Shown here piece after piece: positions 1-64,000 of a DNA stretch of 64,000 bases. The translations under genes were made by a program, and so were the position numbers. How positions within the stretch are numbered: the first letter of the stretch is position 1; every line of letters starts with the position of its first letter. The DNA comes from Bigelowiella natans CCMP2755. Lineage: Eukaryota > Protista > Cercozoa. The notes under the pieces are model-generated. The model saw nothing but the letters and a program-made list of their open reading frames with translations. It had not been told where the DNA came from and did no database searches. The stretch spans positions 45,313 through 109,312 of the forward strand of contig ADNK01000413.1 in NCBI GenBank assembly GCA_000320545.1. Direction: 5' to 3'.

Positions 1-142
1 CTGGTTTAGCAAGACCAAGTTCAATCAATGTGTCTCCATTTTGTCCCTTGTGATTGTCAATGTTCTTCACAAATGCTTCTACAGTTTCATCATCAACCTT
101 TGGTTTTGTTGGAACTTTTTCATCCTTGTCATCATTGCTCAT
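1..142 (-). CDS. Viral hypothetical protein, N-terminal part (continues beyond window start)
   Basis: ATG at 142-140 opens a frame (MSNDDKDEKVPTKPKVDDETVEAF...) that runs to the window edge. Confidence 0.4.
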   Translation of the reverse strand, partial: MSNDDKDEKVPTKPKVDDETVEAFVKNIDNHKGQNGDTLIELGLAKP

Positions 143-408
143 CACAACATGACTGTGCATTTCACAATGATTTCAAACGAACATTGATCAAATGATGCTG
201 TCATGCCATCAACTTTTTTAGGAACCTTTGGAATTTCTTTTTTCTTCTTTTCCTCCTCTTTCATTTTTGGTTTACGAACATCCTCAAAATGTTTCTTGTT
301 GTGTTCACTTGTCTTCTCTTTTTTTTCTTGACATCTCTTCTTTTGGTGTGCTGTCATTTTTTCTCTGTTTGGTTTGTGACATGCTTTTTGTTTTTCCTCA
401 TCAGACAT
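142..408 (-). pseudogene. Small Lys/Glu-rich viral protein, TpA-mutated
   Basis: ACHKPNREKMTAHQKKRCQEKKEKTSEHNKKHFE matches the common viral Y-Y-x-x-N-R-E-K-I-x-x-Y-Q-K-K-x-Y pattern with Tyr replaced by His/Cys. Confidence 0.55.
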
Positions 409-466
409 TTGTCAAAACAGTTTGGATTTTTGCATTTGAAAAAAATGATCTCAACTCAATTGACAT

Positions 467-1696
467 GTGAGCAATTTGAGAGAAACAGAAAAAAGGTTCA
501 CACGACAGTGGAACAATTGTTTTCCATTGATGGAAGAAGATGGAAAAGGAAATGAAGTTCCAAGTGAAGTCAATGTTGATCATCTTCTTTGGATGATTTT
601 CAATGAAGACTCCATTGGAGGTGACAGAAAACTTGTGGTGAGAAAAACTGACACTGCGGTGATTGGTCCAATGACAGAAACAAGAACACATTTGTCGAAC
701 ATGGAAAAGAATTCAATCACATGTGCCAATGACAACGGATTTGACATCAGTGATCCAACAGAAGATTCAAGAACACCACCAAGAGCACAAACACCGCCAA
801 AAATGACAAGAACACCAGCACCACCACCATCTAGAAATGGGTCAAGATCATCAACACCATCGCCAAGAGGACCAGCACCAAGAGGACCAGCACCAGGAGG
901 ACTAGCACCAGCACCAGCACCAGCACCAGCACCAGCACCAGCACCAGAAAACAGACAACAACAGATGGCACAAGAAGCAAAACTACCAGCATTAGCAAGA
1001 TCATCTGGTCGTGATGTTCCAACACAAGCAACACCATCACAAAGATTTGACCAACAACCAGGTTTCAGTCCAACCCCAGTTGTTCCTGCAACGGCACCTG
1101 CTGGATTTGAATCAACACCAGATGACACAGGTGAGAAAAAATTGACAGATTCATCTTTGAAAGAAATGAAAGAACATGATGATTTTCAGAGACCGCTACC
1201 TGATGTTTCAGAAAGACAAAATGCAATCTGTCAGACCAAGATGAGGCAAGGATTGATCCAAGAAGCAACTCATCCATTCGGAGGTAAACGTGATGTGACC
1301 AATGAATCACAAATCAATTGCAATGCTGATCATGAAAACCCATTCATCAAATCTCAAGCAAGATTGAAGGTGAAAGAAATGGATGACACGAGCATCACAC
1401 ACAAACCTCAATTGCAAGAGGCCATTGATGATGCCAAACCATCTGCTAAATTGCCAGCAAAGATGGCCAATGTGAAAGCACTAAAAGTTGAAGTTCCAGT
1501 TGAACCTCCGTTCAAAGCAAGAGGTTTTGATCCAAAGGAATTGCGACCTGCATTTGAAATCAATTGCACTCACGGCATGGTGCCTCATCACATGTCTCAA
1601 GCATGCAAAAAGAAGAAAGATGAAGTAGCAGATGTGCATGCTGCTCACATCAAATCAAAACAAATGAAAGATGCTTCTGATTTGTTTTTTCAATGA
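467..1696 (+). pseudogene. Viral Pro/Ala-rich hypothetical protein (409 aa), TpA-mutated
   Basis: Long ORF with a GTG start preceded by T, a TGA stop, no Tyr in 409 aa and a (PA)n linker. Confidence 0.6.
868..946 (+). repeat. Coding hexamer repeat (CCAGCA)n giving a PAPAPA linker
   Basis: Directly visible tandem repeat. Confidence 0.9.
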
Positions 1697-1739
1697 AAAT
1701 GACTCAAAGATGTGAACACACATGAACACAATGAAACAT

Positions 1740-2327
1740 GTGCCAGATCATGCCAAAGGAAAAATTTGCAAACTGCACATGTCAGGAAATGAAGATTCAA
1801 TTTGTCATGGTTCTGCCATTCAAAGTTCAAGTGTGAGATCATCTGGTCATAGAAAAAATTTGAAATGTTGGAAAAAGGGTACAGGTTCATTCATGACATC
1901 ATTTGAATCATTGGAAAATGAAAATGCAATCACAACCCTTGTTGAAAATTTCCCTTGTGATTCTGAACATGAATTAGAAGCCAGAGAACGATTTTGCATG
2001 GAAAACAACAAATGCATCAATGAAAATGCACCCACAAGAACTGCAAAAGAATGGAGAGAAACAAACAAAGAACGATCAAAACAATGCAGACAAGATGACA
2101 AAGAACGAATGGCAAAACCAAACAAAAAATGTCATGAAGATGACAAAGAATTGTCAAAGGAAAAAAGAAAAGAACACTTTGCGAATCACAGAAAAAAGAA
2201 CAAAGAAAAATTTGAAGAAAAAATCAAATGTCCCTTCTGTGGTTGTTCTGTTGGAAAATCCAATTTGAAAAGACATCAAAGAACCAAAAAATGTTCAAAA
2301 GCACAAGAAGAATTCAAACAAAAATGA
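1740..2327 (+). pseudogene. GIY-YIG endonuclease with C-terminal C2H2-like zinc finger, TpA-mutated
   Basis: KGKICKL...ICHGSAIQ corresponds to the viral KGKIYKL...YxGSTxQ motif. It also has LVENFPC...ELEARE and a C-terminal CPFCG...LKRHQRTKKC. The likely original start is now GTG at 1740. Confidence 0.85.
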
Positions 2328-2383
2328 ATGTTTGAAATGATTGTCGTTTCATTGTGATTGTCATCATCCATTGCAATCACAAT

Positions 2384-3139
2384 GTGACCAATTCTGAAAA
2401 GGGCAAATGCAAAAAATTAGACATGAAACCAACAATGACAACCAAAAAAAAACAGATCCACAACAATTGCAACTTGACACCTTCGTTTCCAAACAGATGC
2501 TCATTCACAGCTCCAACAGGAAGTGGAAAATCAGTGGTGATGGCAAATTTGTCAACTCGTAAAAGACATTCAAGAAACTTCTTTGATGTTGTTTTGTTTC
2601 ACTCTCCAAACGTTCACTTTGAAGACGAACGTGCAGAAACAAAGGCAAAAAATGAAAAAGCAGAAATGAAATTTGAAGAAAAGTTCAAAGAGAAAGAGTT
2701 TGGAGCCATGGTTCATGAAGTGATGCGAGAACAAAAAGAACTAAAAGACAAAAAGAAACACATGAAAAAAACATTGACAATCATTGATGATTTCGCTTCA
2801 GATGAAAAAGTGATGAAAAGTGAAACATTGAAAGATTTGTTCTTTGCTGGTGGAAAATGTGGTGCATGTGTTTGGATCACCAGTCAGTGTTGCAAAATTG
2901 TTTCTCCTGATGTTCGCACAAATGCCGAACATTTGATTGTTTTTAGCAGACAACCTTCAACTGAATTGAAAAAGATGGCTGAAGAAATGTCAACAGGCAA
3001 ATGCACTGAGAAAAAAATTGTGGAAACACTTGATGAAATGTCTTCTGTGGATCATTCATTTCCACATTGCAATCGCAAGCAACCAATGAATGAAAGGTGC
3101 ATGATCAATTTTCAAAGTTTCATGAACATCCAAACATGA
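2384..3139 (+). pseudogene. A32/FtsK-like DNA packaging ATPase, TpA-mutated
   Basis: Walker A APTGSGKS and Walker B TIIDD. GGKCGACVWITSQCCKIVSPDVRTN corresponds to the A32 motif GRx..s.(w)itsQ.y...sp.iR.N. No Tyr. The probable start is GTG at 2384. Confidence 0.9.
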
Positions 3140-3395
3140 TCAATGTGGATGAACTTTTGCCAGAATCACATTCAAAAAAATCAGGAACAAATCATCATCA
3201 TTTGACAGTCGTCCAAAAAAAAACAGCAAATCCTTTTTCACATTCAAAAAAATCAGCTGTCATGGTCCCAGCTGTCAAACCTGCTGGTTTTTTTGCGAGA
3301 GAATTTGTGAGAAAAGAAGTGCCTGTGAGCATCAAACGAACATTTGAAAGGTGTCAAATGTCAATTAATTGTCATCTAAACGTTGACAATGACAC

Positions 3396-3959
3396 ATGGG
3401 AAATGACAATTCTTCACCACCAAAACCAAAACCAATCCACATTCCAAAGCCACATTTTCCAAAACCAAAACCAATGCATGTTCCAAGAATTCCCACAGAA
3501 AAAGCAACTAAGCCTGTGAACAAAGGAACAAAAAAAGGAGCAAATCATCTTGAAGACAAACTGACACATCCAGTTGCTGCTGCAAATGAAGCTGAAGGAG
3601 CATTGAGTGAATTGGATTCTGTGTCTCACGGCAGTCTTGGTGTTGTGCATCAGGGATCTCAAGTTGTGTTTCCACAATTTGGATTGGCCGTCACATTGGC
3701 CACTGTAGCAGATGAAATGGCTCACAATGATGGTGAGTCATCAAAAAAAACATCAAAAAACATCTCATCAAATCAGGCTACAGGAGGTGTTTGTGGTGAT
3801 TGTCAAAGTGTCAGAACCATTGAAAAATCAGAGCTTGTGACTGAAATGGAAAACAAATTCAATGCAGATTCACACGACTCACCAGATGTTGATGGAGCAA
3901 TTCCAGTTTCTGTGGAAGGCAAAATTTCTGTTGATGATGCGACCAGAAAACTCAGATGA
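3396..3959 (+). CDS. Viral hypothetical protein with MGNxxS-like N-terminus and Pro/Lys-rich segment (mutated)
   Basis: 187-aa ORF with TCTA 17 nt upstream of the ATG and no Tyr. Confidence 0.55.
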   Translation: MGNDNSSPPKPKPIHIPKPHFPKPKPMHVPRIPTEKATKPVNKGTKKGANHLEDKLTHPVAAANEAEGALSELDSVSHGSLGVVHQGSQVVFPQFGLAVTLATVADEMAHNDGESSKKTSKNISSNQATGGVCGDCQSVRTIEKSELVTEMENKFNADSHDSPDVDGAIPVSVEGKISVDDATRKLR

Positions 3960-3960
3960 A

Positions 3961-4200
3961 TCACTTTTTCTCATCTTCTTTGATTTCAGGACTTGGCAGA
4001 AATGTTCCAAGTGTCAGAATGACAACGTTTGAAAAAGCATTTCTTTCTGCTACATTTTTTGCTGTTGCAACTTGAAGCACACTGAATGTTGAAACACTGA
4101 ACATTGCACCAGATTTCAGGAAAAACTCTGAAGCCCTTTTGTCAGAAGTTGAACAACAAGACTGGTGAGCATCAATGTGTTTTTCATCCTCTGATTCTTT
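3961..4200 (-). CDS. Small viral two-TM membrane protein (SCC...D...FF...LG.FLPSP type), mutated; start uncertain
   Basis: QSCCSTSDKRASEFFLK...VVILTLGTFLPSP resembles small membrane proteins of PLV/NCLDV-like viruses. Confidence 0.5.
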   Translation of the reverse strand, partial: KESEDEKHIDAHQSCCSTSDKRASEFFLKSGAMFSVSTFSVLQVATAKNVAERNAFSNVVILTLGTFLPSPEIKEDEKK

Positions 4201-4371
4201 TCTGTGTGGCATCTCTTCCATCATTCTGTCTTTGCATTCTTCAGAATCATTCATGTCTGCAACTTTTTGTTGTTTTTCATCTGCTTTGTGTTCGATGGAT
4301 TGTGGAACAATCATTGCAAACAGTCACAAACAAAATGCCACAATGATTTTTTTTCTGTTCTTGTGATGACA

Positions 4372-5266
4372 ATGGGATCATTTGATGAGATGAAAGATGG
4401 ATTCAAAAAGGCTGTTAATGATGTGCAAAAATCATCAGGGCATGCAACAAAGCAAATCAAAAAAGACTTCACAAAAGCAGGAGATGCTGTCAAAGATGTG
4501 TCTGTCATGGCAGGTGATGAAATCAAAAAAGGAGCCCATGAAGTTGGAGATCAACTGAAAAAACAAGAAGTCCAACAGGCACTCGCAGGGACTGGAATTG
4601 CTTTAGCTAATGTTGCTACTGGAGGGGCATTTGCTCCAGAATTAATGGCAGGTGGATTAGCAATTCAAGGTGCCATTGAGTCAGCACATTCAAAATCTTT
4701 ACCTCATGACACTGTGCTGCAGGCAGGAACCGCATGTGCCACTGGTGAATTAGATTTTAACAAAAGAGGACCAGGTGTTGGTTCATTTAGCGAAGGTATT
4801 TCTAATTTGAGAGAAGAAGGTGTGAAACGATTTGATGGTGTTGAAGATGAATTATCAGATGAAGCTATGAAAAGACATGATGATGTAAAAGGCAAAGCAT
4901 CAGCAAGATTAGGATTTGATCCAACACAAATGCAATCTACAGATGAAGCTATGGATTCATTAAAAGCACAAATTGACAAAAATAGAAATATTAGAGCAAC
5001 AGCTAATGGATTTAAGAAGTGGAAAAGCATTAGAAAATTTAACAAACAAAGCAAAAAGTGAATTAAAAAAAGAAGTAAGTAGTCAAGGCAATAAAATACT
5101 AAATGATGTTTTAGGTAAAGTGTCTCAAAAGAAAAGCAAAGTGAAAAAAGCCATGAAAAAAGTTAAGAAGAAGATGAAATCTTCTAAAGGCAAAATGGCT
5201 GATGTCATTAAAAAGGTGAAACAAAATCAACAGAGATACAGAATGTCAAGTGGCATTGTGAATTAA
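4372..5266 (+). pseudogene. Viral MG-starting amphipathic/basic protein, apparently frameshifted near 4975-5060
   Basis: The ORF from MGSFDEMKDGFKKAV overlaps a second Lys-rich ORF (4973-5266) that lacks its own ATG. Confidence 0.5.
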
Positions 5267-5334
5267 AAAAAAAACACATCATGAAAAAATTACATTCGTT
5301 TTGATACAATTTTTTTCATCTACACATTGTTAAC

Positions 5335-6999
5335 ATGGATGCAATTAGTGAAACTACCGATGTTAGTAGATTTCCAGAAATCGACTACAGTTTACCCCCT
5401 ATGGATAAAATTTTCATTGATTCAGTCTCTCATTTTAGAGAAGAGATGAAAAATAGTAACAATGCTAAAAAAGCGAATACCAAAATGAGATTTTTTGTTC
5501 CAGCTCAACAAAGAGCAGTAGACCCATCTGAATTACATTTTCAATTAAATGTTGCTGCCAGAACAGCTGGAGATGCTGATTTACCAGCGGTTGACCAATT
5601 AAGATTAAGACTTGCTGAAGGTGGAGTTCATTCTCTCTTTAGAGAGATGATCATTAGAGATGGTAGAGGTAACATCATTGAAAAAATTAACAACTATGAC
5701 CTTGTTACTAAAATTTTACAAGATACTTTGTTGACTAAAGAAGTTAAAAATAATTTGTTAAATGTGGAAGGTGTTCATGATGACCAAGGATTGTTCAACA
5801 CAGTTCATAGCAAATTTGATATTACTGGTAACACCTTAGAATTAAAAGCACCTGTGGCTCAGGTCGTAGCTGATACTCTTCCAGCAGGTGCGGCTGATTT
5901 TCCCGCAGCCAATGCTGCTCCTGTTGCTGCTGTGACCACTCCCGCTTCACCATCAAGAGTACTTGGTGTAGGAACTCAATTCTTAACTGAACTAAGACCA
6001 GGTTCTGTTGTTAAATTCAATGGAAACAGTTACACAGTTGCCCATGTTGTATCTGACACAGAATTTGTATCTGCTACTAACATTGCTGCTGATGTTGCTG
6101 CTGCTAACATTGTTGCTGGTAGAGATTTTGTTGAAGGATTACTTGAAACAGAAAGTCGTTACAAAAAATTCCATCACGATGGACTTTTTACAGCAGATGG
6201 AGCTGTTCATTGCTTTCAGCCATGCTGCTCTGGGTTTTCATCTCAAAACAAATACCTTCATCTTGATCATTGTGGTGGGTTAGAATTTGAATTTACTTTA
6301 GATAGCAATGCCATGATTTTCGATGATGCTAATGCAGCAGGTAATGCCAATATTTTCATTAAACAAGGATATGTTCATCACACTGCTCTTGAATTTTCAC
6401 CAGTTGTTGAAGCTGCTCTTGCTAAAGCATATGTGAGAGGTTTATCTATGAGTTTCCCTGTGTACCATGTAGTTAGTGGAACACAAAATGCTTCTACCTC
6501 TGTTTCTCAGGAATATCAAGAAAGTTTAGCAATTCTTGAAATGGTTAAAATTGTTAGTAGACCAACTGGGTTTGATGCAAATGCTGGAGCATCATTTTTC
6601 TTTGAAGATCTAACCAGTGCTAAAAGAATTTACTGGGAGATCAACAAACAAAGATTTACTGAGTGTGGCAATGATGACATTTTACCTCAAGTTGTTTTTG
6701 TGAACAACAGAATCGGTAAAAATCTATTAGGAGATTACAAACATGCTACAATTTCTTATGGAGAATTCAAAGAAGCAGGTAAATCTGCTTTAATTTTCAA
6801 TGCGCAAAACTACAAAGAAGGTAATTACACAGGAGTTAACACCAACCGAGCAACTATGAGACTTAAAATTGAAGGAGGAGATGGTGTTGGTTCTTTACAA
6901 CCTGGTATTGCTAATCAAGGTAGACAAATCGATGTGTTAATGATGCACGAGCAATACATTATGTTAAAAGATGGAGAAAGTGTGACAGTTCGTAGCTAA
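5335..6999 (+). CDS. Major capsid protein (double jelly-roll, PLV type)
   Basis: 554 aa with PEIDYSLPP, MRFFVP...VDPSELHFQLNV and GGVHSLFREMIIRDGRGNIIEKINNYDLV, typical of PLV MCP N-termini; lies next to the minor capsid gene. Confidence 0.85.
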   Translation: MDAISETTDVSRFPEIDYSLPPMDKIFIDSVSHFREEMKNSNNAKKANTKMRFFVPAQQRAVDPSELHFQLNVAARTAGDADLPAVDQLRLRLAEGGVHSLFREMIIRDGRGNIIEKINNYDLVTKILQDTLLTKEVKNNLLNVEGVHDDQGLFNTVHSKFDITGNTLELKAPVAQVVADTLPAGAADFPAANAAPVAAVTTPASPSRVLGVGTQFLTELRPGSVVKFNGNSYTVAHVVSDTEFVSATNIAADVAAANIVAGRDFVEGLLETESRYKKFHHDGLFTADGAVHCFQPCCSGFSSQNKYLHLDHCGGLEFEFTLDSNAMIFDDANAAGNANIFIKQGYVHHTALEFSPVVEAALAKAYVRGLSMSFPVYHVVSGTQNASTSVSQEYQESLAILEMVKIVSRPTGFDANAGASFFFEDLTSAKRIYWEINKQRFTECGNDDILPQVVFVNNRIGKNLLGDYKHATISYGEFKEAGKSALIFNAQNYKEGNYTGVNTNRATMRLKIEGGDGVGSLQPGIANQGRQIDVLMMHEQYIMLKDGESVTVRS

Positions 7000-7116
7000 T
7001 TTCATTTTTCTATCAATCATTCCAATCCTTTGGGATTTGGAGTTGCTTCGCCAACATTTGTTGTTAAATTCCACCAAAATTTATATCATGAAAATTTATT
7101 TCTAATATAAATTAAT

Positions 7117-7833
7117 ATGAAACAACACAAAATTTATTTTAATAGCAAAGATAGAATTACTGGAACAACCAATAATTTAAATTATCAATTAAATAGTGTA
7201 ATTGATAATGTATCTTCTATTTCTATTACAAGAGCAAGATTTCCAATTACTTGTTACAATGTGTCAGCTAAAAATAACATTTTAGAAATTGAGAATAGTT
7301 CTGGAAACAAAACAAGTATGGAATTAACAAAACAAAATTATGGTGCTACTGAATTAGCAACAGAATTACAAACTAAACTTTCAACTAATGCCTCAACAGT
7401 AGGAACTTTTACTCCTGTGCACAATGCTAAAACAGGAAAATTTAGCACAGGTTGTAGTAATAGTTTCAAAATAATTAAAAACGAATGCTCTAAATTTTTA
7501 GGTTATAATGACACTACACCTCTTTCTACATTGCATGTAGCAGATAATATGAGTAATCTATCACCAAAACCTGTTTACATTCAAACTGATTTACAACTGG
7601 ATACAGAATTAGCAGGTCAATTGTCAAGTGTTGTGCATGAAGTCTCTGGCGATGTGTCTTTTGGTAGTATCTCATATGATAATGAGAAACCAAGTGAAAG
7701 GATTGAATTAATGAAAAAAAAGAATGTAAGCAACTTAAAATTTACACTTGTAGATGGTAATGGAGATGAAATAGAAAATAATGGTACAGATCATTCTATG
7801 ATGGTATCTTTGTTTTGTCAGACTAAGGAATAA
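7117..7833 (+). CDS. Minor capsid (penton) protein, single jelly-roll
   Basis: IYFNSKDR...YNV...NN...NY...ELATELQTKL...TGKF...LGY...LKFTLVDGNG...NNGTDHSM pattern of PLV/NCLDV minor capsid proteins. Confidence 0.85.
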   Translation: MKQHKIYFNSKDRITGTTNNLNYQLNSVIDNVSSISITRARFPITCYNVSAKNNILEIENSSGNKTSMELTKQNYGATELATELQTKLSTNASTVGTFTPVHNAKTGKFSTGCSNSFKIIKNECSKFLGYNDTTPLSTLHVADNMSNLSPKPVYIQTDLQLDTELAGQLSSVVHEVSGDVSFGSISYDNEKPSERIELMKKKNVSNLKFTLVDGNGDEIENNGTDHSMMVSLFCQTKE

Positions 7834-7863
7834 GAAAAAAATATCTAATCATTATTAATAAAA

Positions 7864-9426
7864 ATGAGTGTTAGTATTACAGGTGAAAACATCCCTAACC
7901 CTAATGTATCTGGTGGAACAAACAATGATAACAATTCTTCAGCAGGAGGCATAGTTGGGATTACAAGCAATTCGAATGACATTAATTTTGATGAAGGAGT
8001 TTCTGTGAATGGCATAAAATTTCAAAACACAGGAAACCAAAACGGACTTTTTATGGGTGTTGATTTGTCTGGTAATTCGTCTATGGAAATGGTCTCTCCA
8101 ACAACCTACATTGATTTTGTACATCAATTAGGTTCTGATTATACGAATCGTGTTCTGTCAAAAAATGACGGTATTCACTTCACAGGGGATTTACACATGG
8201 GCATTATTAGACCTAATTATGTATCTTCAAGTACAATAACATCTACGAATGGAACTTTTAATGCTATTAATTTAGACGGTGTCCCTTTGAATCCAAGAAA
8301 TTGTTTAGTTCACGGGATTACATCTGACATTGTAAGTGGAAACATGAAATTTACTATGAATTCTAATTTTCAAGAAAAATTAACAACATTAGGCGATTAT
8401 GATCTGTCAAACAAAATAACAAATGATGCTACAAATGGTTTGATTGTTAATGCTAATAATGTTAATGATGCAAGTGTTTTATCAACCAAAGTATCAAAAT
8501 TTTCTTCATCTGTATCAGGAAAAGAACCAAAAATATTAAGTATTGACAATGATTTACAATTAGCTAATCATTCAGGTACACCTCAAATGCGATTCAAAGA
8601 TAACAGTGGCAATGTTCAAATTTCATGTAATGAATTAGAGTTAACAGATAATGTAGGGGAGGTAAAATTAAAGATCTTAGAAAAAATAAATAATGTAGAA
8701 ACAAAAACAACAACAACAGAAAACAAACTTAATCCAATTACTTCATCTAACAACGAACATCAATTTTCAAGTTCCATTTTTGTAAATGGTTTGAGAAGCA
8801 CAACACAACCTCATATCGATGGTATTCATTTAGGAAAAGATGTTCATAATGGTAGTAGCATTGAATTCGTTAGTCCAACATGTTACATTGATTTCGTTCA
8901 TAACAATTCAGGGACAGATTATGCGAATCGTATTTTATCCAATAATGATGGAATTCACATCACAGGGGATTTGCATGTTTTCAATACAAAAATTGCTGGA
9001 GATGTTACATTTCAAGGTTCATTGTTATCGAACACATTGACAGATTTAACAAATGGATTAAATGCAATTGAAGCATTAGCTATGAGCAATAGCAACAATG
9101 TTCAAAATGGATTTAGCAATGTAAATGTCCCTATTGTAAGAGTCATTAATAATTCATCTACTGTTGTTTTCTTTGAAAGTGGTAATCAGCCACCTTTTTA
9201 CAATCCTCGTGTAGAAAATGGTAAATCTACCGTTTTAGAACATGCTTCAAATGTTGTGTCATTAAATGTTCGTTCATCATCTCCATCATGTAATTCATTT
9301 AATCTCACAGCAGACAAAGCAGTTAGCATAAATTCTGGTTCTGATCCTAATATGCCAACTGGGGCACAACATAGAATCGAATTGAATGGTCTGAATTTTG
9401 TAACCTTTACAATTTTCAATCCATAA
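7864..9426 (+). CDS. Putative virion fibre/spike protein with a duplicated YIDF...DY..R(I/V) module
   Basis: 520 aa, Asn/Ser/Gly-rich, with two ~70-aa internal repeats and a central short coiled coil. Confidence 0.6.
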   Translation: MSVSITGENIPNPNVSGGTNNDNNSSAGGIVGITSNSNDINFDEGVSVNGIKFQNTGNQNGLFMGVDLSGNSSMEMVSPTTYIDFVHQLGSDYTNRVLSKNDGIHFTGDLHMGIIRPNYVSSSTITSTNGTFNAINLDGVPLNPRNCLVHGITSDIVSGNMKFTMNSNFQEKLTTLGDYDLSNKITNDATNGLIVNANNVNDASVLSTKVSKFSSSVSGKEPKILSIDNDLQLANHSGTPQMRFKDNSGNVQISCNELELTDNVGEVKLKILEKINNVETKTTTTENKLNPITSSNNEHQFSSSIFVNGLRSTTQPHIDGIHLGKDVHNGSSIEFVSPTCYIDFVHNNSGTDYANRILSNNDGIHITGDLHVFNTKIAGDVTFQGSLLSNTLTDLTNGLNAIEALAMSNSNNVQNGFSNVNVPIVRVINNSSTVVFFESGNQPPFYNPRVENGKSTVLEHASNVVSLNVRSSSPSCNSFNLTADKAVSINSGSDPNMPTGAQHRIELNGLNFVTFTIFNP

Positions 9427-9470
9427 TTCGTTTAGAATGAAAAAAAAATACATAGTCATATTGTAATCAT

Positions 9471-9851
9471 GTGGATAATGTTAGTAATGTTAGAGAAACT
9501 TTAAAAGGTTATAGAGTTACACAATTGAAAGAATTGTGTCGTGAAGTAGGAACATCTCAATGTGCCAGAAACAAAAAAACTTTAATGGATAGATTGACAC
9601 CTATAGTTCTAAAAAGTGCTGGATATGAAGTCGTTTCTATTGAAAAAGAAGAAGAGGTAAAAAAACCAGCTAAAAAAATCAAAAGAGTTCCAGTTAAAAA
9701 TAGTGTTAAAAAGAAAGAAGAGGAAAAAGTAGAGGAAGAAAAAATTAGTCTTGAATCAAAAGAAGATAGTAATGATGAAAAAGTAAGCATAGAAATAGAA
9801 GAAGATGGTAATGATGAAAGTTCAGTAACAGAATCAGATGTAGAAAATTAA
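9471..9851 (+). CDS. SAP/Rho-N-like (HeH) nucleic-acid-binding protein with acidic tail
   Basis: LKGYRVTQLKELCREVG...NKKTLMDRL; GTG start preceded by T. Confidence 0.6.
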   Translation: MDNVSNVRETLKGYRVTQLKELCREVGTSQCARNKKTLMDRLTPIVLKSAGYEVVSIEKEEEVKKPAKKIKRVPVKNSVKKKEEEKVEEEKISLESKEDSNDEKVSIEIEEDGNDESSVTESDVEN

Positions 9852-9864
9852 CTCTGTTCATGTA

Positions 9865-9990
9865 ATGGGAGGAACAATAATTGTTTTATTAACTTTAGGT
9901 GCATGTGTGATGATTGGACACATATTTGGTAGAGTGTCGGCATCAATTACTGATTTAGACCCTACTAACGATTATTTGATTGTGAATTAA
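9865..9990 (+). CDS. 41-aa hydrophobic viral peptide
   Basis: MGGTIIVLLTLGACVMIGHIFG... fills the intergenic gap in the gene-dense array. Confidence 0.4.
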   Translation: MGGTIIVLLTLGACVMIGHIFGRVSASITDLDPTNDYLIVN

Positions 9991-10043
9991 AAAATTATTT
10001 TTTTGAAATTTTGTTTATAAAAATTATCTAAATCTTTATAACT

Positions 10044-10652
10044 ATGAGTTCTTCTACCGCACATTTCCGTAATTCAGTTTTAATTGATGGATTACTTACC
10101 GGTCCTACCATTGTTAGAATAGACACCGAAAAAACTGCTGTTCTCAGCAGTCTTAATCAACAAATTTCTGACTTTCAAACAGCAGAAACAAACAATGCTC
10201 AAGCAAGAGCAGATTTGCAAAATCAAATTGATGATGCTAATGCTTCTATGACTCAGGCTATGGGTGATTTAACCCAACTTGTTAATGACAACAAAGCAGA
10301 CATTGAAGGTAAATTAGCAACAGAAACTAATGAAAGACTTTCATTAGCAAGTGAAGTAAGCAACAGAAATGCATTTGTAGATGGTGAAATTACCAGACTT
10401 GACCAACAACATGCTGATGATGATGCTAGACTTGCAGCTGTTGAAGCAACACAAGCTACTTTTAATTCAGATGTGGAATCTAAAATTCAAGAGAGAATTG
10501 ATGCTCACAATGCTGATCTTGATAATACCCTTCCTCGTTTAGCAAAATTAGAAGAGTGTTTAGAAACAGATGAATCTGATCCTGCTAATCCAGTCGTAAG
10601 AATTAAAGGAGGTGTTAAATTTGAAGTAAGTGGTGATTTCGTCCAAGGTTAG
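10044..10652 (+). CDS. Viral coiled-coil (fibre-shaft-like) protein
   Basis: 202 aa, heptad-rich, ends DFVQG; TCTA 13 nt upstream. Confidence 0.65.
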   Translation: MSSSTAHFRNSVLIDGLLTGPTIVRIDTEKTAVLSSLNQQISDFQTAETNNAQARADLQNQIDDANASMTQAMGDLTQLVNDNKADIEGKLATETNERLSLASEVSNRNAFVDGEITRLDQQHADDDARLAAVEATQATFNSDVESKIQERIDAHNADLDNTLPRLAKLEECLETDESDPANPVVRIKGGVKFEVSGDFVQG

Positions 10653-10699
10653 ATTGCAAATGTGATTTAAACAACATATAAAAAATCTAACAATTAATA

Positions 10700-10946
10700 A
10701 TGATGTCTAATATTAAAAGGTGGTGGTGCTTTTTTCAAAGAAACACCTGCAATAGCAAACAATGTAGTAGGTCAAACAATAGATACTATTAATCAACAAT
10801 TAAACGATAATAATACACAAAACACAGAAAATAAATTACAACTTGATTTTTCAAAAGAAGTTTTTATAATAGACAAAGAAAACAAAACTATTACGATAAA
10901 TCCTGAATGTAAACTCATTGTGCCTAATGATTTAATTCAAGGATAG
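10700..10946 (+). pseudogene. Frameshifted short paralogue of the 10044 protein
   Basis: Removing one A in ATTAAAAGGT gives MMSNIKGGGAFFKE...KLIVPNDLIQG*, whose end parallels KFEVSGDFVQG* of the upstream gene. Confidence 0.5.
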
Positions 10947-10985
10947 TTCGTTTAAAAATAGTATAGTTTTTTGTAGTCATAAGTA

Positions 10986-11195
10986 ATGACTATAAGAAAA
11001 GTGTATTTTTATGGATTAACATGTTTAAATACAAGAGAAACATATATAGGTTCTACTACTATGGATCCAAAATTAAGATTACAAATGCATGTCGCTAATT
11101 TTAGAGCACATGAAAAAGGTTTTGGTAATTTTTGCTCTTCGTATCAAATTTTAAAAAGAGATAATTATATGTTTAAAGTTAAACAACGAATGTAA
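10986..11195 (+). pseudogene. GIY-YIG endonuclease, 3'-truncated
   Basis: VYFYGLTCLNTRETYIGST...RLQMH; ends before the catalytic Glu helix. Confidence 0.75.
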
Positions 11196-12432
11196 ATACA
11201 TAAGAAAATTTGATATTTCACCACATGATGTTATATGCTTTGATGAGGTTTATATATATTCACTACATCAACTATCAAAAATTAAGTTATTTATGGATAA
11301 GCATGTTGATAAAAAATTTATTGCTACTGGTGATTTAGCTCAATTGGATCCCATTGAAAACGAATATCTGTTTAACAACATCAAAGACCTTGATGTTAGA
11401 ACAACTGAAGCTATGAATGATATGTTCCCTAATCAAATCACTCTTAAAATCTGTAAGAGAGTAAAAACAGACGAGGAAAGAAATACTCTTGCACGATTAA
11501 AACAAGAAATATTTGATGTAAAAACTAAACCATTTGATGTGCTAAAAAAATATTTTAAAGTTGTTGAAAGTATGGATAAAGTAAAGACTCTTAACAATAT
11601 TACCTTCTACAACTTTAGATCCCGTTCAGTAGGTAAGTATATCCACGGTCTACAATAGAAACCGAGAAAAAAAGTTTATGTAGATGGTATTTGCTACTAT
11701 GCTGGTATGGAGATTGTGTGTAAAAAATATAATAAGAAACCAAAACTATATGTGAACTATGCTTATGAAATTGTTAAAGTAAGTAAAAAAGAATTTGTAA
11801 TACAGGATGTATGTGATATGGAAGAAATAAGAATTCCTATAGAATTAATTAGTAAGCATTTTAGATTATCATATGCCTCTACCTGTCATAGTTTCCAAGG
11901 ATTATCAGTAGATGGCCCTATCACCGTATTCGATACTAACACCTGTAGAATTAATCGCAAGTGGCTCTGGACTGCTATAACTCGTTCAACTGACCTATCA
12001 CAGATACAAATATATCAGCACAGCGATAAAGAATGCTACAGATTAAAAGAAAGTATGATTTCTCAAAAACTACGAATGAAAGTATCTTCATATGAATCTC
12101 AGGACAAAAGAGCTGGTAGAACTTGGAAAGATAAAGAACATATTGATGAGGAATGGATAAAAAGAACTGTTAATAATCATCCACAATGTCCTGTGTGTAG
12201 ATGTGGATTTACTGCTGATAATGTTTCTGTGGATAGAATTGATAATGCTCAACCTCATCTGTGGAATAATTGTAGATTGACTTGTGTGGAATGTAATCTT
12301 AGTAGAAATAATCAACAGACTTACCCAGCATTTGGTGAGTACACCCCTCAGGATGTTGAGTTTGAAGATGGCTTTGAGGATCAATGGGTGAAACCTGGGT
12401 ACGAAAACACCATCACTGGGCTGGAGCTTTGA
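11179..12432 (+). pseudogene. SF1 (RecD/Pif1-like) helicase fused to a C-terminal HNH-type nuclease; 5'-truncated, internal TAG at 11656-11658
   Basis: One frame carries VICFDE (Walker B), TGDLAQL, YASTCHSFQG, LWTAITR and then CPVC...SVDRIDN..H...NCRLTCVECN. Walker A is absent. ORFs 11293 and 11707 are in the same frame. Confidence 0.85.
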
Positions 12433-12495
12433 GGCATCGTGTGCCCCGAAAATTTGACATTTAATGTCTTTGCCACATCAGCCACACGTGTCAGT

Positions 12496-12650
12496 TCTTC
12501 ACCGGAGACTCTCCCCGCTGCTGGGCATTCCGGGATGAAAATGGGAGTCCCTAATCTTCGGACACTAACGGACACTAACGGGCAATACCGGTAATACTCC
12601 CGGTAATGCTCTTTCCGGGGATTCGCCGCAACGAGAGTCTCCCGTGAAGA
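12496..12650. repeat. Inverted repeat (18 bp, 1 mismatch) enclosing a GGACACTAAC tandem dimer
   Basis: TCTTCACCGGAGACTCTC (12496-12513) versus GAGAGTCTCCCGTGAAGA (12633-12650). Confidence 0.8.
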
Positions 12651-12679
12651 TCTTCACTCCAGACTCGAAATCAGACTCG

Positions 12680-14871
12680 ATGAAGCGTAGTGGATCTTTT
12701 GACGAGAAAAGGAAGGTAGATGAAAGAATCCCTAGCAGGAGAAGTTCGAAAGCACAGGTACTTATCCTACGAGGCTTGCGTTCGGGAGCTTAAGCTTTGA
12801 TGTGTTCTCAGCGTTCTGAGGTATGGGGAAATCAGATGGACTCTATTAGCAAACAAATCGAGAAATTGAGGGATGAAAGAAAAGCTTTGAGCATCGCTTG
12901 GGCAACGGAGAAGAATAAGGAGAAAGAAGAGGCGCTCAAGGGTGCTATTGACAAATTGGACGAGGAAATTCAGGCGAAGGAGGCAGAACTGAAGGAAACG
13001 ATAAAGAAATTCGAGGAGGCAACCCAAGGTTATGAATTCTGTTAACATCTGAGGAAACAATCGGTGTGCTGAGATATTTTTGCGTGTGTGTTCAGCCATG
13101 GAAATTGAGGAAAGCGGCAGGGGGGGTGATGCCCAATGTCTCTGTGCAAATAATCCATTGTTCTAATTTTATTGTGATTTGATTTCAGGGGAGAAACGCA
13201 AAAGCATATCGGATTACGAACGAGGAAGCGAAACAAAAGGTGACTAGACTCATCCTCTCTAAGTATCTGTTTGATAGTCCCGCTTTACGTGGATACACAG
13301 GCAAACGATTCAAGATTGACACGGATGCCGAAGAATTTTTCCAAGCTTTGAGAGACACTCCGTTCACAAAAGGGACTGCAATGCAGCTGGTGCGCATAAC
13401 GAAGAACATCCTCGTACCTGGGCATCGTGCTAGTTGGATTCGGGGGTCCAGGCACCCTGTTACTCTTTTCTACCGCAAGGCATTTTCAGAAGCAGTACGC
13501 AGATTTCGAGAATGTTATCAACTTCGCCGTGAGGGAAAGTCGAGCATTGATTGCTGTATACTCTCTGGGCAAAGTGGTATAGCCAAGAGTGTGGCCTTTT
13601 TGCTAACGTACATCAAGGTGGCGCTTAAAAATGACGAGAAGGTTGCGTTCTATTCCGTGCCAGAGGGTATCCTTTACTGCATCTACGTCGAGAACGGTAC
13701 AGTCAAGTGTTCAACATCTGTAGTTACCCCCTTAACATTCCACAGTGAAGAATGGAAAAGCTTTGACTCTACTTCGACACACCTTGTCGTCGATCCCGAG
13801 AACGGATTCGGGCACCTAAATGTCAACATCACAAAAGCCTTTGTGGTAGTGGCAAGCTCGCCCAATAAGGAGTGGAAGCAATTCGAGAAACTCCTTAAGG
13901 CCGGAACGAAGAAGCGGGATCTCACCTTGTATGCGGATGTCATCCAAGAAGATGAATTCAACGATATTTCTGCGGGAAACAATGAGAGTGGCGGGGCGGA
14001 TGGAAACTGTACTGTCAAGGGCTTAAAAAGCCGATCCGAGATAGCCGGGGGGATGTTGCGGCACATTGTGGACGAGCAAAAGTTCAAGAAGTTTCAAGAC
14101 TCCCAAGACCACATGTTGCGAATGTTTCAGGGCAAGATTGGCGAAAACGTGGAGATGATACAACCTAGGGATGTCGCTTTACCAAGTTCCGTGTTCTGCA
14201 TCCGCCCCATTCTTAAAGACGGTTCGCACACTAGTTCGGATTTTGTCCTGGATTTCCTGAGCCCTTATGTAGAATCCAGAGTGGTAGGGGCGCTTGCCGA
14301 GGAACAGTCTAAGCAGAGTGAAAGTATGTCTGGTTTAGAGGCAGAAAGAAGGTGGTTTCACCTCATAAAGAATGGGGGAAATTTTGAAGGCCGACATGTC
14401 GGCTCACATTTGCCAGAAGAATTGAAAGGCAAGACTATCACTGTCTCATTTAGTCGACACAAACGAGTGATTCACCATCGCGAAAATAGTAAGGAAGAAA
14501 AGAATAAGTGCTTGGAGGAAATCCGCGAATTGAAGGATTCGAGCACGCTGGTCATTTGCCCTCCGAACTACACAAACATAGATGGTGCTTCAAGTGCTGA
14601 GGTGCTGCATCAGATGGCTAAAGGAAATGTTCACGACTTTAAAGTCAAACACAAAGACGAGGTTCTTGTGGATACGAAAGTTGTCACGATTTACTACTAC
14701 ACTTTGGAGAAGCATTATCATACATTCCGTGTGAATTTCGTTTACAAAGACGTGTCAAAATCTGACCAGGAAGCGTGGAAGAAAACCTGGCACAAGCACT
14801 TGAGGTTCGTAGTCGTAAAACTCGATCCGGTAAGATTTTGGGATAAATTAAAGAAAGCACTTGGAAAATGA
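12680..14871 (+). CDS. Crinkler/RHS-type effector: coiled-coil header + P-loop NTPase + REase-fold nuclease (spliced)
   Basis: Exon 12680-12757 and exon 12812-13028 join in frame via a GT-AG intron. The main exon from ~13189 has ILSGQSGIAKS, HLVVDP, VVVASSPN, AGGMLR and a C-terminal PPNYTNIDG...LHQMAKGNVHDF. The middle exon structure is unresolved. Confidence 0.7.
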
Positions 14872-14959
14872 AAGCGAAATCCGAAAGGTTAAAGCGATCA
14901 TTAGCGATGAGTGAGGCGCACACTACTGTGGCTAGAATTCAAGATGTAGCGATGACGTG

Positions 14960-15800
14960 ATGCTCTGCTGTGGAATTTGCTATGTCATTTTTAACAAAGA
15001 TTGTTTTCACAAAACACATGGGATGTGCCCGTGATTTTCATCATGTCATTCTAGCAATTCAGTTCAGTAGTAGGTCGTCAGTAGGCAAATTTTCATGTTG
15101 CGCATTTTCGCAATTTTTGCTACTGATTGCTGATGGGAAATCAAATGTGGGTCACTTGACATGTCATGCTCGTGCAATTTTGCCATGTCATTCTAGCAAT
15201 TCAGTTCAGCAGTAGGTCGTCAGTAGGTGAATTTTTGAAATGAAAATTTTGTGTCATTCCCCCACTGACGGCAGATGGGAAATCAAATGTGGGGCATGGT
15301 GTAGTAGTCTGCTGCGCACACGATGCATGACGTGAGCAGCTTGTCTAGCACATGGCCACGGCGACCAGGCTAGCTAGCTAGGCCTGCGCATGTGCTGCGC
15401 ATGCGCAGCGCATGCACGCCGCACGCAGCGTAGCCGCCATGCTGCGCACGCTAGCACACGTGCTACGCACTGCTGCTCCAGCTGGCCAGTGCTGTTGGAC
15501 TGCACATGTGCATTGCTAGATTGTGACGGACCATTGAAAAAAGTGACAGATCATTTCATTGCATCCGTCTCGCTACCATCTCGCACTGATGAAACTTCAT
15601 TGCTGCTAGCTCTAGTTAGCTAGGGCTAGCTAGTCAGCAGCACGTGCAGCAGCTGCTGTTGCGATCGTGCACATCTTGCGAGAGCGCAGCTCATTCTCAT
15701 TGGTGCAACAAACTAGCAATCAAAAACATGTGTCTGCAACATGCTGCATTGCTTTTGCTTCCCTGATTTCACCAAAGAAACAACCAATCAGATGCCATGT
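14960..15800. repeat. TpA-depleted repeat relic with a 142-bp tandem duplication, (CTAG)n runs and a LINE 3'-end fragment
   Basis: Duplicated blocks 15042/15184 and 15132/15274; 15531-15571 matches the 3' end of the LINE at ~29270-29305. Confidence 0.75.
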
Positions 15801-16086
15801 TAGTACTGTTTTAAATTATATTCACAATTGACAACCCCACCCGCAGGGCTTGTCATTTTCTATCAGAATGTATCTTGTATGAAGCTCCATTTTAGAGAAG
15901 CATTACTCGGCATGAAAAGGAAAATGATGATTTAAACGCTTCGATGGATTCAGGATTCAGACATACAAGGACACCCTTGACAGTTTGTGTACTCCGGCTG
16001 AGAAACGAAAGTTTCTTCTGCCTTCAGTTGATGCTCATCATAAGGTTTTCAGAGAATACTGGATCCTACAAAGTTCTCGTGCGCGT

Positions 16087-17000
16087 TTAGCTTAACCTTG
16101 GGAAATCGTCTGCCCTCATAGCGCGTTGAGGTGCCTGGTTGCCACCCCTTCGACCACGGCCACGGCCTCGGCCTCGCCCCCCACGGCCGCGTCCTCCACG
16201 GCGGCCACGACCACGGCCACGATCCCTGTTGTCACGATTTTGGCGACTGCCTCGTGCAGGTTGGTAGCTAGCATTGAATGAACCAAGGTCGAGAACTTTC
16301 TTCGACTTCTTCTTCTTCTTCCTAGACTTTGATTTCACCTCTTCGAAAACGTCTCCATAGAGGGCTCCCTCATCGGTCTTCTTTCCCGCGAGCTTGCCAG
16401 TCTTGAAGCCTTCTTCTTCAACAACTTCACGTGCTTTTTTTGCGTTCCCATCAATCTGAACTTTTGCCAGGTATTCTTCAAGAGTGAAGTTATCTTTCTC
16501 CTCTTCTTCCTCCTCCTCCTCATCAAATAGATCATCTAGCTCCTCATCCTGAGCGAGCTCGTCTCCTTCCTTCTTCTCCCCATCAGCACCCTCCTCCCCA
16601 GCACCGCGGCCTCGTCCGCCACGGCCCTTGCGTCCACGGCCTCCTTTGCCGCGCCCACGTCCGCGTCCGCGTCCACGTCCGCGTCCGCGTCCGCGTCCGC
16701 GTCCACGGCGCGAGCCATCGTCAGCTTGAACACCATACTCGGTTCCCGGAACTCCCCATCCACCCTTACCTGCACCCTTCTTTCTGATCTCGCGACCGCG
16801 TCCGGTTCCACTACGACGGTCGAATTCACGCTTTGGTCCGCGACCTCCTCCAGTCGCTGCACCTGAATAGTTTTCATTCACGATTGAATTGGATTTCTCT
16901 TGTTCTTTACATACTATTTTGTACCTCGGGCCTTGCTCTTTTCCTGATCCGCGGGTGCTTGCAGTAATGCAAATGGGTTCGAATCTCCCACCCCACTCAT
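16087..17000 (-). CDS. SERBP1/Stm1/HABP4-family RGG RNA-binding protein
   Basis: MSGVGDSNPFALL, intron 16924-16863 (GT-AG), KREFDRRSGTGRG...GKGGWG, TLEEY, RG repeats, DFPRL end. Confidence 0.85.
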
Positions 17001-18072
17001 GGCTGTGGAATGCTGGAGGCTGTCCTGGAGAAGAGCAACCAGATTAGCAAAAAATCAAAAGTTTCCGACCACACTGCCGTGTGAAGCATGGGATAACATT
17101 TCAATTCAATATTCCCTGAAACCTAATTATATCTAATTCTTCTTAGAAAAAATGGATAAGAGCTCCAGCGCTAACCTTTAGGGGGAGGCAAGTCTCCACG
17201 CTATTGTTATTGCTTCTGCCAGCAAAAGGTAAGACCCAATACGACACAATTGTCGAATAGTGATTGAAAATATCAAGGTTATCATAAATATACTATATTA
17301 CTATGTACCGACATCCTTTTGAAGAGATAAATAGAAAGACTATCACCATCACATATTTGTTATATTGATTAAACGACAACATACAAACAGATATCTATTA
17401 AAATTTAACCTTGCTTCCTAAATATTCGGAAACGTAACTCTCTTTCGGGGAATGATACCCAATAATTATCTCGGATTCACCTGGATTTCCTACATATGGG
17501 ATGTGAATATTAGCAAACAGCGGAACTGAATATTGTTTAATCTTTTGCCGATTTGCAGGCTGTTTTGTGTCGGATTCCGTTGCAATCCTTGTGAAATCGT
17601 TGGGAAATGATCGGCGTTTTCTCACTGCGAAACTAACCTCCGGATACTCCGCAAGTAAAATTTGCTTTCAAAAGAGAGAGAGGACATTTTAGGGAATAGA
17701 AATATAGAAAGCCGAGAAGGTATTTAATTTACTTTTTGAAGACAAACATCCTGCAAAATCCTCTGAACTATGGTGATATTTCTCAAATAGTACATTTTAA
17801 TGCGCAGGCAAAAGAGACGGAAAGAGAAAGAGAACCTGATTGTGCCAAGCTCTCCACGGAGAGCACAGCTTCATTTGCATTTTTTGCATACGACGAGATA
17901 TTGAGTATGTCTTTTATTTATTTTTCACATATTTTCCTTTATGTTTAGTTTATTACATTGTAATTTTAGGCTGCGACATTTATATTGTCCGAATAAGTTA
18001 GAAAATTGTGGCATTCTCACTCGCTAATCGGTGAATTGGATTGGAAATTCGCCGTGGTCCGCCTCACAGACG

Positions 18073-18687
18073 ATGAAGTTTAATAAAGGTTGACCCCTCC
18101 CTGCCTCCACTCAATCATATGTGTACTGAAACTGCCACACGTAATTATTCAGCTGTAAGCTCATCCCGTAGAAAGAGCCGCAAGGCTCACTTTACGGCTC
18201 CCTCGAGCCGCCGTCGCAAGATTATGAGTGCTACTCTCTCAGATGAGCTTCGCAAAAAATTTAACGTAATCCTCTTCGTGTACTTTAAGAAAGAGAAAAA
18301 GAGATTCATTTAGAGTTACTTTTGTCAAACTTCCATTAACATCCAGAATGGTTATATATAATTTTGGTAACTTAGGTCCGCTCTATGCCTATCCGTAAGG
18401 ACGATGAGGTACAGGTGTTCCGTGGTAATCACAACAACCGTGACGGAAAAGTGCTTCAAGTTTACAGAAAGAAATATGTTATCCACATTGATCACGTTAA
18501 CCGCGAAAAAAACAACGGGGCTTCCGTTATGCTTGGCATTGCTCCTTCTAACGTGATCATTACCAAGCTCCACCTCGATCCTGACCGCAAGAGGCTTTTG
18601 GGACGTAAGAATAGGGCTGCAATGACTAAGGGTGAAAAACTTTCTTCGAAGGATGTTCAAGATGCTGCTGGAATTGAACTTGATTAA
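18073..18687 (+). CDS. RPL26: 60S ribosomal protein L26 (uL24)
   Basis: Exons 18073-18088, 18153-18265 and 18376-18687 give [24 protein letters not shown]...[17 protein letters not shown]. Confidence 0.97.
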
Positions 18688-18962
18688 ACGCCAATTATTC
18701 CCTCTAATGTAAAATGATGGGGTTGGACCTCACCTTGCCATAAGTTTCGAATCGTTATCACGAAGAAACCTCGAATGGAAATCAGAACTAAAATAATTCA
18801 TGCATTGAACACACAGAGTAATTTGTGTCAGTTATCTTTTAAGTGCATAAAGTATGCATATGAGATGTTCCCGTTATCAGATTTTTTTTTTTACGAATAG
18901 GGCTTAAACGGCAATACGTACTTTCTCTCATTACACTTTTGATCCTCCCTTTGTCTTTCTGT

Positions 18963-18963
18963 C

Positions 18964-19026
<63 letters not shown>

Positions 19027-19054
19027 TCTCTCTCTCTCCCCCCCCCCCCCCCCC

Positions 19055-19089
<35 letters not shown>

Positions 19090-19096
19090 CACACAC
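18963..19096. repeat. Compound (C)n/(CT)n/(CA)n microsatellite
   Basis: Directly visible. Confidence 0.95.
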
Positions 19097-19299
19097 CATA
19101 CAGCACAATGCGTGTGTGTGTTTCTGTATACGATCTTATAACGCATATCCGCTGTTATTCCTGGATGTGTCTTGTCGACTGAATGAATAAAAATATTGCT
19201 ACAATAAAAATATTGCTACTACACCTACGACTGGATTCAACACCAGAACACAAGCATCGATCGGGAACACATGCGACACAACATCTATCATTCGATGTT

Positions 19300-20050
19300 T
19301 CTCATCTAAAGTGCACCCAACTAAACCAACGCACGCACCCGCCATACAGACAGTGGACACGACAAACAGCAAATGACAATGGGATTGTGCGGCAAATGCA
19401 CATTGGCAGTGCATGCTAGCATGAGCAAGAAGTGTCATGACGTACGTGCTGCTGCAGCAGCTGCGTGCGCGTTTGTCAGCGCATTTTGAGTTCAGTAGTG
19501 ACTCCGAAGTTTCACGTTTTTCAGGCCTCGAATTTTTCCACAAATTGACCTCCAGCACATCACTCAAATTGATTTTTTTTCTTGAACCAATCTAGCAATG
19601 AGTCAAAACGTGTTTTTTTTGCACACGAATCATGCAGTCCCGCTGCATTGTGCATTTCAGTTCTTGCTAGCTTGCAGCTTGCTGCATGCGCAGGAAACAT
19701 GCTATAGCATGCGAAACCGTGCGTGAAATTCCCGGCTAGCCGGTCGGTTTCGCCCACTTGTGAAAGGCGCAACGTGCCATGATCGACGTGTCGTGTGGCA
19801 AATTGAAGGACATGTGTGGACAATCTGTCTGTCACAATGCGGCACCAACGCTAGCACGCTCATCTACATGCAGCGGCAATTTGCGCAGCCAACTCCAGAA
19901 TTGTTGACTGCTGTGATGGACCGCAGAGACGATTAGCTAAACCAGCTAGCAATTTCGTGCAACATGATTTGTAGCGCAGACTTTGCAAAGTTAGCTAGTT
20001 GTCACAACATGCGCGTAGCGTGCACACATGGTATGTGCATGCATCACCAA
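19300..20050. repeat. TpA-depleted, CTAG-enriched repeat relic of unknown family
   Basis: TG/CA-rich with residual TA largely in CTAG/TAG; short inverted repeat GCGAAACCG/CGGTTTCGC at ~19711-19753. Confidence 0.6.
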
Positions 20051-20169
20051 TGTAACGATGATTGCCGACGCACTGTATTGAATGCGTGATTTACACAAGT
20101 AGGCCCAAAATCCAAATAAGATCGAAACGTATTAAACCTCGACGCATCCATTGAAAACAGAATACACAC

Positions 20170-22321
20170 GCCTATCTCCGATTTTGTGTTAACATCTATA
20201 TGATAGTTACCTTGTAATGGCTGTCAAAGGCTTCGGAGATCTGTGATGAAAGCAACAATCTCAAAATCGCAATATGCTAATCGTTTTCATCTTTGTATTA
20301 GATACCGTCGTGATGACATTGATTTAGAAACTTCATTCTTTTCTCCGATGAAGCCTAGGACAATACACCTCATGACTACCTGAGAAATTATTAAGCCTCG
20401 CTTCAGAATATATCCATGCTGATGCAAACTGTATTCACTGCATGGAGCCTACCTTCGAAACTTCGGGTATAATCTTAAATCGACGGTAAGTATCCCGACT
20501 CATCAATTTATACACCTGACCACAGCATAAACTTTTCTTAAAGAAATATTATCATGCAAATTTGTATTCTTATTTGTCCAAACAATGCATTGCAATTTGT
20601 GTAACTATCATAGGGCAAGTCCCCGCTAAGACAAAGATCAGACCTCTTTTTCGGCACACTTCACACATTTCGAAATGTTTTTCAAAGGCTGCGGTAGCGA
20701 TCTTTCATGTTCTATATATCTTCCTTCGTTCTCCCTGTTTATTGGTAGAATAATATGCCGTTACTACCGATAAATTTTCAGTTACCCTGCAAAAATGACA
20801 ACCGTAAGTATTTCAAAGCTTTAACGATCGACTTGAGCTCTCCCTTGTCCATGATTTTTTTATCCTGCGTAATCTGTGGCACATTGTAAATGACCAGAAT
20901 ATAAATTCATTTACTACACATGTTTGTTCATGTTTTTTAAAGCAGCCTGGACAATATTTTTTTGGGAAATTCGCTGGAACATCATGATTCAAGTTTCCAC
21001 GCTAGTTCGTACTTGACGCATGGGACTGCAAGAGCCGCTCGAACCAGATGAATCATCATCCGTGTGGTACCGAGTTCGTCGCGATTTTGTAAGAAATTCT
21101 GTAGTAGTGTATATTACCGCATCTTTCGCATGTCAGTAATATTTAAGACATACTAGCACAACCCCACACACCCACATTACTTCTTTAATATAAATACACA
21201 TTCAAATATAGGCACACGTGATCATGCAAACATTCACATATCATTCTATGACGAAAAGAAAGAAAGGGGAATGGGCGTGTGCATAGGGTTTTACGATGTA
21301 GCGTGTGCCGCCTCCGTCCCCGGTAGCTGTGAATGATGCAACAATCAAATAGTCATCCAGGCATATGCTAAAGTTTCTCACTTTTCTCTCTTCGGAGTAG
21401 GCGGCGTCGATCTGGAGTAATTAAGGATTGTTAAACCATTCAAGTATTAAAAGACGAAATAATAAAAGAAGAGAAAAATGAATGCACTCTCGGTTATTTT
21501 AAACTTCCAAATATCCAACTAATGGAAATTTGTTGGAACCTTAATTGGAACCTTCCTGATACTTCTGATTTAGTTTCCAATTTGGCCTCTGATTGACTTC
21601 CGGGTCGGATATCTGCACCAAAAATCACGATAAATGTATTTAAGAAAGGCAAGAAAGTGTTTCAATGACCCCCGGCAGCTCGTGAGGAACGCATAGAGCC
21701 AGATGAAGGTCCTCCTCCTCGCGTAATATGCTTTCGAGAGCTAAACAATATCCATTTTGTCTTGAAAATGAAGAGAAATTGGTGATCTTATTACCTCTGG
21801 GCTTGAGAACTTCTTCCGATGACAACATCTTTATCGCCTAGGAGCAAAAATGCTTTGTGATGAAGTGCATCTTCAGTAAACGTGCGACACTGTACCGTCG
21901 GCAGAACTATTCCCATAGACAGCTTTATTGCTGCTGCCACCAAGTTTCTCGTTCATTACAGTATCTGTAATTTTGGAATCGAATTACAATTGTATATAAT
22001 GTCAGAATGCAGATGTGAACTTTTTTTGGAAAACAAAAGAATGCTTAAACTCCCTAATTTGGAAATTTGAAATACGAAGAAAATTACCATGAAGCTTTAT
22101 CTCACTCATCTGGACTTCGTCTACATACTCCTGCAACAGGTATTGGTAGTGTTCTTATCAGTGTGGACATACATTCAGAGATATACTGAATCGAATGGCT
22201 TGCTTCCGATTTAGTATCATTTGTAGTTCAATAGTTCCTTCAAAATCAACACGCTGGAAAGGTGTACCTCCTGTCTTTTCTTTCCGAGGTTTTTATGACT
22301 ATGACAGCGAAACACCCACAA

Positions 22322-22358
<37 letters not shown>

Positions 22359-24407
22359 AGAGAAGGGGGGGGGGGATGGAGAAGGGGAATGAGAGCGAGG
22401 CAAATGAATGAGGGAAAACTCATGAATAAGAATTTTCAAAGAACTACAATGAATATGGGCGTATTAACATATACCCACTTTAGTCAAATAAATACTTTTC
22501 CCCTCTGAATAAATAATTGATACATTAATATCATTTAAATACGTATTGAGTATATCATACTGTTTCTTCTTGTCGAAACTGCAAAGAGATTTGTCACTAT
22601 ACTCCAGCTCCTCGTTTTCAGCCCTGCGTAAACGTAAGTAAAGATGATATCGTTTATTGAATACACAAGTTCAACGTGAATTATTTTACATGTTGACGCA
22701 TCGTTTGAAACGTTCGCGAGTCTGCCATGATATGTTCACCTTCAAAATTAAAATAAATGAGATCTAGCCATAAATAATGATGAATACTGCAGTTGTGTGA
22801 GAGTACACACCACGTGCAAGCTATCGGCCTTAATGTACTTATGGTACATCAGCTTGAAATCACTTATCATATTCCTGTACTCGTTTGAAGTGGCGCCTTG
22901 ATAGGTTGCCTACCCGAAAATTAAGAATGAATGAATCTCAATAATAACTCGATAGATTGATACGTACGTATCTTTCAAATACCTCAAACACAACAGCATC
23001 CCGCCAAAAGAAATAATTCTCAGCTGACCACTCCGAGAATATATGTTCAATGAAAAGCTGACAAAATTAAAGATTTTATCTGCGAGATTTTTAAAAGAGA
23101 CAAAGACCATATACACAATCTCGCAAATCTCACGATCTCTAATCTTAAAGCATACGGGCTTTTACTTTTAGTGTGACTTCGTATTGTAAAATTTCTTGAA
23201 GAGGTGGCCACTTCTGCAGCTTGAGCTTATTCGCTTTTTCCTCCACGGAAATAGAATCCATGGTGGGTATGTTGGACTCCATGATGCATACTGATGTGCA
23301 TCACGATGTTCTTGTGAATTAATGTTTCAAAGGAGAATGAGCACGTATCAGTTTGAAACGTACCAAATAGGAGGATTGATAGCGAGAACCAGAAATAAAT
23401 AAGACAGAATGCCTCCTTGCTAGTTCTCATTAACGATAAGCCAGCAAAAGCGAGGGCCACCGAAAGAATCAATATCGCGATGTAGACCTGTTTACAAACA
23501 TGACATTTGAACAGCTCTGTAGATCTTTCTTCCCCGTCAAATTTATCTTGCTCTTTCCTTTGAACTTACCGAAGTCCTCAGACGTGTTTTGAAGGCACTG
23601 ATAATCTTGTTCAGTCTGCTCACAAAAATTAAAGTTGTCTAATTCAACGAAATGGATTATATACTGTTTCAGAGCTTTACGTCAGAATGAAAGCTAGGAA
23701 GGCCATCAACCACAGACTCCAAGCAAAAAATGGTACTAACGGGCTGTACAACTGACACGTTTTCCATCCCTGAATTTTAATATACTTCAGAGTATCGTCA
23801 AAAAAGGACGTTTTGAACTTGACATACTTTCCCCTTCACATTGTAGTTCGAAGGCCAGGCAAAATATTGCAGCAGCATCAAGAAAAAGAAGACCTGAGAT
23901 CCATAGTTCAGTGTAAATACAAGCTCAAGATCAAAATATTTGAACACACAATCATGTGAAATGTCACATATTTTATCACATGAACTCATCTCATTTTTTA
24001 GATTACCATGCTCATCTTCCTCCTCATCTTTTGGTTTAGGTTTTCGGAAATCCACATCACTAATCCGTATCTACAAAGAAGAAATGCACTTAGGTTTCCT
24101 CTTTCTGGAAAATCAAATTCTCATGTTTGATCAAGCAGGCTTCTGACATGAGGTGAGTACCGTCCTTTCATGTTTTCAGGGGCTTCGAAGCTATCCTCTT
24201 TCATCGCTGCTGCTTGTATCTGCGACATCAAATTTTAGTTTTCTCCAACACCATCAACAAGTACACTACGATATTTTTACACGTACCCTTACAAGAGAGC
24301 ACACGTTCCTCAAGGTGTGCGTGAAGCAATGGAAGATTATGGTTACAGCCAGCGCCGAGACACACTGTTGTAGTGGCAACAAATGACATCGTGCCATATA
24401 TTAGATC

Positions 24408-24460
<53 letters not shown>

Positions 24461-25400
24461 TACCTGGAGCCATATAGAGACCACTTGACAGTTTACTCCT
24501 TGAAGCATTATTATGGGAATCATATCGCAATTTTCCACAAGCTTAAACTAATAAGAGTCTGTCAACCTTTAACTCCGAAGGCCCACACGATATTCATAAG
24601 AGGTAATATGTAGACGAGGAATAGAATCAAAGACATCGCAGCAAACCTATAAGAACAAACATTCAAAATATGACCGGTTAAAACTTAATTTCTATTTTTT
24701 CACCCTCCCATTCGGCGGGGTGCTGAGTTGTTCCCATACTGCTTGAGGAGCACTTGGGATATGACAAGATAAACTCCAACTAGCCCTGAGTTAATCCAGT
24801 GAAACGTTATAATAAAGTAATTCGATCAAATAATGTAATTAGAGATCAAATAATGTAATTTAGAGATCAACCAATGTAATTTAGAGATCAAATAATGTAA
24901 TTTAGAGATGTAGGGGACCGTAAATGAGAGAGACTGCAAGCATGTGCGTCTCCACCATCGAGCTTTCGGGGAGTACTTTCCAGGCGTGTTCGCCTGCCCT
25001 GGTGGGCTGTGGACCGAGAAATTAATTCCGGGAAAAAGCGGCCATAGAGTGAATAATGAGACAAATAAATGTTTTCAAATTGTTGCCACCGTTTATGCAT
25101 AGGATACCACACTTGTCTCGAATCTCTGAGGTCGGTAATACGTCCGTCATGAGACAACATCCACTATAACTCTATAAAAATCACTGCGGTGAGTAAATAA
25201 ATGTAGCTGAAAAGTCAAGGATGCGACTGGAATAACTAGCTAACTATCTAACTAGGGTTCAGATATTTGTGGGTGAACATTCTTATCTATTTCGATAAGA
25301 AGAAAGCAGGCGTCCAATAAAAATGATTCGCAACGAAAATGAAAACTGTGCTCAGGTTGGCAATTTTCATTCCCTTGTTTTTCGCCTAAAGAAGAGGAAG
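20170..25400 (-). CDS. Multi-exon membrane protein with RGS domains (7TM-RGS-like); boundaries approximate
   Basis: Hydrophobic exons at 23.3-24.7 kb. RGS motifs in exons: FIEHIFSEWSAENYFFWRDAVVFE (~23.0 kb), MYHKYIKADSLH + VNISWQTRERF (~22.8-22.7 kb), AEKE|VYKLMSRDTYRRFK (~20.65/20.5 kb). Confidence 0.65.
24824..24909. repeat. Minisatellite, about 4 copies of a 20-21-bp unit (AGAGATCAAATAATGTAATT[T])
   Basis: Directly visible; probably intronic. Confidence 0.9.
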
Positions 25401-25704
25401 CAGAGGAGGAAGATGAAGGAAGCAACGTACAGCTCACAAGCGAGATTCGACACGAGACTTCTTTGAATACGATGGTGGCCGCCGTCTCCTGAAAACAGTT
25501 AATGTATGTGACTCTGCCAGAGCTTGGTAATTTGACACCAATGATCCCACCCGGGATGGAGTATGACTTTCATTTCGGCACACTGGAACGTACATGCGAT
25601 AGAAATTGAGGCATTAAAAACTTTGCCTCAGTTCCAGTAGATTCTTTTGAAAGCAACAGCTTCTGCATTAGAACCTTACAAGCGAGTGCAATAATATACT
25701 TGCA

Positions 25705-28036
25705 ATGGCATCCAAAATTGAAAAGAACTCTGACAAAGCCCGGGATGGTGAGACAAACTGGGAAGGTAGTGCTGGGCATCCACAGAACAAGGTGACGGGT
25801 GCAAAGACGACTACCGCGAGGAATGATATTATAGCTACTGAGAATGTAGATAGCGGAACAAAATGTGACAAAAAAAAACAAGAAAATGCGAAGAGCACTA
25901 GGATCGATCCAAAATTAGAAGGGCGAGATACAATACGTGAAACCAAAACCTCAAGAGTTGGAGAAATGAAACAAATAGAAGAAGATATCAAGGACGTTGC
26001 GAGTCCATTGTTCAAAGAGCAGAGAGAATTCATAGATGCGAACAAAGATTATCTAGGAGTGTCATCTGACTCCCATTTGGGTCTCTTGTTCCGAAGCATT
26101 GATTTTGATCTCGGGCCTGATGAGAGGGTGAAATTTTCGTCCCAAGTTGTACAGACAGATATCAAAGGAGAGGGAAAAGGTGAAAATGAATCTAAGCAAG
26201 GAGAAAGGGGATCGGTAACACCCACTGCAGAAACAGTTCCGCCTTTCTCAGTTAAGAAGAATGGTGAGGCCTCGAAAAATGGCCTAACCAAATCCCACCA
26301 GCAAGCTGCGCATGGCACCGATTTGGAATCTTTGGCGACTCTCGTCCTGACTCAACATGCACTTTACCTCTTCCCTCCAGCGATGAAAGTAGAAGAAAAG
26401 ACTTTCCTGGTGTACAATATTTATGAAAGATTCATACTACAGGACTTGGTGATGATTTCGCGACCTTATAGAAAAATGAGGAGTGAGGATGGTGACGATT
26501 ATGCCATCCGGAGCGACGATGTAGTTCTCCATTGGAAGACTAAAAAGCACACTTGGATACGGCCACCTAAAGGCAAAGGTCCTGAACTGGTTGAAGTGAT
26601 AAGCCACCAATTCTATGAATTGACTGGAATACGCCTAGCTATCCAATCAATGGATGGGGGAAAACTCATGGATATGATCATAGACAAATCGATTCAGGTT
26701 AATTTCTACATCATATATATTCTCTGTAAGCAATTTTTGTTTATTGACATTTCCTGGTGTGCTATCAGAATGAAATGGACGACGTGTTGATTGAGTTTTG
26801 GGGGTTACATGAATTAGTAATGCAAGGTTGGTTATGGCATTTTTGTTATCATCGCAATCGTGGCGAGGAGCCTTTTAAAAAGATACCGAAGAAACCAAAA
26901 TGGAAAAGGGAATGGTTTTCATTGAGTTCAGACAACTCCCTTCTTCGATTTAAAAGTCCTGAAGAGATGGCAGGATTTAGGGCCCAAGCAGCTTCTCTAA
27001 ATCTCCTTCCGGTAAAAAAAGATATGTTTCATTTTGTAGTCTAGCTAACGTGCCTGGTCTCTATCGTTTTGAAAAGGTTTCCCAAAAGCAAAGCCTCCGC
27101 AAAACCTTCAACAAGTGTAGAATTGATCTAATGGATGTGGACATACGCAACATGCCGATTCTACAAGATCCAGGAGGGTTTGAGGTCTGAACATGTTTTC
27201 TTGGTTGTTTCCTCACAATTTCTGACTTATTGAATTCACAGATTATGGTTGATACGCAATGGCACTTTGGCAGGGTGGATAGCCCAATCACACACCATCT
27301 ATTTTTGCCATTGAGTCAAGCTGAAATTGGACGGAGTCGTCGTACAAGCGCTATTCGAAAAATCTTCCCTTCTATTGATGTTTTTCGCAACCGAAGCAGG
27401 AGTACAGCTGCTTCTCCCAGCAAAAATTCATGGATACATTCAGTCTTTAAAAGAGTTCAGATTGCACAGTATGGATTAAAACGGGCCAAGGAACAAGCCA
27501 AAGCCTATTCTTCAAACTTTTATATCCGAACAAAACGGGCACTTCCTGACAAGCCCCAACCGCAAACTCCTCCTCCTGATGGATCTATGCCCCAGATCAC
27601 TAGCTATGACTTGTCAAAGCCCGGAAGTTATGTCTTAATGAGAGTCGCAGTTCCAATGGGCAAAGGTTACACAGAAGGGGGGAAAATTATGTTCCTTACT
27701 CCCGAGGACAAGAGAATGTTGGTTACTATCCCACCCGGGGTCACTGAGGGAGAGGAATTCGTTGTTAAAGTTCCAAAGATGGCAGTAATGGTTTCAGAAG
27801 GGACTACTGAGAAAAAGAATGATGGAACGGAGAAGAATGACGATGATGATAGGGTAAACAACGATCCCGGAAGCCCAGACGAAGAGCCCATCCGACTTCA
27901 ACTAGATGATTTCTTAAACAGTGATGACGAAGATGACGCAGTGGATCCTGCAGAAGGGGTTGACGACTTAGACTCTTCAGTTGCTGTGAAAAATGAGACC
28001 AAAGAGGAAGATATCTCGAGAGAAGTCCCGAAATGA
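25705..28036 (+). CDS. Multi-exon PH-domain-containing protein
   Basis: ORFs 25705, 26757 and 27230 are separated by short GT-AG introns. VMQGWLW...KWKREWFSLSSDNSLLRFKS is PH-like. The C-terminal region has a VAVP...VTIPPGVTEGEEFVVKVP module. Confidence 0.7.
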
Positions 28037-28506
28037 GCAGCCTGTGTGAGCGATCCGCTATTACTTGCTCAAGAGGTTAAAAAGGCCATATCTAAGATTG
28101 ATTGTTACGTGGCGCTCAACAAAGCTGCACGTTTATTTGTGATACCTAATTTGACTTTACATATATGATTTGAACTGAATAAACACTTTCTAGACTCTGC
28201 ACAGCCTGCAGTACGTGCACGCATGCTAGCATGGCGCCTGTACACGCTAGCTAGCTAGCACGGTATAAACTTATCTAGTCCTGCATTCGAAGCGTGATGC
28301 TACGTATTGTGAAATGCTGTAACAGCTAGCTAGCTAGCTGGCTAGAGAGCTAGAGAGCTACGCATTCTGTTGTCTTGGGCGCTAGCAATGAGATGATAAT
28401 TTGGTGATGCTGCAAATACACCTAGCTAGACATGCTACCATGCTAGTATGGCGCGTATGTTGTCTAGACTACTAGACTAGTAGAGCATAGGCATAACGCA
28501 CACACA

Positions 28507-28547
<41 letters not shown>

Positions 28548-28560
28548 TATATACTTGTTT

Positions 28561-29305
28561 ATGGCTTCATCATTGAAAATCGAAAAATCCCAGATGGCAC
28601 ATCGTGGATTGACGTGTCCACAAAAACGTGGAACAAAGTGTCTCTGTTTCGCCGGCTCAAATCGATCACTGACGACTTGTTAGATGACGAGCTTCCTACT
28701 GTTTTGACGACAACAGAAGCGCTCAAAAAAGATCTGAAAAAACATCACAAAGTGATGAAATCCTTTGCTTTTTTCGAGGAGGAATGCTAGAATGGTCCAA
28801 TGATTCACTGAGAGCTGTGCATCTCAAGAATCTTGGATTCCTTCCGTCATCTTCGATCACCGGCATCAAACTAAAACTTCCAAATGTCGCTATATCATGG
28901 ATGCGCGCCATCTGCATGTGGAGTGGGCAATCTTGGAAAATTCATGTTTTCACGTGGAAAATGTGCACAGACAGATGCCACATGCGATGCATGTGGCATC
29001 CTGAAGGACATGGATCATCTCCTGCAATGTCCAACACATAGTCAACAACAAATCAGATTGCGCAATCAAATGAGCGCAATCATGAATCGCAACGACGAGA
29101 CGAACCGGCTAACAAAGGCTGAAAAAGATTCCAGAACTGTTGCGCGCAGCGCGCGACAACATCGGTCGCACGAGGACGCTTTGAAATGCATGAAGCACGT
29201 GATGGCAGAAACCAACAGACACAACATTAGCGCTGTAGCCGCTGCATTGCACAGCTACATCAGGATGACCATTGAAAAAATTTAATTGTTCATTACATCC
29301 GTCTC
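28561..29305 (+). mobile_element. 5'-truncated non-LTR retrotransposon (LINE) 3' end with 14-bp target-site duplication
   Basis: C-terminal zinc knuckle CDACGILKDMDHLLQCP; identical ATATATACTTGTTT at 28547-28560 and 29306-29319. Confidence 0.75.
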
Positions 29306-29538
29306 ATATATACTTGTTTGTTAAAAATTTTGCGCACAAAATTGCATTGTACTTTGCTAACTGCGACGTCAATTGCATTTACATAGCTCTATGCGCAGAA
29401 ATAGATTAAATAATTTGAGTATGTGAGGAGACTGGCCTATCATAACGATTTGCAGCGGCCTTACATTCAAGTTACAATAATTACTACACGGAGAACCTCT
29501 GCCCCGCGACAGGCATCTAGTATACTCCCCAACCGCTG

Positions 29539-31563
29539 TCATGCTTCCAGGATGGCAGTCTGATTGTCACTCTTCTCCTTTCCTTCTTGATCTAATCAAA
29601 GACGTACGGAAGAATTTTCAGGATAAAAAAAAATGCAAATGCCGAAAATAATCTAGCAAGTAGAGTATTGTAAATAATTACTCATTTTGTTCCGAAGTAG
29701 GTCCAGCGCTGCCTGTATGGTAGCTGAAGATGTGAACAAACACGGTGGCAAAATTACATTATTTACCCCTGATCATCTGCACCATGATCAAATACTATGG
29801 ATAGATAAAGTGTATTGGTGATCCTACCGAGATAGTAACCATCCACTGAAGATCGCTGTAGAGAATTCATGAAGATGTCCGCCATATCTACCCGCGCATG
29901 GATATCAGGAACCTGATGTGAACTCATGCATCTTATCGTTGTCCCAGAACGGAAAAATAGCGCCGCAAATCTCAACTTATATACTATGTAATAAGCACCA
30001 TCGCAAGTCATCACACCTGTGCTTTCGCTATCATGAATACGAACAGCAACAAAACATCGTCTGCACCGATCACGGATTTCTGATGAAGAAAACATATATC
30101 CACGAGAAAAGGTCTGAGATAGCAGAACAAACCGCATACGACGAACTAGATTGGCAGATCAAATGCAGACGATTTACTCATTATCACGATGAGTTACCTA
30201 CTACGCACATACCTTGGTTGAGTGAGCATCAACACATTCGCATAGTCTGCGGGCAGACATCGACAGCAGTCGCAATACTTGTGCAGGAGTCCATGCGGTG
30301 TTCAGCCCCTTGAACAACTCTACAGCGGGGGCATAAGCGCCCACATATCTTGCAAGGATACTAGTACTGCTACTACTACTACAACTTCCCCGTGCCATCA
30401 TCATTTTTTTTTTACCATCATTATCTACATGATGTGGTTTGTTTACCCAAGATGGGTCATCATCATGGTGGCTGTCAACATCATCATCGTCTTTCATTCC
30501 TGGCCGCGGAGGGGGGGTGTATGCCCGAAAGGATGCTGATGCGTCTGCTGCATTGGATTCGGCTGATTTTGCTGTCCTTCCTCCTTGCTGCTCATCAATA
30601 CTACCAGATTTAGGACGACGGCCACTACGTAACTTCGGTTGTGAAATAGCTGCTGCAGCGGCGGTTGCAGCTGTGCCAGACTTCCGTCGTCTTCTACCAC
30701 CAGCACCACCACCACCCATCTTCTTCGCTATACCCGCAGCAGACACAATAGCATCACCACCCCCACCCTCATCATCACCATCTAATTGCAAATATTTGGA
30801 GACTCCGAGGGCTTTGAGGTTGAGCTGAGCCCTGTGGGTGGAGGGCGTGGACAGGTACTCGGCAAGTCTTTCATCGGTCAGACGATGTATTCGAGCGAAC
30901 ACCACCCGAAGGCCAGACGAAAAACGCTGCAAGAGATGCGATGACAGAGCCTATGCGAAATATATTCGCGCAGAGCATGGAAAAAGACAGATTAAATAAA
31001 GAATGAATACCAAATATACAACGTGATTTTTCTATCAACCATCGCCCATAAGACTACTTGATGTTATATTTGTGGTGATGGATAGATAGTTGTGGCTGTA
31101 ACTATGACCTGTTCCACTGATCGTTTCAGTTGAGCAGAAGCCAGACGTGCGCCTTGAGAAAAGGCTAGCCCGTACAACTCAGGAATAGCAATAATGCTCG
31201 CCCTTTTCATTCACACACACACACACACACACACCAACAAACAAGCATTACTCAGCAGTATGGAATGGATCAAGGTACCATAAACGTGAGATCAACAAAA
31301 GGATATGGCAGTAGTAGTGAGTACAATTGACGAGGAAAGATGATATAAAAGGATTGTTTGATTAGCTCTCAATGCTGTTACTAAATTTTTTCTTGGGTAC
31401 ATTTTCACAAAGTAGGCCAGGTCTCTGGCAGCTTCCATCATTCGCGCCCTCATCTCCGGCACACGCAACGTTTCTGTCATTCTCCTGGATGGAAAACATT
31501 GCTGCGACGACGATGACGATGATGACGAGCAGGATGACGCTGAAGGTGAGAAAGGGAGGGCCC

Positions 31564-31598
<35 letters not shown>

Positions 31599-32504
31599 AT
31601 AGTAGTAATAGTAGCAAAACGCCAAAACGATCATAAATAAAGTATTTTAGCATGTTGATATCAGATGTCTCAGGAGGGATTGTCATGTCAGAGAGGGGTG
31701 GGGGCTAGATTAGGTCATCATCACTAACCCAGTAGGCCGTCGTTTTTCCTTCTGTCGCTTATTGCCTCTCTTCCCTCCCCCCTTAAAACCCTTCATCATC
31801 TTCGGATTTTGTCCAGCTGTTCTGCCATAGCTCTCTTCCTTCTCATTCTGCCCAGTTTTACATCCAGGAGGAAGAGCAGCAGGAGGAGGAGGAGGAGGAG
31901 GAGGACGATATTTTGGCGAGCCATCATCCTCACCACCACCTTCGCCGCCTGATACAATGATTGACGGACGTTTTCCATCACCATTGTCGTTATCATTATC
32001 GTTATCATTATCATCATTATGTTTGGAATTGCTGGGGCATGAGCTGCTCCGCCTGAAGAGGAAAAGAAGGAGATTTTTGTTGAGTATTGGTCGGTTTACC
32101 GCTGCCGTGTGTGCGTGCAGACGTGCGCGCGTGTGTGTCTCTGCGTGTGTCAAGGATATCCAGCGGACGCTCGATCATACATGATATTTCTTCCCCCAAA
32201 CACGCGCGCGCGCACACACACATACACACAACTCAAAGAAGCACCAACGCCATTTGAACAACACCTCCTTACTACTACGACTACTGGTACTACTCGTACT
32301 AATATTACTACTCCTCTATTACGAAGTAACCTTCTCAGCCCTTGGCCCCCTCCCTCTTCCTCTTCTACGCCTAAATAAAGACCAAACAAATGAATAATGT
32401 CGCTATTATTATTCGTAATAAATGAGTAGTAATTTTGAGGAGTAGGCTGGCAACCGTGTCGCCCCAGCCGTATTATTTGTCATTTATTGATAATGGTAAA
32501 TTAG

Positions 32505-32542
<38 letters not shown>

Positions 32543-34911
32543 CAATGAAATGACTACTGCTGCTGCTTCTACATCATCAACAACAACAACAACTACTACT
32601 ACTACTACTACTACTCCTACTACATCCGCTCTGCCACTGTTACCACTATTATCGTCAACATCGCCATTGTTGTCCCGATGAGTAGGGAAGGGGGGGCAGC
32701 AATTTAGCAGTCTGATCTCATGTTCCGCCGGATGGTGGTACAATTCTCTACATAATCAAACAATTCATAATGGGCCACGTACAGAAAATAGAATGTTGCG
32801 TGCATTGGACAACACCAATGATGGAATGGACGACAAAACCCTTTATAATTCACAATTTATCGAGTGGAAAGAGGGTCTACTACTACTACTACTACTACTA
32901 CTATTACTACTATTACTACTTCTTTGTATGGGTGGATGAGATACCCATCAGTAAGTAGTATACTAGTGGATAACGACTGATGTTCAGCAGCATATTTTAA
33001 TGGGGAGTGGAACGGAAAAGGAGTAGCATTCCGAAGTTGAAGGCAGAAGAAAACAACTCCTCTGTAATGAACAAAAAACGACGACATCCATAATCACATT
33101 ATTACGCGAATCGTTCCTTGAAGCGCTTGCATAGCCTCCCGAGAGGGTTGAAAACGTCTGTGCACAGCAATGAAGAGCAACACCAAAGAAGAAGAAGAAG
33201 AAGAAGAGTTCGTGTAAAGGGCCGTTGGTCAATGAAAGGTCAGAAAAGATAAGGTCGCGTGCCAATCACCTACTATCAGCACTACGAGCTATTATCACCA
33301 TCGTTACCTTTAGCAAGCTGAGGCACATGCAAAGCAATATCCCCAGGGCCCCATTCAACTGCCATACCGCCCTCCCCTCGTTTGAATATGCTCTCGTCGT
33401 CCTCTTCTTCCTTCTCAGTATCCGCAAAGCCGCGTTGTTGCTGCTGCTGCTGGCTTTGACCGAATGAGGATGATGGTGATGGGGATGGGGACAGTAGCAT
33501 ATCTGCTTCTTCCGTCTTCTTCTTCTTCTTAGTAGAAGAAGAAGAGCCCCTCTTCACCCCACTTAGGGTCCTCTTCTCTTTCTCCATGCATACAGCTAAT
33601 GATGAAGAGAATAGTATGGTGTTGGTGTTGTTGTTTATGATGGTGATAAGGTTGATATAAATCTACCGTTTTCAATTAAATCACTATGAGTAACTAAATA
33701 AATCAATAGTTAATCGCAACTCCGTTGTGAATGCACTGTAAGGAATATAGCGCTGCGTGGTATGCTTATGACTGTTGTGTGCAGTCAAACAAACACTCCT
33801 TCAATCAATGAACTTATGCATAGAGCATCAAACATTACACACGTACACGTACGCGCGCATATAAATAAATAAATAAATATATATATATATATATACGCTC
33901 AGAAAGAATTGTTGAATTCGTGGGTGAGAACGTATTATAACACACCTAGTTCCACACGCATAGAGGCGTGGTGCAGAAGGAAGCGATCAGATAAGAAGGC
34001 TCTTGGATTTGCTGCTATGTCCTCTTCTCCGTCTTCTCCTAGCTCCACATGATGATCATTCTCTCCTTTATCAAACTGTCGTTTCACATCCTCGCTATTG
34101 TTGTTACTGTTTTCATCGTCGCTTTCGAGTCGGCCACTCGCCTTTTTATTCGGTTTTGCTGAAGAACTCGTCGCGTCGTAGTTGTCATCCCCATCCCCAT
34201 CCGCATCCCCTTTTGTTGTTGTCGCTGTTGCTGTTGTTGTTGTTGTGGTGGTGGTGGTAATGGTGTTGCGGTGATTCTCATGGGGTTCTTCTTGGCCGAC
34301 ACGCATAGCAGCAGCAGCAGCATCATCCCTGTTTCTATCCCCGCTTTCATCACCATCGTTGTTACCTTTGTCATTCGGAGAAGCTGGACCTGCTTCTGCC
34401 GACGACGACGACGATGATGATGATGATAACGATGATGGTGATTCAGCAACTGCGTTTACTGACGTTCTTGATTCCGTGACTGGTACCTCGTTCTTCCCAT
34501 GATCGTCTTTGTTGTTTCTTGTTGTGGTACTAGAGGAGGTAGTAGTAGCAGTGGTAGTAGCAGTGGTAGACGTGGTGCTGCGTTGATGTGTTTCCGACTG
34601 CTCTCCGAAAGCTTCCTCCAACGCCTGATATTCGCCATCATCACCACCGTCAACATGAATTCTCATCGATATCGTCATTCTTATTTGTGCTAGTGGCAGA
34701 CATCATTATGCGCACACTCACTCACTCACACATGCCCACGCGTATACGACATATGCTTCATACCTGGAGCGTCTCGAGGATGTTTGGGGGGGCAGAGCAG
34801 ATCTTGAACGTGTGAATCCAATCCTCATACTAGATAGAAATGAGCGTGGGTGATAACGGCGATCGACGACGACGATGGAGATCATGATGATATTGATGTT
34901 GTTGTTGTTGT

Positions 34912-34946
<35 letters not shown>

Positions 34947-35200
34947 CGGACGTTGGTTGTGAAAGGTGCGAATGGTGGAGTGGTAGAAAAGACGATATGA
35001 ATCATTTCACCATAGATGTTGATGACCGTGTAAATGTTGCTGCTGCCGTTGTGAAGAATAAGTACTACTACACTGAGAACCACCATCTACCTCTTCATAG
35101 TTAGGAGCACGTAAAGTCACCACTTCTCCACTGCTTGGTGCCACGACGATCCTGTGGTGATTGATGATAGATTATGATGATGATGATAAGAATGCTGGTC
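29539..35200 (-). CDS. Large multi-exon protein with C-terminal VPS9 (Rab5-GEF) domain; 5' extent uncertain
   Basis: Exons give YAPAVELFKGLNTAWTPAQVLRLL, VMTCD, ...SSVDGYYL and ATIQAALDLLRNK; upstream exons are low-complexity. Confidence 0.5.
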
Positions 35201-36374
35201 GAGTCATCAGGTAATGCGTGATCTTCGTAATTAAAAGTGGGGGGGATAATGATGCAGCAGCAGCACCTGAGAAGAATCGGGTTCGTGCTCTTTATCTTGG
35301 CATTTGTAATTGTTACTTCCTACGGAGATATTTTATCCAAATACAATTTACCATGTGCACTACGTGTTGGCTTCGTAACATACAAGATTGCAATTGTTCA
35401 TTTCCACCAATGATAATACCATACTCCCTTCTCTTATTTCATGTAAACTTTCTCCGTCCCCCCCCCCTCTTTCTTCGTGGTGCACCGGTTACTACTACTA
35501 CTGCTACTATTACTACTACTACAACAACTCATCATCATTCATACCTTGACACCCACACCATAGCGCTTTCTGAGACACAAGACCAACGGTCCACCACCAC
35601 CACCACCTGCTGGTAACGAGATAACATTCACTATATTTCATCACCAACCACCATATTCAAGAGATGAGGAAGAAGAGGAAGAAGATACAAACTACAATTT
35701 CACGGTTTCTCTTTCCCTAAAGTGAACGAGCACGTAGCACAAGGTCATTATCATCGTCAAAGTCGTCGTCGTCATCAGGAATGGTCTTGAGAAGATGAAG
35801 AAGAGCTGTGGAATATGTCTTACTTTTGTTCCAGTCACTCCTTCTCCCGAGGCGCGCCTGCTGCTGTTGCTGTTGCTGCTGCTGTTGCGATGACAATTTC
35901 TGCTTATTATCCTCCTTCCCCCCACTACTCTTCATCCTCGGTGATGATCTCGTAGCTGCGCGTGTGACTTCACAGAGGTGTGGGATATAACAACATTCCC
36001 CCGATTCCACCTCTCCAAATTGCCGTCTATTTCTACTTCTTTCAGATGTTATTATTCTTCTAGACGCCTCGTCTTCACGCTCGTGTTTTCCTTCTTGTTT
36101 ATCTTTGTCTCCACTCTTCTTGGTGGTAGTGACGGCAGCAGTAGTATGAACGGAAGTGCTGCCTGAAGGCGAGAACAGCCCCCCCCCCTCCTCCAATTTC
36201 TGATGAGGATTACTTCTCCCTCCTTCTCTTCCTTCCTTACTCGTTGGCGGTATTAAGGGTGATGATGGGGATGAAGGCATTGATAGGGGTCGCTGAACCA
36301 GTACCTCAAGCACGGAGCTTCTTAGAACCTGTAGAAAGGAACGGAAGAAGGTGTATGATGGTCCTTTGGTACAA

Positions 36375-36408
<34 letters not shown>

Positions 36409-39097
36409 CATTGTTGCCTTGTGCTGCCTTGCCGTAGGACAAGTTTCGTTCGTATTTTTCCGTGCAAAGGCAGCAGTATTTTGATAAATGTTCTGCTGTC
36501 TACACGCCTAACACGCTTTTAGGACTATCTCACCTCTCTTTTCTTGGGTTTCGGTTGGCGCAACACGTTCTTATGCATAGTACACCCCTAAAACGGACGG
36601 ACGGAAGAACACAGGCACTGAGGTATGATGATGCTGCTTCTTGTGCTGCTGCTGCTGATGATGATGATGGTCATGATGATGGGGATGATAAATGCTCTCG
36701 AAGCGAACAGTAAACCCTAATTACATATACTCGTATCTGGTGTGGAAGAAATTATGTTTTTTTTGTTATTTTGGTGGTAGTGCTGCTGCTGCTGCTGCTG
36801 CTTCTGCTTCTGTTTCAGCAGTTATCAACCGAGGCCCACAAAGCTTGCAACCAAAACCCTCGTTCCTGGGAAATAAAAGAACAATCGAGATTAAGATGAG
36901 ATGGAGAATCGATGGAATGCAAAGCAATTGTCCATGGCAACGTCATCTTAGCACGGCTTTCTGGGTTCCCTCTTCTTCGAGTGGGAACACAACATTGCAA
37001 AGCTACATATATCCACACCTTCATTGTTTTTGCTCCTAAAGTAAGGCTTCCGCCTTCGGGGTCAGTCAGCTCAAAACAAAATGTCTGCGAAATAAGCCTC
37101 GTTTATTGTAAATGCAACAATTTGCCGACCATGCAATGATGATCGACGGGAATCATTGTGATATGACGAGCATTTCGCCATTTTTGCGAACTAATATGAA
37201 TGGTATTTCATCTTTAATGCGATATCAGGTAGAAGAGAGATTGAAGGGAAAGAAAGAAATAGGAATAACTGATTATGTCATGAATCGTTAAACAATCAAT
37301 ACCTTGGCTTCTGGACCTCCGCCGAAACGAACAGCTCTACACAAAGTCTGAGTTTGTGGCAAAATCCTCACTATTTGAATGCATTTCAGATGCTACTGAC
37401 AATGGAAACTTGATAAATAACATATAATGCCTTGCTCCTCTCTCTCTCTCCATCTCATTGTCTATCTCTTTCTCGCTCACCCCCCCCCTTTTTCCAACTA
37501 TTTTCCGAATACGTTTTTTGACCTGGTGAGAAACTTTGAAGGTCTCCCTCGAGTCATTTGCCCGCTCGTCCTATGAATTAGCACATAACAAAAACGAATA
37601 TGTCGGAATGTGATATGTGATCTTCTGTCCATACTTTTGAACGGATAACTCTAAGAGATCCCAAAAAAACGTGTTCATGGAGAGCTCGATGGCTTCGCTC
37701 ATATCACGAAGTTCTTGCGTCTATAGAGTGATTGCATGTTTTGTTGAAAATCTGCTGCGTGTTCCATGTTGTTCTTATTCACCACAAATGATCTCAAGAG
37801 CATCTTGGTCGAATTCCATCTGGGGAGGGGGGAAGGATGCGATCAGCACATAAATAACAACTCCTTCTCAAAAAGTAATTCTAAACTTGATACAAATTGA
37901 TGTCAAGGTGCATCTGACTAGTACAGGCAGCTCTCTTTCCGTCGTTCCCCTCTCCCCTTGGTTAATATTGGGATTGTTCATCTTTTTACCTGTAGTAGTA
38001 GTTGGAAGATCTCCACCGGCCCACACGTAACAACCAACCCTTGATCTCTTCGACGCCCACCACAACCTAAGCAACATGCACGCATAATAATACACCTAAT
38101 CACTTTTTGCTGCGGTCCTAGATACCCTGTCGCTACTTTACCAACCATCTCTACCCTTCTTTCTTTCTTCCATCCTGCTATTATCTCTCATTTCATCGTG
38201 CCGACGACGCTGACAAGAAGGTGTACATTGAAATACCTTGGGGGTGTCACTCCGGAACTTATAGTAGGCCTAAGGAGAGTAGTATAATTGGATGATGATA
38301 CTGCTGCTGCTGTGCATTCGATGATTGTATCGGTATTGGTTCCATTATGTGCGATGATAAGAACGATAACGGTATCGTAACAATCTGCTCATTCTCGCAA
38401 TCCTCACCTTATCTTCATCCCTAAACGTCGTTGCTGATAGACTATTCACGTCAAAGAGCAGGCCCCATTGGAGCATGATACTTCCCAGACGCATAGCCTA
38501 TCATTTATCTTTCGTTGTCAGCATTCAGATTGCACATCCATCCAGGTATCCGCCACATTCATATCAAGGCTATACGGCCTCATTTACATCTACTACGATT
38601 TTAATAAAACCACGAGAATTGCTCACGATTTAATGTTAACGATATAAAATAACCTGCGTTCGGTTGGCGGATATTTGTGTTTTGACAAGCCAAGAAACAA
38701 GCTTCGATCTGATGGGGGGAAAGGGGATAATTACAAGGTATTGGATAAAGGATATGAATATTCTAGCATGATAATGGATCATCATTCGCACCGTAAGCAC
38801 CATCATCATCATCATCATCATCATCATCACTCATCATCATCATGGTCAGGGATATCAGCACACAGGTTAGTACAGAAAAAGTAGGAGTAATAACTACACC
38901 CATCCTCGGAGCGAGAAAGAGGGAGGAGGGGGACGAAGGAGGAAGAGATAGAAAGGTCACAACCCTAAGATGATGTTCATGCTGTCTAGTCCAACAAACT
39001 CTTCCCCAGTCTGCAGTATGCCAGACTCCCTGATGAACGTCATTTTGGGTAATGATTAGGAGAAGACGAGCAGTTTTTCATGTAGCCATCAACACCA

Positions 39098-39128
<31 letters not shown>

Positions 39129-39286
39129 TTCTTCTATACCATCAATAAACAACCTTATGTTTTGTTTCAATCCCTGAAGGGATTCTCTGGTCTCATCAAG
39201 GGGAAGGGATCCGACCTGAGACAGAAAGCAATACAGAATATCAGTTTCATGTTTCATAATAAAATGATAATGGCGCATGGGTGCTC

Positions 39287-39326
<40 letters not shown>

Positions 39327-39447
39327 ATACCTGGCTCATTCGTAGCATTCGGTCTAAATCCTTCAAAGCCTAAAAATGAAAATGAAGCAGTTATGAAAAC
39401 GCTTCTCTCCCAGATGCTTGAATGCCACGTTGTCAAAAACAGCCTTA

Positions 39448-39481
<34 letters not shown>

Positions 39482-39813
39482 TCTTTTTCAATCAACTCAC
39501 AGATCAATTATAATACCAATCAAAAAACTAATGATAATTGGATATTTGGGAAGAAATCACATCGGGGTAAAATGCAATCTAGATCCACTCACTATCGAAA
39601 TAACAGTGGAGTGGACAAGGAAGAAGGCTCTTAGAGATATTCTTTACCACTCTTTTATGACCTCTCTTTTGCGTACTGTCGTGGCAATCCGTCGTCTAAG
39701 TTGCTGCTCAGCTTTTCGAACTTGGCCCAAATGTTTCACCTTATAAAGCCGGAAAATATTTATATTATGATAACGTTAGTGAGGACTACATGTGCGAGCG
39801 TATGTATGTAATA

Positions 39814-39857
<44 letters not shown>

Positions 39858-40500
39858 ATAACATGTTTATAAATCATTTATTTAGAGTGTGTACATTATC
39901 TTGTGTGCGTTTGTGTTTGTGCATCGTGGTGTGTATGTACTGTGCACCATACGCCTAATAAATAAGATCTGCTATGCCATGTAGTGCGCAAGGTAAAAAA
40001 AACTGCATGATGGGCCATCTACATGTACAAAAAATGTTGTTACCTTTTGGAGGATGTAATCTCGCCCTTTCAAGTACTTCGCCGTAATTCTAAGCCAAAT
40101 TGTAATACATCACTAGTTTACGGGTGGGTCAGAGCGTACTGTTATTCTCATCTTCTCCCTCAAAGTTATACCATCATTATTACAGACTACTAACGATTTC
40201 TAGACTTCTAAAAATGATATACGAATGATAGGGAACACTACTTCGTATTCGCATGCTTTGCCAGAGCTTTCAACTGTTCTTGAAGGGACACCACTGATAA
40301 ATAATCAATATGTTGATGATCTAGGTGTAATCCGTTCCAATGTGTGAGAGGTGGGGAAATAGGAGAATCCTGCCATTGATAGCTACCATTGGTGGTATTC
40401 TTGGTCCCATGATGATGTTGTGTCGCCATCACCATCATCATCATCATTATCATCATCATCACCATCACCACCATCGTCATCATTATCAGCCCCATATCTC
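30300..40500. repeat. Microsatellite-dense domain [(TAG)n, (CAT)n, (TAC)n, (GAT)n, (TA)n, (CA)n, (GAG)n]
   Basis: Numerous visible runs, e.g. 31564-31612, 32506-32538, 32878-32919, 38801-38842, 39289-39319, 39451-39480. Confidence 0.9.
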
Positions 40501-41892
40501 CCTGTTCCAATTTTCTTCCAACCCTACTACCTTGGTCATATTTGTGTCGAAGTTCGTGACGGGCGAGCAGAACCTTGTCACGAAACAACATTTTTAATTT
40601 TTCATCATTGGGTGCGAAATTTCATTGCTAGACCTTGTCCAATCGCACTGCGATTACATTTCGGCGCTTCATCTCAGCTACTTGACTGTCGGTTAGCTAG
40701 ATATATAACACATATGTAAACTTCTGTCACACTCTGGTGCACTTTAAATTGAGTAAGATTTTGAGTGTCATCACTTTCGCCTGACGTAGCCATCGTACAC
40801 ATTGGGCAGCGTCATCTAGGTCCTTTCTTATCTTCTTCTCCAGATACGATAACCTTGTATTTTATTAAAGATTAAATGTCCTGTATTGTATGGTTTTTCT
40901 TCCTCGTCAAAGATGTTCACCTGTCAACGTTTTTCTGCATTGTGGCCTTTTCTGCTTCCAAACTAAGGCATAAGCTTGTAATTGCATCTTTTGCTCTGCA
41001 AAGTGCAAATAGAAGTAGAGGGATTTCAATACGAATTCTCAACTTATGAATGTACTGTTATAATCACTTTTGTTTGGTGCTGGACTGCTTGTCTAATCTA
41101 GCCCTCAATCGCTTCTCTTCTCTTCGAAGCCACCATATCTGATACCTACGATTTGTCATGGAAGTCGTCGAGAAACCAAGCACGTTTTCACTTAGGATCA
41201 AAGTAATTGTGCAATAAAAAACTCTCGTTGCTAAGTTACTGTAATTGTACATATTTCATTTCTATACGCTCAAGGTGAATGGATAGGTTTCGCCAGCCTC
41301 ATGCAACTATGATCCAGGGAGACTGAGCAGGGGCCGTCAACCTGCAAAGAGCCCTCTGGTCCTCAGCAGAGACGGTCAGTGTCTTGCCTTTATGCCTAAT
41401 AAAAAATTGCGTAAATATTTTGGAACATCATCTCAAACGTCCTTCTCTTAAAGAACAGCCTTGCTCCACTTCAAGTAAAAAGCACCAACCCCTCAGATTC
41501 AAAACCGCACCCCGGAAAATACAGGAAAATCACAAAACGCAAGGTTCGCCAGAGTGAGAATCTCACCTTAGCATGGTCTTTTCCTCTTGCGTATGAGGTA
41601 GGACGTAAGGGATTTAAGCCAATTTGCAGGTGTGGGGAGGGGGGGAAAGCATGTTGTGTTCTGGTGTCGCCTCTCATCTCCGACAGGCACGGACGTTTTC
41701 TTTCAATTAGTAGGTTGCAGACACGCCAAACCCATCATTTCTCCTGCGATCTGCTGCTGCGACAACGGAACGATTCTCTTTCTCTAACAGAACATTTTCC
41801 AGAGCTCGTCTAAGCCAAAAAGCGCGAAGGATGTCCTGGCGTCACACGTCATGATCCTTTCAAACAAGCATTGGGAGTGTTCGCCACTTGCA

Positions 41893-43000
41893 CGGAGAGC
41901 ACTCTCCGTGAAGATCTGCACACGTGTGTGAAAACTCGACACGTGTCGTGACTCTCAGACAGAATCGATGAAGCGGAGTGGATCTTCTTGTTGCGAATTG
42001 GAAGTGTGGTTCATCATCATTGTTCTCATTGTTCTTCTGACGGTCAGACGATGACGATGGAATCTCTGGTGGGAGGAGTTCGAAAGCACAGGTCCTCATC
42101 CCACGAGGCTTGCGTTCGGGAGCATGAGCTTTGATGTGTTCTCAGCGTGCGGAGGTCTAGAGGTGTCCAGGTGTGGGGAAATCAGATGGACTCTCTTGGC
42201 AAACAAATCGAGATCGAGAAATTGAGGGATGAGAAGAACAAGCTGCTCCAGCTTCTTGCGGACAGAGTGTTTGCGAAGGCGGAGTTCGAAAAAAAAGGCA
42301 GCTGAAACTCAAAAGGAAATCCAGCTAGCTAGCTAGCCAGGCGAAGGAGGCAAAACTGAAGGATGTGAAAGAATGGTTCAAGGAGGCAGCCGGTGATGCA
42401 CTTCACTTTGTCAACGTCTGAGGAACAAATCGGTGTGCTGAGACATTTTTGCGTGTGTGCTCAGCCATGGAAACGGAGGAAAGCGGGGGGGTGAAGTTGA
42501 CAGAAACCCTGCTGGAGGAGACCATGCCCAAAGTCCAGAAAGTTCTCATTGTTGCAAGCAGAAAGAGAGAGGCCGATGCGAAAATCTCCAAATTCCTGCC
42601 CATGGTGCCACTGACATGCTGACAGTGTGCACGATTTGGCGGTGTGTGAACCCCTGCTAGCCTGCTAGCCTGGTTTCACCGAAATTGCGAGGGGTGAGGC
42701 AAAGAGCATGGAGGACAAGGGCATTGAAGACATTCTTGCGCACTTGGTGGAAGGTGTTGCTGTGTTTTGTTTAAGTCGTGAAAGAGTTCCGTCGATCACG
42801 CAAGGAGTGCATCGACCGTGTAGCATTCATTCAATTTTGTGCACTCGCTAGCTCGCGGGATGGAGCGGAATTGCTAGGTTGCGCAGCTTCGCAATTTTGG
42901 CCACTCAAGCATCTAGCAGCGCGAGTGCTAGAGTGGCAGGGAAATGAAATGTGGGGTGTGCTAGCTAGCTAGTGTGCATGGTGTGTGGTCTGCTGCGCGC
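41893..43000 (+). pseudogene. Degenerate paralogue of the Crinkler-locus 5' exons and 3' flank
   Basis: 41893-42491 aligns with 12632-13126, and ~42935-43000 resembles 15270-15320; shows TA->TG/CA changes and a CTAG insertion. Confidence 0.85.
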
Positions 43001-43532
43001 GCGCATGGCAATCGAATCGAACGCCTAGCTAGCTAGCTAGCGTTACAGCTGACAGCAGCTTCCGTGCATGTGTGCTGTCTAGCTGTCACTTGCTAGCTTG
43101 CTGGCTTCCTAGCTCCTGCTAGCCTGCCACATCTAGACATGTCTTTCTAGCTGTGTGTGCATGCCAGCATCTAGCTAGCTAGCTAGGCATGCCTGCCATG
43201 CTGGCATGGTGTTCATCATTTCAATTTGGCACGTTTTGTCATGGAACACTGCGCAGTTCTAGTTCTAGAGTTGTCACGTCATTCACCTTTCGATTCCTGC
43301 ATGCCATGTTGCGTTGTGATCATGCCTAGGTGCCTTTGGTGGGCTCGGATGGCAGCACACTTCGCCTCAATCTCAATGGAACGCATGCGAAAACATCTGA
43401 ACATCGCTTCATTGTGCAATAAAACGTAAAATAGGCATGAAAATAATCAATTTTCTTGCAGCGTGTCCACATCAAGATTTGGCTTTATAAACCAACACCA
43501 GACACAATCTTATATGTTCTAAAAACGGAAAA

Positions 43533-46500
43533 TTAGACATTCTTGTCTTTCTTCCCCACACCGGACGGTGCATGTAAAATGCGACCGACAAACTTGAGCA
43601 CTTCGTCAATAAGAATCACAGGGAGGGACCATGCTAGGACTATCATCCAGTCTTGGAAGTCGAGAGGGGCAATTTGGAAGATCTTTGCAAGGAATGGCAC
43701 GTACAGTATCACAAAATGCATGGCAAAGGAGGATAACATGGCCAACAATAGGTAAGGGTTCTTCCATGGAGGAATGTGGAACAGGCTACCATCTTCAGAG
43801 AGTGCATTCAAAGCGTTGAACATCTCGATAGATACAAGCACGGAAAGCGACATGGTTGAGGCTTTAACCTTCCCCTTCGTGAAGTATGCACACGGATTGT
43901 CCTGGAATGACATTCCTCCGAAATCTTTCACAGTAAAATTCTCAAACGCACCAGAAAGGTCTGAGCTATGACACTCACTCCAATGTGATAACTGATACAA
44001 GGTAACCATGGAGTGGCCATCTGCCGCAGTGTCATACCACGTGTACCAGTGAGCAAATACTCCCACTGTCGCAATTCCTACGTATATCCCAATGACCATG
44101 TAACGGAAGAATACCCATCGAGTAATGAGGTCATCGCCTTTATGACGGGGTGGCTGTCGCATGATGTTAGGGTCAACGGGGTTGAATCCTAGCGCGGTGG
44201 CAGGAGGGCCATCGGTCACGAGATTTACCCACAAAAGCTGTACAGGAATCAAGCCCTCAGGCAGACCCCATGCAGCTGTGAGAAAGATACTCGCTACTTC
44301 GCCAATGTTTGATGAAATCAGGTAGCGGATGAAAGCCTTCATGTTTTGGTAAATTGAACGCCCCTCTTCAACAGCAGACACAATCGTAGCGAAGTTGTCA
44401 TCAGCAAGAACCATATCAGATGCCTCTTTTGCAACCTCTGTACCAGCGATACCCATAGCTACACCAATATCGGCAGCTTTCAGGGCTGGGGCGTCATTCA
44501 CACCATCTCCCGTCATCGCACATATTTCTCCCTCTTTCTTGAGCAATCCTACGATTTGCATTTTATCTGCAGGTGTAGCGCGGGCAAAGACGCGCGATCC
44601 AGAATCGCTGAGAAGTATTCGTGTTTGCTCCTTCTCATCTAGTTTCATAAACTCTGCTCCGGTGAATGATTTTCCTTTTAAGTCCTCGTCCTGGTTAAAC
44701 AATCCGATTTCCTTGCCAATTGCCTCGGCGGTTGGTTTGGTGTCTCCCGTAATCATTATCACGCGCATACCAGCAGCATGACATCGTGCAATCGATTCTT
44801 TAACTTCAGGGCGTGCGGGGTCTTTGATTCCGGCGAGCCCGAGGAACACCATGTCTTGCTCAATATCAACGTATTCCTCGGGGGGTACATTGAGCATTTT
44901 GTGCCCTTCGCTTTCTTTATCTCCTTTCTTCATGTTTTTGAGTGCAGCAGGGATATCAGTCTTGATGGCAAGTGCCAGAACCTAGAATATTCAGGAGAAA
45001 TTATCGAAATAATCGATGAGATGGGGTCCATAATGCGATGCATGAAAGCAGAAAGTCATATGGGGTCAGTGGGATTGACGTACTCGAAGTGGAGTTGCGG
45101 CCATCTTATTGTTAAGCTTGACAAGGCGTTCCCTATCTCCCTTGTTGAGGCGCACCTCAGTTCCATCATTTAGCATCATGCGATTGCAGCGTTTGATCAC
45201 CATCTCCGGAGCTCCTTTTACGAGAAGGACGTTGTGGCTGAACTCGCTATCCTCGAATTTCGCTAACACGCTCATAGATTTACGAGTTCTTTCGAATTCA
45301 AGGGTCGCGACACGCGTCACAGATTTCCCAAAATAATTAGAAGCCGGGAGTAGAGTCTTACGGCCCGAATCAGACATCTTAACATCTTCAGGGATACCTA
45401 CTTTCTCCCCCAGGACAACCAATGCAGCCTCTGTGGGCATGCCGCGTACCAGCTCCATCTTATCATTTTCCATATTGAACTTAACATATTCGTTGCAAAA
45501 CATGCACACTCGCTGGATATTAAGCAATAGCTTATCTGAGGATTTGAACTTTATCCCCTCCACGTTACCATCGAGACCGTAGGAAGCGCCGGTAACCGTT
45601 TTTCTACTGAGATTCTGCTTCGAGTCGTCGGCGTATGCAATCTCAACGCAAGTCATTTCGTTCATCGTGAGAGTCCCTGTTTTGTCAGAGCAAATAATGG
45701 AGGTACATCCCAGAGTCTCGACGGAGTCTAACTTGCGCACAATAGCCTTCTTGGCAGCCATTCTTCTGGTACCAAGGGCCAAGCAAAGTGTAATGACAGC
45801 AGGGAGGCCCTCTGGGATGGCAGCGACACCAAGCGCAACAGCGATTTTGAGGTAATAAATGCACCCTTTCACCCAACCACCATGGGCAGGATCGTTGAAC
45901 TTTCCTACATTCATAATCCAGACGAGGAGGCAAATGGCGCCAATGACCCACGAAAGCTGGGTTCCGAACTCGTCTATCTTCTGCTTGAGGGGACTCGGTT
46001 TTTTTTCTGCCCCAGCCTCTCCTACTTTCTGTCCAATCTTCCCTACTTCGGTCGACATCCCAGTGGCAACGACAATGCCTTTTCCAGTCCCTCCTGCAAC
46101 CACAGTGCCCGAAAACGCCATATTCTTCTGTGCAGCAAGGTCAGGTGTACCTTTCCCTACACAAACGCAAACTCAGAGCAAGTCGCATAGAGAGATATTT
46201 TTGATAAAATCACCTTTCCGCAATGTCTGATCATCCTTAAAAACAGGTTCGGGTTCTCCAGTGAGGGCGGACTCAGTGCAGCGGAGAGTTGCAGTTAACA
46301 ACTCGAAAATTCGAATATCTGCTGGAATTTTCTCTCCGGCTGTAATTTGCACGATATCACCTGGCACAAGTTCTGCAGCAGGTATTTGCTTTAGTTCACC
46401 ATTACGAATCGTATTTGCTTCCTCGGGTTGAAGCTTTTTGAGTGCAGCCAGCGCTTTCTCAGCATTTAGCTCCTGCCACACACCGACCCACGCATTAATA

Positions 46501-46796
46501 ATAAGAATAAGGAAGATGACGAAGGGTTCCACGAAAGCAGTATCGGCCTCATCTCCATCTTCAAAGAACGCCAGTGCGAAGGATATCAGTGCTGATATAA
46601 GCAGAATTTTGACCAAAAGGTCATCAAATTGTTCCAGAATCAGCTCCCATATTGAGGTCTCCTCCTCTGCTTCCAAAGAGTTAAGGCCATATTGCTCCCT
46701 CTTCGCCGAAACTTCTTTGTCTGACAGACCGCTCTTAAGGTCTGTACCAAATTTTGAAACCACTTCGGAAATATCGGAGTGGAAAGCGTTCTCCAT
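43533..46796 (-). CDS. SERCA-type P2A Ca2+-ATPase (3 exons)
   Basis: [49 protein letters not shown]; GT-AG introns 46213-46157 and 45083-44982. Confidence 0.97.
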
Positions 46797-47234
46797 CTTG
46801 GTCCTCACAAAGTTTTTGTGTACGGTATGGGGGGACCGAAGCAATTGCTGACGCAAATCCAAAATGCTTGGATGAGAGGATTTTCCTCCTAAAATAAGAT
46901 ATTGTTCATGTCGCAGTGAGAATAACCAAATTTATAAGGGCGATTTTTGCCATTGTGTCGCATTTAGCCCTTTGGGTGTCATATATTATTATCGAGATCT
47001 TTGTTTCAGCAAGATTTCAGTTTCAAAGTTGACCTATATTCTATATATATTTTCAAAATATACCTATTTTTCCATGCTCCAACGGGATACTAAAGCCTTT
47101 ATTAGTGTTATTGCGGTGTAAAAATATCGGGTCAACTGAGCTTTACCCTCTTAATACATTGACTGCACAAAGGAATCCCGAACTCCCTTCGAATTCTTTT
47201 TCTCGGCCCAGCGTCATCCAGACGACGACCGGCT

Positions 47235-47597
47235 ATGATCTCCTTCATGTCGGGGGCGCCCTCGATTTCCGGTCAGGTAGGCCGGAGCATGCTGAGCATG
47301 GGTCTGCTGTTTTTACTTACTGGCTTCACCCTTTCTGACGGAGGCCTGCTTGCTCTCGGCAATTTATTTCTCGTGGCAGGGTGTTTTCTTACACTCGGCA
47401 TTCAAAGTGCCAAAGCTACCCTTCTCGAGCCTTCGAACCTCAAATTTACTTTATTTCTACTTGTGGGAATTGCAGTAGTGCTTAGCGGAAGACCAAGAAT
47501 CGGTATTCTTCTTGAGCTTATAGGATTATACAACTTTATGAAGTCATTCTTGTATACTCCTGTTGCATTAGTAAAAAGTTATCTTGGATTAGGTTAA
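47235..47597 (+). CDS. GOT1: Got1/Sft2-family Golgi transport protein (5' end uncertain)
   Basis: DGGLLALGNLFLVAG...LTLG...G.AVVL.GRPRIGILLELIG four-TM pattern. Confidence 0.75.
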   Translation: MISFMSGAPSISGQVGRSMLSMGLLFLLTGFTLSDGGLLALGNLFLVAGCFLTLGIQSAKATLLEPSNLKFTLFLLVGIAVVLSGRPRIGILLELIGLYNFMKSFLYTPVALVKSYLGLG

Positions 47598-48939
47598 GTT
47601 GCAGAAAGCAATTACGTCATGTGTACAAGCATTTTTTTTCCTCCCCAGGATGAATTTGTTACGATGGTGATTTCCGCTCGTCACTTTAAATCTAGATAGC
47701 TCGTGAGATCTCAATGAAGCACGATTAGGATTTAACATAATCTCGTGCGAAAATGATGTTCATTTATTATGTGTAACTTAATTTAAATGATTATTGAAGA
47801 AAATGATTACATTGACTCTCCACGATTTGTTGGTCGTGTACAATGAAGTCTTGGGCCAATTGAGACTTTGAGATGATAGTTGTGCACCATTGGGATCACC
47901 GCAGTGCATTCTGTGTCAGCGTTAATGGCTACATGGATTGCATCGTCAAGCGGGTGCACAATGCGATCGGCTGTACATGTACCAATTAGGCTTAGCGGAC
48001 AAAAGTGCGTGTTCGTGTGTTAGTTTGACTTAGATCCTGAGCGCTCCAGCTGTTCTATCTTGTGCTACCTCAGCAGGCCGAGAATGCGAGGCTCAGTACA
48101 CTCGCCTACCTAGCTGCGCGAGCACGCACGCATGCTATAATGCTATACATTAGAGGTCAAACATCATCATGCATGGGCAGGGCCATGGTCCAATTGTGCA
48201 TGCATGGATTGTAATGGGGTGCAGACACTATTTTGCGAACGAAATTTTTTTTTCAGCGCCTATATCTTCTTTGTACCACTCTAGCATTAATTTGAATGTC
48301 TGGATGCGGACTTCTAGACTTAATACATTTCATGCATGCATGCCTGCTCGAATTTTGCGACTATTTGCAATGCAGAAAGCAAGTCCAGCATTGCATGAAC
48401 TAATGTATGGATACAACGTATGCATCGAGCAGAATTACAGCTCAAAGTATGCTGTAACTTTGTGAGAGAGGCACAAGCAATCGTACCACTCTCATATACC
48501 AACCTTCGGCCGCGACATACTAGCTTCTCAGCATAGCTTGACTGCGCTCTGTAGTCGCAGAAAATAGGTGTTGTGAGCATTCTAATTATTCTGTGGTATT
48601 CATCATTCTGCTGCCCTTTTTCTCTCGCAGCAACTTCTTTCGGCTTTCTTGGAAAAAACCATGTCGTACATAACTGAAAAATAAGTTTGTTATTGTTATT
48701 GTGGCGATTTCCACTCATTAGATCGCTTCATTACTCGTCTTCTATGTATTCATGCTCTTTGAAATACGCCGCCCAGAACTCTTTATTTTCCTATCCAGCG
48801 AAAGTTTGGATAAGTAAAATTGAGGATGCTGGTATTCACTCTCTTTGCAACCTGGAGAACTTCTCTTTTTCTTTCTCTTATTTGCATTTGTAGGTAAGGA
48901 TTGCCTAGGATTGTAAAAAGGACAATGTTCATGTCTGCC

Positions 48940-50300
48940 TCCTGAATCATTTTGCCCCAATACCTAGACTTTTGAGAGTTACTGCCATAAATATTGGCTT
49001 CATCTTATCAACTAAGCCTAATGTAAGAAGTCTATCAAAAAATGAATATAGTACAAATTCCATAATCTTAATCGTCGAGTTATCCATTATACCATCCGGT
49101 AATTCATGCTTCTGGTATCCCAGCTCGGGGGGGATGCGCAATGTGCGGTTGCCGCCTTCAGCCATACCAATCACTACATTAAAAATATGTGAATAATCCG
49201 ATGGTCTGCTGGCAGTGCCGTTGCTGCTGCAGGTGTTGGTATTTTTCATAACTACCTCCTTGCTCCAGTCCTGGTATCACGGTGCCATCTCCAATATAGA
49301 AAATACTGGGCTAGTGTGGAGGGTGCAATAATTTCAATTGGTTAGTATCATACCATGTCCCAGCGATTAGAATGAGAAAATACAAAAAATGCATAGCCCC
49401 AACGACTGGCGGCATGTCCCGCGTTGTCAAATTTACACCTTTTCTCTCGCAATATCAGGTTCGAAATATGCTAACCTCGAATCCAAAATTCCGAGTGTCC
49501 AATACAACCCTTCTGTCTTCACCTGCAAGTGAGTAATGAACCTGGACCTGCAAGAATGATGATGAGCGCTTCAAAAAGACCCCGGAAACATGTTCCCGTC
49601 AAAGCAACCTTATCTCCTTCCTGAGCTATACGACCATTCCCGATATGTGTATCTCTGGGTGGTAGGAAGAAAAAACGGTGAGTTCCTCGTGGGCAACATC
49701 ATTCCCTCCTCATATAATACATGTAGGAAATCCCCGAATCCATGCAAATGGGCCTCTTTCCATTTTGAGCGTTCGTGATCCAACCTATAGTCGCTCAAGT
49801 ATTTCAGTGAAATGTAAGGGAAAATGAGGAGGTCAGCGTCAAACCTCTAGGTTTGGTGTGAAACTGCAACACATTAGTCGGTCGAAGCCTGGCAATACTA
49901 CACAACGAGGTTGTGAATTAGCATGACTCTTCTGTGCACGAATAAGTTGGTAGCGAAAAATTACGAGTTTCTATTTCCAATTAAATTAGAAACTGGAATG
50001 TAGCATTTGCTGATTCCTCTTCCTGGACCAGTCGTACAATATGCAAATAATTAGAGTGCTCATAACAAACGTGAGAAAAAGCCTTTACCTCCCAGTTGTA
50101 ACAGCGAAAAGAGATAATACAGAGACCCAGAGAACGGGAGCCACCACCACCAGTGGAATTGGTACAGTCGCATCAACCGGAGCTAGTCGGACTGGTCCCT
50201 CCTCACTGTAAAGCTACCAGTACATTCTACCAAATACCTTGCTCGAACAGGCGTCATTCAAGTTAGCTGCAATGAGTTTTTTTGTATCTCTAATCTCCAT
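48940..50300 (-). CDS. Multi-exon FKBP-type peptidyl-prolyl isomerase with hydrophobic N-terminal region; ends approximate
   Basis: Exons give FYIGDGTVIPGLEQG and VIGMAEGGNRTLRIPPELGY; candidate ATG at 50300. Confidence 0.7.
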
Positions 50301-50382
50301 GACGTTCTGAATAAACCCCCTGTATTTTATCATTTTCGATGTTTCATAACACTTCGTTCGGGTCTCCAAGCTACTCTGAAGA

Positions 50383-51000
50383 ATGGAAGGAAGCTCGGGG
50401 GGAGATGATCAGGTCAACTGTCTTGAATGGCCGCGATAACTCTGTTTCGATACATGTTCTATTGTAGTGCGATCCCAACTCAGTGAGTGAGCCAGATAGT
50501 TTCCTTCAGGAGTCACTTGGTTTTCAATTCAATCGCTGGTTGAAAGAAAAGGTCGCTGACGGCAGCCTGGAAGAAGACGATGAGAGTAAATTCTTGCGAG
50601 CTGTCCAGAAAATTGGCCAGGTTCCGAAGCTCCGCGATCTCTTCCTCATTGAGTCGAAAGCAGAGTACGTCTCTTCAATCCAATACACGAACTAAATCAT
50701 AGACACGCCTCACACACTAATACTCGTTTTCATACATACACATCTAACACATATATTTAAATGGTACTGTCACAGGATGAGGGAAATGTTTGGAGAAGGA
50801 GGTGAGGAGGTGAATTTTTTCGAATTGAACCGGTTTTGGAAGGTATTCGAGGCGTTGCGGCTTTCTCAAAAGGAGGGAAAAGCTTCAAAGCTACTTATTC
50901 CGAAGTACGGAGAAGAATTATGCTCGGAATTTCGACTGAATATATGTATTCATATGATGCAACAAGTAGATCGCCCTTTCTTGATTGGAACACGAAGATG
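50383..51000 (+). CDS. Host multi-exon gene of unknown function (5' exons only)
   Basis: ATG 50383 (MEGSSGGDD), with exon-like ORFs 50483 and 50777 flanked by splice-like sites. Confidence 0.4.
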
Positions 51001-54000
51001 TGGGGTCCAAAGGGAGGAATGAAACCATCGATGCGACCGTCTCCAAGCTCACAGAAAACTCAAATTGAGGGTAAAACATACATACATATTTTACACGCCC
51101 TTACATATCCCTCCCTTTCCCTCCAACCCATCCCGTCGTGTAAATGTTGTGCTATCCATCTCTGCAAATTGCTTATCAACTGCACGAAAGGATGGGTGGG
51201 GCCGCTGTAGATTGATGGCAAACACTGATGCGCCGTCGCAGACAAGGCTAGACGATCTGCTGTCAACATCTTCTTCTAAATTTCGCTTGATTTTTTATCA
51301 CTTTCTTAGAGCTCATGTATGCGAATTTACAAAGTTCCAAATTTTGCTTGGTTGAGAGTGCCTGGCTTGAGGTATTTTGATTATTTAGAAGTTGCTGCAG
51401 GCTTCCATTAAATCTTATCATATGTTACTCTTCTCTCAGAGTTGGCTGCGTTATACCAATTCGGACTGGCGCAAAGCGTTAAATGTCGGGAAGCAAAATT
51501 TAATTTGAAGCACAAAGTGTTCTGATCACCGCTATCTAAAATGATACAGGAACGTTGGCCGAATGATTTATACTGGCCTAAAGGATATGCGGAGGTGAAG
51601 CTGAAGAGGATTTAGAAATATGAGAGTATCATTTGTCGTATCTTTATTTCGAAGCGAGTTACATAAATTCCAACATTATTCACAAAAGGTATACCATTTG
51701 GTGCGATATATTAATATGACGAAGAGCGATTGGAAAGAGGATGTCAACGCGTAAGGCATTCTCAAATATCTGTCTCGTCTATCATTTCCTGATTGGGTGT
51801 TGTATTCATTTATCACGTACAGCAAACAATGGACTGTATTCGTCAAGTCTCTAATCAAATTGGAGGTTCATCTTTGTGATGATTGTGTGTATGTGTCAGT
51901 GTAGTTAGCCGTGTTCTGTCGTAAGCTTCCACCCCGTTCAATGTGTTTTGAAAAGTTGCCAATAGAAGAGTTCATTTCGGTTGAGTTGGAGTCTCTCCGG
52001 TCGTTGTTACGTCCGCATGGTCTTAGAGGTACTACAAGAAGGGCATTTGAAGAAAATTTTCCATCTCGTTAAGATTTTCATTTCCATCTCTCCCCCCCCC
52101 CCTCTCTCTCTCTCCCCTCCCTCTCGCTCGTTTTCTTTTTTCCTTTTAATCGCACGCGCGCTAATACGTGAGAATTCATGTTTCGTTCTGAACTTAGACG
52201 CAGCGGAAGATTTTTACGACCGTTTGCAGCGTGTTATTGAGGGGAAAACGCATGAACCGAATAAAGCACTGAGGCATCTCAGTAAGAGGAATTATCATAC
52301 TGCCCAATCAACATTTACGAGAAAACACATGCATGCATATACCATAATAGAGTAGGTGTGCACATCTCACTTTTGTGGGTGCTAGTTTTCATTTCCCCGC
52401 TCATTCGGTTGTTAATTGATCAGGCCTCAATTCCAGTGCTGGCCCTGAGCCTGCTCACATCCCAAATGCACCGCTTCGATATATACCAGGTTGTAGCTGT
52501 CGCCTACCATTTCTCTTAGGAACAAAGGCACACAAACACGAACTCTCTTGTTTGGATCCCTTTTCGTTCCGATGGTTTTCAGTGTATTCTGAGTCTAGTT
52601 CTAGCACGTGATGATGTTGAATGTTTGATCGTTGTTGCTACATAGTCTAATAACCTTGTCACACAATGTTTACAATACAAGGAAGCGGAAGAAGCAAGCA
52701 CGGTGTCATCCAAATCAATCAAAAGCTCAAAGAAAGAAGTCCTCGCTGTCCAAATTTTAATTATAGTTGGTGAATAAAAAATAAATCAAGATTACATTGA
52801 AACTATCATTTTGTTTGTGCACAAGTGTACAAAGGTTTTCTTCCCAAAATTGATGCATTATGCTACATTGTGTCCAAGAAATCAGCTCACCATCTCCTCA
52901 ATATGGCACATAATTTTTCTATCAGGGGATTTTTATTGCGTCCCAGCTTGTGTTTACGATAAGCTGCAACAGTGGTATGGAGGAGGTACTGCTATTACTT
53001 CTACATACAAATCATTATGTATTGCACTCGTATTATGACAAAATCATTTTTATAGCTCTCCCCACCTCGTACCTTATCCGCTCTTACGGAACACGCCAAT
53101 CATATTATTCTCCAGATAGAGAAAATCCATACTTGGTTGATATCAGTAGTATGAACGCAAATTTGTGTGTGTGTGTGTGTGTCAAATAACTTTTCACTCA
53201 TGGATCCAAAGGCCCAAGGATAGAGCGAGAATGGACCTCAGAGTCAGAGTGAGTAGCTCTACCGTTTATCTTGTTACCATCGTTGTCATTGGTTCAGGAA
53301 AACAATTTTGTCTTTGTGCACTAACTACTATGACAGGTCAAGAGTGCACCTATTCCCGATACATGTTGGACTATATGTGAGGCCACTTCACATATAATAA
53401 TTATTACACCACCTGTTTTTAAGATAGAAGATTGTGTTCGGGGTGTGTTGCGCGCATGGTTCTTGCTGTTACTTACGGGTTCATTCTTAAATGTACGAAA
53501 AGGCTCCTTCATACGTCACAGTTTAGAAAGAGATTACGTAAAGATCAATGTGCATGAAGTTCACACATTGTAGTAGTAGTAGTAGTAGTAGTAGTAGTAC
53601 ATATCATCATGCATAAAAGGAATTGTACATTTGTCGTAACTACTCTCTACTATATGGCTTGTAGCAATGCAATCCGAGGACGGGAAAACCTTGTGGTGGA
53701 TTGCCGGAGATCTCATATTACTCGGTAAGGAATGATACGAGAATGACATCTTACTTCACTGCACATAGCCATCAGCGATATAAAGAAAACGGATCCAAAG
53801 TCTTCGAAAACGCAAAATAATTTATAATCCGACGAGACAGGCCGTTTTTTCATCCATGTATTTTGGTGATTTTAGTGTGTAACAGCAACATTAAAAGCGG
53901 CTAGACGGACAGGATTACATTCTGATATATGTATATACATTTTTTATTTTATTTTATCGTACTTTTCTTCAGCGAGATCGCACAGCAAGAGAGCTGCTCA

Positions 54001-54268
54001 ATCAAGCAGCTAAACGTAAACTAGAGAAAGGGAGAGAAGGAATCAGGAAAGGGAGGGATACATTTGCCATATATTTCTCTGAAACACAATCCGCAACAAA
54101 AGAGTCTAATGTATCGGTTGACCATCAAGCTACGATTCATTTTGTTGTTTCGAATCGGAATAAATGATAATGCAGAACTGATAAGGGAGCGGAGCTTGGA
54201 GATATTGCAAAGGGATATGCCTGAACTTCACATGCTAGGTTTCTGTTGAGAGCAAGATAAAGAGAGTC

Positions 54269-54300
<32 letters not shown>

Positions 54301-54654
54301 GGGGGGGGGGAAGCCTCCTTGCGCAGCTGTTGAATAGATAGCAACGGATAGTAGTATTGTTAGTAATATTAGTAGGCATAGATACACAGGCAACTAATCG
54401 ATGAGATGGTTCAATTTTCATGAATGGATTCCCGTCGTCATATGTTGTTCTACGAAGAACCGCTGCAGGCTGACTGATGTTGTTTCCCATACGTACAAAT
54501 CGCAGGAGAATTCGTTGTTAAGGCTATTCTGCCAGAAATCAGTTTAACAGGAGCAAGTACTACCAGGAGAAGAAGAAGAAGAAGAAGAAGAAGAAGAATA
54601 GAATGAAAATCCGCTGTTGAATCAAATCTAACAACAGATCAATGAAGATCATAG

Positions 54655-54708
<54 letters not shown>

Positions 54709-54823
54709 TGTGTGTATTCATCCTCTCTTCTATGATGATTATGGTGGCCTTTTTGAGTTAATTTAATTTACCTGCTTCCCTCCTACTTCTCCTCCTCCTC
54801 CTCCTCTTTCTCCTCCCTAATCT

Positions 54824-54868
<45 letters not shown>

Positions 54869-57000
54869 ACGTCTATTAGATAGGAAAAGGGGTACAGGGA
54901 TCAAGTGCCAAAATATAGAATTAGACAATTTAGGTATCATCAGGATTAGAAGATGATAATCAAGAAGAAGAAGAAGAAGAAGAAGAAGAAGAAGAGAAGA
55001 AGAGGAATAAGCATCAATGTTTGCAGTGGGGCATCGTACTCAAGCTTACTTTCCCTCAAGCCTTTCTTTCGTGTTGCTGTTGCTGTATTATTATCAAACA
55101 ATTATTTACAAATCATAATCTCTGCAGCTGCTGCTGTTGTCCTTGAATGCTTCCCTTCACAACCGTCTTTTTGTTTGTTTGTTTGTTTATCTGTTGTCTC
55201 TTCAGCAACCAGATTTGGGCATATTCCTTGTCAAGCAGATAATAATAGAGATGTCGAAGCTAAGATGAAACCAACATTACCCGAGTTTCCTTTCCGGCTA
55301 TGGTATTTTGTAATAAGTAATAAGGCTATGATGATATGGGAATGGAGAAGAAAGGAGGAGAAAGCGAAATAGAGAGCGAGAGAGACGAAGAAGAAATATC
55401 CAAAAGAGGGAGGAGGGGGAGGAGGAGGAGAGGGGATACGTGCTTCTGTAACTGAGAGTCCTATATACAGTTAACATGTAGTGTTATATTAAACAAAGGT
55501 ATTATGAAGAAAGAACTCTTTTTAAACCATTCGAAATCGAAGAGCGTGTCGAAGCAAGATATCAAGGTGGTGGTGGTGATCATTGACGTCGTCGTTTTCA
55601 ACGTATTCAGCGCATTAATACACTGAAGCACGGAAAACGTCTTCTTGGTGGAGATGCAAGGATTCTCCCCCCTCTCCTCCACCTTCTCATTGTGAATATT
55701 CCTCTCTAATTTATTATGTGTCACTATCATCTGTCTCCGTAACCTCCTGCTGCTACTACTAGGTGTGTGGTATCCAGGGGACCTTATTGGCCTACCGAAG
55801 GTGGTGGTGATCACAGATTTTCCACTTTTTATGGTTTCTGCTTATTCAGTATGGTCTGAATCTTGAAAGAATCGATCAAGATAAGCATCGTTTCATCTCT
55901 ATCTCTTCCAATGCTTCTACTCTCCCCACCCCCTCCCCTCTCCCTCCCTCTAGCTATGATATCCACAACGCTTCTTCTTTTTGTTTGTTTATTTTGTTGG
56001 TTGCATGCATTCTGCAGGCTGACAAATGGGGGCGATACGGAGTAGTGTGCGACGCAGACAAGGTTCTCTTTGGGTTGTCTTTCTCCACTTTTTGTGCTTT
56101 TCTTCACGGTTGACACATGTGAATGACGCAGGATTCTATATACATTGAATTCTTCATATTATCATCGTATGTCTTCCTGTATCAACCAAGAAGTCTAATC
56201 CTATCTTCCTCCTCCTCCCTCTCCCCCTCCCTCTCCCTCCTGCTACAAGAAATTAAAGGATAAACCGAAGACCATGTGCAAGACTATCAGAAGAGTTGTG
56301 CCCGCTCCTGTATGGATTTACAAACAAAGAAACCAACATGCGTGTGTAGTCTCTAGCTACCAATATCTTTAAATGATGATGAATATTGATGATATACGCA
56401 CACCTCTCTCACTACGAGCACACATAGCCACATCAGATTAAGTGTATCTTCATACATTGAATAATAACTGTGAGAGCCTGGCCAAAAATCTTACACACTA
56501 CAGGGTGACGGTAAAATCGTGAGACGCTGGAAGTACCTCCTCAGCAACTTGATTGATGCTCCTTTCCAAACTCTAGGTGGGCAGTCGTAGATAACAGTGA
56601 TTAGTGATGATGTTGTGGTTGTGCTGGTTTGATGGGAGGAGGAGATTGTGTCACTCTACTCACCTTAATATCCACCTACTATCATTAGATCGAGAATTCA
56701 ATTGCGATGGCGTGTTAGGTCGTTTTCACTACTACTACTACTACTACTACTACTACATACGTTCCAGTATTTTGTATCTTGGATTTGACATCGCAATATT
56801 TGTTCACATTCTTACTGACTACAAGGTCACATCCGTCAAGTATAAATGTGCATATTTTTTGTAAATTCAAGTTGTAAATCATGTTGCGCATTCCTGCGAA
56901 CTGCTCAGATAGTATGTTTTGATATTTCTAACTTAGATCTCATGATCGAAAGGAAAGCAGGAAAGTCATACAAGCATCCCCCCCCCCCCCCCCCTCTACA

Positions 57001-57054
<54 letters not shown>

Positions 57055-57179
57055 CTTATGGCATGTTCTTTCATTCGTTATGCCAAAGTTGTGGTGAGAG
57101 AGAGAAAGGAGAAATAGTCGTCATTGCAATTCATGATAGGTAACAATTGCCTGATTTTATGGAGATCGTATAATATTAC

Positions 57180-57222
<43 letters not shown>

Positions 57223-58004
57223 CCACTGGTTGCGTCAGTTGCATCCTCAGGATTGGAGGAACACGCTCAAAAGTATGTATGCATGTATGTATGATGTGTC
57301 TCCCATTCCCAATTCAATAACACAAGGAGCAATTAGGTTCCAATTCTTGATGTCAATACAAATCCAGCCCCTCTCTCCATCAGACCCTTCTGACTCACTC
57401 ACTCACTCACTCAATCTCTCACTTTCACTCCCTACTCTCAACAATCACTTATAAATGTTCAGTTGGTGACTTGGTTTGGTGCATGGACACCCAAGATACA
57501 ACGCTACCTGCCGAGATCATCAAGAGACAAGAAAGTCAATTTATAGATTTCCAGGATTTCCTTTATTTTCCCGTGTTCGTTGGAGATATGCGATAGATAA
57601 CGGTTTCCCGAAATAAACTGTTTATTTGGTATATAGGAAGCGTTCAAGTTCATTACATTGGATATGCTAATACATGGGATGAATACATTGATATTGGTGA
57701 TGAACAACGTTAAAAGCTCCGCAAATGTTACTATTAGAGTCAGATTAGGTTGCATTAAGCTAAGCTATATTTTGGTAAAACAGATTCCGAGCGACTTGCC
57801 CCTCCTGGACCTAGACCACGTAAAACGAACGCTAAATAGAATTGTAAACAAAAGTTATATTGAATATCCATTTGTTATGTTGTAGAAACCGAGTGGCCGT
57901 GTAGCGCTTGCACGTATTTGAACAAGAATAAAAGGGAGACATGTGAAATGTGCGGAGCAGCTCGAGTCCGACACGATAGCAACTCGTCCGCAGAGGGCTT
58001 ATAG
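57223..58004 (+). CDS. 3' exons of a gene encoding a Tudor-knot/chromo-barrel domain and a RanBP2-type zinc finger
   Basis: Exons WRNTLK|VGDLVWCMD...|GSVQVHYIGYANTWDEYIDI|DSERLAPPG and WPCSACTYLNKNKRETCEMCG. Confidence 0.75.
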
Positions 58005-58129
58005 ACAAAACTTCGTATTGTTGTTTAAATCTAAAACCCTTTTGTTGAAGTTACAGAGTAAGTTTAGCATGTAGAGCTTGCACGTAATTAGAAGTTAAAT
58101 CTACAGGAACAATTTGTCAAGTAAACGTG

Positions 58130-58760
58130 AAAAATAAGAGAGCGGACACTGCTAGACTGTTGGAGGGCGAAAGTCCATGTTCTTTATTCAAAGTGGCAGC
58201 ACGAAGCCAAGAGGCGCTCATTAAGCGTCCTCCTCGCAGCCCCAAAATTGTTGGGTTTTGCAGAGATGTGTTTGCATCACTGATGAAGCATGCAACGGCA
58301 CGATGCATACATTCCGACGTATGCGCGCTGTAACATGCTAGCATGTACGTGAGCATGACTTCTGTCTTCCCAACGCATTTATCTCTAGCAAGCTAGCATG
58401 CTAGCATGGCATGCGACTAAGCGGAACACCACATGTTCAGTGCATCGACGCATGTCACGCGTGGGGGTTCACATCCTCCTCTACACATGCTACGTGCATG
58501 CTGGCATACACACGAATCGCATGCCGCTAACGCGTCTCCATTGCATGCATTTGACTTCCAATCTAGTTAGCTAGCAACATGTGAAACATGGTCATGTTTT
58601 GACAAAGTTATTTGTTGCATTCTGTTCATTCTTTACATAAAAGATTGCTCTTTTTCTGTCACACAATGTAGTGCTAGAGTGTTACTTGTACACCTACGTG
58701 CTGTAAAAAACCATGCTAGCATGTCTACACGTGAAGCATACTAGCATATGGCGCTGGCAT
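58130..58760. repeat. TpA-depleted, CTAG/CATG-rich repeat relic
   Basis: GCTAGCATGCTAGCATGGCATG-type sequence with reduced free TA. Confidence 0.55.
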
Positions 58761-58777
58761 CTGACGACAAATAGAAA

Positions 58778-59594
58778 CTACCATTGGCATTGACATCTAT
58801 CACGTGTCGGTCTATTCGGTGAATCGCCCTCCTTGTCGTTTCTCCCGCTGCTGCCTTCTTTCGTGCCAGAAGTACAAGTGTGTTCACCGGAAATTGGTTC
58901 TACGATTCCTACATTTATTTGTGGCGGAAGATAGAAAACGGGTCCTGCAGATCCAGATAGATGGCGAGAGAACCAGTCACTCACTTCCTCGAAAGTAAGC
59001 TTTTGCACCTATGAGAAATACTAATAAGAGGATGCTATTCTCTGAGCACCACGACATGACATGAGATGTGGTGTAGATTCGGCAAAAACATATAATTTCA
59101 CTACCTTGCCCAATACATCAGTCTCAGAAATGTCTTTGAGCGTGTCTATATCTCGCTTGTGCGTGGAAAACCATGCAGGTGGCCTGAGACTTGTCCCTCG
59201 TAATACCTTGGTTGAGATCACGCAGATGAGGGTATGAATAGTTTGAGGGAGCGAGACAGAAAGAGGATGATGATGATGATGACGAATCATAACGTTACCT
59301 CGAGCCAATGGACCCCCTCCTGCAGTTGGCTCTCGATTGAGGAGAGTAACAACGATTTAGAAATTAGGAAGGTAGATCGCTCAAATGGGCGTTGCATCAT
59401 CGTTGGAGGTGAGAACATGTCGTGAAGGGCCCGTACGGATGCTTCCACCTACGACAACAGTACACGATCGACGTCAATAAAGAGCTTCGATCGAAACACG
59501 AAGTAGAAGCATTTGCTCCTTCATTTGCATAGACACAAGTGAACATGAGACATGCGTCCGGGGGCATACACCGGATACTGAAGAAGAGAAGAAG

Positions 59595-59636
<42 letters not shown>

Positions 59637-60100
59637 AAGCGAGAAGTGCGTGAAGACCTGGCGTCCGTCACCTAGAGCTACACACCACTGAACCCGATAG
59701 AAGCCGAATTTTGGCACAAGATTTGACGTAAATGGAGTTGAATCAACGGCAGACACGTATCCATTGTCTCGGCGCAATATGTTGAGGATCGTGCTGCAAT
59801 ACGCACGGTGTCATCCAGAATTCCACATGGAAAAAGAAAACGGGAAAGTTCAACGCAGAATAGATGAAATGGCTTATCTAGTACTGTGGCTTCGAATTTC
59901 AATGAAAAATAATTTGCTAAAACTGTTATGCTTGTAGCGTGGCCTTCGTTTTCAGTAGTTTCATAAAATGTGCGGGAAACTTGTTGTTTTTGGAAACTGC
60001 TCAACGGTTTTAATGGAACACCTTCTAAATACGTGATCTGCCAATAAGGCCCGATGATGGCCTCGGATAGCTGTAAAGTCTGCGTTCGTTAATACCTGTA
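58778..60100 (-). CDS. Host multi-exon gene of unknown function (3' exons)
   Basis: Successive minus-strand ORFs bounded by GT/AG with microsatellite-containing introns. Confidence 0.4.
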
Positions 60101-60172
60101 TGAATCCTCATCGTCATCACTCCACCATTGATTGCCATCCTTATCAATAAGCAACATTCCTTGCTCTCTTGC

Positions 60173-60214
<42 letters not shown>

Positions 60215-60994
60215 TTTCTCTCATATCCCCAATTTGTGTTAAATACCAGCCTATCATATTCTCTTTTCTACCATAAAAAAAATAGATTGTTTTGTGTTTT
60301 TTGAATTTCTCTTACAGCAGCAACGATGAAAGCTCTTCCAGGGAACAAGCCAGGCAACGTACAATTTACGGTGGTCGTGATCACATCATTGCTACGATTT
60401 GCTCTCCACCCTACATGTGCAATCGTCAAAGACTCAGAAATATGCTGCTGATACGTGTAGCTCGATGATGTTCGGTGTGGCGGTCCGATTTCTTCTGCTG
60501 AATCGCTTCGTGGGGTAGTAATTACTTTGTGCACGTTTGAGGATCAACCATGTAGCAGGGCATGCAGAGTGTTGTTTGTATTTATGATTGAAAGAAGAAA
60601 ACGGCTTGGAAGAATCTAAGACCTTCTTTTCCGAGCAGGTTCTCAATTTCTGCGGAAGATCCTATGGAATAATAAGGATGATAGATGAGTACTTTGGCTA
60701 TGCACAATATCATCACTGCATTCTTGAAGTGCATGAACATTGTTGCCTCACACAGCTGCCACATCACAATACGACTATCCGGCTACACAGCACCAAGCAC
60801 TCACGTGGATGATGCTAAGAACAGCTACTGCAACTACCTCCAGTGGTTTTCATAATACCCTCGGCCCTCGCTGCATCCGAAGCTCGATGCGACTTGTTAA
60901 AGAAGCGTGCATGGTTTACGTTAAATACATCGTAGCCAAGCCTCTCCCGCAAGCGGGAGGCGAAGGACGGCCTGTTAGGCATGCGATTGCGCAT

Positions 60995-61030
<36 letters not shown>

Positions 61031-61934
61031 GCTGCTCCTTTTGCGAGAATGTTCGTCATAGCTTTGAGCAGCTTCCCTGCCACTATCGCTGGTACCACCC
61101 CTGCCAGCTTCATTATTCTCCTCCCCCTCCTCCTCCTCCTCCTCCTCCTCCTCCTCCTTATTCTCCTTCTGCTGCTGCTGTTGATGCGGGAGAATTTTCT
61201 TCTTATTATTTTCATTATTATTATTTTCATCTTTAAGGAACAGCTTATCGTCTTCCATGTGCAGCAAGTCTTGCACGCCGTGCATCATCGATGACGTCTT
61301 CGATGCAGTGGCTTGTGGGAGAGGAGGCATACGCAACGGCATTGTTCCTAGTGTCAGCAACCAACAACAACAATAATAACAACAACAACAACAACAACGA
61401 GAGGGTTATCATTCGCGACACTCAAGTCAAGTAGCACGATTCCTAGTTATAGGAAATGAACAAAGGGATACGTATGATTCACTTTGGGTATAACTGCTAG
61501 GATGATTACCGAGGATTTTGTCCAGCTGATATAGCAGCGACTTTCGTCGAAATCCCCGACGACTTTGACTTCCATACGATCTCGAGTGAATTGCTCCCTA
61601 ACCCATGCCCCCACCTATGGCCACCGCGTATGCAGTGATAACAAGATCAACAGTCATGCCGTAGACCAAGCCCGTCGATGATGGTGCCCCAATTCGAGTT
61701 GCAATTTTTGGTGTACATTACATTGTTCGTTCTATGTGCAGAGCCCGCATCATCATCATCAGCAGCAGCATCATCGTCATCATCACACTCCCCCCTTCCA
61801 TCATTTCCCATCTATATCTCATAGCTCCTCCTCCTGCCTATTGGTGTAATTATGTACGAACAACGCACCTTTACAGGATCCAAATTCTTGATGTGCTCTG
61901 GAGTCACACGCTGCAATCTGACGCCCGTATGTGT

Positions 61935-61978
<44 letters not shown>

Positions 61979-64000
61979 CGCGCGCTTCTACCCTCACATA
62001 CTCAGATTTGAAAAGATAGGGAATGAACATGTCAGCATGACAAAAGTGGTATTCATGAAAGATACGTAAAGGAGCTGCTAAGGACTCCAAACTGTGCAGG
62101 AGGGAGGGTGGGCATATCGGAAATGATGAGAGCAGCATCTTCAGTTTCCCTCCAAGATATATGGTAACACACCTCGGGTCTTCATCTCCGTGTGCACGCC
62201 AAGGAGCCTGAAAGGGGGGGGGAGAAGGAGAGAATTCTTTACAATTACAGTAACAATCTTCAAAATTCTATGCATTCTTGCTATGACCACGCACAGTAGA
62301 ATGCGAATCCTCCCTTGATAACCCCCCCCCCACGCGGTGAATAACAAACAACAAAAGACATTGTACCTGCAGATCCCATCCAACTCTCCATTGTAAAAAC
62401 TGGGTTGGATCAGCAAACCTGAAGAACAAGGCAGAGAGAAATTACCGTGTGTGTGTGTGTGTGTGTGTGTGTGGACTACCTATAGCTACCACCACCACTA
62501 CAACAAAGCTACACTTGCATAATTGCCTTTTTGCCATAAGAAGATTCTTTTCCAACAGCAGGGCCGCCTTTTCTATAGACTCCGAGTCGAACACCGGTGA
62601 AAGCGCAAGCCTAATGCTCTCCAGCTTCTTGAGGAAGTTGAACCTGATCACATCCATTTATTGCCAGGGTATGAAGAATAATAACCATAACACTTTTACG
62701 ATAAATGGAAGTCTAGTTGATTCGCTACGATCTAGGAAATGAATGCCAGGGACAAGTTGACGAGCTTTTGTTGGACAACAAAACACCATAAAAATGAGAT
62801 ACTACGCACAACTACTCGAGAAAACATCGACGATTATTTCTAAGGGCTCTTTAGTTGAGCATTTTACAATTTCGCAGCATCATTTTCCCATAGTTTTCGT
62901 ATCAGCTTTGTCGCCAAAAACCGAACCTTTTGTTGTTGCATGCTCTATGATCGTCGGAATTTACACACTTCGGATGCAGTCGGTTGCGGATGATGAAGGC
63001 CTCCTGTTTGGCAGGACAGCGAGGAGGGAGAGGAAAGACAGACAGGGAGAGAATGAAAGACAACGAGAGAAAACTAGTGAGAGAGAGATTGGGAATGAAA
63101 GTGAAAAAGACGAAACGTTTGAGGGAAGGAGAGGAAATATACATATGATGGGGATGGATGGCAAGGTGAGGAGGCATTGGTTGTATACCAACAAGAATGG
63201 GTTATCTACTTTAGGGTACAAAAAATGGCAATATCATCTTACAGAGTCACATCGCAGCTTAGGTCGTCCAGTGTCTCTCGTGTACTGGTCTACAGTATGA
63301 ATGTTGAAGAATTCTCGTTCCAGCTTTACTTCTCTGCGAAATAACGACGATGACGACGACAACAAGGATTCAGATCTAACAGCTTCTTTTTCCCATCACT
63401 GTCGTTTTATCGATTTTATCTATTGTACCTTCCATCTCCTCCGCTCCAATACTCAACGGTGAAACCGTTTGGAACCTGAGTAAGCCAAATGGTTGATTGG
63501 ACAGGGGAGGAGGAGGAGGAGGAGGAGGAGGAGGGAGGGGGGGGGGGGGGGGGGGGCAGATTTCCAGGTCCTCCTGCTCCCGTTCTGGCTAATGAGGGGC
63601 CGGGATGGTGAGCACAACAATTAGCCTTATTTTTCTGCTGGGTACTTGCTATAGGATAACAGGTTGCAATATTAAGTTAAACTATTGAAGGATCCGCACT
63701 GATTGGAAATCTGAATTAGGCATGAAGGACGATTCGGTGGTGATCCTGAAATCCTCCTTTACAGTAAATAGAAAATGACAAAACAATTCATCTTCGATTG
63801 AAATACTTTCAAAACATTGTTAACGAATTTATTCGGCACAGTATTTGCAAGGAACATGTTTAAGACATTCCCGCTCAGCAATAAATAGTAAACCGCTTTG
63901 CACAGTGGTTTCTCCGTCGTCTTCTCGTCTTTCTAGACATCTAGTTCGTCAGTCGTCATCATGCAAATGATGATGATGAGCGATACCCCGCTGCGGCCAC

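Follow-up and report, generated by a model that had tools for sequence, protein, structure and literature searches.

TpA-specific A-to-G hypermutation of an integrated Polinton-like-type virus and of non-viral patches at a further locus of Bigelowiella natans

The RIP of ascomycetes is a premeiotic process that converts C to T, mainly at CpA to give TpA, creates stop codons, and requires a RID-type methyltransferase. A closer counterpart has been reported from Bigelowiella natans itself: a mutation-accumulation study (bioRxiv 10.64898/2026.01.13.699255) measured, in NCLDV and virophage DNA integrated into its genome, an A-to-G hypermutation that is restricted to TpA, 231 of 302 new mutations falling in two viral regions and nearly all being AT to GC changes, these all at TpA. 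According to the main text of that preprint, transitions accounted for 210 of 211 GC-biased mutations, the largest (NCLDV) target is single-copy, and the process was seen in clonal lines; its authors draw the parallel with RIP and propose a deaminase, the candidate resting on amphioxus ADAT2. A literature search on the TpA process returned this preprint as the sole relevant report.

The locus considered here, in a 64,000-nucleotide window, agrees with the preprint's system in species, in the conversion of TpA to TpG or CpA on both strands, and in having a viral target. The process is thus already known and the finding is its confirmation at another locus; the first-pass annotation, which named no characterised pathway, is superseded in this respect by the preprint's measurement, RIP parallel and deaminase proposal. 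Five consecutive 1-kb intervals (1-5000) of the 13 tested pass the preprint's cluster thresholds (Rho TpA ≤0.43; Rho CpA+TpG ≥1.52), so that the locus may belong to its 124 clusters, and it is neither of the rate-measured regions, since these are a 186-kb NCLDV region and the end of a scaffold of ~42 kb, shorter than the window. The end state is near complete here, with an observed/expected ratio (O/E) for TA of 0.06 against 0.45 in the preprint's NCLDV region. The main text of the preprint gives no flank rule, which its Fig. 2B or Table S2 could hold, and reports no within-element gradient. Comparison with RIP reveals, as common properties, transitions that are dense, confined to particular dinucleotides and present on both strands of DNA that is repeated or selfish, together with independent divergence of copies and the sparing of adjacent host genes, whereas the direction is reversed (A to G), TpA is removed, and no stop codons are made; furthermore, in contrast to premeiotic RIP, the B. 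natans process operates in clonal lines and on a single-copy region (bioRxiv 10.64898/2026.01.13.699255).

The relevant features of the window are collected in Table 1. The element is a small integrated virus of Polinton-like type, equipped with a double jelly-roll capsid and an A32 packaging ATPase. It shares these genes, a GIY-YIG nuclease, a helicase, and an AT-rich, multi-copy character with Polinton-like viruses and virophages, but differs from them in a capsid family for which neither the window's protein nor its 21 relatives gave a Pfam match and which is ~10% identical to every solved capsid, and in that protease, integrase and polymerase are absent from the part of the element seen. 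Virophages (Lavidaviridae) possess a virophage-type capsid together with a maturation protease. No terminal inverted repeat was found within 1-14000. The predicted fold of a capsid relative (P0133, which shares 69% identity with the protein in the window), built on a 39-sequence alignment headed by that relative, reached a pLDDT of 87, an earlier fold from 7 sequences (pLDDT 37) having proved useless: all PDB matches listed for the model were viral capsid structures (E ~1e-13 to 1e-11), and Sputnik and mavirus scored no better than giant-virus capsids. In an RNA run, of which ~6% was read, mean depth was at most 0.13 per strand over 1-4500 as against 12 at 12.6-13.05 kb. No RNA data set was listed for 1-10000, which in itself says nothing about expression.

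Table 1. Genes, mutational zones and non-viral patches located in the window (O/E, observed/expected; retention, surviving TA relative to the element's right end).
Feature	Position	Strand	Remarks
Pro-rich ORF, 388 aa	530..1696	+	no Tyr; no Pfam match
GIY-YIG-type endonuclease with C-terminal C2H2-like finger	1722..2327	+	no Tyr; Atlas 0.96 to GIY-YIG clusters
A32 packaging ATPase	2423..3139	+	no Tyr; relatives match Pfam Pox_A32
ORF, 187 aa	3396..3959	+	no Tyr; no Pfam match
ORF, 231 aa	4366..5061	+	crosses 4.6-kb step, frame unbroken
Major capsid protein, double jelly-roll family	5335..6999	+	partly mutated; 15 Tyr kept
ORF, 238 aa, candidate minor capsid protein	7117..7833	+	from position after capsid gene only; weak DUF5901 below cut-off
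Second GIY-YIG remnant, short	10986..11192	+	Tyr kept; Pfam GIY-YIG E 7.6e-5
Helicase-like gene, two pieces	11293..12432	+	UvrD_C_2 match in piece two
Near-saturated zone of integrated virus	1..4600	.	TA O/E 0.06, TG/CA 1.77; continues past window's left edge
Partly mutated zone	4601..7080	.	retention: ATA/TAT 0.32, other classes ~0.77
Lightly mutated zone	7081..10500	.	retention: ATA/TAT 0.58, other classes 0.97
Element end with least mutation	10501..12450	.	baseline; TA O/E 0.88
Intact copy of multi-copy non-viral repeat	12726..13129	+	upstream of CRN/RHS-like gene; 14 TA
Non-viral island	15000..15790	.	bounds by eye; survivors CTA/TAG and CTAG
Non-viral island, TA-depleted	19370..20020	.	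survivor pattern like 15000..15790; bounds by eye
Non-viral island, TA-depleted	28570..29280	.	TA O/E 0.22; no Pfam match
TA-erased non-viral island	41811..43390	.	30/34 surviving TA are CTAG
Ca-ATPase exon	43536-44981		100% identical to Bigna1 protein; second-best match 81%

All eight ORFs examined with a start before 4600 lack Tyr and end in TGA, those on the plus strand comprising 388, 201, 238, 127, 187 and 231 residues (410, 267 and 288 from stop to stop for the first, third and last) and those on the minus strand 117 and 88. The lack of Tyr previously annotated in ORFs of 409, 201, 261, 187 and 285 residues was thereby confirmed, the values 409, 261 and 285 approximating to stop-to-stop lengths. 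Because TA to TG or CA changes cannot make stop codons, dead ORFs remain open yet lose their Tyr; missing Tyr is not by itself diagnostic, a 202-residue ORF at 10044 in TA-rich DNA being equally devoid of it. Decay of the GIY-YIG motif to KICKL/CHGSA was found in the endonuclease as described, and the proposed replacement of GR by GG in the ATPase was borne out at residues 143-144 (GGT GGA), where six of six relatives have GR. These six relatives, at 56-76% identity, all match Pox_A32, whereas the window's copy no longer does so.

That the letters themselves are sound was indicated by a 1075-base contig, corresponding to 1609-2683, which was recovered with no differences in each of the six DNA runs compared: the raw-read support on which the first-pass annotation had made its case depend is thus present, and assembly error was rejected as the source of the bases. 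Since the six runs possibly derive from one strain, and possibly include the assembly's own source, their support extends to the letters and no further. When new mutations were sought at this copy, the long unique contigs among those listed showed no differences, except for two with three each in one run; the 19 differences recorded at 98% likeness are inseparable from sister-copy alleles.

Over 1-4550 the TA count was 27, where base composition predicts 425 (Poisson p 2e-142). The successive kilobases of 1-4000 contained 8, 8, 4 and 5 TA (O/E 0.04-0.09), the first of these equalling the earlier estimate, as against 117 at 11-12 kb, and the claimed excess of TG/CA was evident throughout (O/E 1.70-1.81 per kb). 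The mutational load is graded along the one element: it drops toward the side on which the element adjoins host genes, and does so abruptly at ~4.6 kb. Taking as reference the element's right end, where three classes of site defined by their flanks are equally frequent (p 0.62), retention in 1..4600 was 0.005 for ATA/TAT, 0.045 for other sites and 0.18 for CTA/TAG; the tabulated values for the two intermediate zones were computed on 4551-7000 and 7001-10500, respectively. The extent of 1..4600 originally assigned to the phenomenon therefore describes a real zone but is too narrow, graded loss continuing to ~10.5 kb and recurring in four non-viral patches.

The step may be the join of two differently mutated copies, produced by recombination, gene conversion or assembly merge, rather than the edge of a targeted domain, a tentative reading that falls somewhat short of probable. 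The best change point in TA density is narrow (4580-4600), and the capsid genes of two sister copies are entirely free of Tyr, unlike the window's copy with its 15. In addition, none of the contigs listed bridges the step and differences bunch near it (4557, 4798, 4803), but the contigs listed are the longest pieces (there being 591 others), so that the absent bridge proves nothing. By way of contrast, the ATA/TAT class exhibits further steps rightward (0.32, 0.58, 1), as expected of a spreading domain, and the 231-residue ORF crosses the step with no frame break.

The direction of change was drawn from the protein sequences of four environmental relatives, changes being polarised only at positions on which all four agree; a search for the relatives' DNA in viral and metagenome contigs yielded a single locus, whose match was bacterial and spurious. 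The ATPases of these relatives retain 10-13 Tyr where the window's copy has none, the comparison that the first-pass annotation had put forward as a test. TA to TG or CA accounts for 29 of 36 changes in the ATPase and 13 of 20 in the capsid, while control rules (AA, CA, GA and CpG-decay) explained between none and one. Of the 53 places listed as differing between copies, 41 (33 sites, of which 8 are TG/CA swaps; three rows beyond 12450 excluded) fit the same rule, for which chance would provide 28% of positions, an enrichment in agreement with the predicted substitution spectrum. Three TG/CA swaps in aligned genes trace back to TA and not to CG, the same ancestral TA having been resolved oppositely in different copies. 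Unambiguous outcomes were divided 52 to 42 between the strands: the two adenines of the palindromic TA step are changed about equally often, to give TG or CA, as the claim of A-to-G change at TpA on both strands of the virus had implied.

Survival of a site depends upon both of its flanks, with ATA/TAT erased first, CTA/TAG last, and CTAG nearly immune. In the capsid gene, 14 of the 40 visible adenines lying in ATA/TAT sites had changed, but among the remaining 64 only 3 (p 8e-5); the ATA adenine (9/21) and the TAT adenine (4/12) were targets alike. Four host windows chosen regardless of flanks kept TA at 6 of 14 CTAG but at 10 of 275 other sites, and in the island at 15000..15790 the sites still TA amounted to 0/125 for the ATA/TAT or other classes, 12/53 for CTA/TAG and 14/18 for CTAG. 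A rate model based solely on the base 3' of the adenine agreed with the survivors (T 0.014, A 0.19, C 0.22, G 0.97) but failed independent tests, and the site-level rule was adopted for this reason: the model gave no significant signal over 221 sites in sister copies (LRT p 0.45), where the TAT adenine had changed 6 times and the ATA adenine 12 (p 0.24), nor in the between-copy rows (p 0.11, 0.17).

Non-viral DNA is also affected. The stretch 42060-42494 is a 73% copy of the intact repeat at 12726-13129 and has lost all 14 of its TA, of which 3 face TC, outside the reach of the flank rule. Two of the mutated sequences, the virus and the 42-kb island, are repetitive, whereas the intact 12.7-kb copy and the multi-copy right end of the element are spared. 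Since a TA-erased non-viral copy occurs near one that is intact, targets would seem to be picked by silencing or repetition and not by viral origin; that the preprint's largest target is single-copy counts against repetition alone as the trigger.

Taken together, these data are read as the end state of the reported B. natans TpA hypermutation on a virus copy and on non-viral patches, likely effected by a host adenine deaminase and likely aimed at silenced, repeated DNA (probability roughly 0.55). Deoxyadenosine would be deaminated to inosine and then copied as G, by an enzyme that would recognise the site as duplex, or the ease with which it melts, and not one strand by itself; a chromatin domain would guide targeting, and the outcome would be the disabling of selfish DNA. 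A spectrum made up purely of transitions at a single dinucleotide accords with deamination. The role is presumably one of genome defence, with targets that are, at this locus, not solely viral.

The flank spectrum does not match those of the characterised adenine deaminases. ADAR is an RNA-editing enzyme with UAG as its preferred triplet and a 5' U favoured (PMC10661471), whereas CTA/TAG is here the slow class and the best survivor. For the amphioxus ADAT2 the preferred adenine context is GAA, and C in TCG is deaminated as well (PMC10354150), while GA is not depleted here (O/E 1.24 in the saturated zone) and the GA to GG rule explained none of 36 ATPase changes. TadA-derived editors resemble the present process in their A-to-G change and 5' T bias, but this bias is modest (25-52%; PMC8989541). 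A fuller proposal, advanced tentatively, is that RIP exists in a second form in Bigelowiella, in which a mutator that is neither ADAR nor an ordinary ADAT2 would read the duplex palindrome around TpA (ATAT best, CTAG immune), edit either strand, be directed at silenced repeats whatever their origin, and spread in from a domain to fade at host genes.

An alternative to direct deamination is a RIP-like two-step process, in which a host enzyme would place a modification, such as a methyl group or some different adduct, on A or T of TpA in the duplex, and the base so altered would then be deaminated or mispair at replication. Loss is hastened by 5' A and by 3' T, is retarded by 5' C and by 3' G, and affects either strand; a palindromic preference of this kind is expected of a duplex-reading enzyme. 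T could be the damaged base, since TA to TG on one strand is indistinguishable from TA to CA on the other. The fastest class moreover includes the ApT step, the reported context of AMT1-type 6mA. However, ApT outside TpA is barely depleted in the saturated zone (O/E 0.86), TAA and TAC sites, which contain no ApT, are erased too (retention 0.045), AMT1-type 6mA is reported to mark active and not silent chromatin, and no methylome of B. natans was found (no mentions in PMC12695648); the two-step process is accordingly considered unlikely. Error-prone patch synthesis by a recruited Pol eta-like polymerase, a candidate of the first-pass annotation, fits poorly and is highly improbable: Pol eta does mutate A within WA, with TA a hotspot on both strands (PMC7884765), but WA covers AA, which stands at an O/E of 1.32 in the saturated zone, the AA to AG rule explains 1 of 36 ATPase and 0 of 20 capsid changes, and the preprint's GC-biased mutations are TpA-only and transitions in 210 of 211 cases (bioRxiv 10.64898/2026.01.13.699255). 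Explanations with no adenine process, whether 5-methylcytosine decay at CpG or avoidance of TA by the virus itself, were refuted by the polarised changes, for although the element has a low CpG O/E, which falls along the TA gradient (0.55, 0.41, 0.28, 0.26), the CpG-decay rule explains 0 of 36 ATPase and 0 of 20 capsid changes, the four non-viral islands are TA-poor at a CpG O/E of 0.72-1.06, Tyr and codon positions containing TA are preserved in the relatives, and TA itself is preserved at the element's right end.

To the process already described, the window adds a flank rule, a graded load with a sharp step, and non-viral islands that are also struck, data which narrow the questions of enzyme and targeting. 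The flank rule constitutes a fingerprint to be reproduced by any candidate enzyme, and so would aid identification of the enzyme. For B. natans, Tyr-free open ORFs are dead genes annotated as real, whose Pfam matches fade, as with the loss of Pox_A32 from the ATPase.

Severe loss of TA was confirmed at the start of the window: successive kilobases of 1-4000 contained 8, 8, 4 and 5 TA (O/E 0.04-0.09), with TG/CA in excess (O/E 1.70-1.81), as against 117 TA at 11-12 kb. Across 1-4550, base composition predicted 425 TA and 27 were found (p 2e-142), and change-point analysis placed an abrupt change in TA density at 4580-4600 and a weaker second step at ~7080. All eight examined ORFs starting in the depleted zone lacked Tyr, as the first-pass annotation had described for five, and ended in TGA; since Tyr is also missing from an ORF of 202 aa at 10044, where TA is plentiful, this absence alone does not prove TA loss. 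Assembly artefact was countered by a 1075-base contig (1609-2683) without a single difference in all six DNA runs compared, which vouch for the letters only because the runs may be of one strain and may include the source of the assembly. The signature of TA erasure is real and striking, and was correctly read as such at first pass.

A small integrated DNA virus occupies the AT-rich stretch from the left window edge to ~12450. It works like a Polinton-like virus and, with its left end beyond the window, is strictly a candidate member of the Polinton-like viruses or possibly of the virophages. Its A32 packaging ATPase belongs with six relatives that all match Pfam Pox_A32, a profile not matched by the window's copy, and its 554-aa capsid protein is of a family predicted to adopt the double jelly-roll fold (pLDDT 87 for the model of a relative at 69% identity). 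The virus is multi-copy, with two sisters of the ATPase and two of the capsid among Bigna1 proteins, and ~120-130 contigs per run aligning at <90%.

Features of the virus and of the host DNA beside it (window coordinates)
Position	Feature	Observation
	GIY-YIG-type gene of virus	Atlas 0.96
	Second GIY-YIG remnant, then broken helicase-like gene	Downstream of capsid gene
517	Loose contig end, runs X2 and X9	Another copy runs on into unrelated sequence, perhaps an insertion
5335-6999	Capsid family	Inserted beta-rich domain, profile positions ~160-235; many copies also in large unnamed proteins
6662-6731, 6775-6830, 7315-7400	Short stretches of capsid gene and next gene skipped by X19 contigs (run presumed to be RNA)	GT..AG ends; perhaps spliced out in some copy, perhaps joined by chance
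8083-8195 and 8860-8975	Internal duplication (79%) within 520-aa ORF	Possible fibre protein
11181-11182	Probable deletion in the window's copy	Indicated by loose contig ends on both sides (DNA runs) where the GIY-YIG remnant directly adjoins the helicase-like gene
11250-13050	Right end of element and host flank	Summed contig depth 2-4x rest of element, so part of larger repeat families; yet least mutated part
11656-11658	Stop codon splitting helicase-like gene	Other copies differ there
12493-12513 and 12633-12653	21-base inverted repeat (90%)	Spans virus-host junction
13183-14871 (+)	Intact Crinkler/RHS-like host gene adjoining virus (Atlas 0.98)	No Pfam match; upstream part highly multi-copy in DNA runs
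15000-15790, 19370-20020, 28570-29280	Non-viral TA-erased islands	Rich in surviving CTAG
41811-43390	Non-viral TA-erased island	Rich in surviving CTAG; holds decayed copy of 12726-13129
43536-44981	Ca-ATPase exon of host	Identical to Bigelowiella natans (Bigna1) protein

Comparison with environmental relatives, in which the ATPase retains 10-13 Tyr (four relatives) against none in the window, established the direction of change. At the 36 ATPase positions where all four relatives agree and the window differs, TA->TG/CA accounts for 29 changes and the control rules for almost none (AA 1, CA 1, GA 0, CpG decay 0); the same comparison of the capsid gave 13 of 20, with the controls at 0. Outcomes were about equally divided between strands (52 vs 42), and the proposal of A-to-G change at TpA on both strands accordingly stands. 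Where the four relatives have the ATPase motif SQYYK or TQYYK, three copies from B. natans read SQCCK, SQHYK and SQHHK, so each was hit independently. Between copies at the DNA level, 41 of 53 places obey the TA rule (25 single changes and eight TG/CA swaps) against 28% of positions by chance, in a non-random sample composed of the best supported 40 of 2291 rows and all 19 of a second set, with three rows beyond 12450 dropped. For three swaps in aligned genes, the relatives' residues indicated ancestral TA, not CG.

The first-pass annotation knew of no characterised pathway of this kind, but the process is already known in B. natans, TpA-only hypermutation having been measured there. According to the available part of a preprint (bioRxiv 10.64898/2026.01.13.699255), two viral regions together received 231 of the 302 new mutations seen in B. 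natans lines, a rate ~1000x background; those in the regions were almost all AT->GC, every such change lay at TpA, and 124 TpA-poor clusters were counted genome-wide. The preprint likens the process to RIP and puts forward an ADAT2 deaminase. Under its cluster thresholds, the first 5 kb of the window qualifies (5/13 windows tested).

Survival of TA proved dependent on flanking bases. Of the 27 survivors in 1-4550, 21 lie in CTA/TAG sites and one in an ATA/TAT site, and retention was 0.005 for ATA/TAT, 0.045 for other sites and 0.18 for CTA/TAG, against a baseline at the right end of the element, in which all three site classes are equally frequent (p 0.62). Among the visible adenines of the capsid gene, 14 of the 40 in ATA/TAT sites had changed, as against 3 of 64 elsewhere (p 8e-5). 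The base 3' of the adenine was rejected as the rate setter: it had no effect in sister copies (221 sites, p 0.45), and of the hits in ATA/TAT sites, six fell on the TAT adenine and 12 on the ATA adenine. The rule is therefore a palindromic property of the whole site. Between-copy rows likewise gave no significant 3'-base preference. No flank rule is present in the preprint's main text, although one may lie in Fig. 2B and Table S2 of that paper, and the literature search returned no other report.

The same fingerprint extends to four non-viral patches of the host part. In one of them, 42060-42494 is a decayed copy, at 73%, of 12726-13129, a repeat that occurs in many copies and here lies upstream of the CRN/RHS-like gene. 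None of the 14 TA in the intact copy survives in the decayed one, with seven clean TA->TG/CA changes and no reverse change; the alignment is partly poor, with 51 further differences, and the decayed copy's own four TA are all CTAG. With patch bounds set by eye after the pattern had been seen, and tandem CTAG runs masked, the pooled TA share of TA+TG+CA was 5/337 for ATA/TAT, 3/210 for other sites, 28/183 for CTA or TAG and 33/53 for CTAG, against a host background of 0.28-0.33 in every class. Some surviving CTAG form such tandem runs. An unbiased check on the four of 128 host windows picked regardless of flanks gave TA at 6/14 CTAG versus 10/275 other sites. CpG is only little depleted in the patches (0.72-1.06), so its loss lies outside the process.

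Along the virus, ATA/TAT retention rises from left to right through 0.005, 0.32, 0.58 and 1, a gradient that would suit a targeted domain spreading from the left and fading towards the host genes. The window's capsid gene encodes 15 Tyr and its two sisters none. CpG O/E rises in parallel (0.26, 0.28, 0.41, 0.55 across 1-12250), with no such trend in the non-viral islands, and methylated cytosine in the viral domain may be the reason. Alternatively, the sharp 4.6-kb step could mark where two copies were joined, either in the cell or during assembly; among the pieces listed (591 more unlisted), no contig crosses it.

Adenine deamination is favoured as the source of the changes, at a probability of roughly 0.55, because they are pure transitions at one dinucleotide. 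The palindromic rule suggests that a host mutator might read the duplex, or that local melting may count; it also leaves room for a route in which A or T is marked and then mispairs, which we consider doubtful. Pol eta-like patch synthesis, an early candidate, is unlikely because AA is spared (cf. the available part of PMC7884765), and CpG decay or viral avoidance of TA is excluded by the polarity of the changes. As to deamination, none of the characterised enzymes compared fits: in the available parts of the sources, ADAR prefers UAG (PMC10661471), TadA editors have only a modest 5' T bias (PMC8989541), and amphioxus ADAT2, on which the published candidate is modelled, favours GAA and edits C as well (PMC10354150).

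Almost no reads covered 1-4500 in one RNA run (~6% read), in keeping with silent targets. TA->TG/CA can create no stop codon, yet it removes Tyr and changes codons for Ile, Leu, Lys and Asn, damage that should inactivate the proteins, and from this we infer that the process serves defence. To a known process the window adds the flank fingerprint, the gradient along the element and non-viral targets, whereby the question of the enzyme becomes directly testable.

Follow-up and report, generated by a model that had tools for sequence, protein, structure and literature searches.

Eight-base CTAG insertions in a window of the Bigelowiella natans genome as probable transposon excision footprints, beside a TpA mutator that largely spares CTAG

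The question raised by this locus is why the word CTAG abounds in islands of DNA in which other TpA steps are scarce, that is, whether it was left behind by a mutator or gained by another route. Integrated viral DNA in B. natans is known to undergo TpA>TpG/CpA hypermutation, and 230 of 231 de novo hypermutations were pure transitions, as described in the main text of a preprint (Mettrop et al., bioRxiv 10.64898/2026.01.13.699255), which gives no flanking-context rule and mentions neither CTAG nor trinucleotides nor microsatellites. The window, i.e., the whole 64-kb stretch of B. natans DNA from which all scar counts below were taken, shares with that system the species, the dinucleotide, the targets (viral, LINE and repeat relics) and the loss of TA with gain of TG/CA. 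In contrast, the eight-base scars reported here are a separate process, undescribed in the main text of that preprint. The following features of the window are needed first.

1..4600, unstranded: TA-stripped part of a virus-like insertion, TA observed/expected (o/e) 0.06, 27 TAs remaining
4601..12430, plus strand: less mutated part of the same element, partly mutated to unmutated (TA o/e 0.61, then 0.76), used as the baseline for TA context
12680..14871, plus strand: intact CRN/RHS-like gene, a member of a multi-copy family, which supplies the empty sites for 42157, 42167, 42207 and 42325
28561..29305, plus strand: LINE relic, 5'-truncated and TA-depleted, with a 12-base direct repeat on both sides (28549, 29308)
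41850..42640, plus strand: dead paralogue (relic) of the CRN/RHS-like gene head, with no non-CTAG TAs remaining
43533..46931, minus strand: SERCA-type Ca2+-ATPase gene, its exon 100% identical to jgi/Bigna1/46678 (Bigna1 is the B. natans dataset name in the hypermutation preprint)

The insertion at 1..12430 appears to be virophage- or Polinton-like; its packaging-ATPase-like and helicase ORFs gave weak Pfam matches only, and searches of viral contigs with the putative capsid (ORF 5305-6999) and with the CRN/RHS-like protein found no relative. Relatives of the LINE relic carry PF00078 and PF14529, and its region showed high depth in DNA runs. Between 27900 and 44000, unique contigs from three DNA runs agreed with the window without a single differing letter.

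Flanking context of TpA loss

Besides the value of 0.06 at 1-4600, TA o/e was 0.08 in the gene-head relic and 0.22 in the LINE relic. All nine aligned TAs were gone from the gene-head relic, six via transition and three via transversion; non-TA and transversion changes were also present in this relic. A fit to the mutated virus-like element gave per-strand TA survival of 0.014, 0.19, 0.22 and 1.02 in A, T, G and C context, respectively, and the order of loss is thereby shown to be ATA >> GTA, TTA >> CTA. ATA was also the first context lost in the partly mutated part of the element (4601..12430), and around 98% of unprotected TAs had been lost from 4.5 kb of virus-like DNA. With a C-context survival of 1.02, CTAG is therefore largely spared, as the earlier note had proposed, though a CTAG>CTGG change at 42068 indicates that this sparing is not absolute.

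The context bias claimed in that note, which had counted seven of eight TAs of the first kb in CTA or TAG context (a count we reproduced), was also borne out on a larger scale: CTA, TAG or CTAG accounted for 21 of 27 residual TAs in 1-4600 compared with 178 of 486 in the unmutated stretch 7001-12400 (Fisher p 5e-5). The share of CTAG among TAs was 30/33 in 41830-43420 and 89/2820 in the host background. When 250-base host tiles were picked solely on their low content of TAs outside CTA/TAG, CTAG density in these tiles (12 of 206) reached 15.0/kb, in comparison with 2.45/kb elsewhere (permutation p 1e-4).

At the edited base, the rule can be read as 'TA not followed by G' or as 'TA not preceded by C'. 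In a codon-junction test, NCC|A rose from 4.0 to 15.7 and NNC|AG from 4.0 to 10.2 per 1000 codons, i.e., both classes went up. The aligned sites 42102 and 42198 favour protection by a C located two positions ahead of the edited A, and site 29111 is ambiguous, with the direction of substitution in other genomic gene-head copies taken from the aligned rows listed only. Fungal RIP (CpA>TpA) likewise hypermutates repeats at one dinucleotide and is biased by flanking context, but it runs in the opposite direction and no fixed insertion accompanies it. CTAG is not among the ChlorV methylation motifs given in the text of 10.1101/2025.11.19.688996. The order ATA >> GTA, TTA >> CTA provides a fingerprint for in-vitro testing of the adenine deaminase proposed as the B. 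natans hypermutator, for which Bn78255/Bn77986 is the candidate.

A precise eight-base insertion

Most CTAG in the islands is gained, by a precise insertion of eight bases (wxyz > wxyz-CTAG-wxyz) that is new. The scars and related features are listed below (all unstranded; flanking 4-mers in brackets).

15040..15800: intergenic island 1, with (CTAG)3 at 15370-15381, (CTAG)2 at 15626-15633, exact ATTG-CTAG-ATTG at 15516 and decayed scars at 15482 and 15616
19260..20050: intergenic island 2, with exact scars at 19416 (CATG), 19592 (CAAT), 19667 (CTTG) and 19736 (CCGG)
28190..28490: scar cluster in DNA without TA depletion, with scars at 28226 (CATG), 28350 (AGAG), 28472 (ACTA) and 28477 (TAGA), CACG-(CTAG)3-CACG at 28247-28258, (CTAG)3 at 28326-28337 and (CTAG)2 at 28422
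28783..28794: scar AATG-CTAG-AATG in the LINE reading frame, empty site documented
42153..42174: adjacent eight-base scars AGGT-CTAG-AGGT and decayed GTGT-CCAG-GTGT, not in the intact paralogue
42207..42218: tandem duplication ATCGAG, six bases, without CTAG
42321..42340: CCAG-(CTAG)3-CCAG, a 16-base insertion read as two nested eight-base events
42640..43420: densest island, on the 3' side of the SERCA gene, CTAG being 26 of its 29 TAs, with exact scars at 42657, 42665, 42848, 42928, 43079, 43093, 43119, 43133 and 43265, TGTG-(CTAG)3-TGTG at 42961-42972, (CTAG)4 at 43025-43040, GCAT-(CTAG)4-GCAT at 43171-43186 and a decayed scar at 43201
48310..48321: scar ACTT-CTAG-ACTT, with a Got1-like gene (plus strand) on one side and an FKBP-like gene (minus strand) on the other
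58148..58748: scar cluster with moderate TA loss, with scars at 58152 (ACTG), 58338, 58401 and 58716 (CATG), 58674 (AGTG) and 58741 (CATA)

An exact 4-base flanking repeat was found at 31 of the 152 CTAG runs in the window, compared with 0-4% for nine other 4-mers and CTGG, and none of the exact CTAG sites fitted a 5-base repeat. Permutation of flanks among the 65 island runs gave a mean of 1.7 and a maximum of 10, against the 31 observed. In a scan of spacers of 0-6 bases, CTAG was the sole enriched spacer (36 of 170 positions, p 3e-37), the other matches being shifted registers of it; no CT/AG-type excess was seen in the window for spacers of 1-3 and 5-8 bases. The target consensus (C/A)NN(G/T) held at 26 of 31 sites (25.6% expected, p 2e-11) and CNNG at 14 of 31 (6.4% expected), with CATG the best 4-mer. 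This preference is symmetric, the expectation for a dimeric transposase or integrase. G or T preceded CTAG in 56 of 62 strand-wise cases, G twice as often as T. With regard to array length, the window held 143 runs of one unit, two of two, five of three and two of four; exact 4-base flanks bordered four of the seven arrays of at least three units (null 1.2%).

As judged from aligned relatives, empty sites are shown for three loci (28787; 42157/42167; 42325). At the LINE scar, eight letters at 28782 were missing from other contigs in all three DNA runs, and the related proteins P0127, P0129 and P0130 read EEEWSND with no break. At 42321, where the relic reads GGAAATCCAGCTAGCTAGCTAGCCAGGCGAAGG and the intact paralogue (12964) reads GGAAATTCAGGCGAAGG, just as reported earlier, the paralogue P0122 reads ETQEEIQ-AKEVELKD unbroken, with its Q24 matching both sides of the array. 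All eight GCTAGCTAGC runs of the earlier note were recovered to within one base of where it had placed them, and the empty sites in paralogues and other copies uphold its view of the arrays as newly inserted, not as Helitron ends of ancestral origin. The small duplication ATCGAGATCGAG that it had recorded at 42207 was also present, and was missing in other genomic copies.

Scars, TpA depletion and genes

Eight islands held 37 events, with none in the 58,343 bases outside, but these islands had been drawn by hand after CTAG was seen, and the count is therefore circular as a test of co-location. Host tiles scored by TA depletion provided an independent test, in which 19 of 34 scar sites fell within the 13 most TA-depleted of 206 tiles (Mann-Whitney p 8e-5) and 14 lay in tiles of moderate or normal TA (o/e at least 0.35). 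Furthermore, the TA-stripped viral element contained no scar, where 26 were expected. Because of this absence, and because of the 14 sites in moderate- or normal-TA DNA, the scars are neither a by-product nor a reliable marker of the TpA mutator. The idea that (CTAG)n could mark TpA-processed repeats is not supported by these 4.5 kb of stripped viral DNA, and the data caution against that use. The runs said to cluster in mutated islands are real, with the qualification that the tiles holding those at 28247-28352 show no TA depletion (non-CTA/TAG TA o/e 0.89-1.07).

All six scar clusters lay at or between gene 3' ends (the strands at three of them being taken from weak splice-signal counts), and scars were absent from two divergent intergenic stretches. 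In the favoured reading, scars accumulate in the intergenic stretches that separate gene 3' ends, where dead repeats are found and the TpA mutator is active too; the two processes would overlap in location and differ in mechanism. The islands were also rich in CTAG, CATG, TGCA and AGCT, and ordinary duplications of 5-6 bases were about twice as dense inside them.

Origin of the scars

We consider it probable that the CTAG scars are excision footprints of a candidate cut-and-paste transposon, and that a separate TpA mutator largely spares CTAG. In this model, a transposase would make a 4-base staggered insertion, duplicating four host bases; excision would cut a few bases inside element ends starting CTA(G), and the resulting 3' overhangs, being self-complementary, could anneal via their central TA and be sealed to a single CTAG. 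A second event in CTAG would turn one CTAG into (CTAG)3, as CTAG itself fits (C/A)NN(G/T) and could thus be re-entered, and, since the TpA mutator largely spares CTAG, the scars would be likely to persist. Several observations count against this reading. Known excision footprints are usually mixed, yet 2- and 3-base variants were not enriched here (two-base CT/AG footprints were not in excess); a density near six events per kb is very high for cycles of insertion and excision; the four even-numbered arrays among nine require another step; and direct flanks were missing in three of the seven long arrays. A search of the 64 kb turned up no full element that combined CT..AG ends with inverted repeats and a 4-base duplication.

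The described families that we compared with the scars resemble them in part. Tc1/mariner footprints, as described in the text of PMC6943129, consist of the element's first or last 2-4 bases between the duplicated target (Sleeping Beauty TA-CAG-TA / TA-CTG-TA) and, like our model, involve cleavage inside the element ends followed by end joining, but the duplication is TA and the product mixed, whereas the scars have a variable 4-mer and a nearly uniform product; Tc1/mariner was rejected as the source on account of that 4-mer. Ginger1/Ginger2 share the 4-base duplication and a symmetric target preference, but their reported targets are CCGG/CCGT or RTATAY and their ends TGT, while the ends implied by the scars start CT (PMC2836005); they were discarded with CCGG in one of 31 targets and an insert that is CTAG and not TG..CA. 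Sola elements, with a DDD transposase and very variable ends, also duplicate four bases and prefer symmetric targets, but the Sola2 families described duplicate AT-rich AWWT, which scar targets do not match (PMC3627910, PMC10741241). That the compared families with a 4-base duplication lack this target or these ends also counts against the footprint reading. Helitrons share the word CTAG in their 3' end (CTRR/CTAG), but have a subterminal hairpin and no target duplication according to the text of PMC10741241, in contrast to the scars, in which the eight-base insert and its duplication are all that is present; their 3' end was rejected as the source, given the duplication and empty sites that differ by just eight or 16 added bases.

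A rival that we regard as possible but unlikely dispenses with the transposon: in silent DNA, a host enzyme system would introduce breaks staggered by four bases, a fixed CTA or CTAG would be added to each end, and the self-complementary tails would anneal. Candidates for the addition step are a telomerase-like reverse transcriptase and a nucleotidyltransferase carrying an internal template; to our knowledge, no enzyme adding fixed CTA/CTAG to staggered cuts is known. The uniform product, the very high local density and the lack of a trapped element agree with such writing, as does an insert that gives TAG on both strands plus a frameshift, two reading frames being broken here. It is likewise unlikely that such a system acts alongside the TpA editor as a second source of mutation, producing an eight-base frameshift with stops on both strands in a word that the editor does not touch. 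Against direct writing, no scar lies in the viral element, which a defence would most obviously attack. Nucleomorph telomeres of Amorphochlora amoebiformis carry TCCTGGG; the nucleomorph repeat typical of chlorarachniophytes, (TCTAGGG)n, includes the word CTAG (PMC4494063), and the predominance of G or T before CTAG fits, but telomerase priming would favour T there and G is twice as frequent, TCTAGGG is absent from the window, and the nucleomorph is a separate compartment. If no element exists, the scars would represent a new kind of sequence-writing mutagenesis.

Other explanations fared worse. Templated insertion by polymerase-theta-type end joining (SD-MMEJ, PMC5728401), sieved by TpA and CpG mutators so that words such as CTAG and CATG survive, would suit the palindromic words and ordinary duplications of the islands and the 3-4 base inverted flanks of three of the seven long arrays; it is highly improbable, as templating would give inserts of varied length drawn from nearby sequence, while the insert here is constant and its duplication is always of four bases, and CATG, AGCT and TGCA were not enriched as spacers beyond shifted registers. 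The model of the earlier note, cast here as a TpA mutator that is an error-prone polymerase making micro-duplications, with immune (CTAG)n growing by slippage, is largely refuted here and retains very little probability. The concentration of sites in the most TA-depleted tiles, the non-TA and transversion changes of the relic and a possible slippage origin of even-numbered arrays are in its favour. However, the inserts consist of a fixed word plus an exactly 4-base host duplication, slippage is unable to put a new word between target copies, three-unit arrays are commoner than two-unit ones, and both the scar-free viral DNA and the sites in tiles of moderate or normal TA count against it. So do the de novo hypermutations, of which 230 of 231 are pure transitions: the 21 indels of the preprint give 21/(85.05 Mb x 3132) = 7.9e-11, its rate outside hypermutable regions, and thus none would seem to fall among the 231 (10.64898/2026.01.13.699255, main text). 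We give as little credence to the view that selection maintains CTAG words at gene 3' ends as signals for transcription termination, polyadenylation or chromatin; the position of all six clusters and the absence of scars from the two divergent stretches agree with it, but scars also lie within a LINE and a dead gene whose relatives lack them, their flanks are variable and copied from local sequence, and selection could account for where scars are retained, not for their origin. Pure sparing, with CTAG building up by point mutation as the only stable TA word, has next to no chance: the fitted C-context survival suits it, but simulation yielded 1.3-2.0 CTAG/kb against 18.9 observed, with exact flanks at 0/8 and 0/12 simulated runs, and the flanking repeats and empty sites refute it.

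Further candidates were dropped, namely a slippage microsatellite (five three-unit arrays outnumber two two-unit ones, and exact 4-base flanks border four of the seven long ones), the conversion of CCAG to CTAG as principal source (CCAG is only mildly low in islands, 14 versus 22.8, and abundant in the stripped viral part), general palindrome formation (the spacer scan yielded CTAG alone) and paired inosine nicks at TA (TG/CA does not lie at the centre of the duplicated 4-mers).

Returning to the transposon reading, a footprint origin would imply a very active unrecognised element whose excision scars seed microsatellites without slippage. The scar also points to an enzyme chemistry (a 4-base stagger with a fixed CTAG product) unmatched among the described families compared, and it is a countable, datable signature that can be found by regular expression. 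A metagenome scan with the LINE-end motif retrieved one contig (L001, 61% GC, 34-base match), with no scars in six CTAG runs. A viral-contig scan with the CATG-CTAG-CATG motif retrieved eight loci; beyond the searched site, one exact flank occurred among 151 other runs, and there is therefore no sign of the scar process in those viral contigs. Within the window, a single spacer variant was observed at 19702, CATG-CTATAG-CATG, which fits two 3-base ends joined without overlap.

Survival of CTAG under TpA hypermutation

The TpA>TpG/CpA hypermutation of B. natans is already known; as far as the text of the preprint (10.64898/2026.01.13.699255) goes, such transitions represent 230 of 231 changes, an adenine deaminase is proposed as their cause, and the words CTAG, context, trinucleotide and microsatellite do not occur in its main text. 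A description of a TpA context rule in B. natans was not found in full-text searches of the openly accessible literature. Every count below refers to the 64-kb window, of which the following parts are relevant here.

1 to ~12430: virus-like insertion, AT-rich and without introns
12680-14871: intact CRN/RHS-like gene
~41850-42640: relic, the dead head of a paralogue of that gene
43536-44981: exon of the SERCA gene, 100% identical to jgi/Bigna1/46678, which assigns the window to the chlorarachniophyte Bigelowiella natans

The virus-like insertion, in which Pfam gave weak matches only (ATPase, DUF5901, helicase), is taken by us to be virophage/Polinton-like from its gene layout. Its left 4.6 kb had an observed/expected (o/e) TA ratio of 0.06, with TG/CA raised, and 7001-12400 was assumed to be unmutated and used as the baseline. 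All ten NTAN classes were fitted by a model in which the fate of a TA is decided separately on each strand by a single neighbouring base, with survival of 0.014 (A), 0.185 (T), 0.215 (G) and 1.02 (C). Protection of the C class was supported by a likelihood ratio test (p 5e-7), direct counts of CTAG itself being tiny (2 vs 1), and in the transition zone (4601-7000) the A class alone was reduced (0.44). Two aligned cases favoured a C two bases upstream of the edited A as the protecting flank.

The coordinates and sequences of the earlier note were correct on re-check, including its observation that residual TAs in mutated DNA are mostly CTA/TAG (7/8 in the first kb). Within 41830-43420, CTAG accounted for 30/33 TAs (host background, 89/2820), and in 250-base tiles chosen solely by low non-CTA/TAG TA content its density was 15.0 per kb vs 2.45. 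Protection is nevertheless incomplete, since the relic carries CTGG at 42068 in place of the family's CTAG, and in four scars (CTAG between two copies of four host bases, wxyz-CTAG-wxyz) the flanks still match perfectly while the core has degenerated to CTGG or CCAG; residual TAs could also be partly regenerated from CTG/CAG. In an unpolarized comparison of the intact gene with the relic (41.97-42.2 kb), three of nine lost TAs (12688, 12760, 12845) differed by transversion (GTAG/GGAG, GTAC/GTCC, CTAT/CTCT), two of them on an A protected by the context rule.

Gain of CTAG between duplicated four-base words

A simulation of sparing combined the fitted hazards with the baseline bias as published, at one run per setting. 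The resulting CTAG density of 1.3-2.0 per kb, vs 18.9 observed, is insufficient, and it is scarcely conceivable that sparing is the sole source of CTAG. Identical 4-mers flanked 24/49 single CTAGs of the islands (CTAG-rich intergenic stretches) and 4/7 arrays of at least three units, vs 3/92 background CTAGs, all three of which lay in clusters added later. Independently of any island definition, exact four-base flanks were found at 31/152 CTAG runs of the whole window (one mismatch in 20 more), and at CATG 6/341, AGCT 7/237, TGCA 3/353, GATC 0/196, GTAC 1/139, TTAA 3/256, GCGC 0/102, ACGT 2/160, CCAG 2/185 and CTGG 5/135. When repeat lengths of 3-6 were scanned with spacers of 0-6, the sole strong non-coding signal was CTAG (p 3e-37), together with shifted registers of this word, and permutation of flanks among 65 island runs gave a mean of 1.7 exact matches (maximum 10). 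At no scar site did the repeat extend to five bases. The duplicated word was symmetric, (C/A)NN(G/T) in 26/31, CNNG in 14/31 and CATG in 5/31, and these symmetric-target scars make GCTAGC the dominant hexamer.

Empty sites were also identified. At 28787 a LINE relic is interrupted by AATG-CTAG-AATG; the 8 letters are missing there in other contigs, in all three DNA runs, and EEEWSND is unbroken in three related proteins. Two adjoining 8-base inserts at 42153-42174 are not present in the intact paralogue, and at 42321, where the earlier note had suspected an array to be a new insertion, 16 added bases indeed part ETQKEIQ from AKEAKLKD, both of which lie in one frame in the paralogue P0122. The event was therefore wxyz > wxyz-CTAG-wxyz and, because CTAG itself fits CNNG, a second event at a scar gives (CTAG)3. 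Arrays had two units (two cases), three (five) or four (two); for the even-numbered ones, slippage or a non-overlapping join would be required.

Several other features were observed at or near these sites. At 42611, 8 letters are likewise missing in other contigs, although the word enclosed by two CTGA is here CATG and not CTAG. The LINE 3' end (29208-29306) showed ~1000x single-copy depth and RNA reads from both strands. Downstream of the CRN/RHS-like gene lies a tandem duplication of 143 bases that resembles the relic's tail (15040-15300; 42780-43120), and the relic therefore looks like a head joined to a tail after loss of the middle. The islands at 15300-15800, 19260-20050, 28190-28490, 42640-43420 and 58200-58800 had o/e values of 1.80 for GC and 0.50 for CC/GG, with CATG, TGCA and GCGC also enriched; this skew, for which scars account only in part, was not reproduced in the simulation (GC 0.9, CC/GG 0.8-0.9).

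Origin of the scars

The scars are probably excision footprints of a cut-and-paste transposon, with which they share a fixed-length duplication, a symmetric target and few fixed bases between. According to PMC6943129, Tc1/mariner transposases cleave within the element, a few bases from its end, and what remains after end joining is the initial or final 2-4 bases of the element. Element ends starting CTA(G) would leave overhangs that would pair through TA and then be sealed into a single CTAG, and this would account for the unusual uniformity of the scar; a single CATG-CTATAG-CATG at 19702 fits this model. Counted against a footprint are the very high scar density and the fact that an element with CTA(G) ends was not found within the 64-kb window. 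It also tells against a footprint that, as far as these systems are described in the sources consulted, the scars match neither Tc1/mariner, Ginger, the Sola2 targets nor Helitron. It seems unlikely that a telomerase-like or other enzyme adds CTA/CTAG directly where a staggered cut has been made; nucleomorph telomeres are typically TCTAGGG (PMC4494063), but this word was not found in the window. Templated end joining is improbable as a source, and polymerase error with slippage, or CTAG words as selected signals, would be more improbable still. The scar was not found described in full-text searches of the openly accessible literature, and we doubt that it is something categorically new.

Scars, TpA hypermutation and the virus-like element

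The earlier note had suggested that one process, or one chromatin state, may underlie both the TA loss and micro-duplications. Its observation holds and so does sparing, which is not absolute; a TpA process that makes the scars is contradicted by their distribution. When 206 host tiles were ranked by non-CTA/TAG TA alone, the 13 lowest held 19 of 34 scar sites (p 8e-5) and the following 9 held one, but 14 were in tiles with an o/e of at least 0.35, and the 18 stripped viral tiles contained 0 scars vs 26 expected, though targets were plentiful. A scar at 58741 (CATA-CTAG-CATA) retains ATA on either side, so this DNA is not undergoing stripping. The indel rate in the text of the preprint (10.64898/2026.01.13.699255) would imply that all its 21 indels lie outside hypermutable regions. 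What scars and hypermutation share is a location, the intergenic DNA near the 3' ends of genes. Two clusters (15.3 kb, 48.3 kb) lie between opposing ORFs and one (42.6 kb) 3' of the SERCA gene, while strand calls for the three remaining clusters come from one ORF or weak splice counts. The virus-like element may simply be younger, in which case scars and hypermutation may share a chromatin state.

Within this element, the mutation front fades over ~2.4 kb (4600-7000), ATA contexts being the first to go, and looks like spreading from one side. CpG was depleted here as well (1-12400; o/e 0.26 in the mutated and 0.43 in the unmutated part), but not in the host relics (0.7-1.06), and CTAG was almost missing from the unmutated part (1 in 7.8 kb). 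In P0124 (jgi/Bigna1/88681), a gene model at another locus, the end of a helicase-like viral ORF is fused to the CRN/RHS-like gene (window 12277-13030); both therefore adjoin at more than one locus, and the virus-like element may carry the gene as cargo, or the gene may belong to a duplicated segment. Elsewhere, a short tandem array with units of ~21 bases occupies 24820-24910 in a divergent intergenic stretch.
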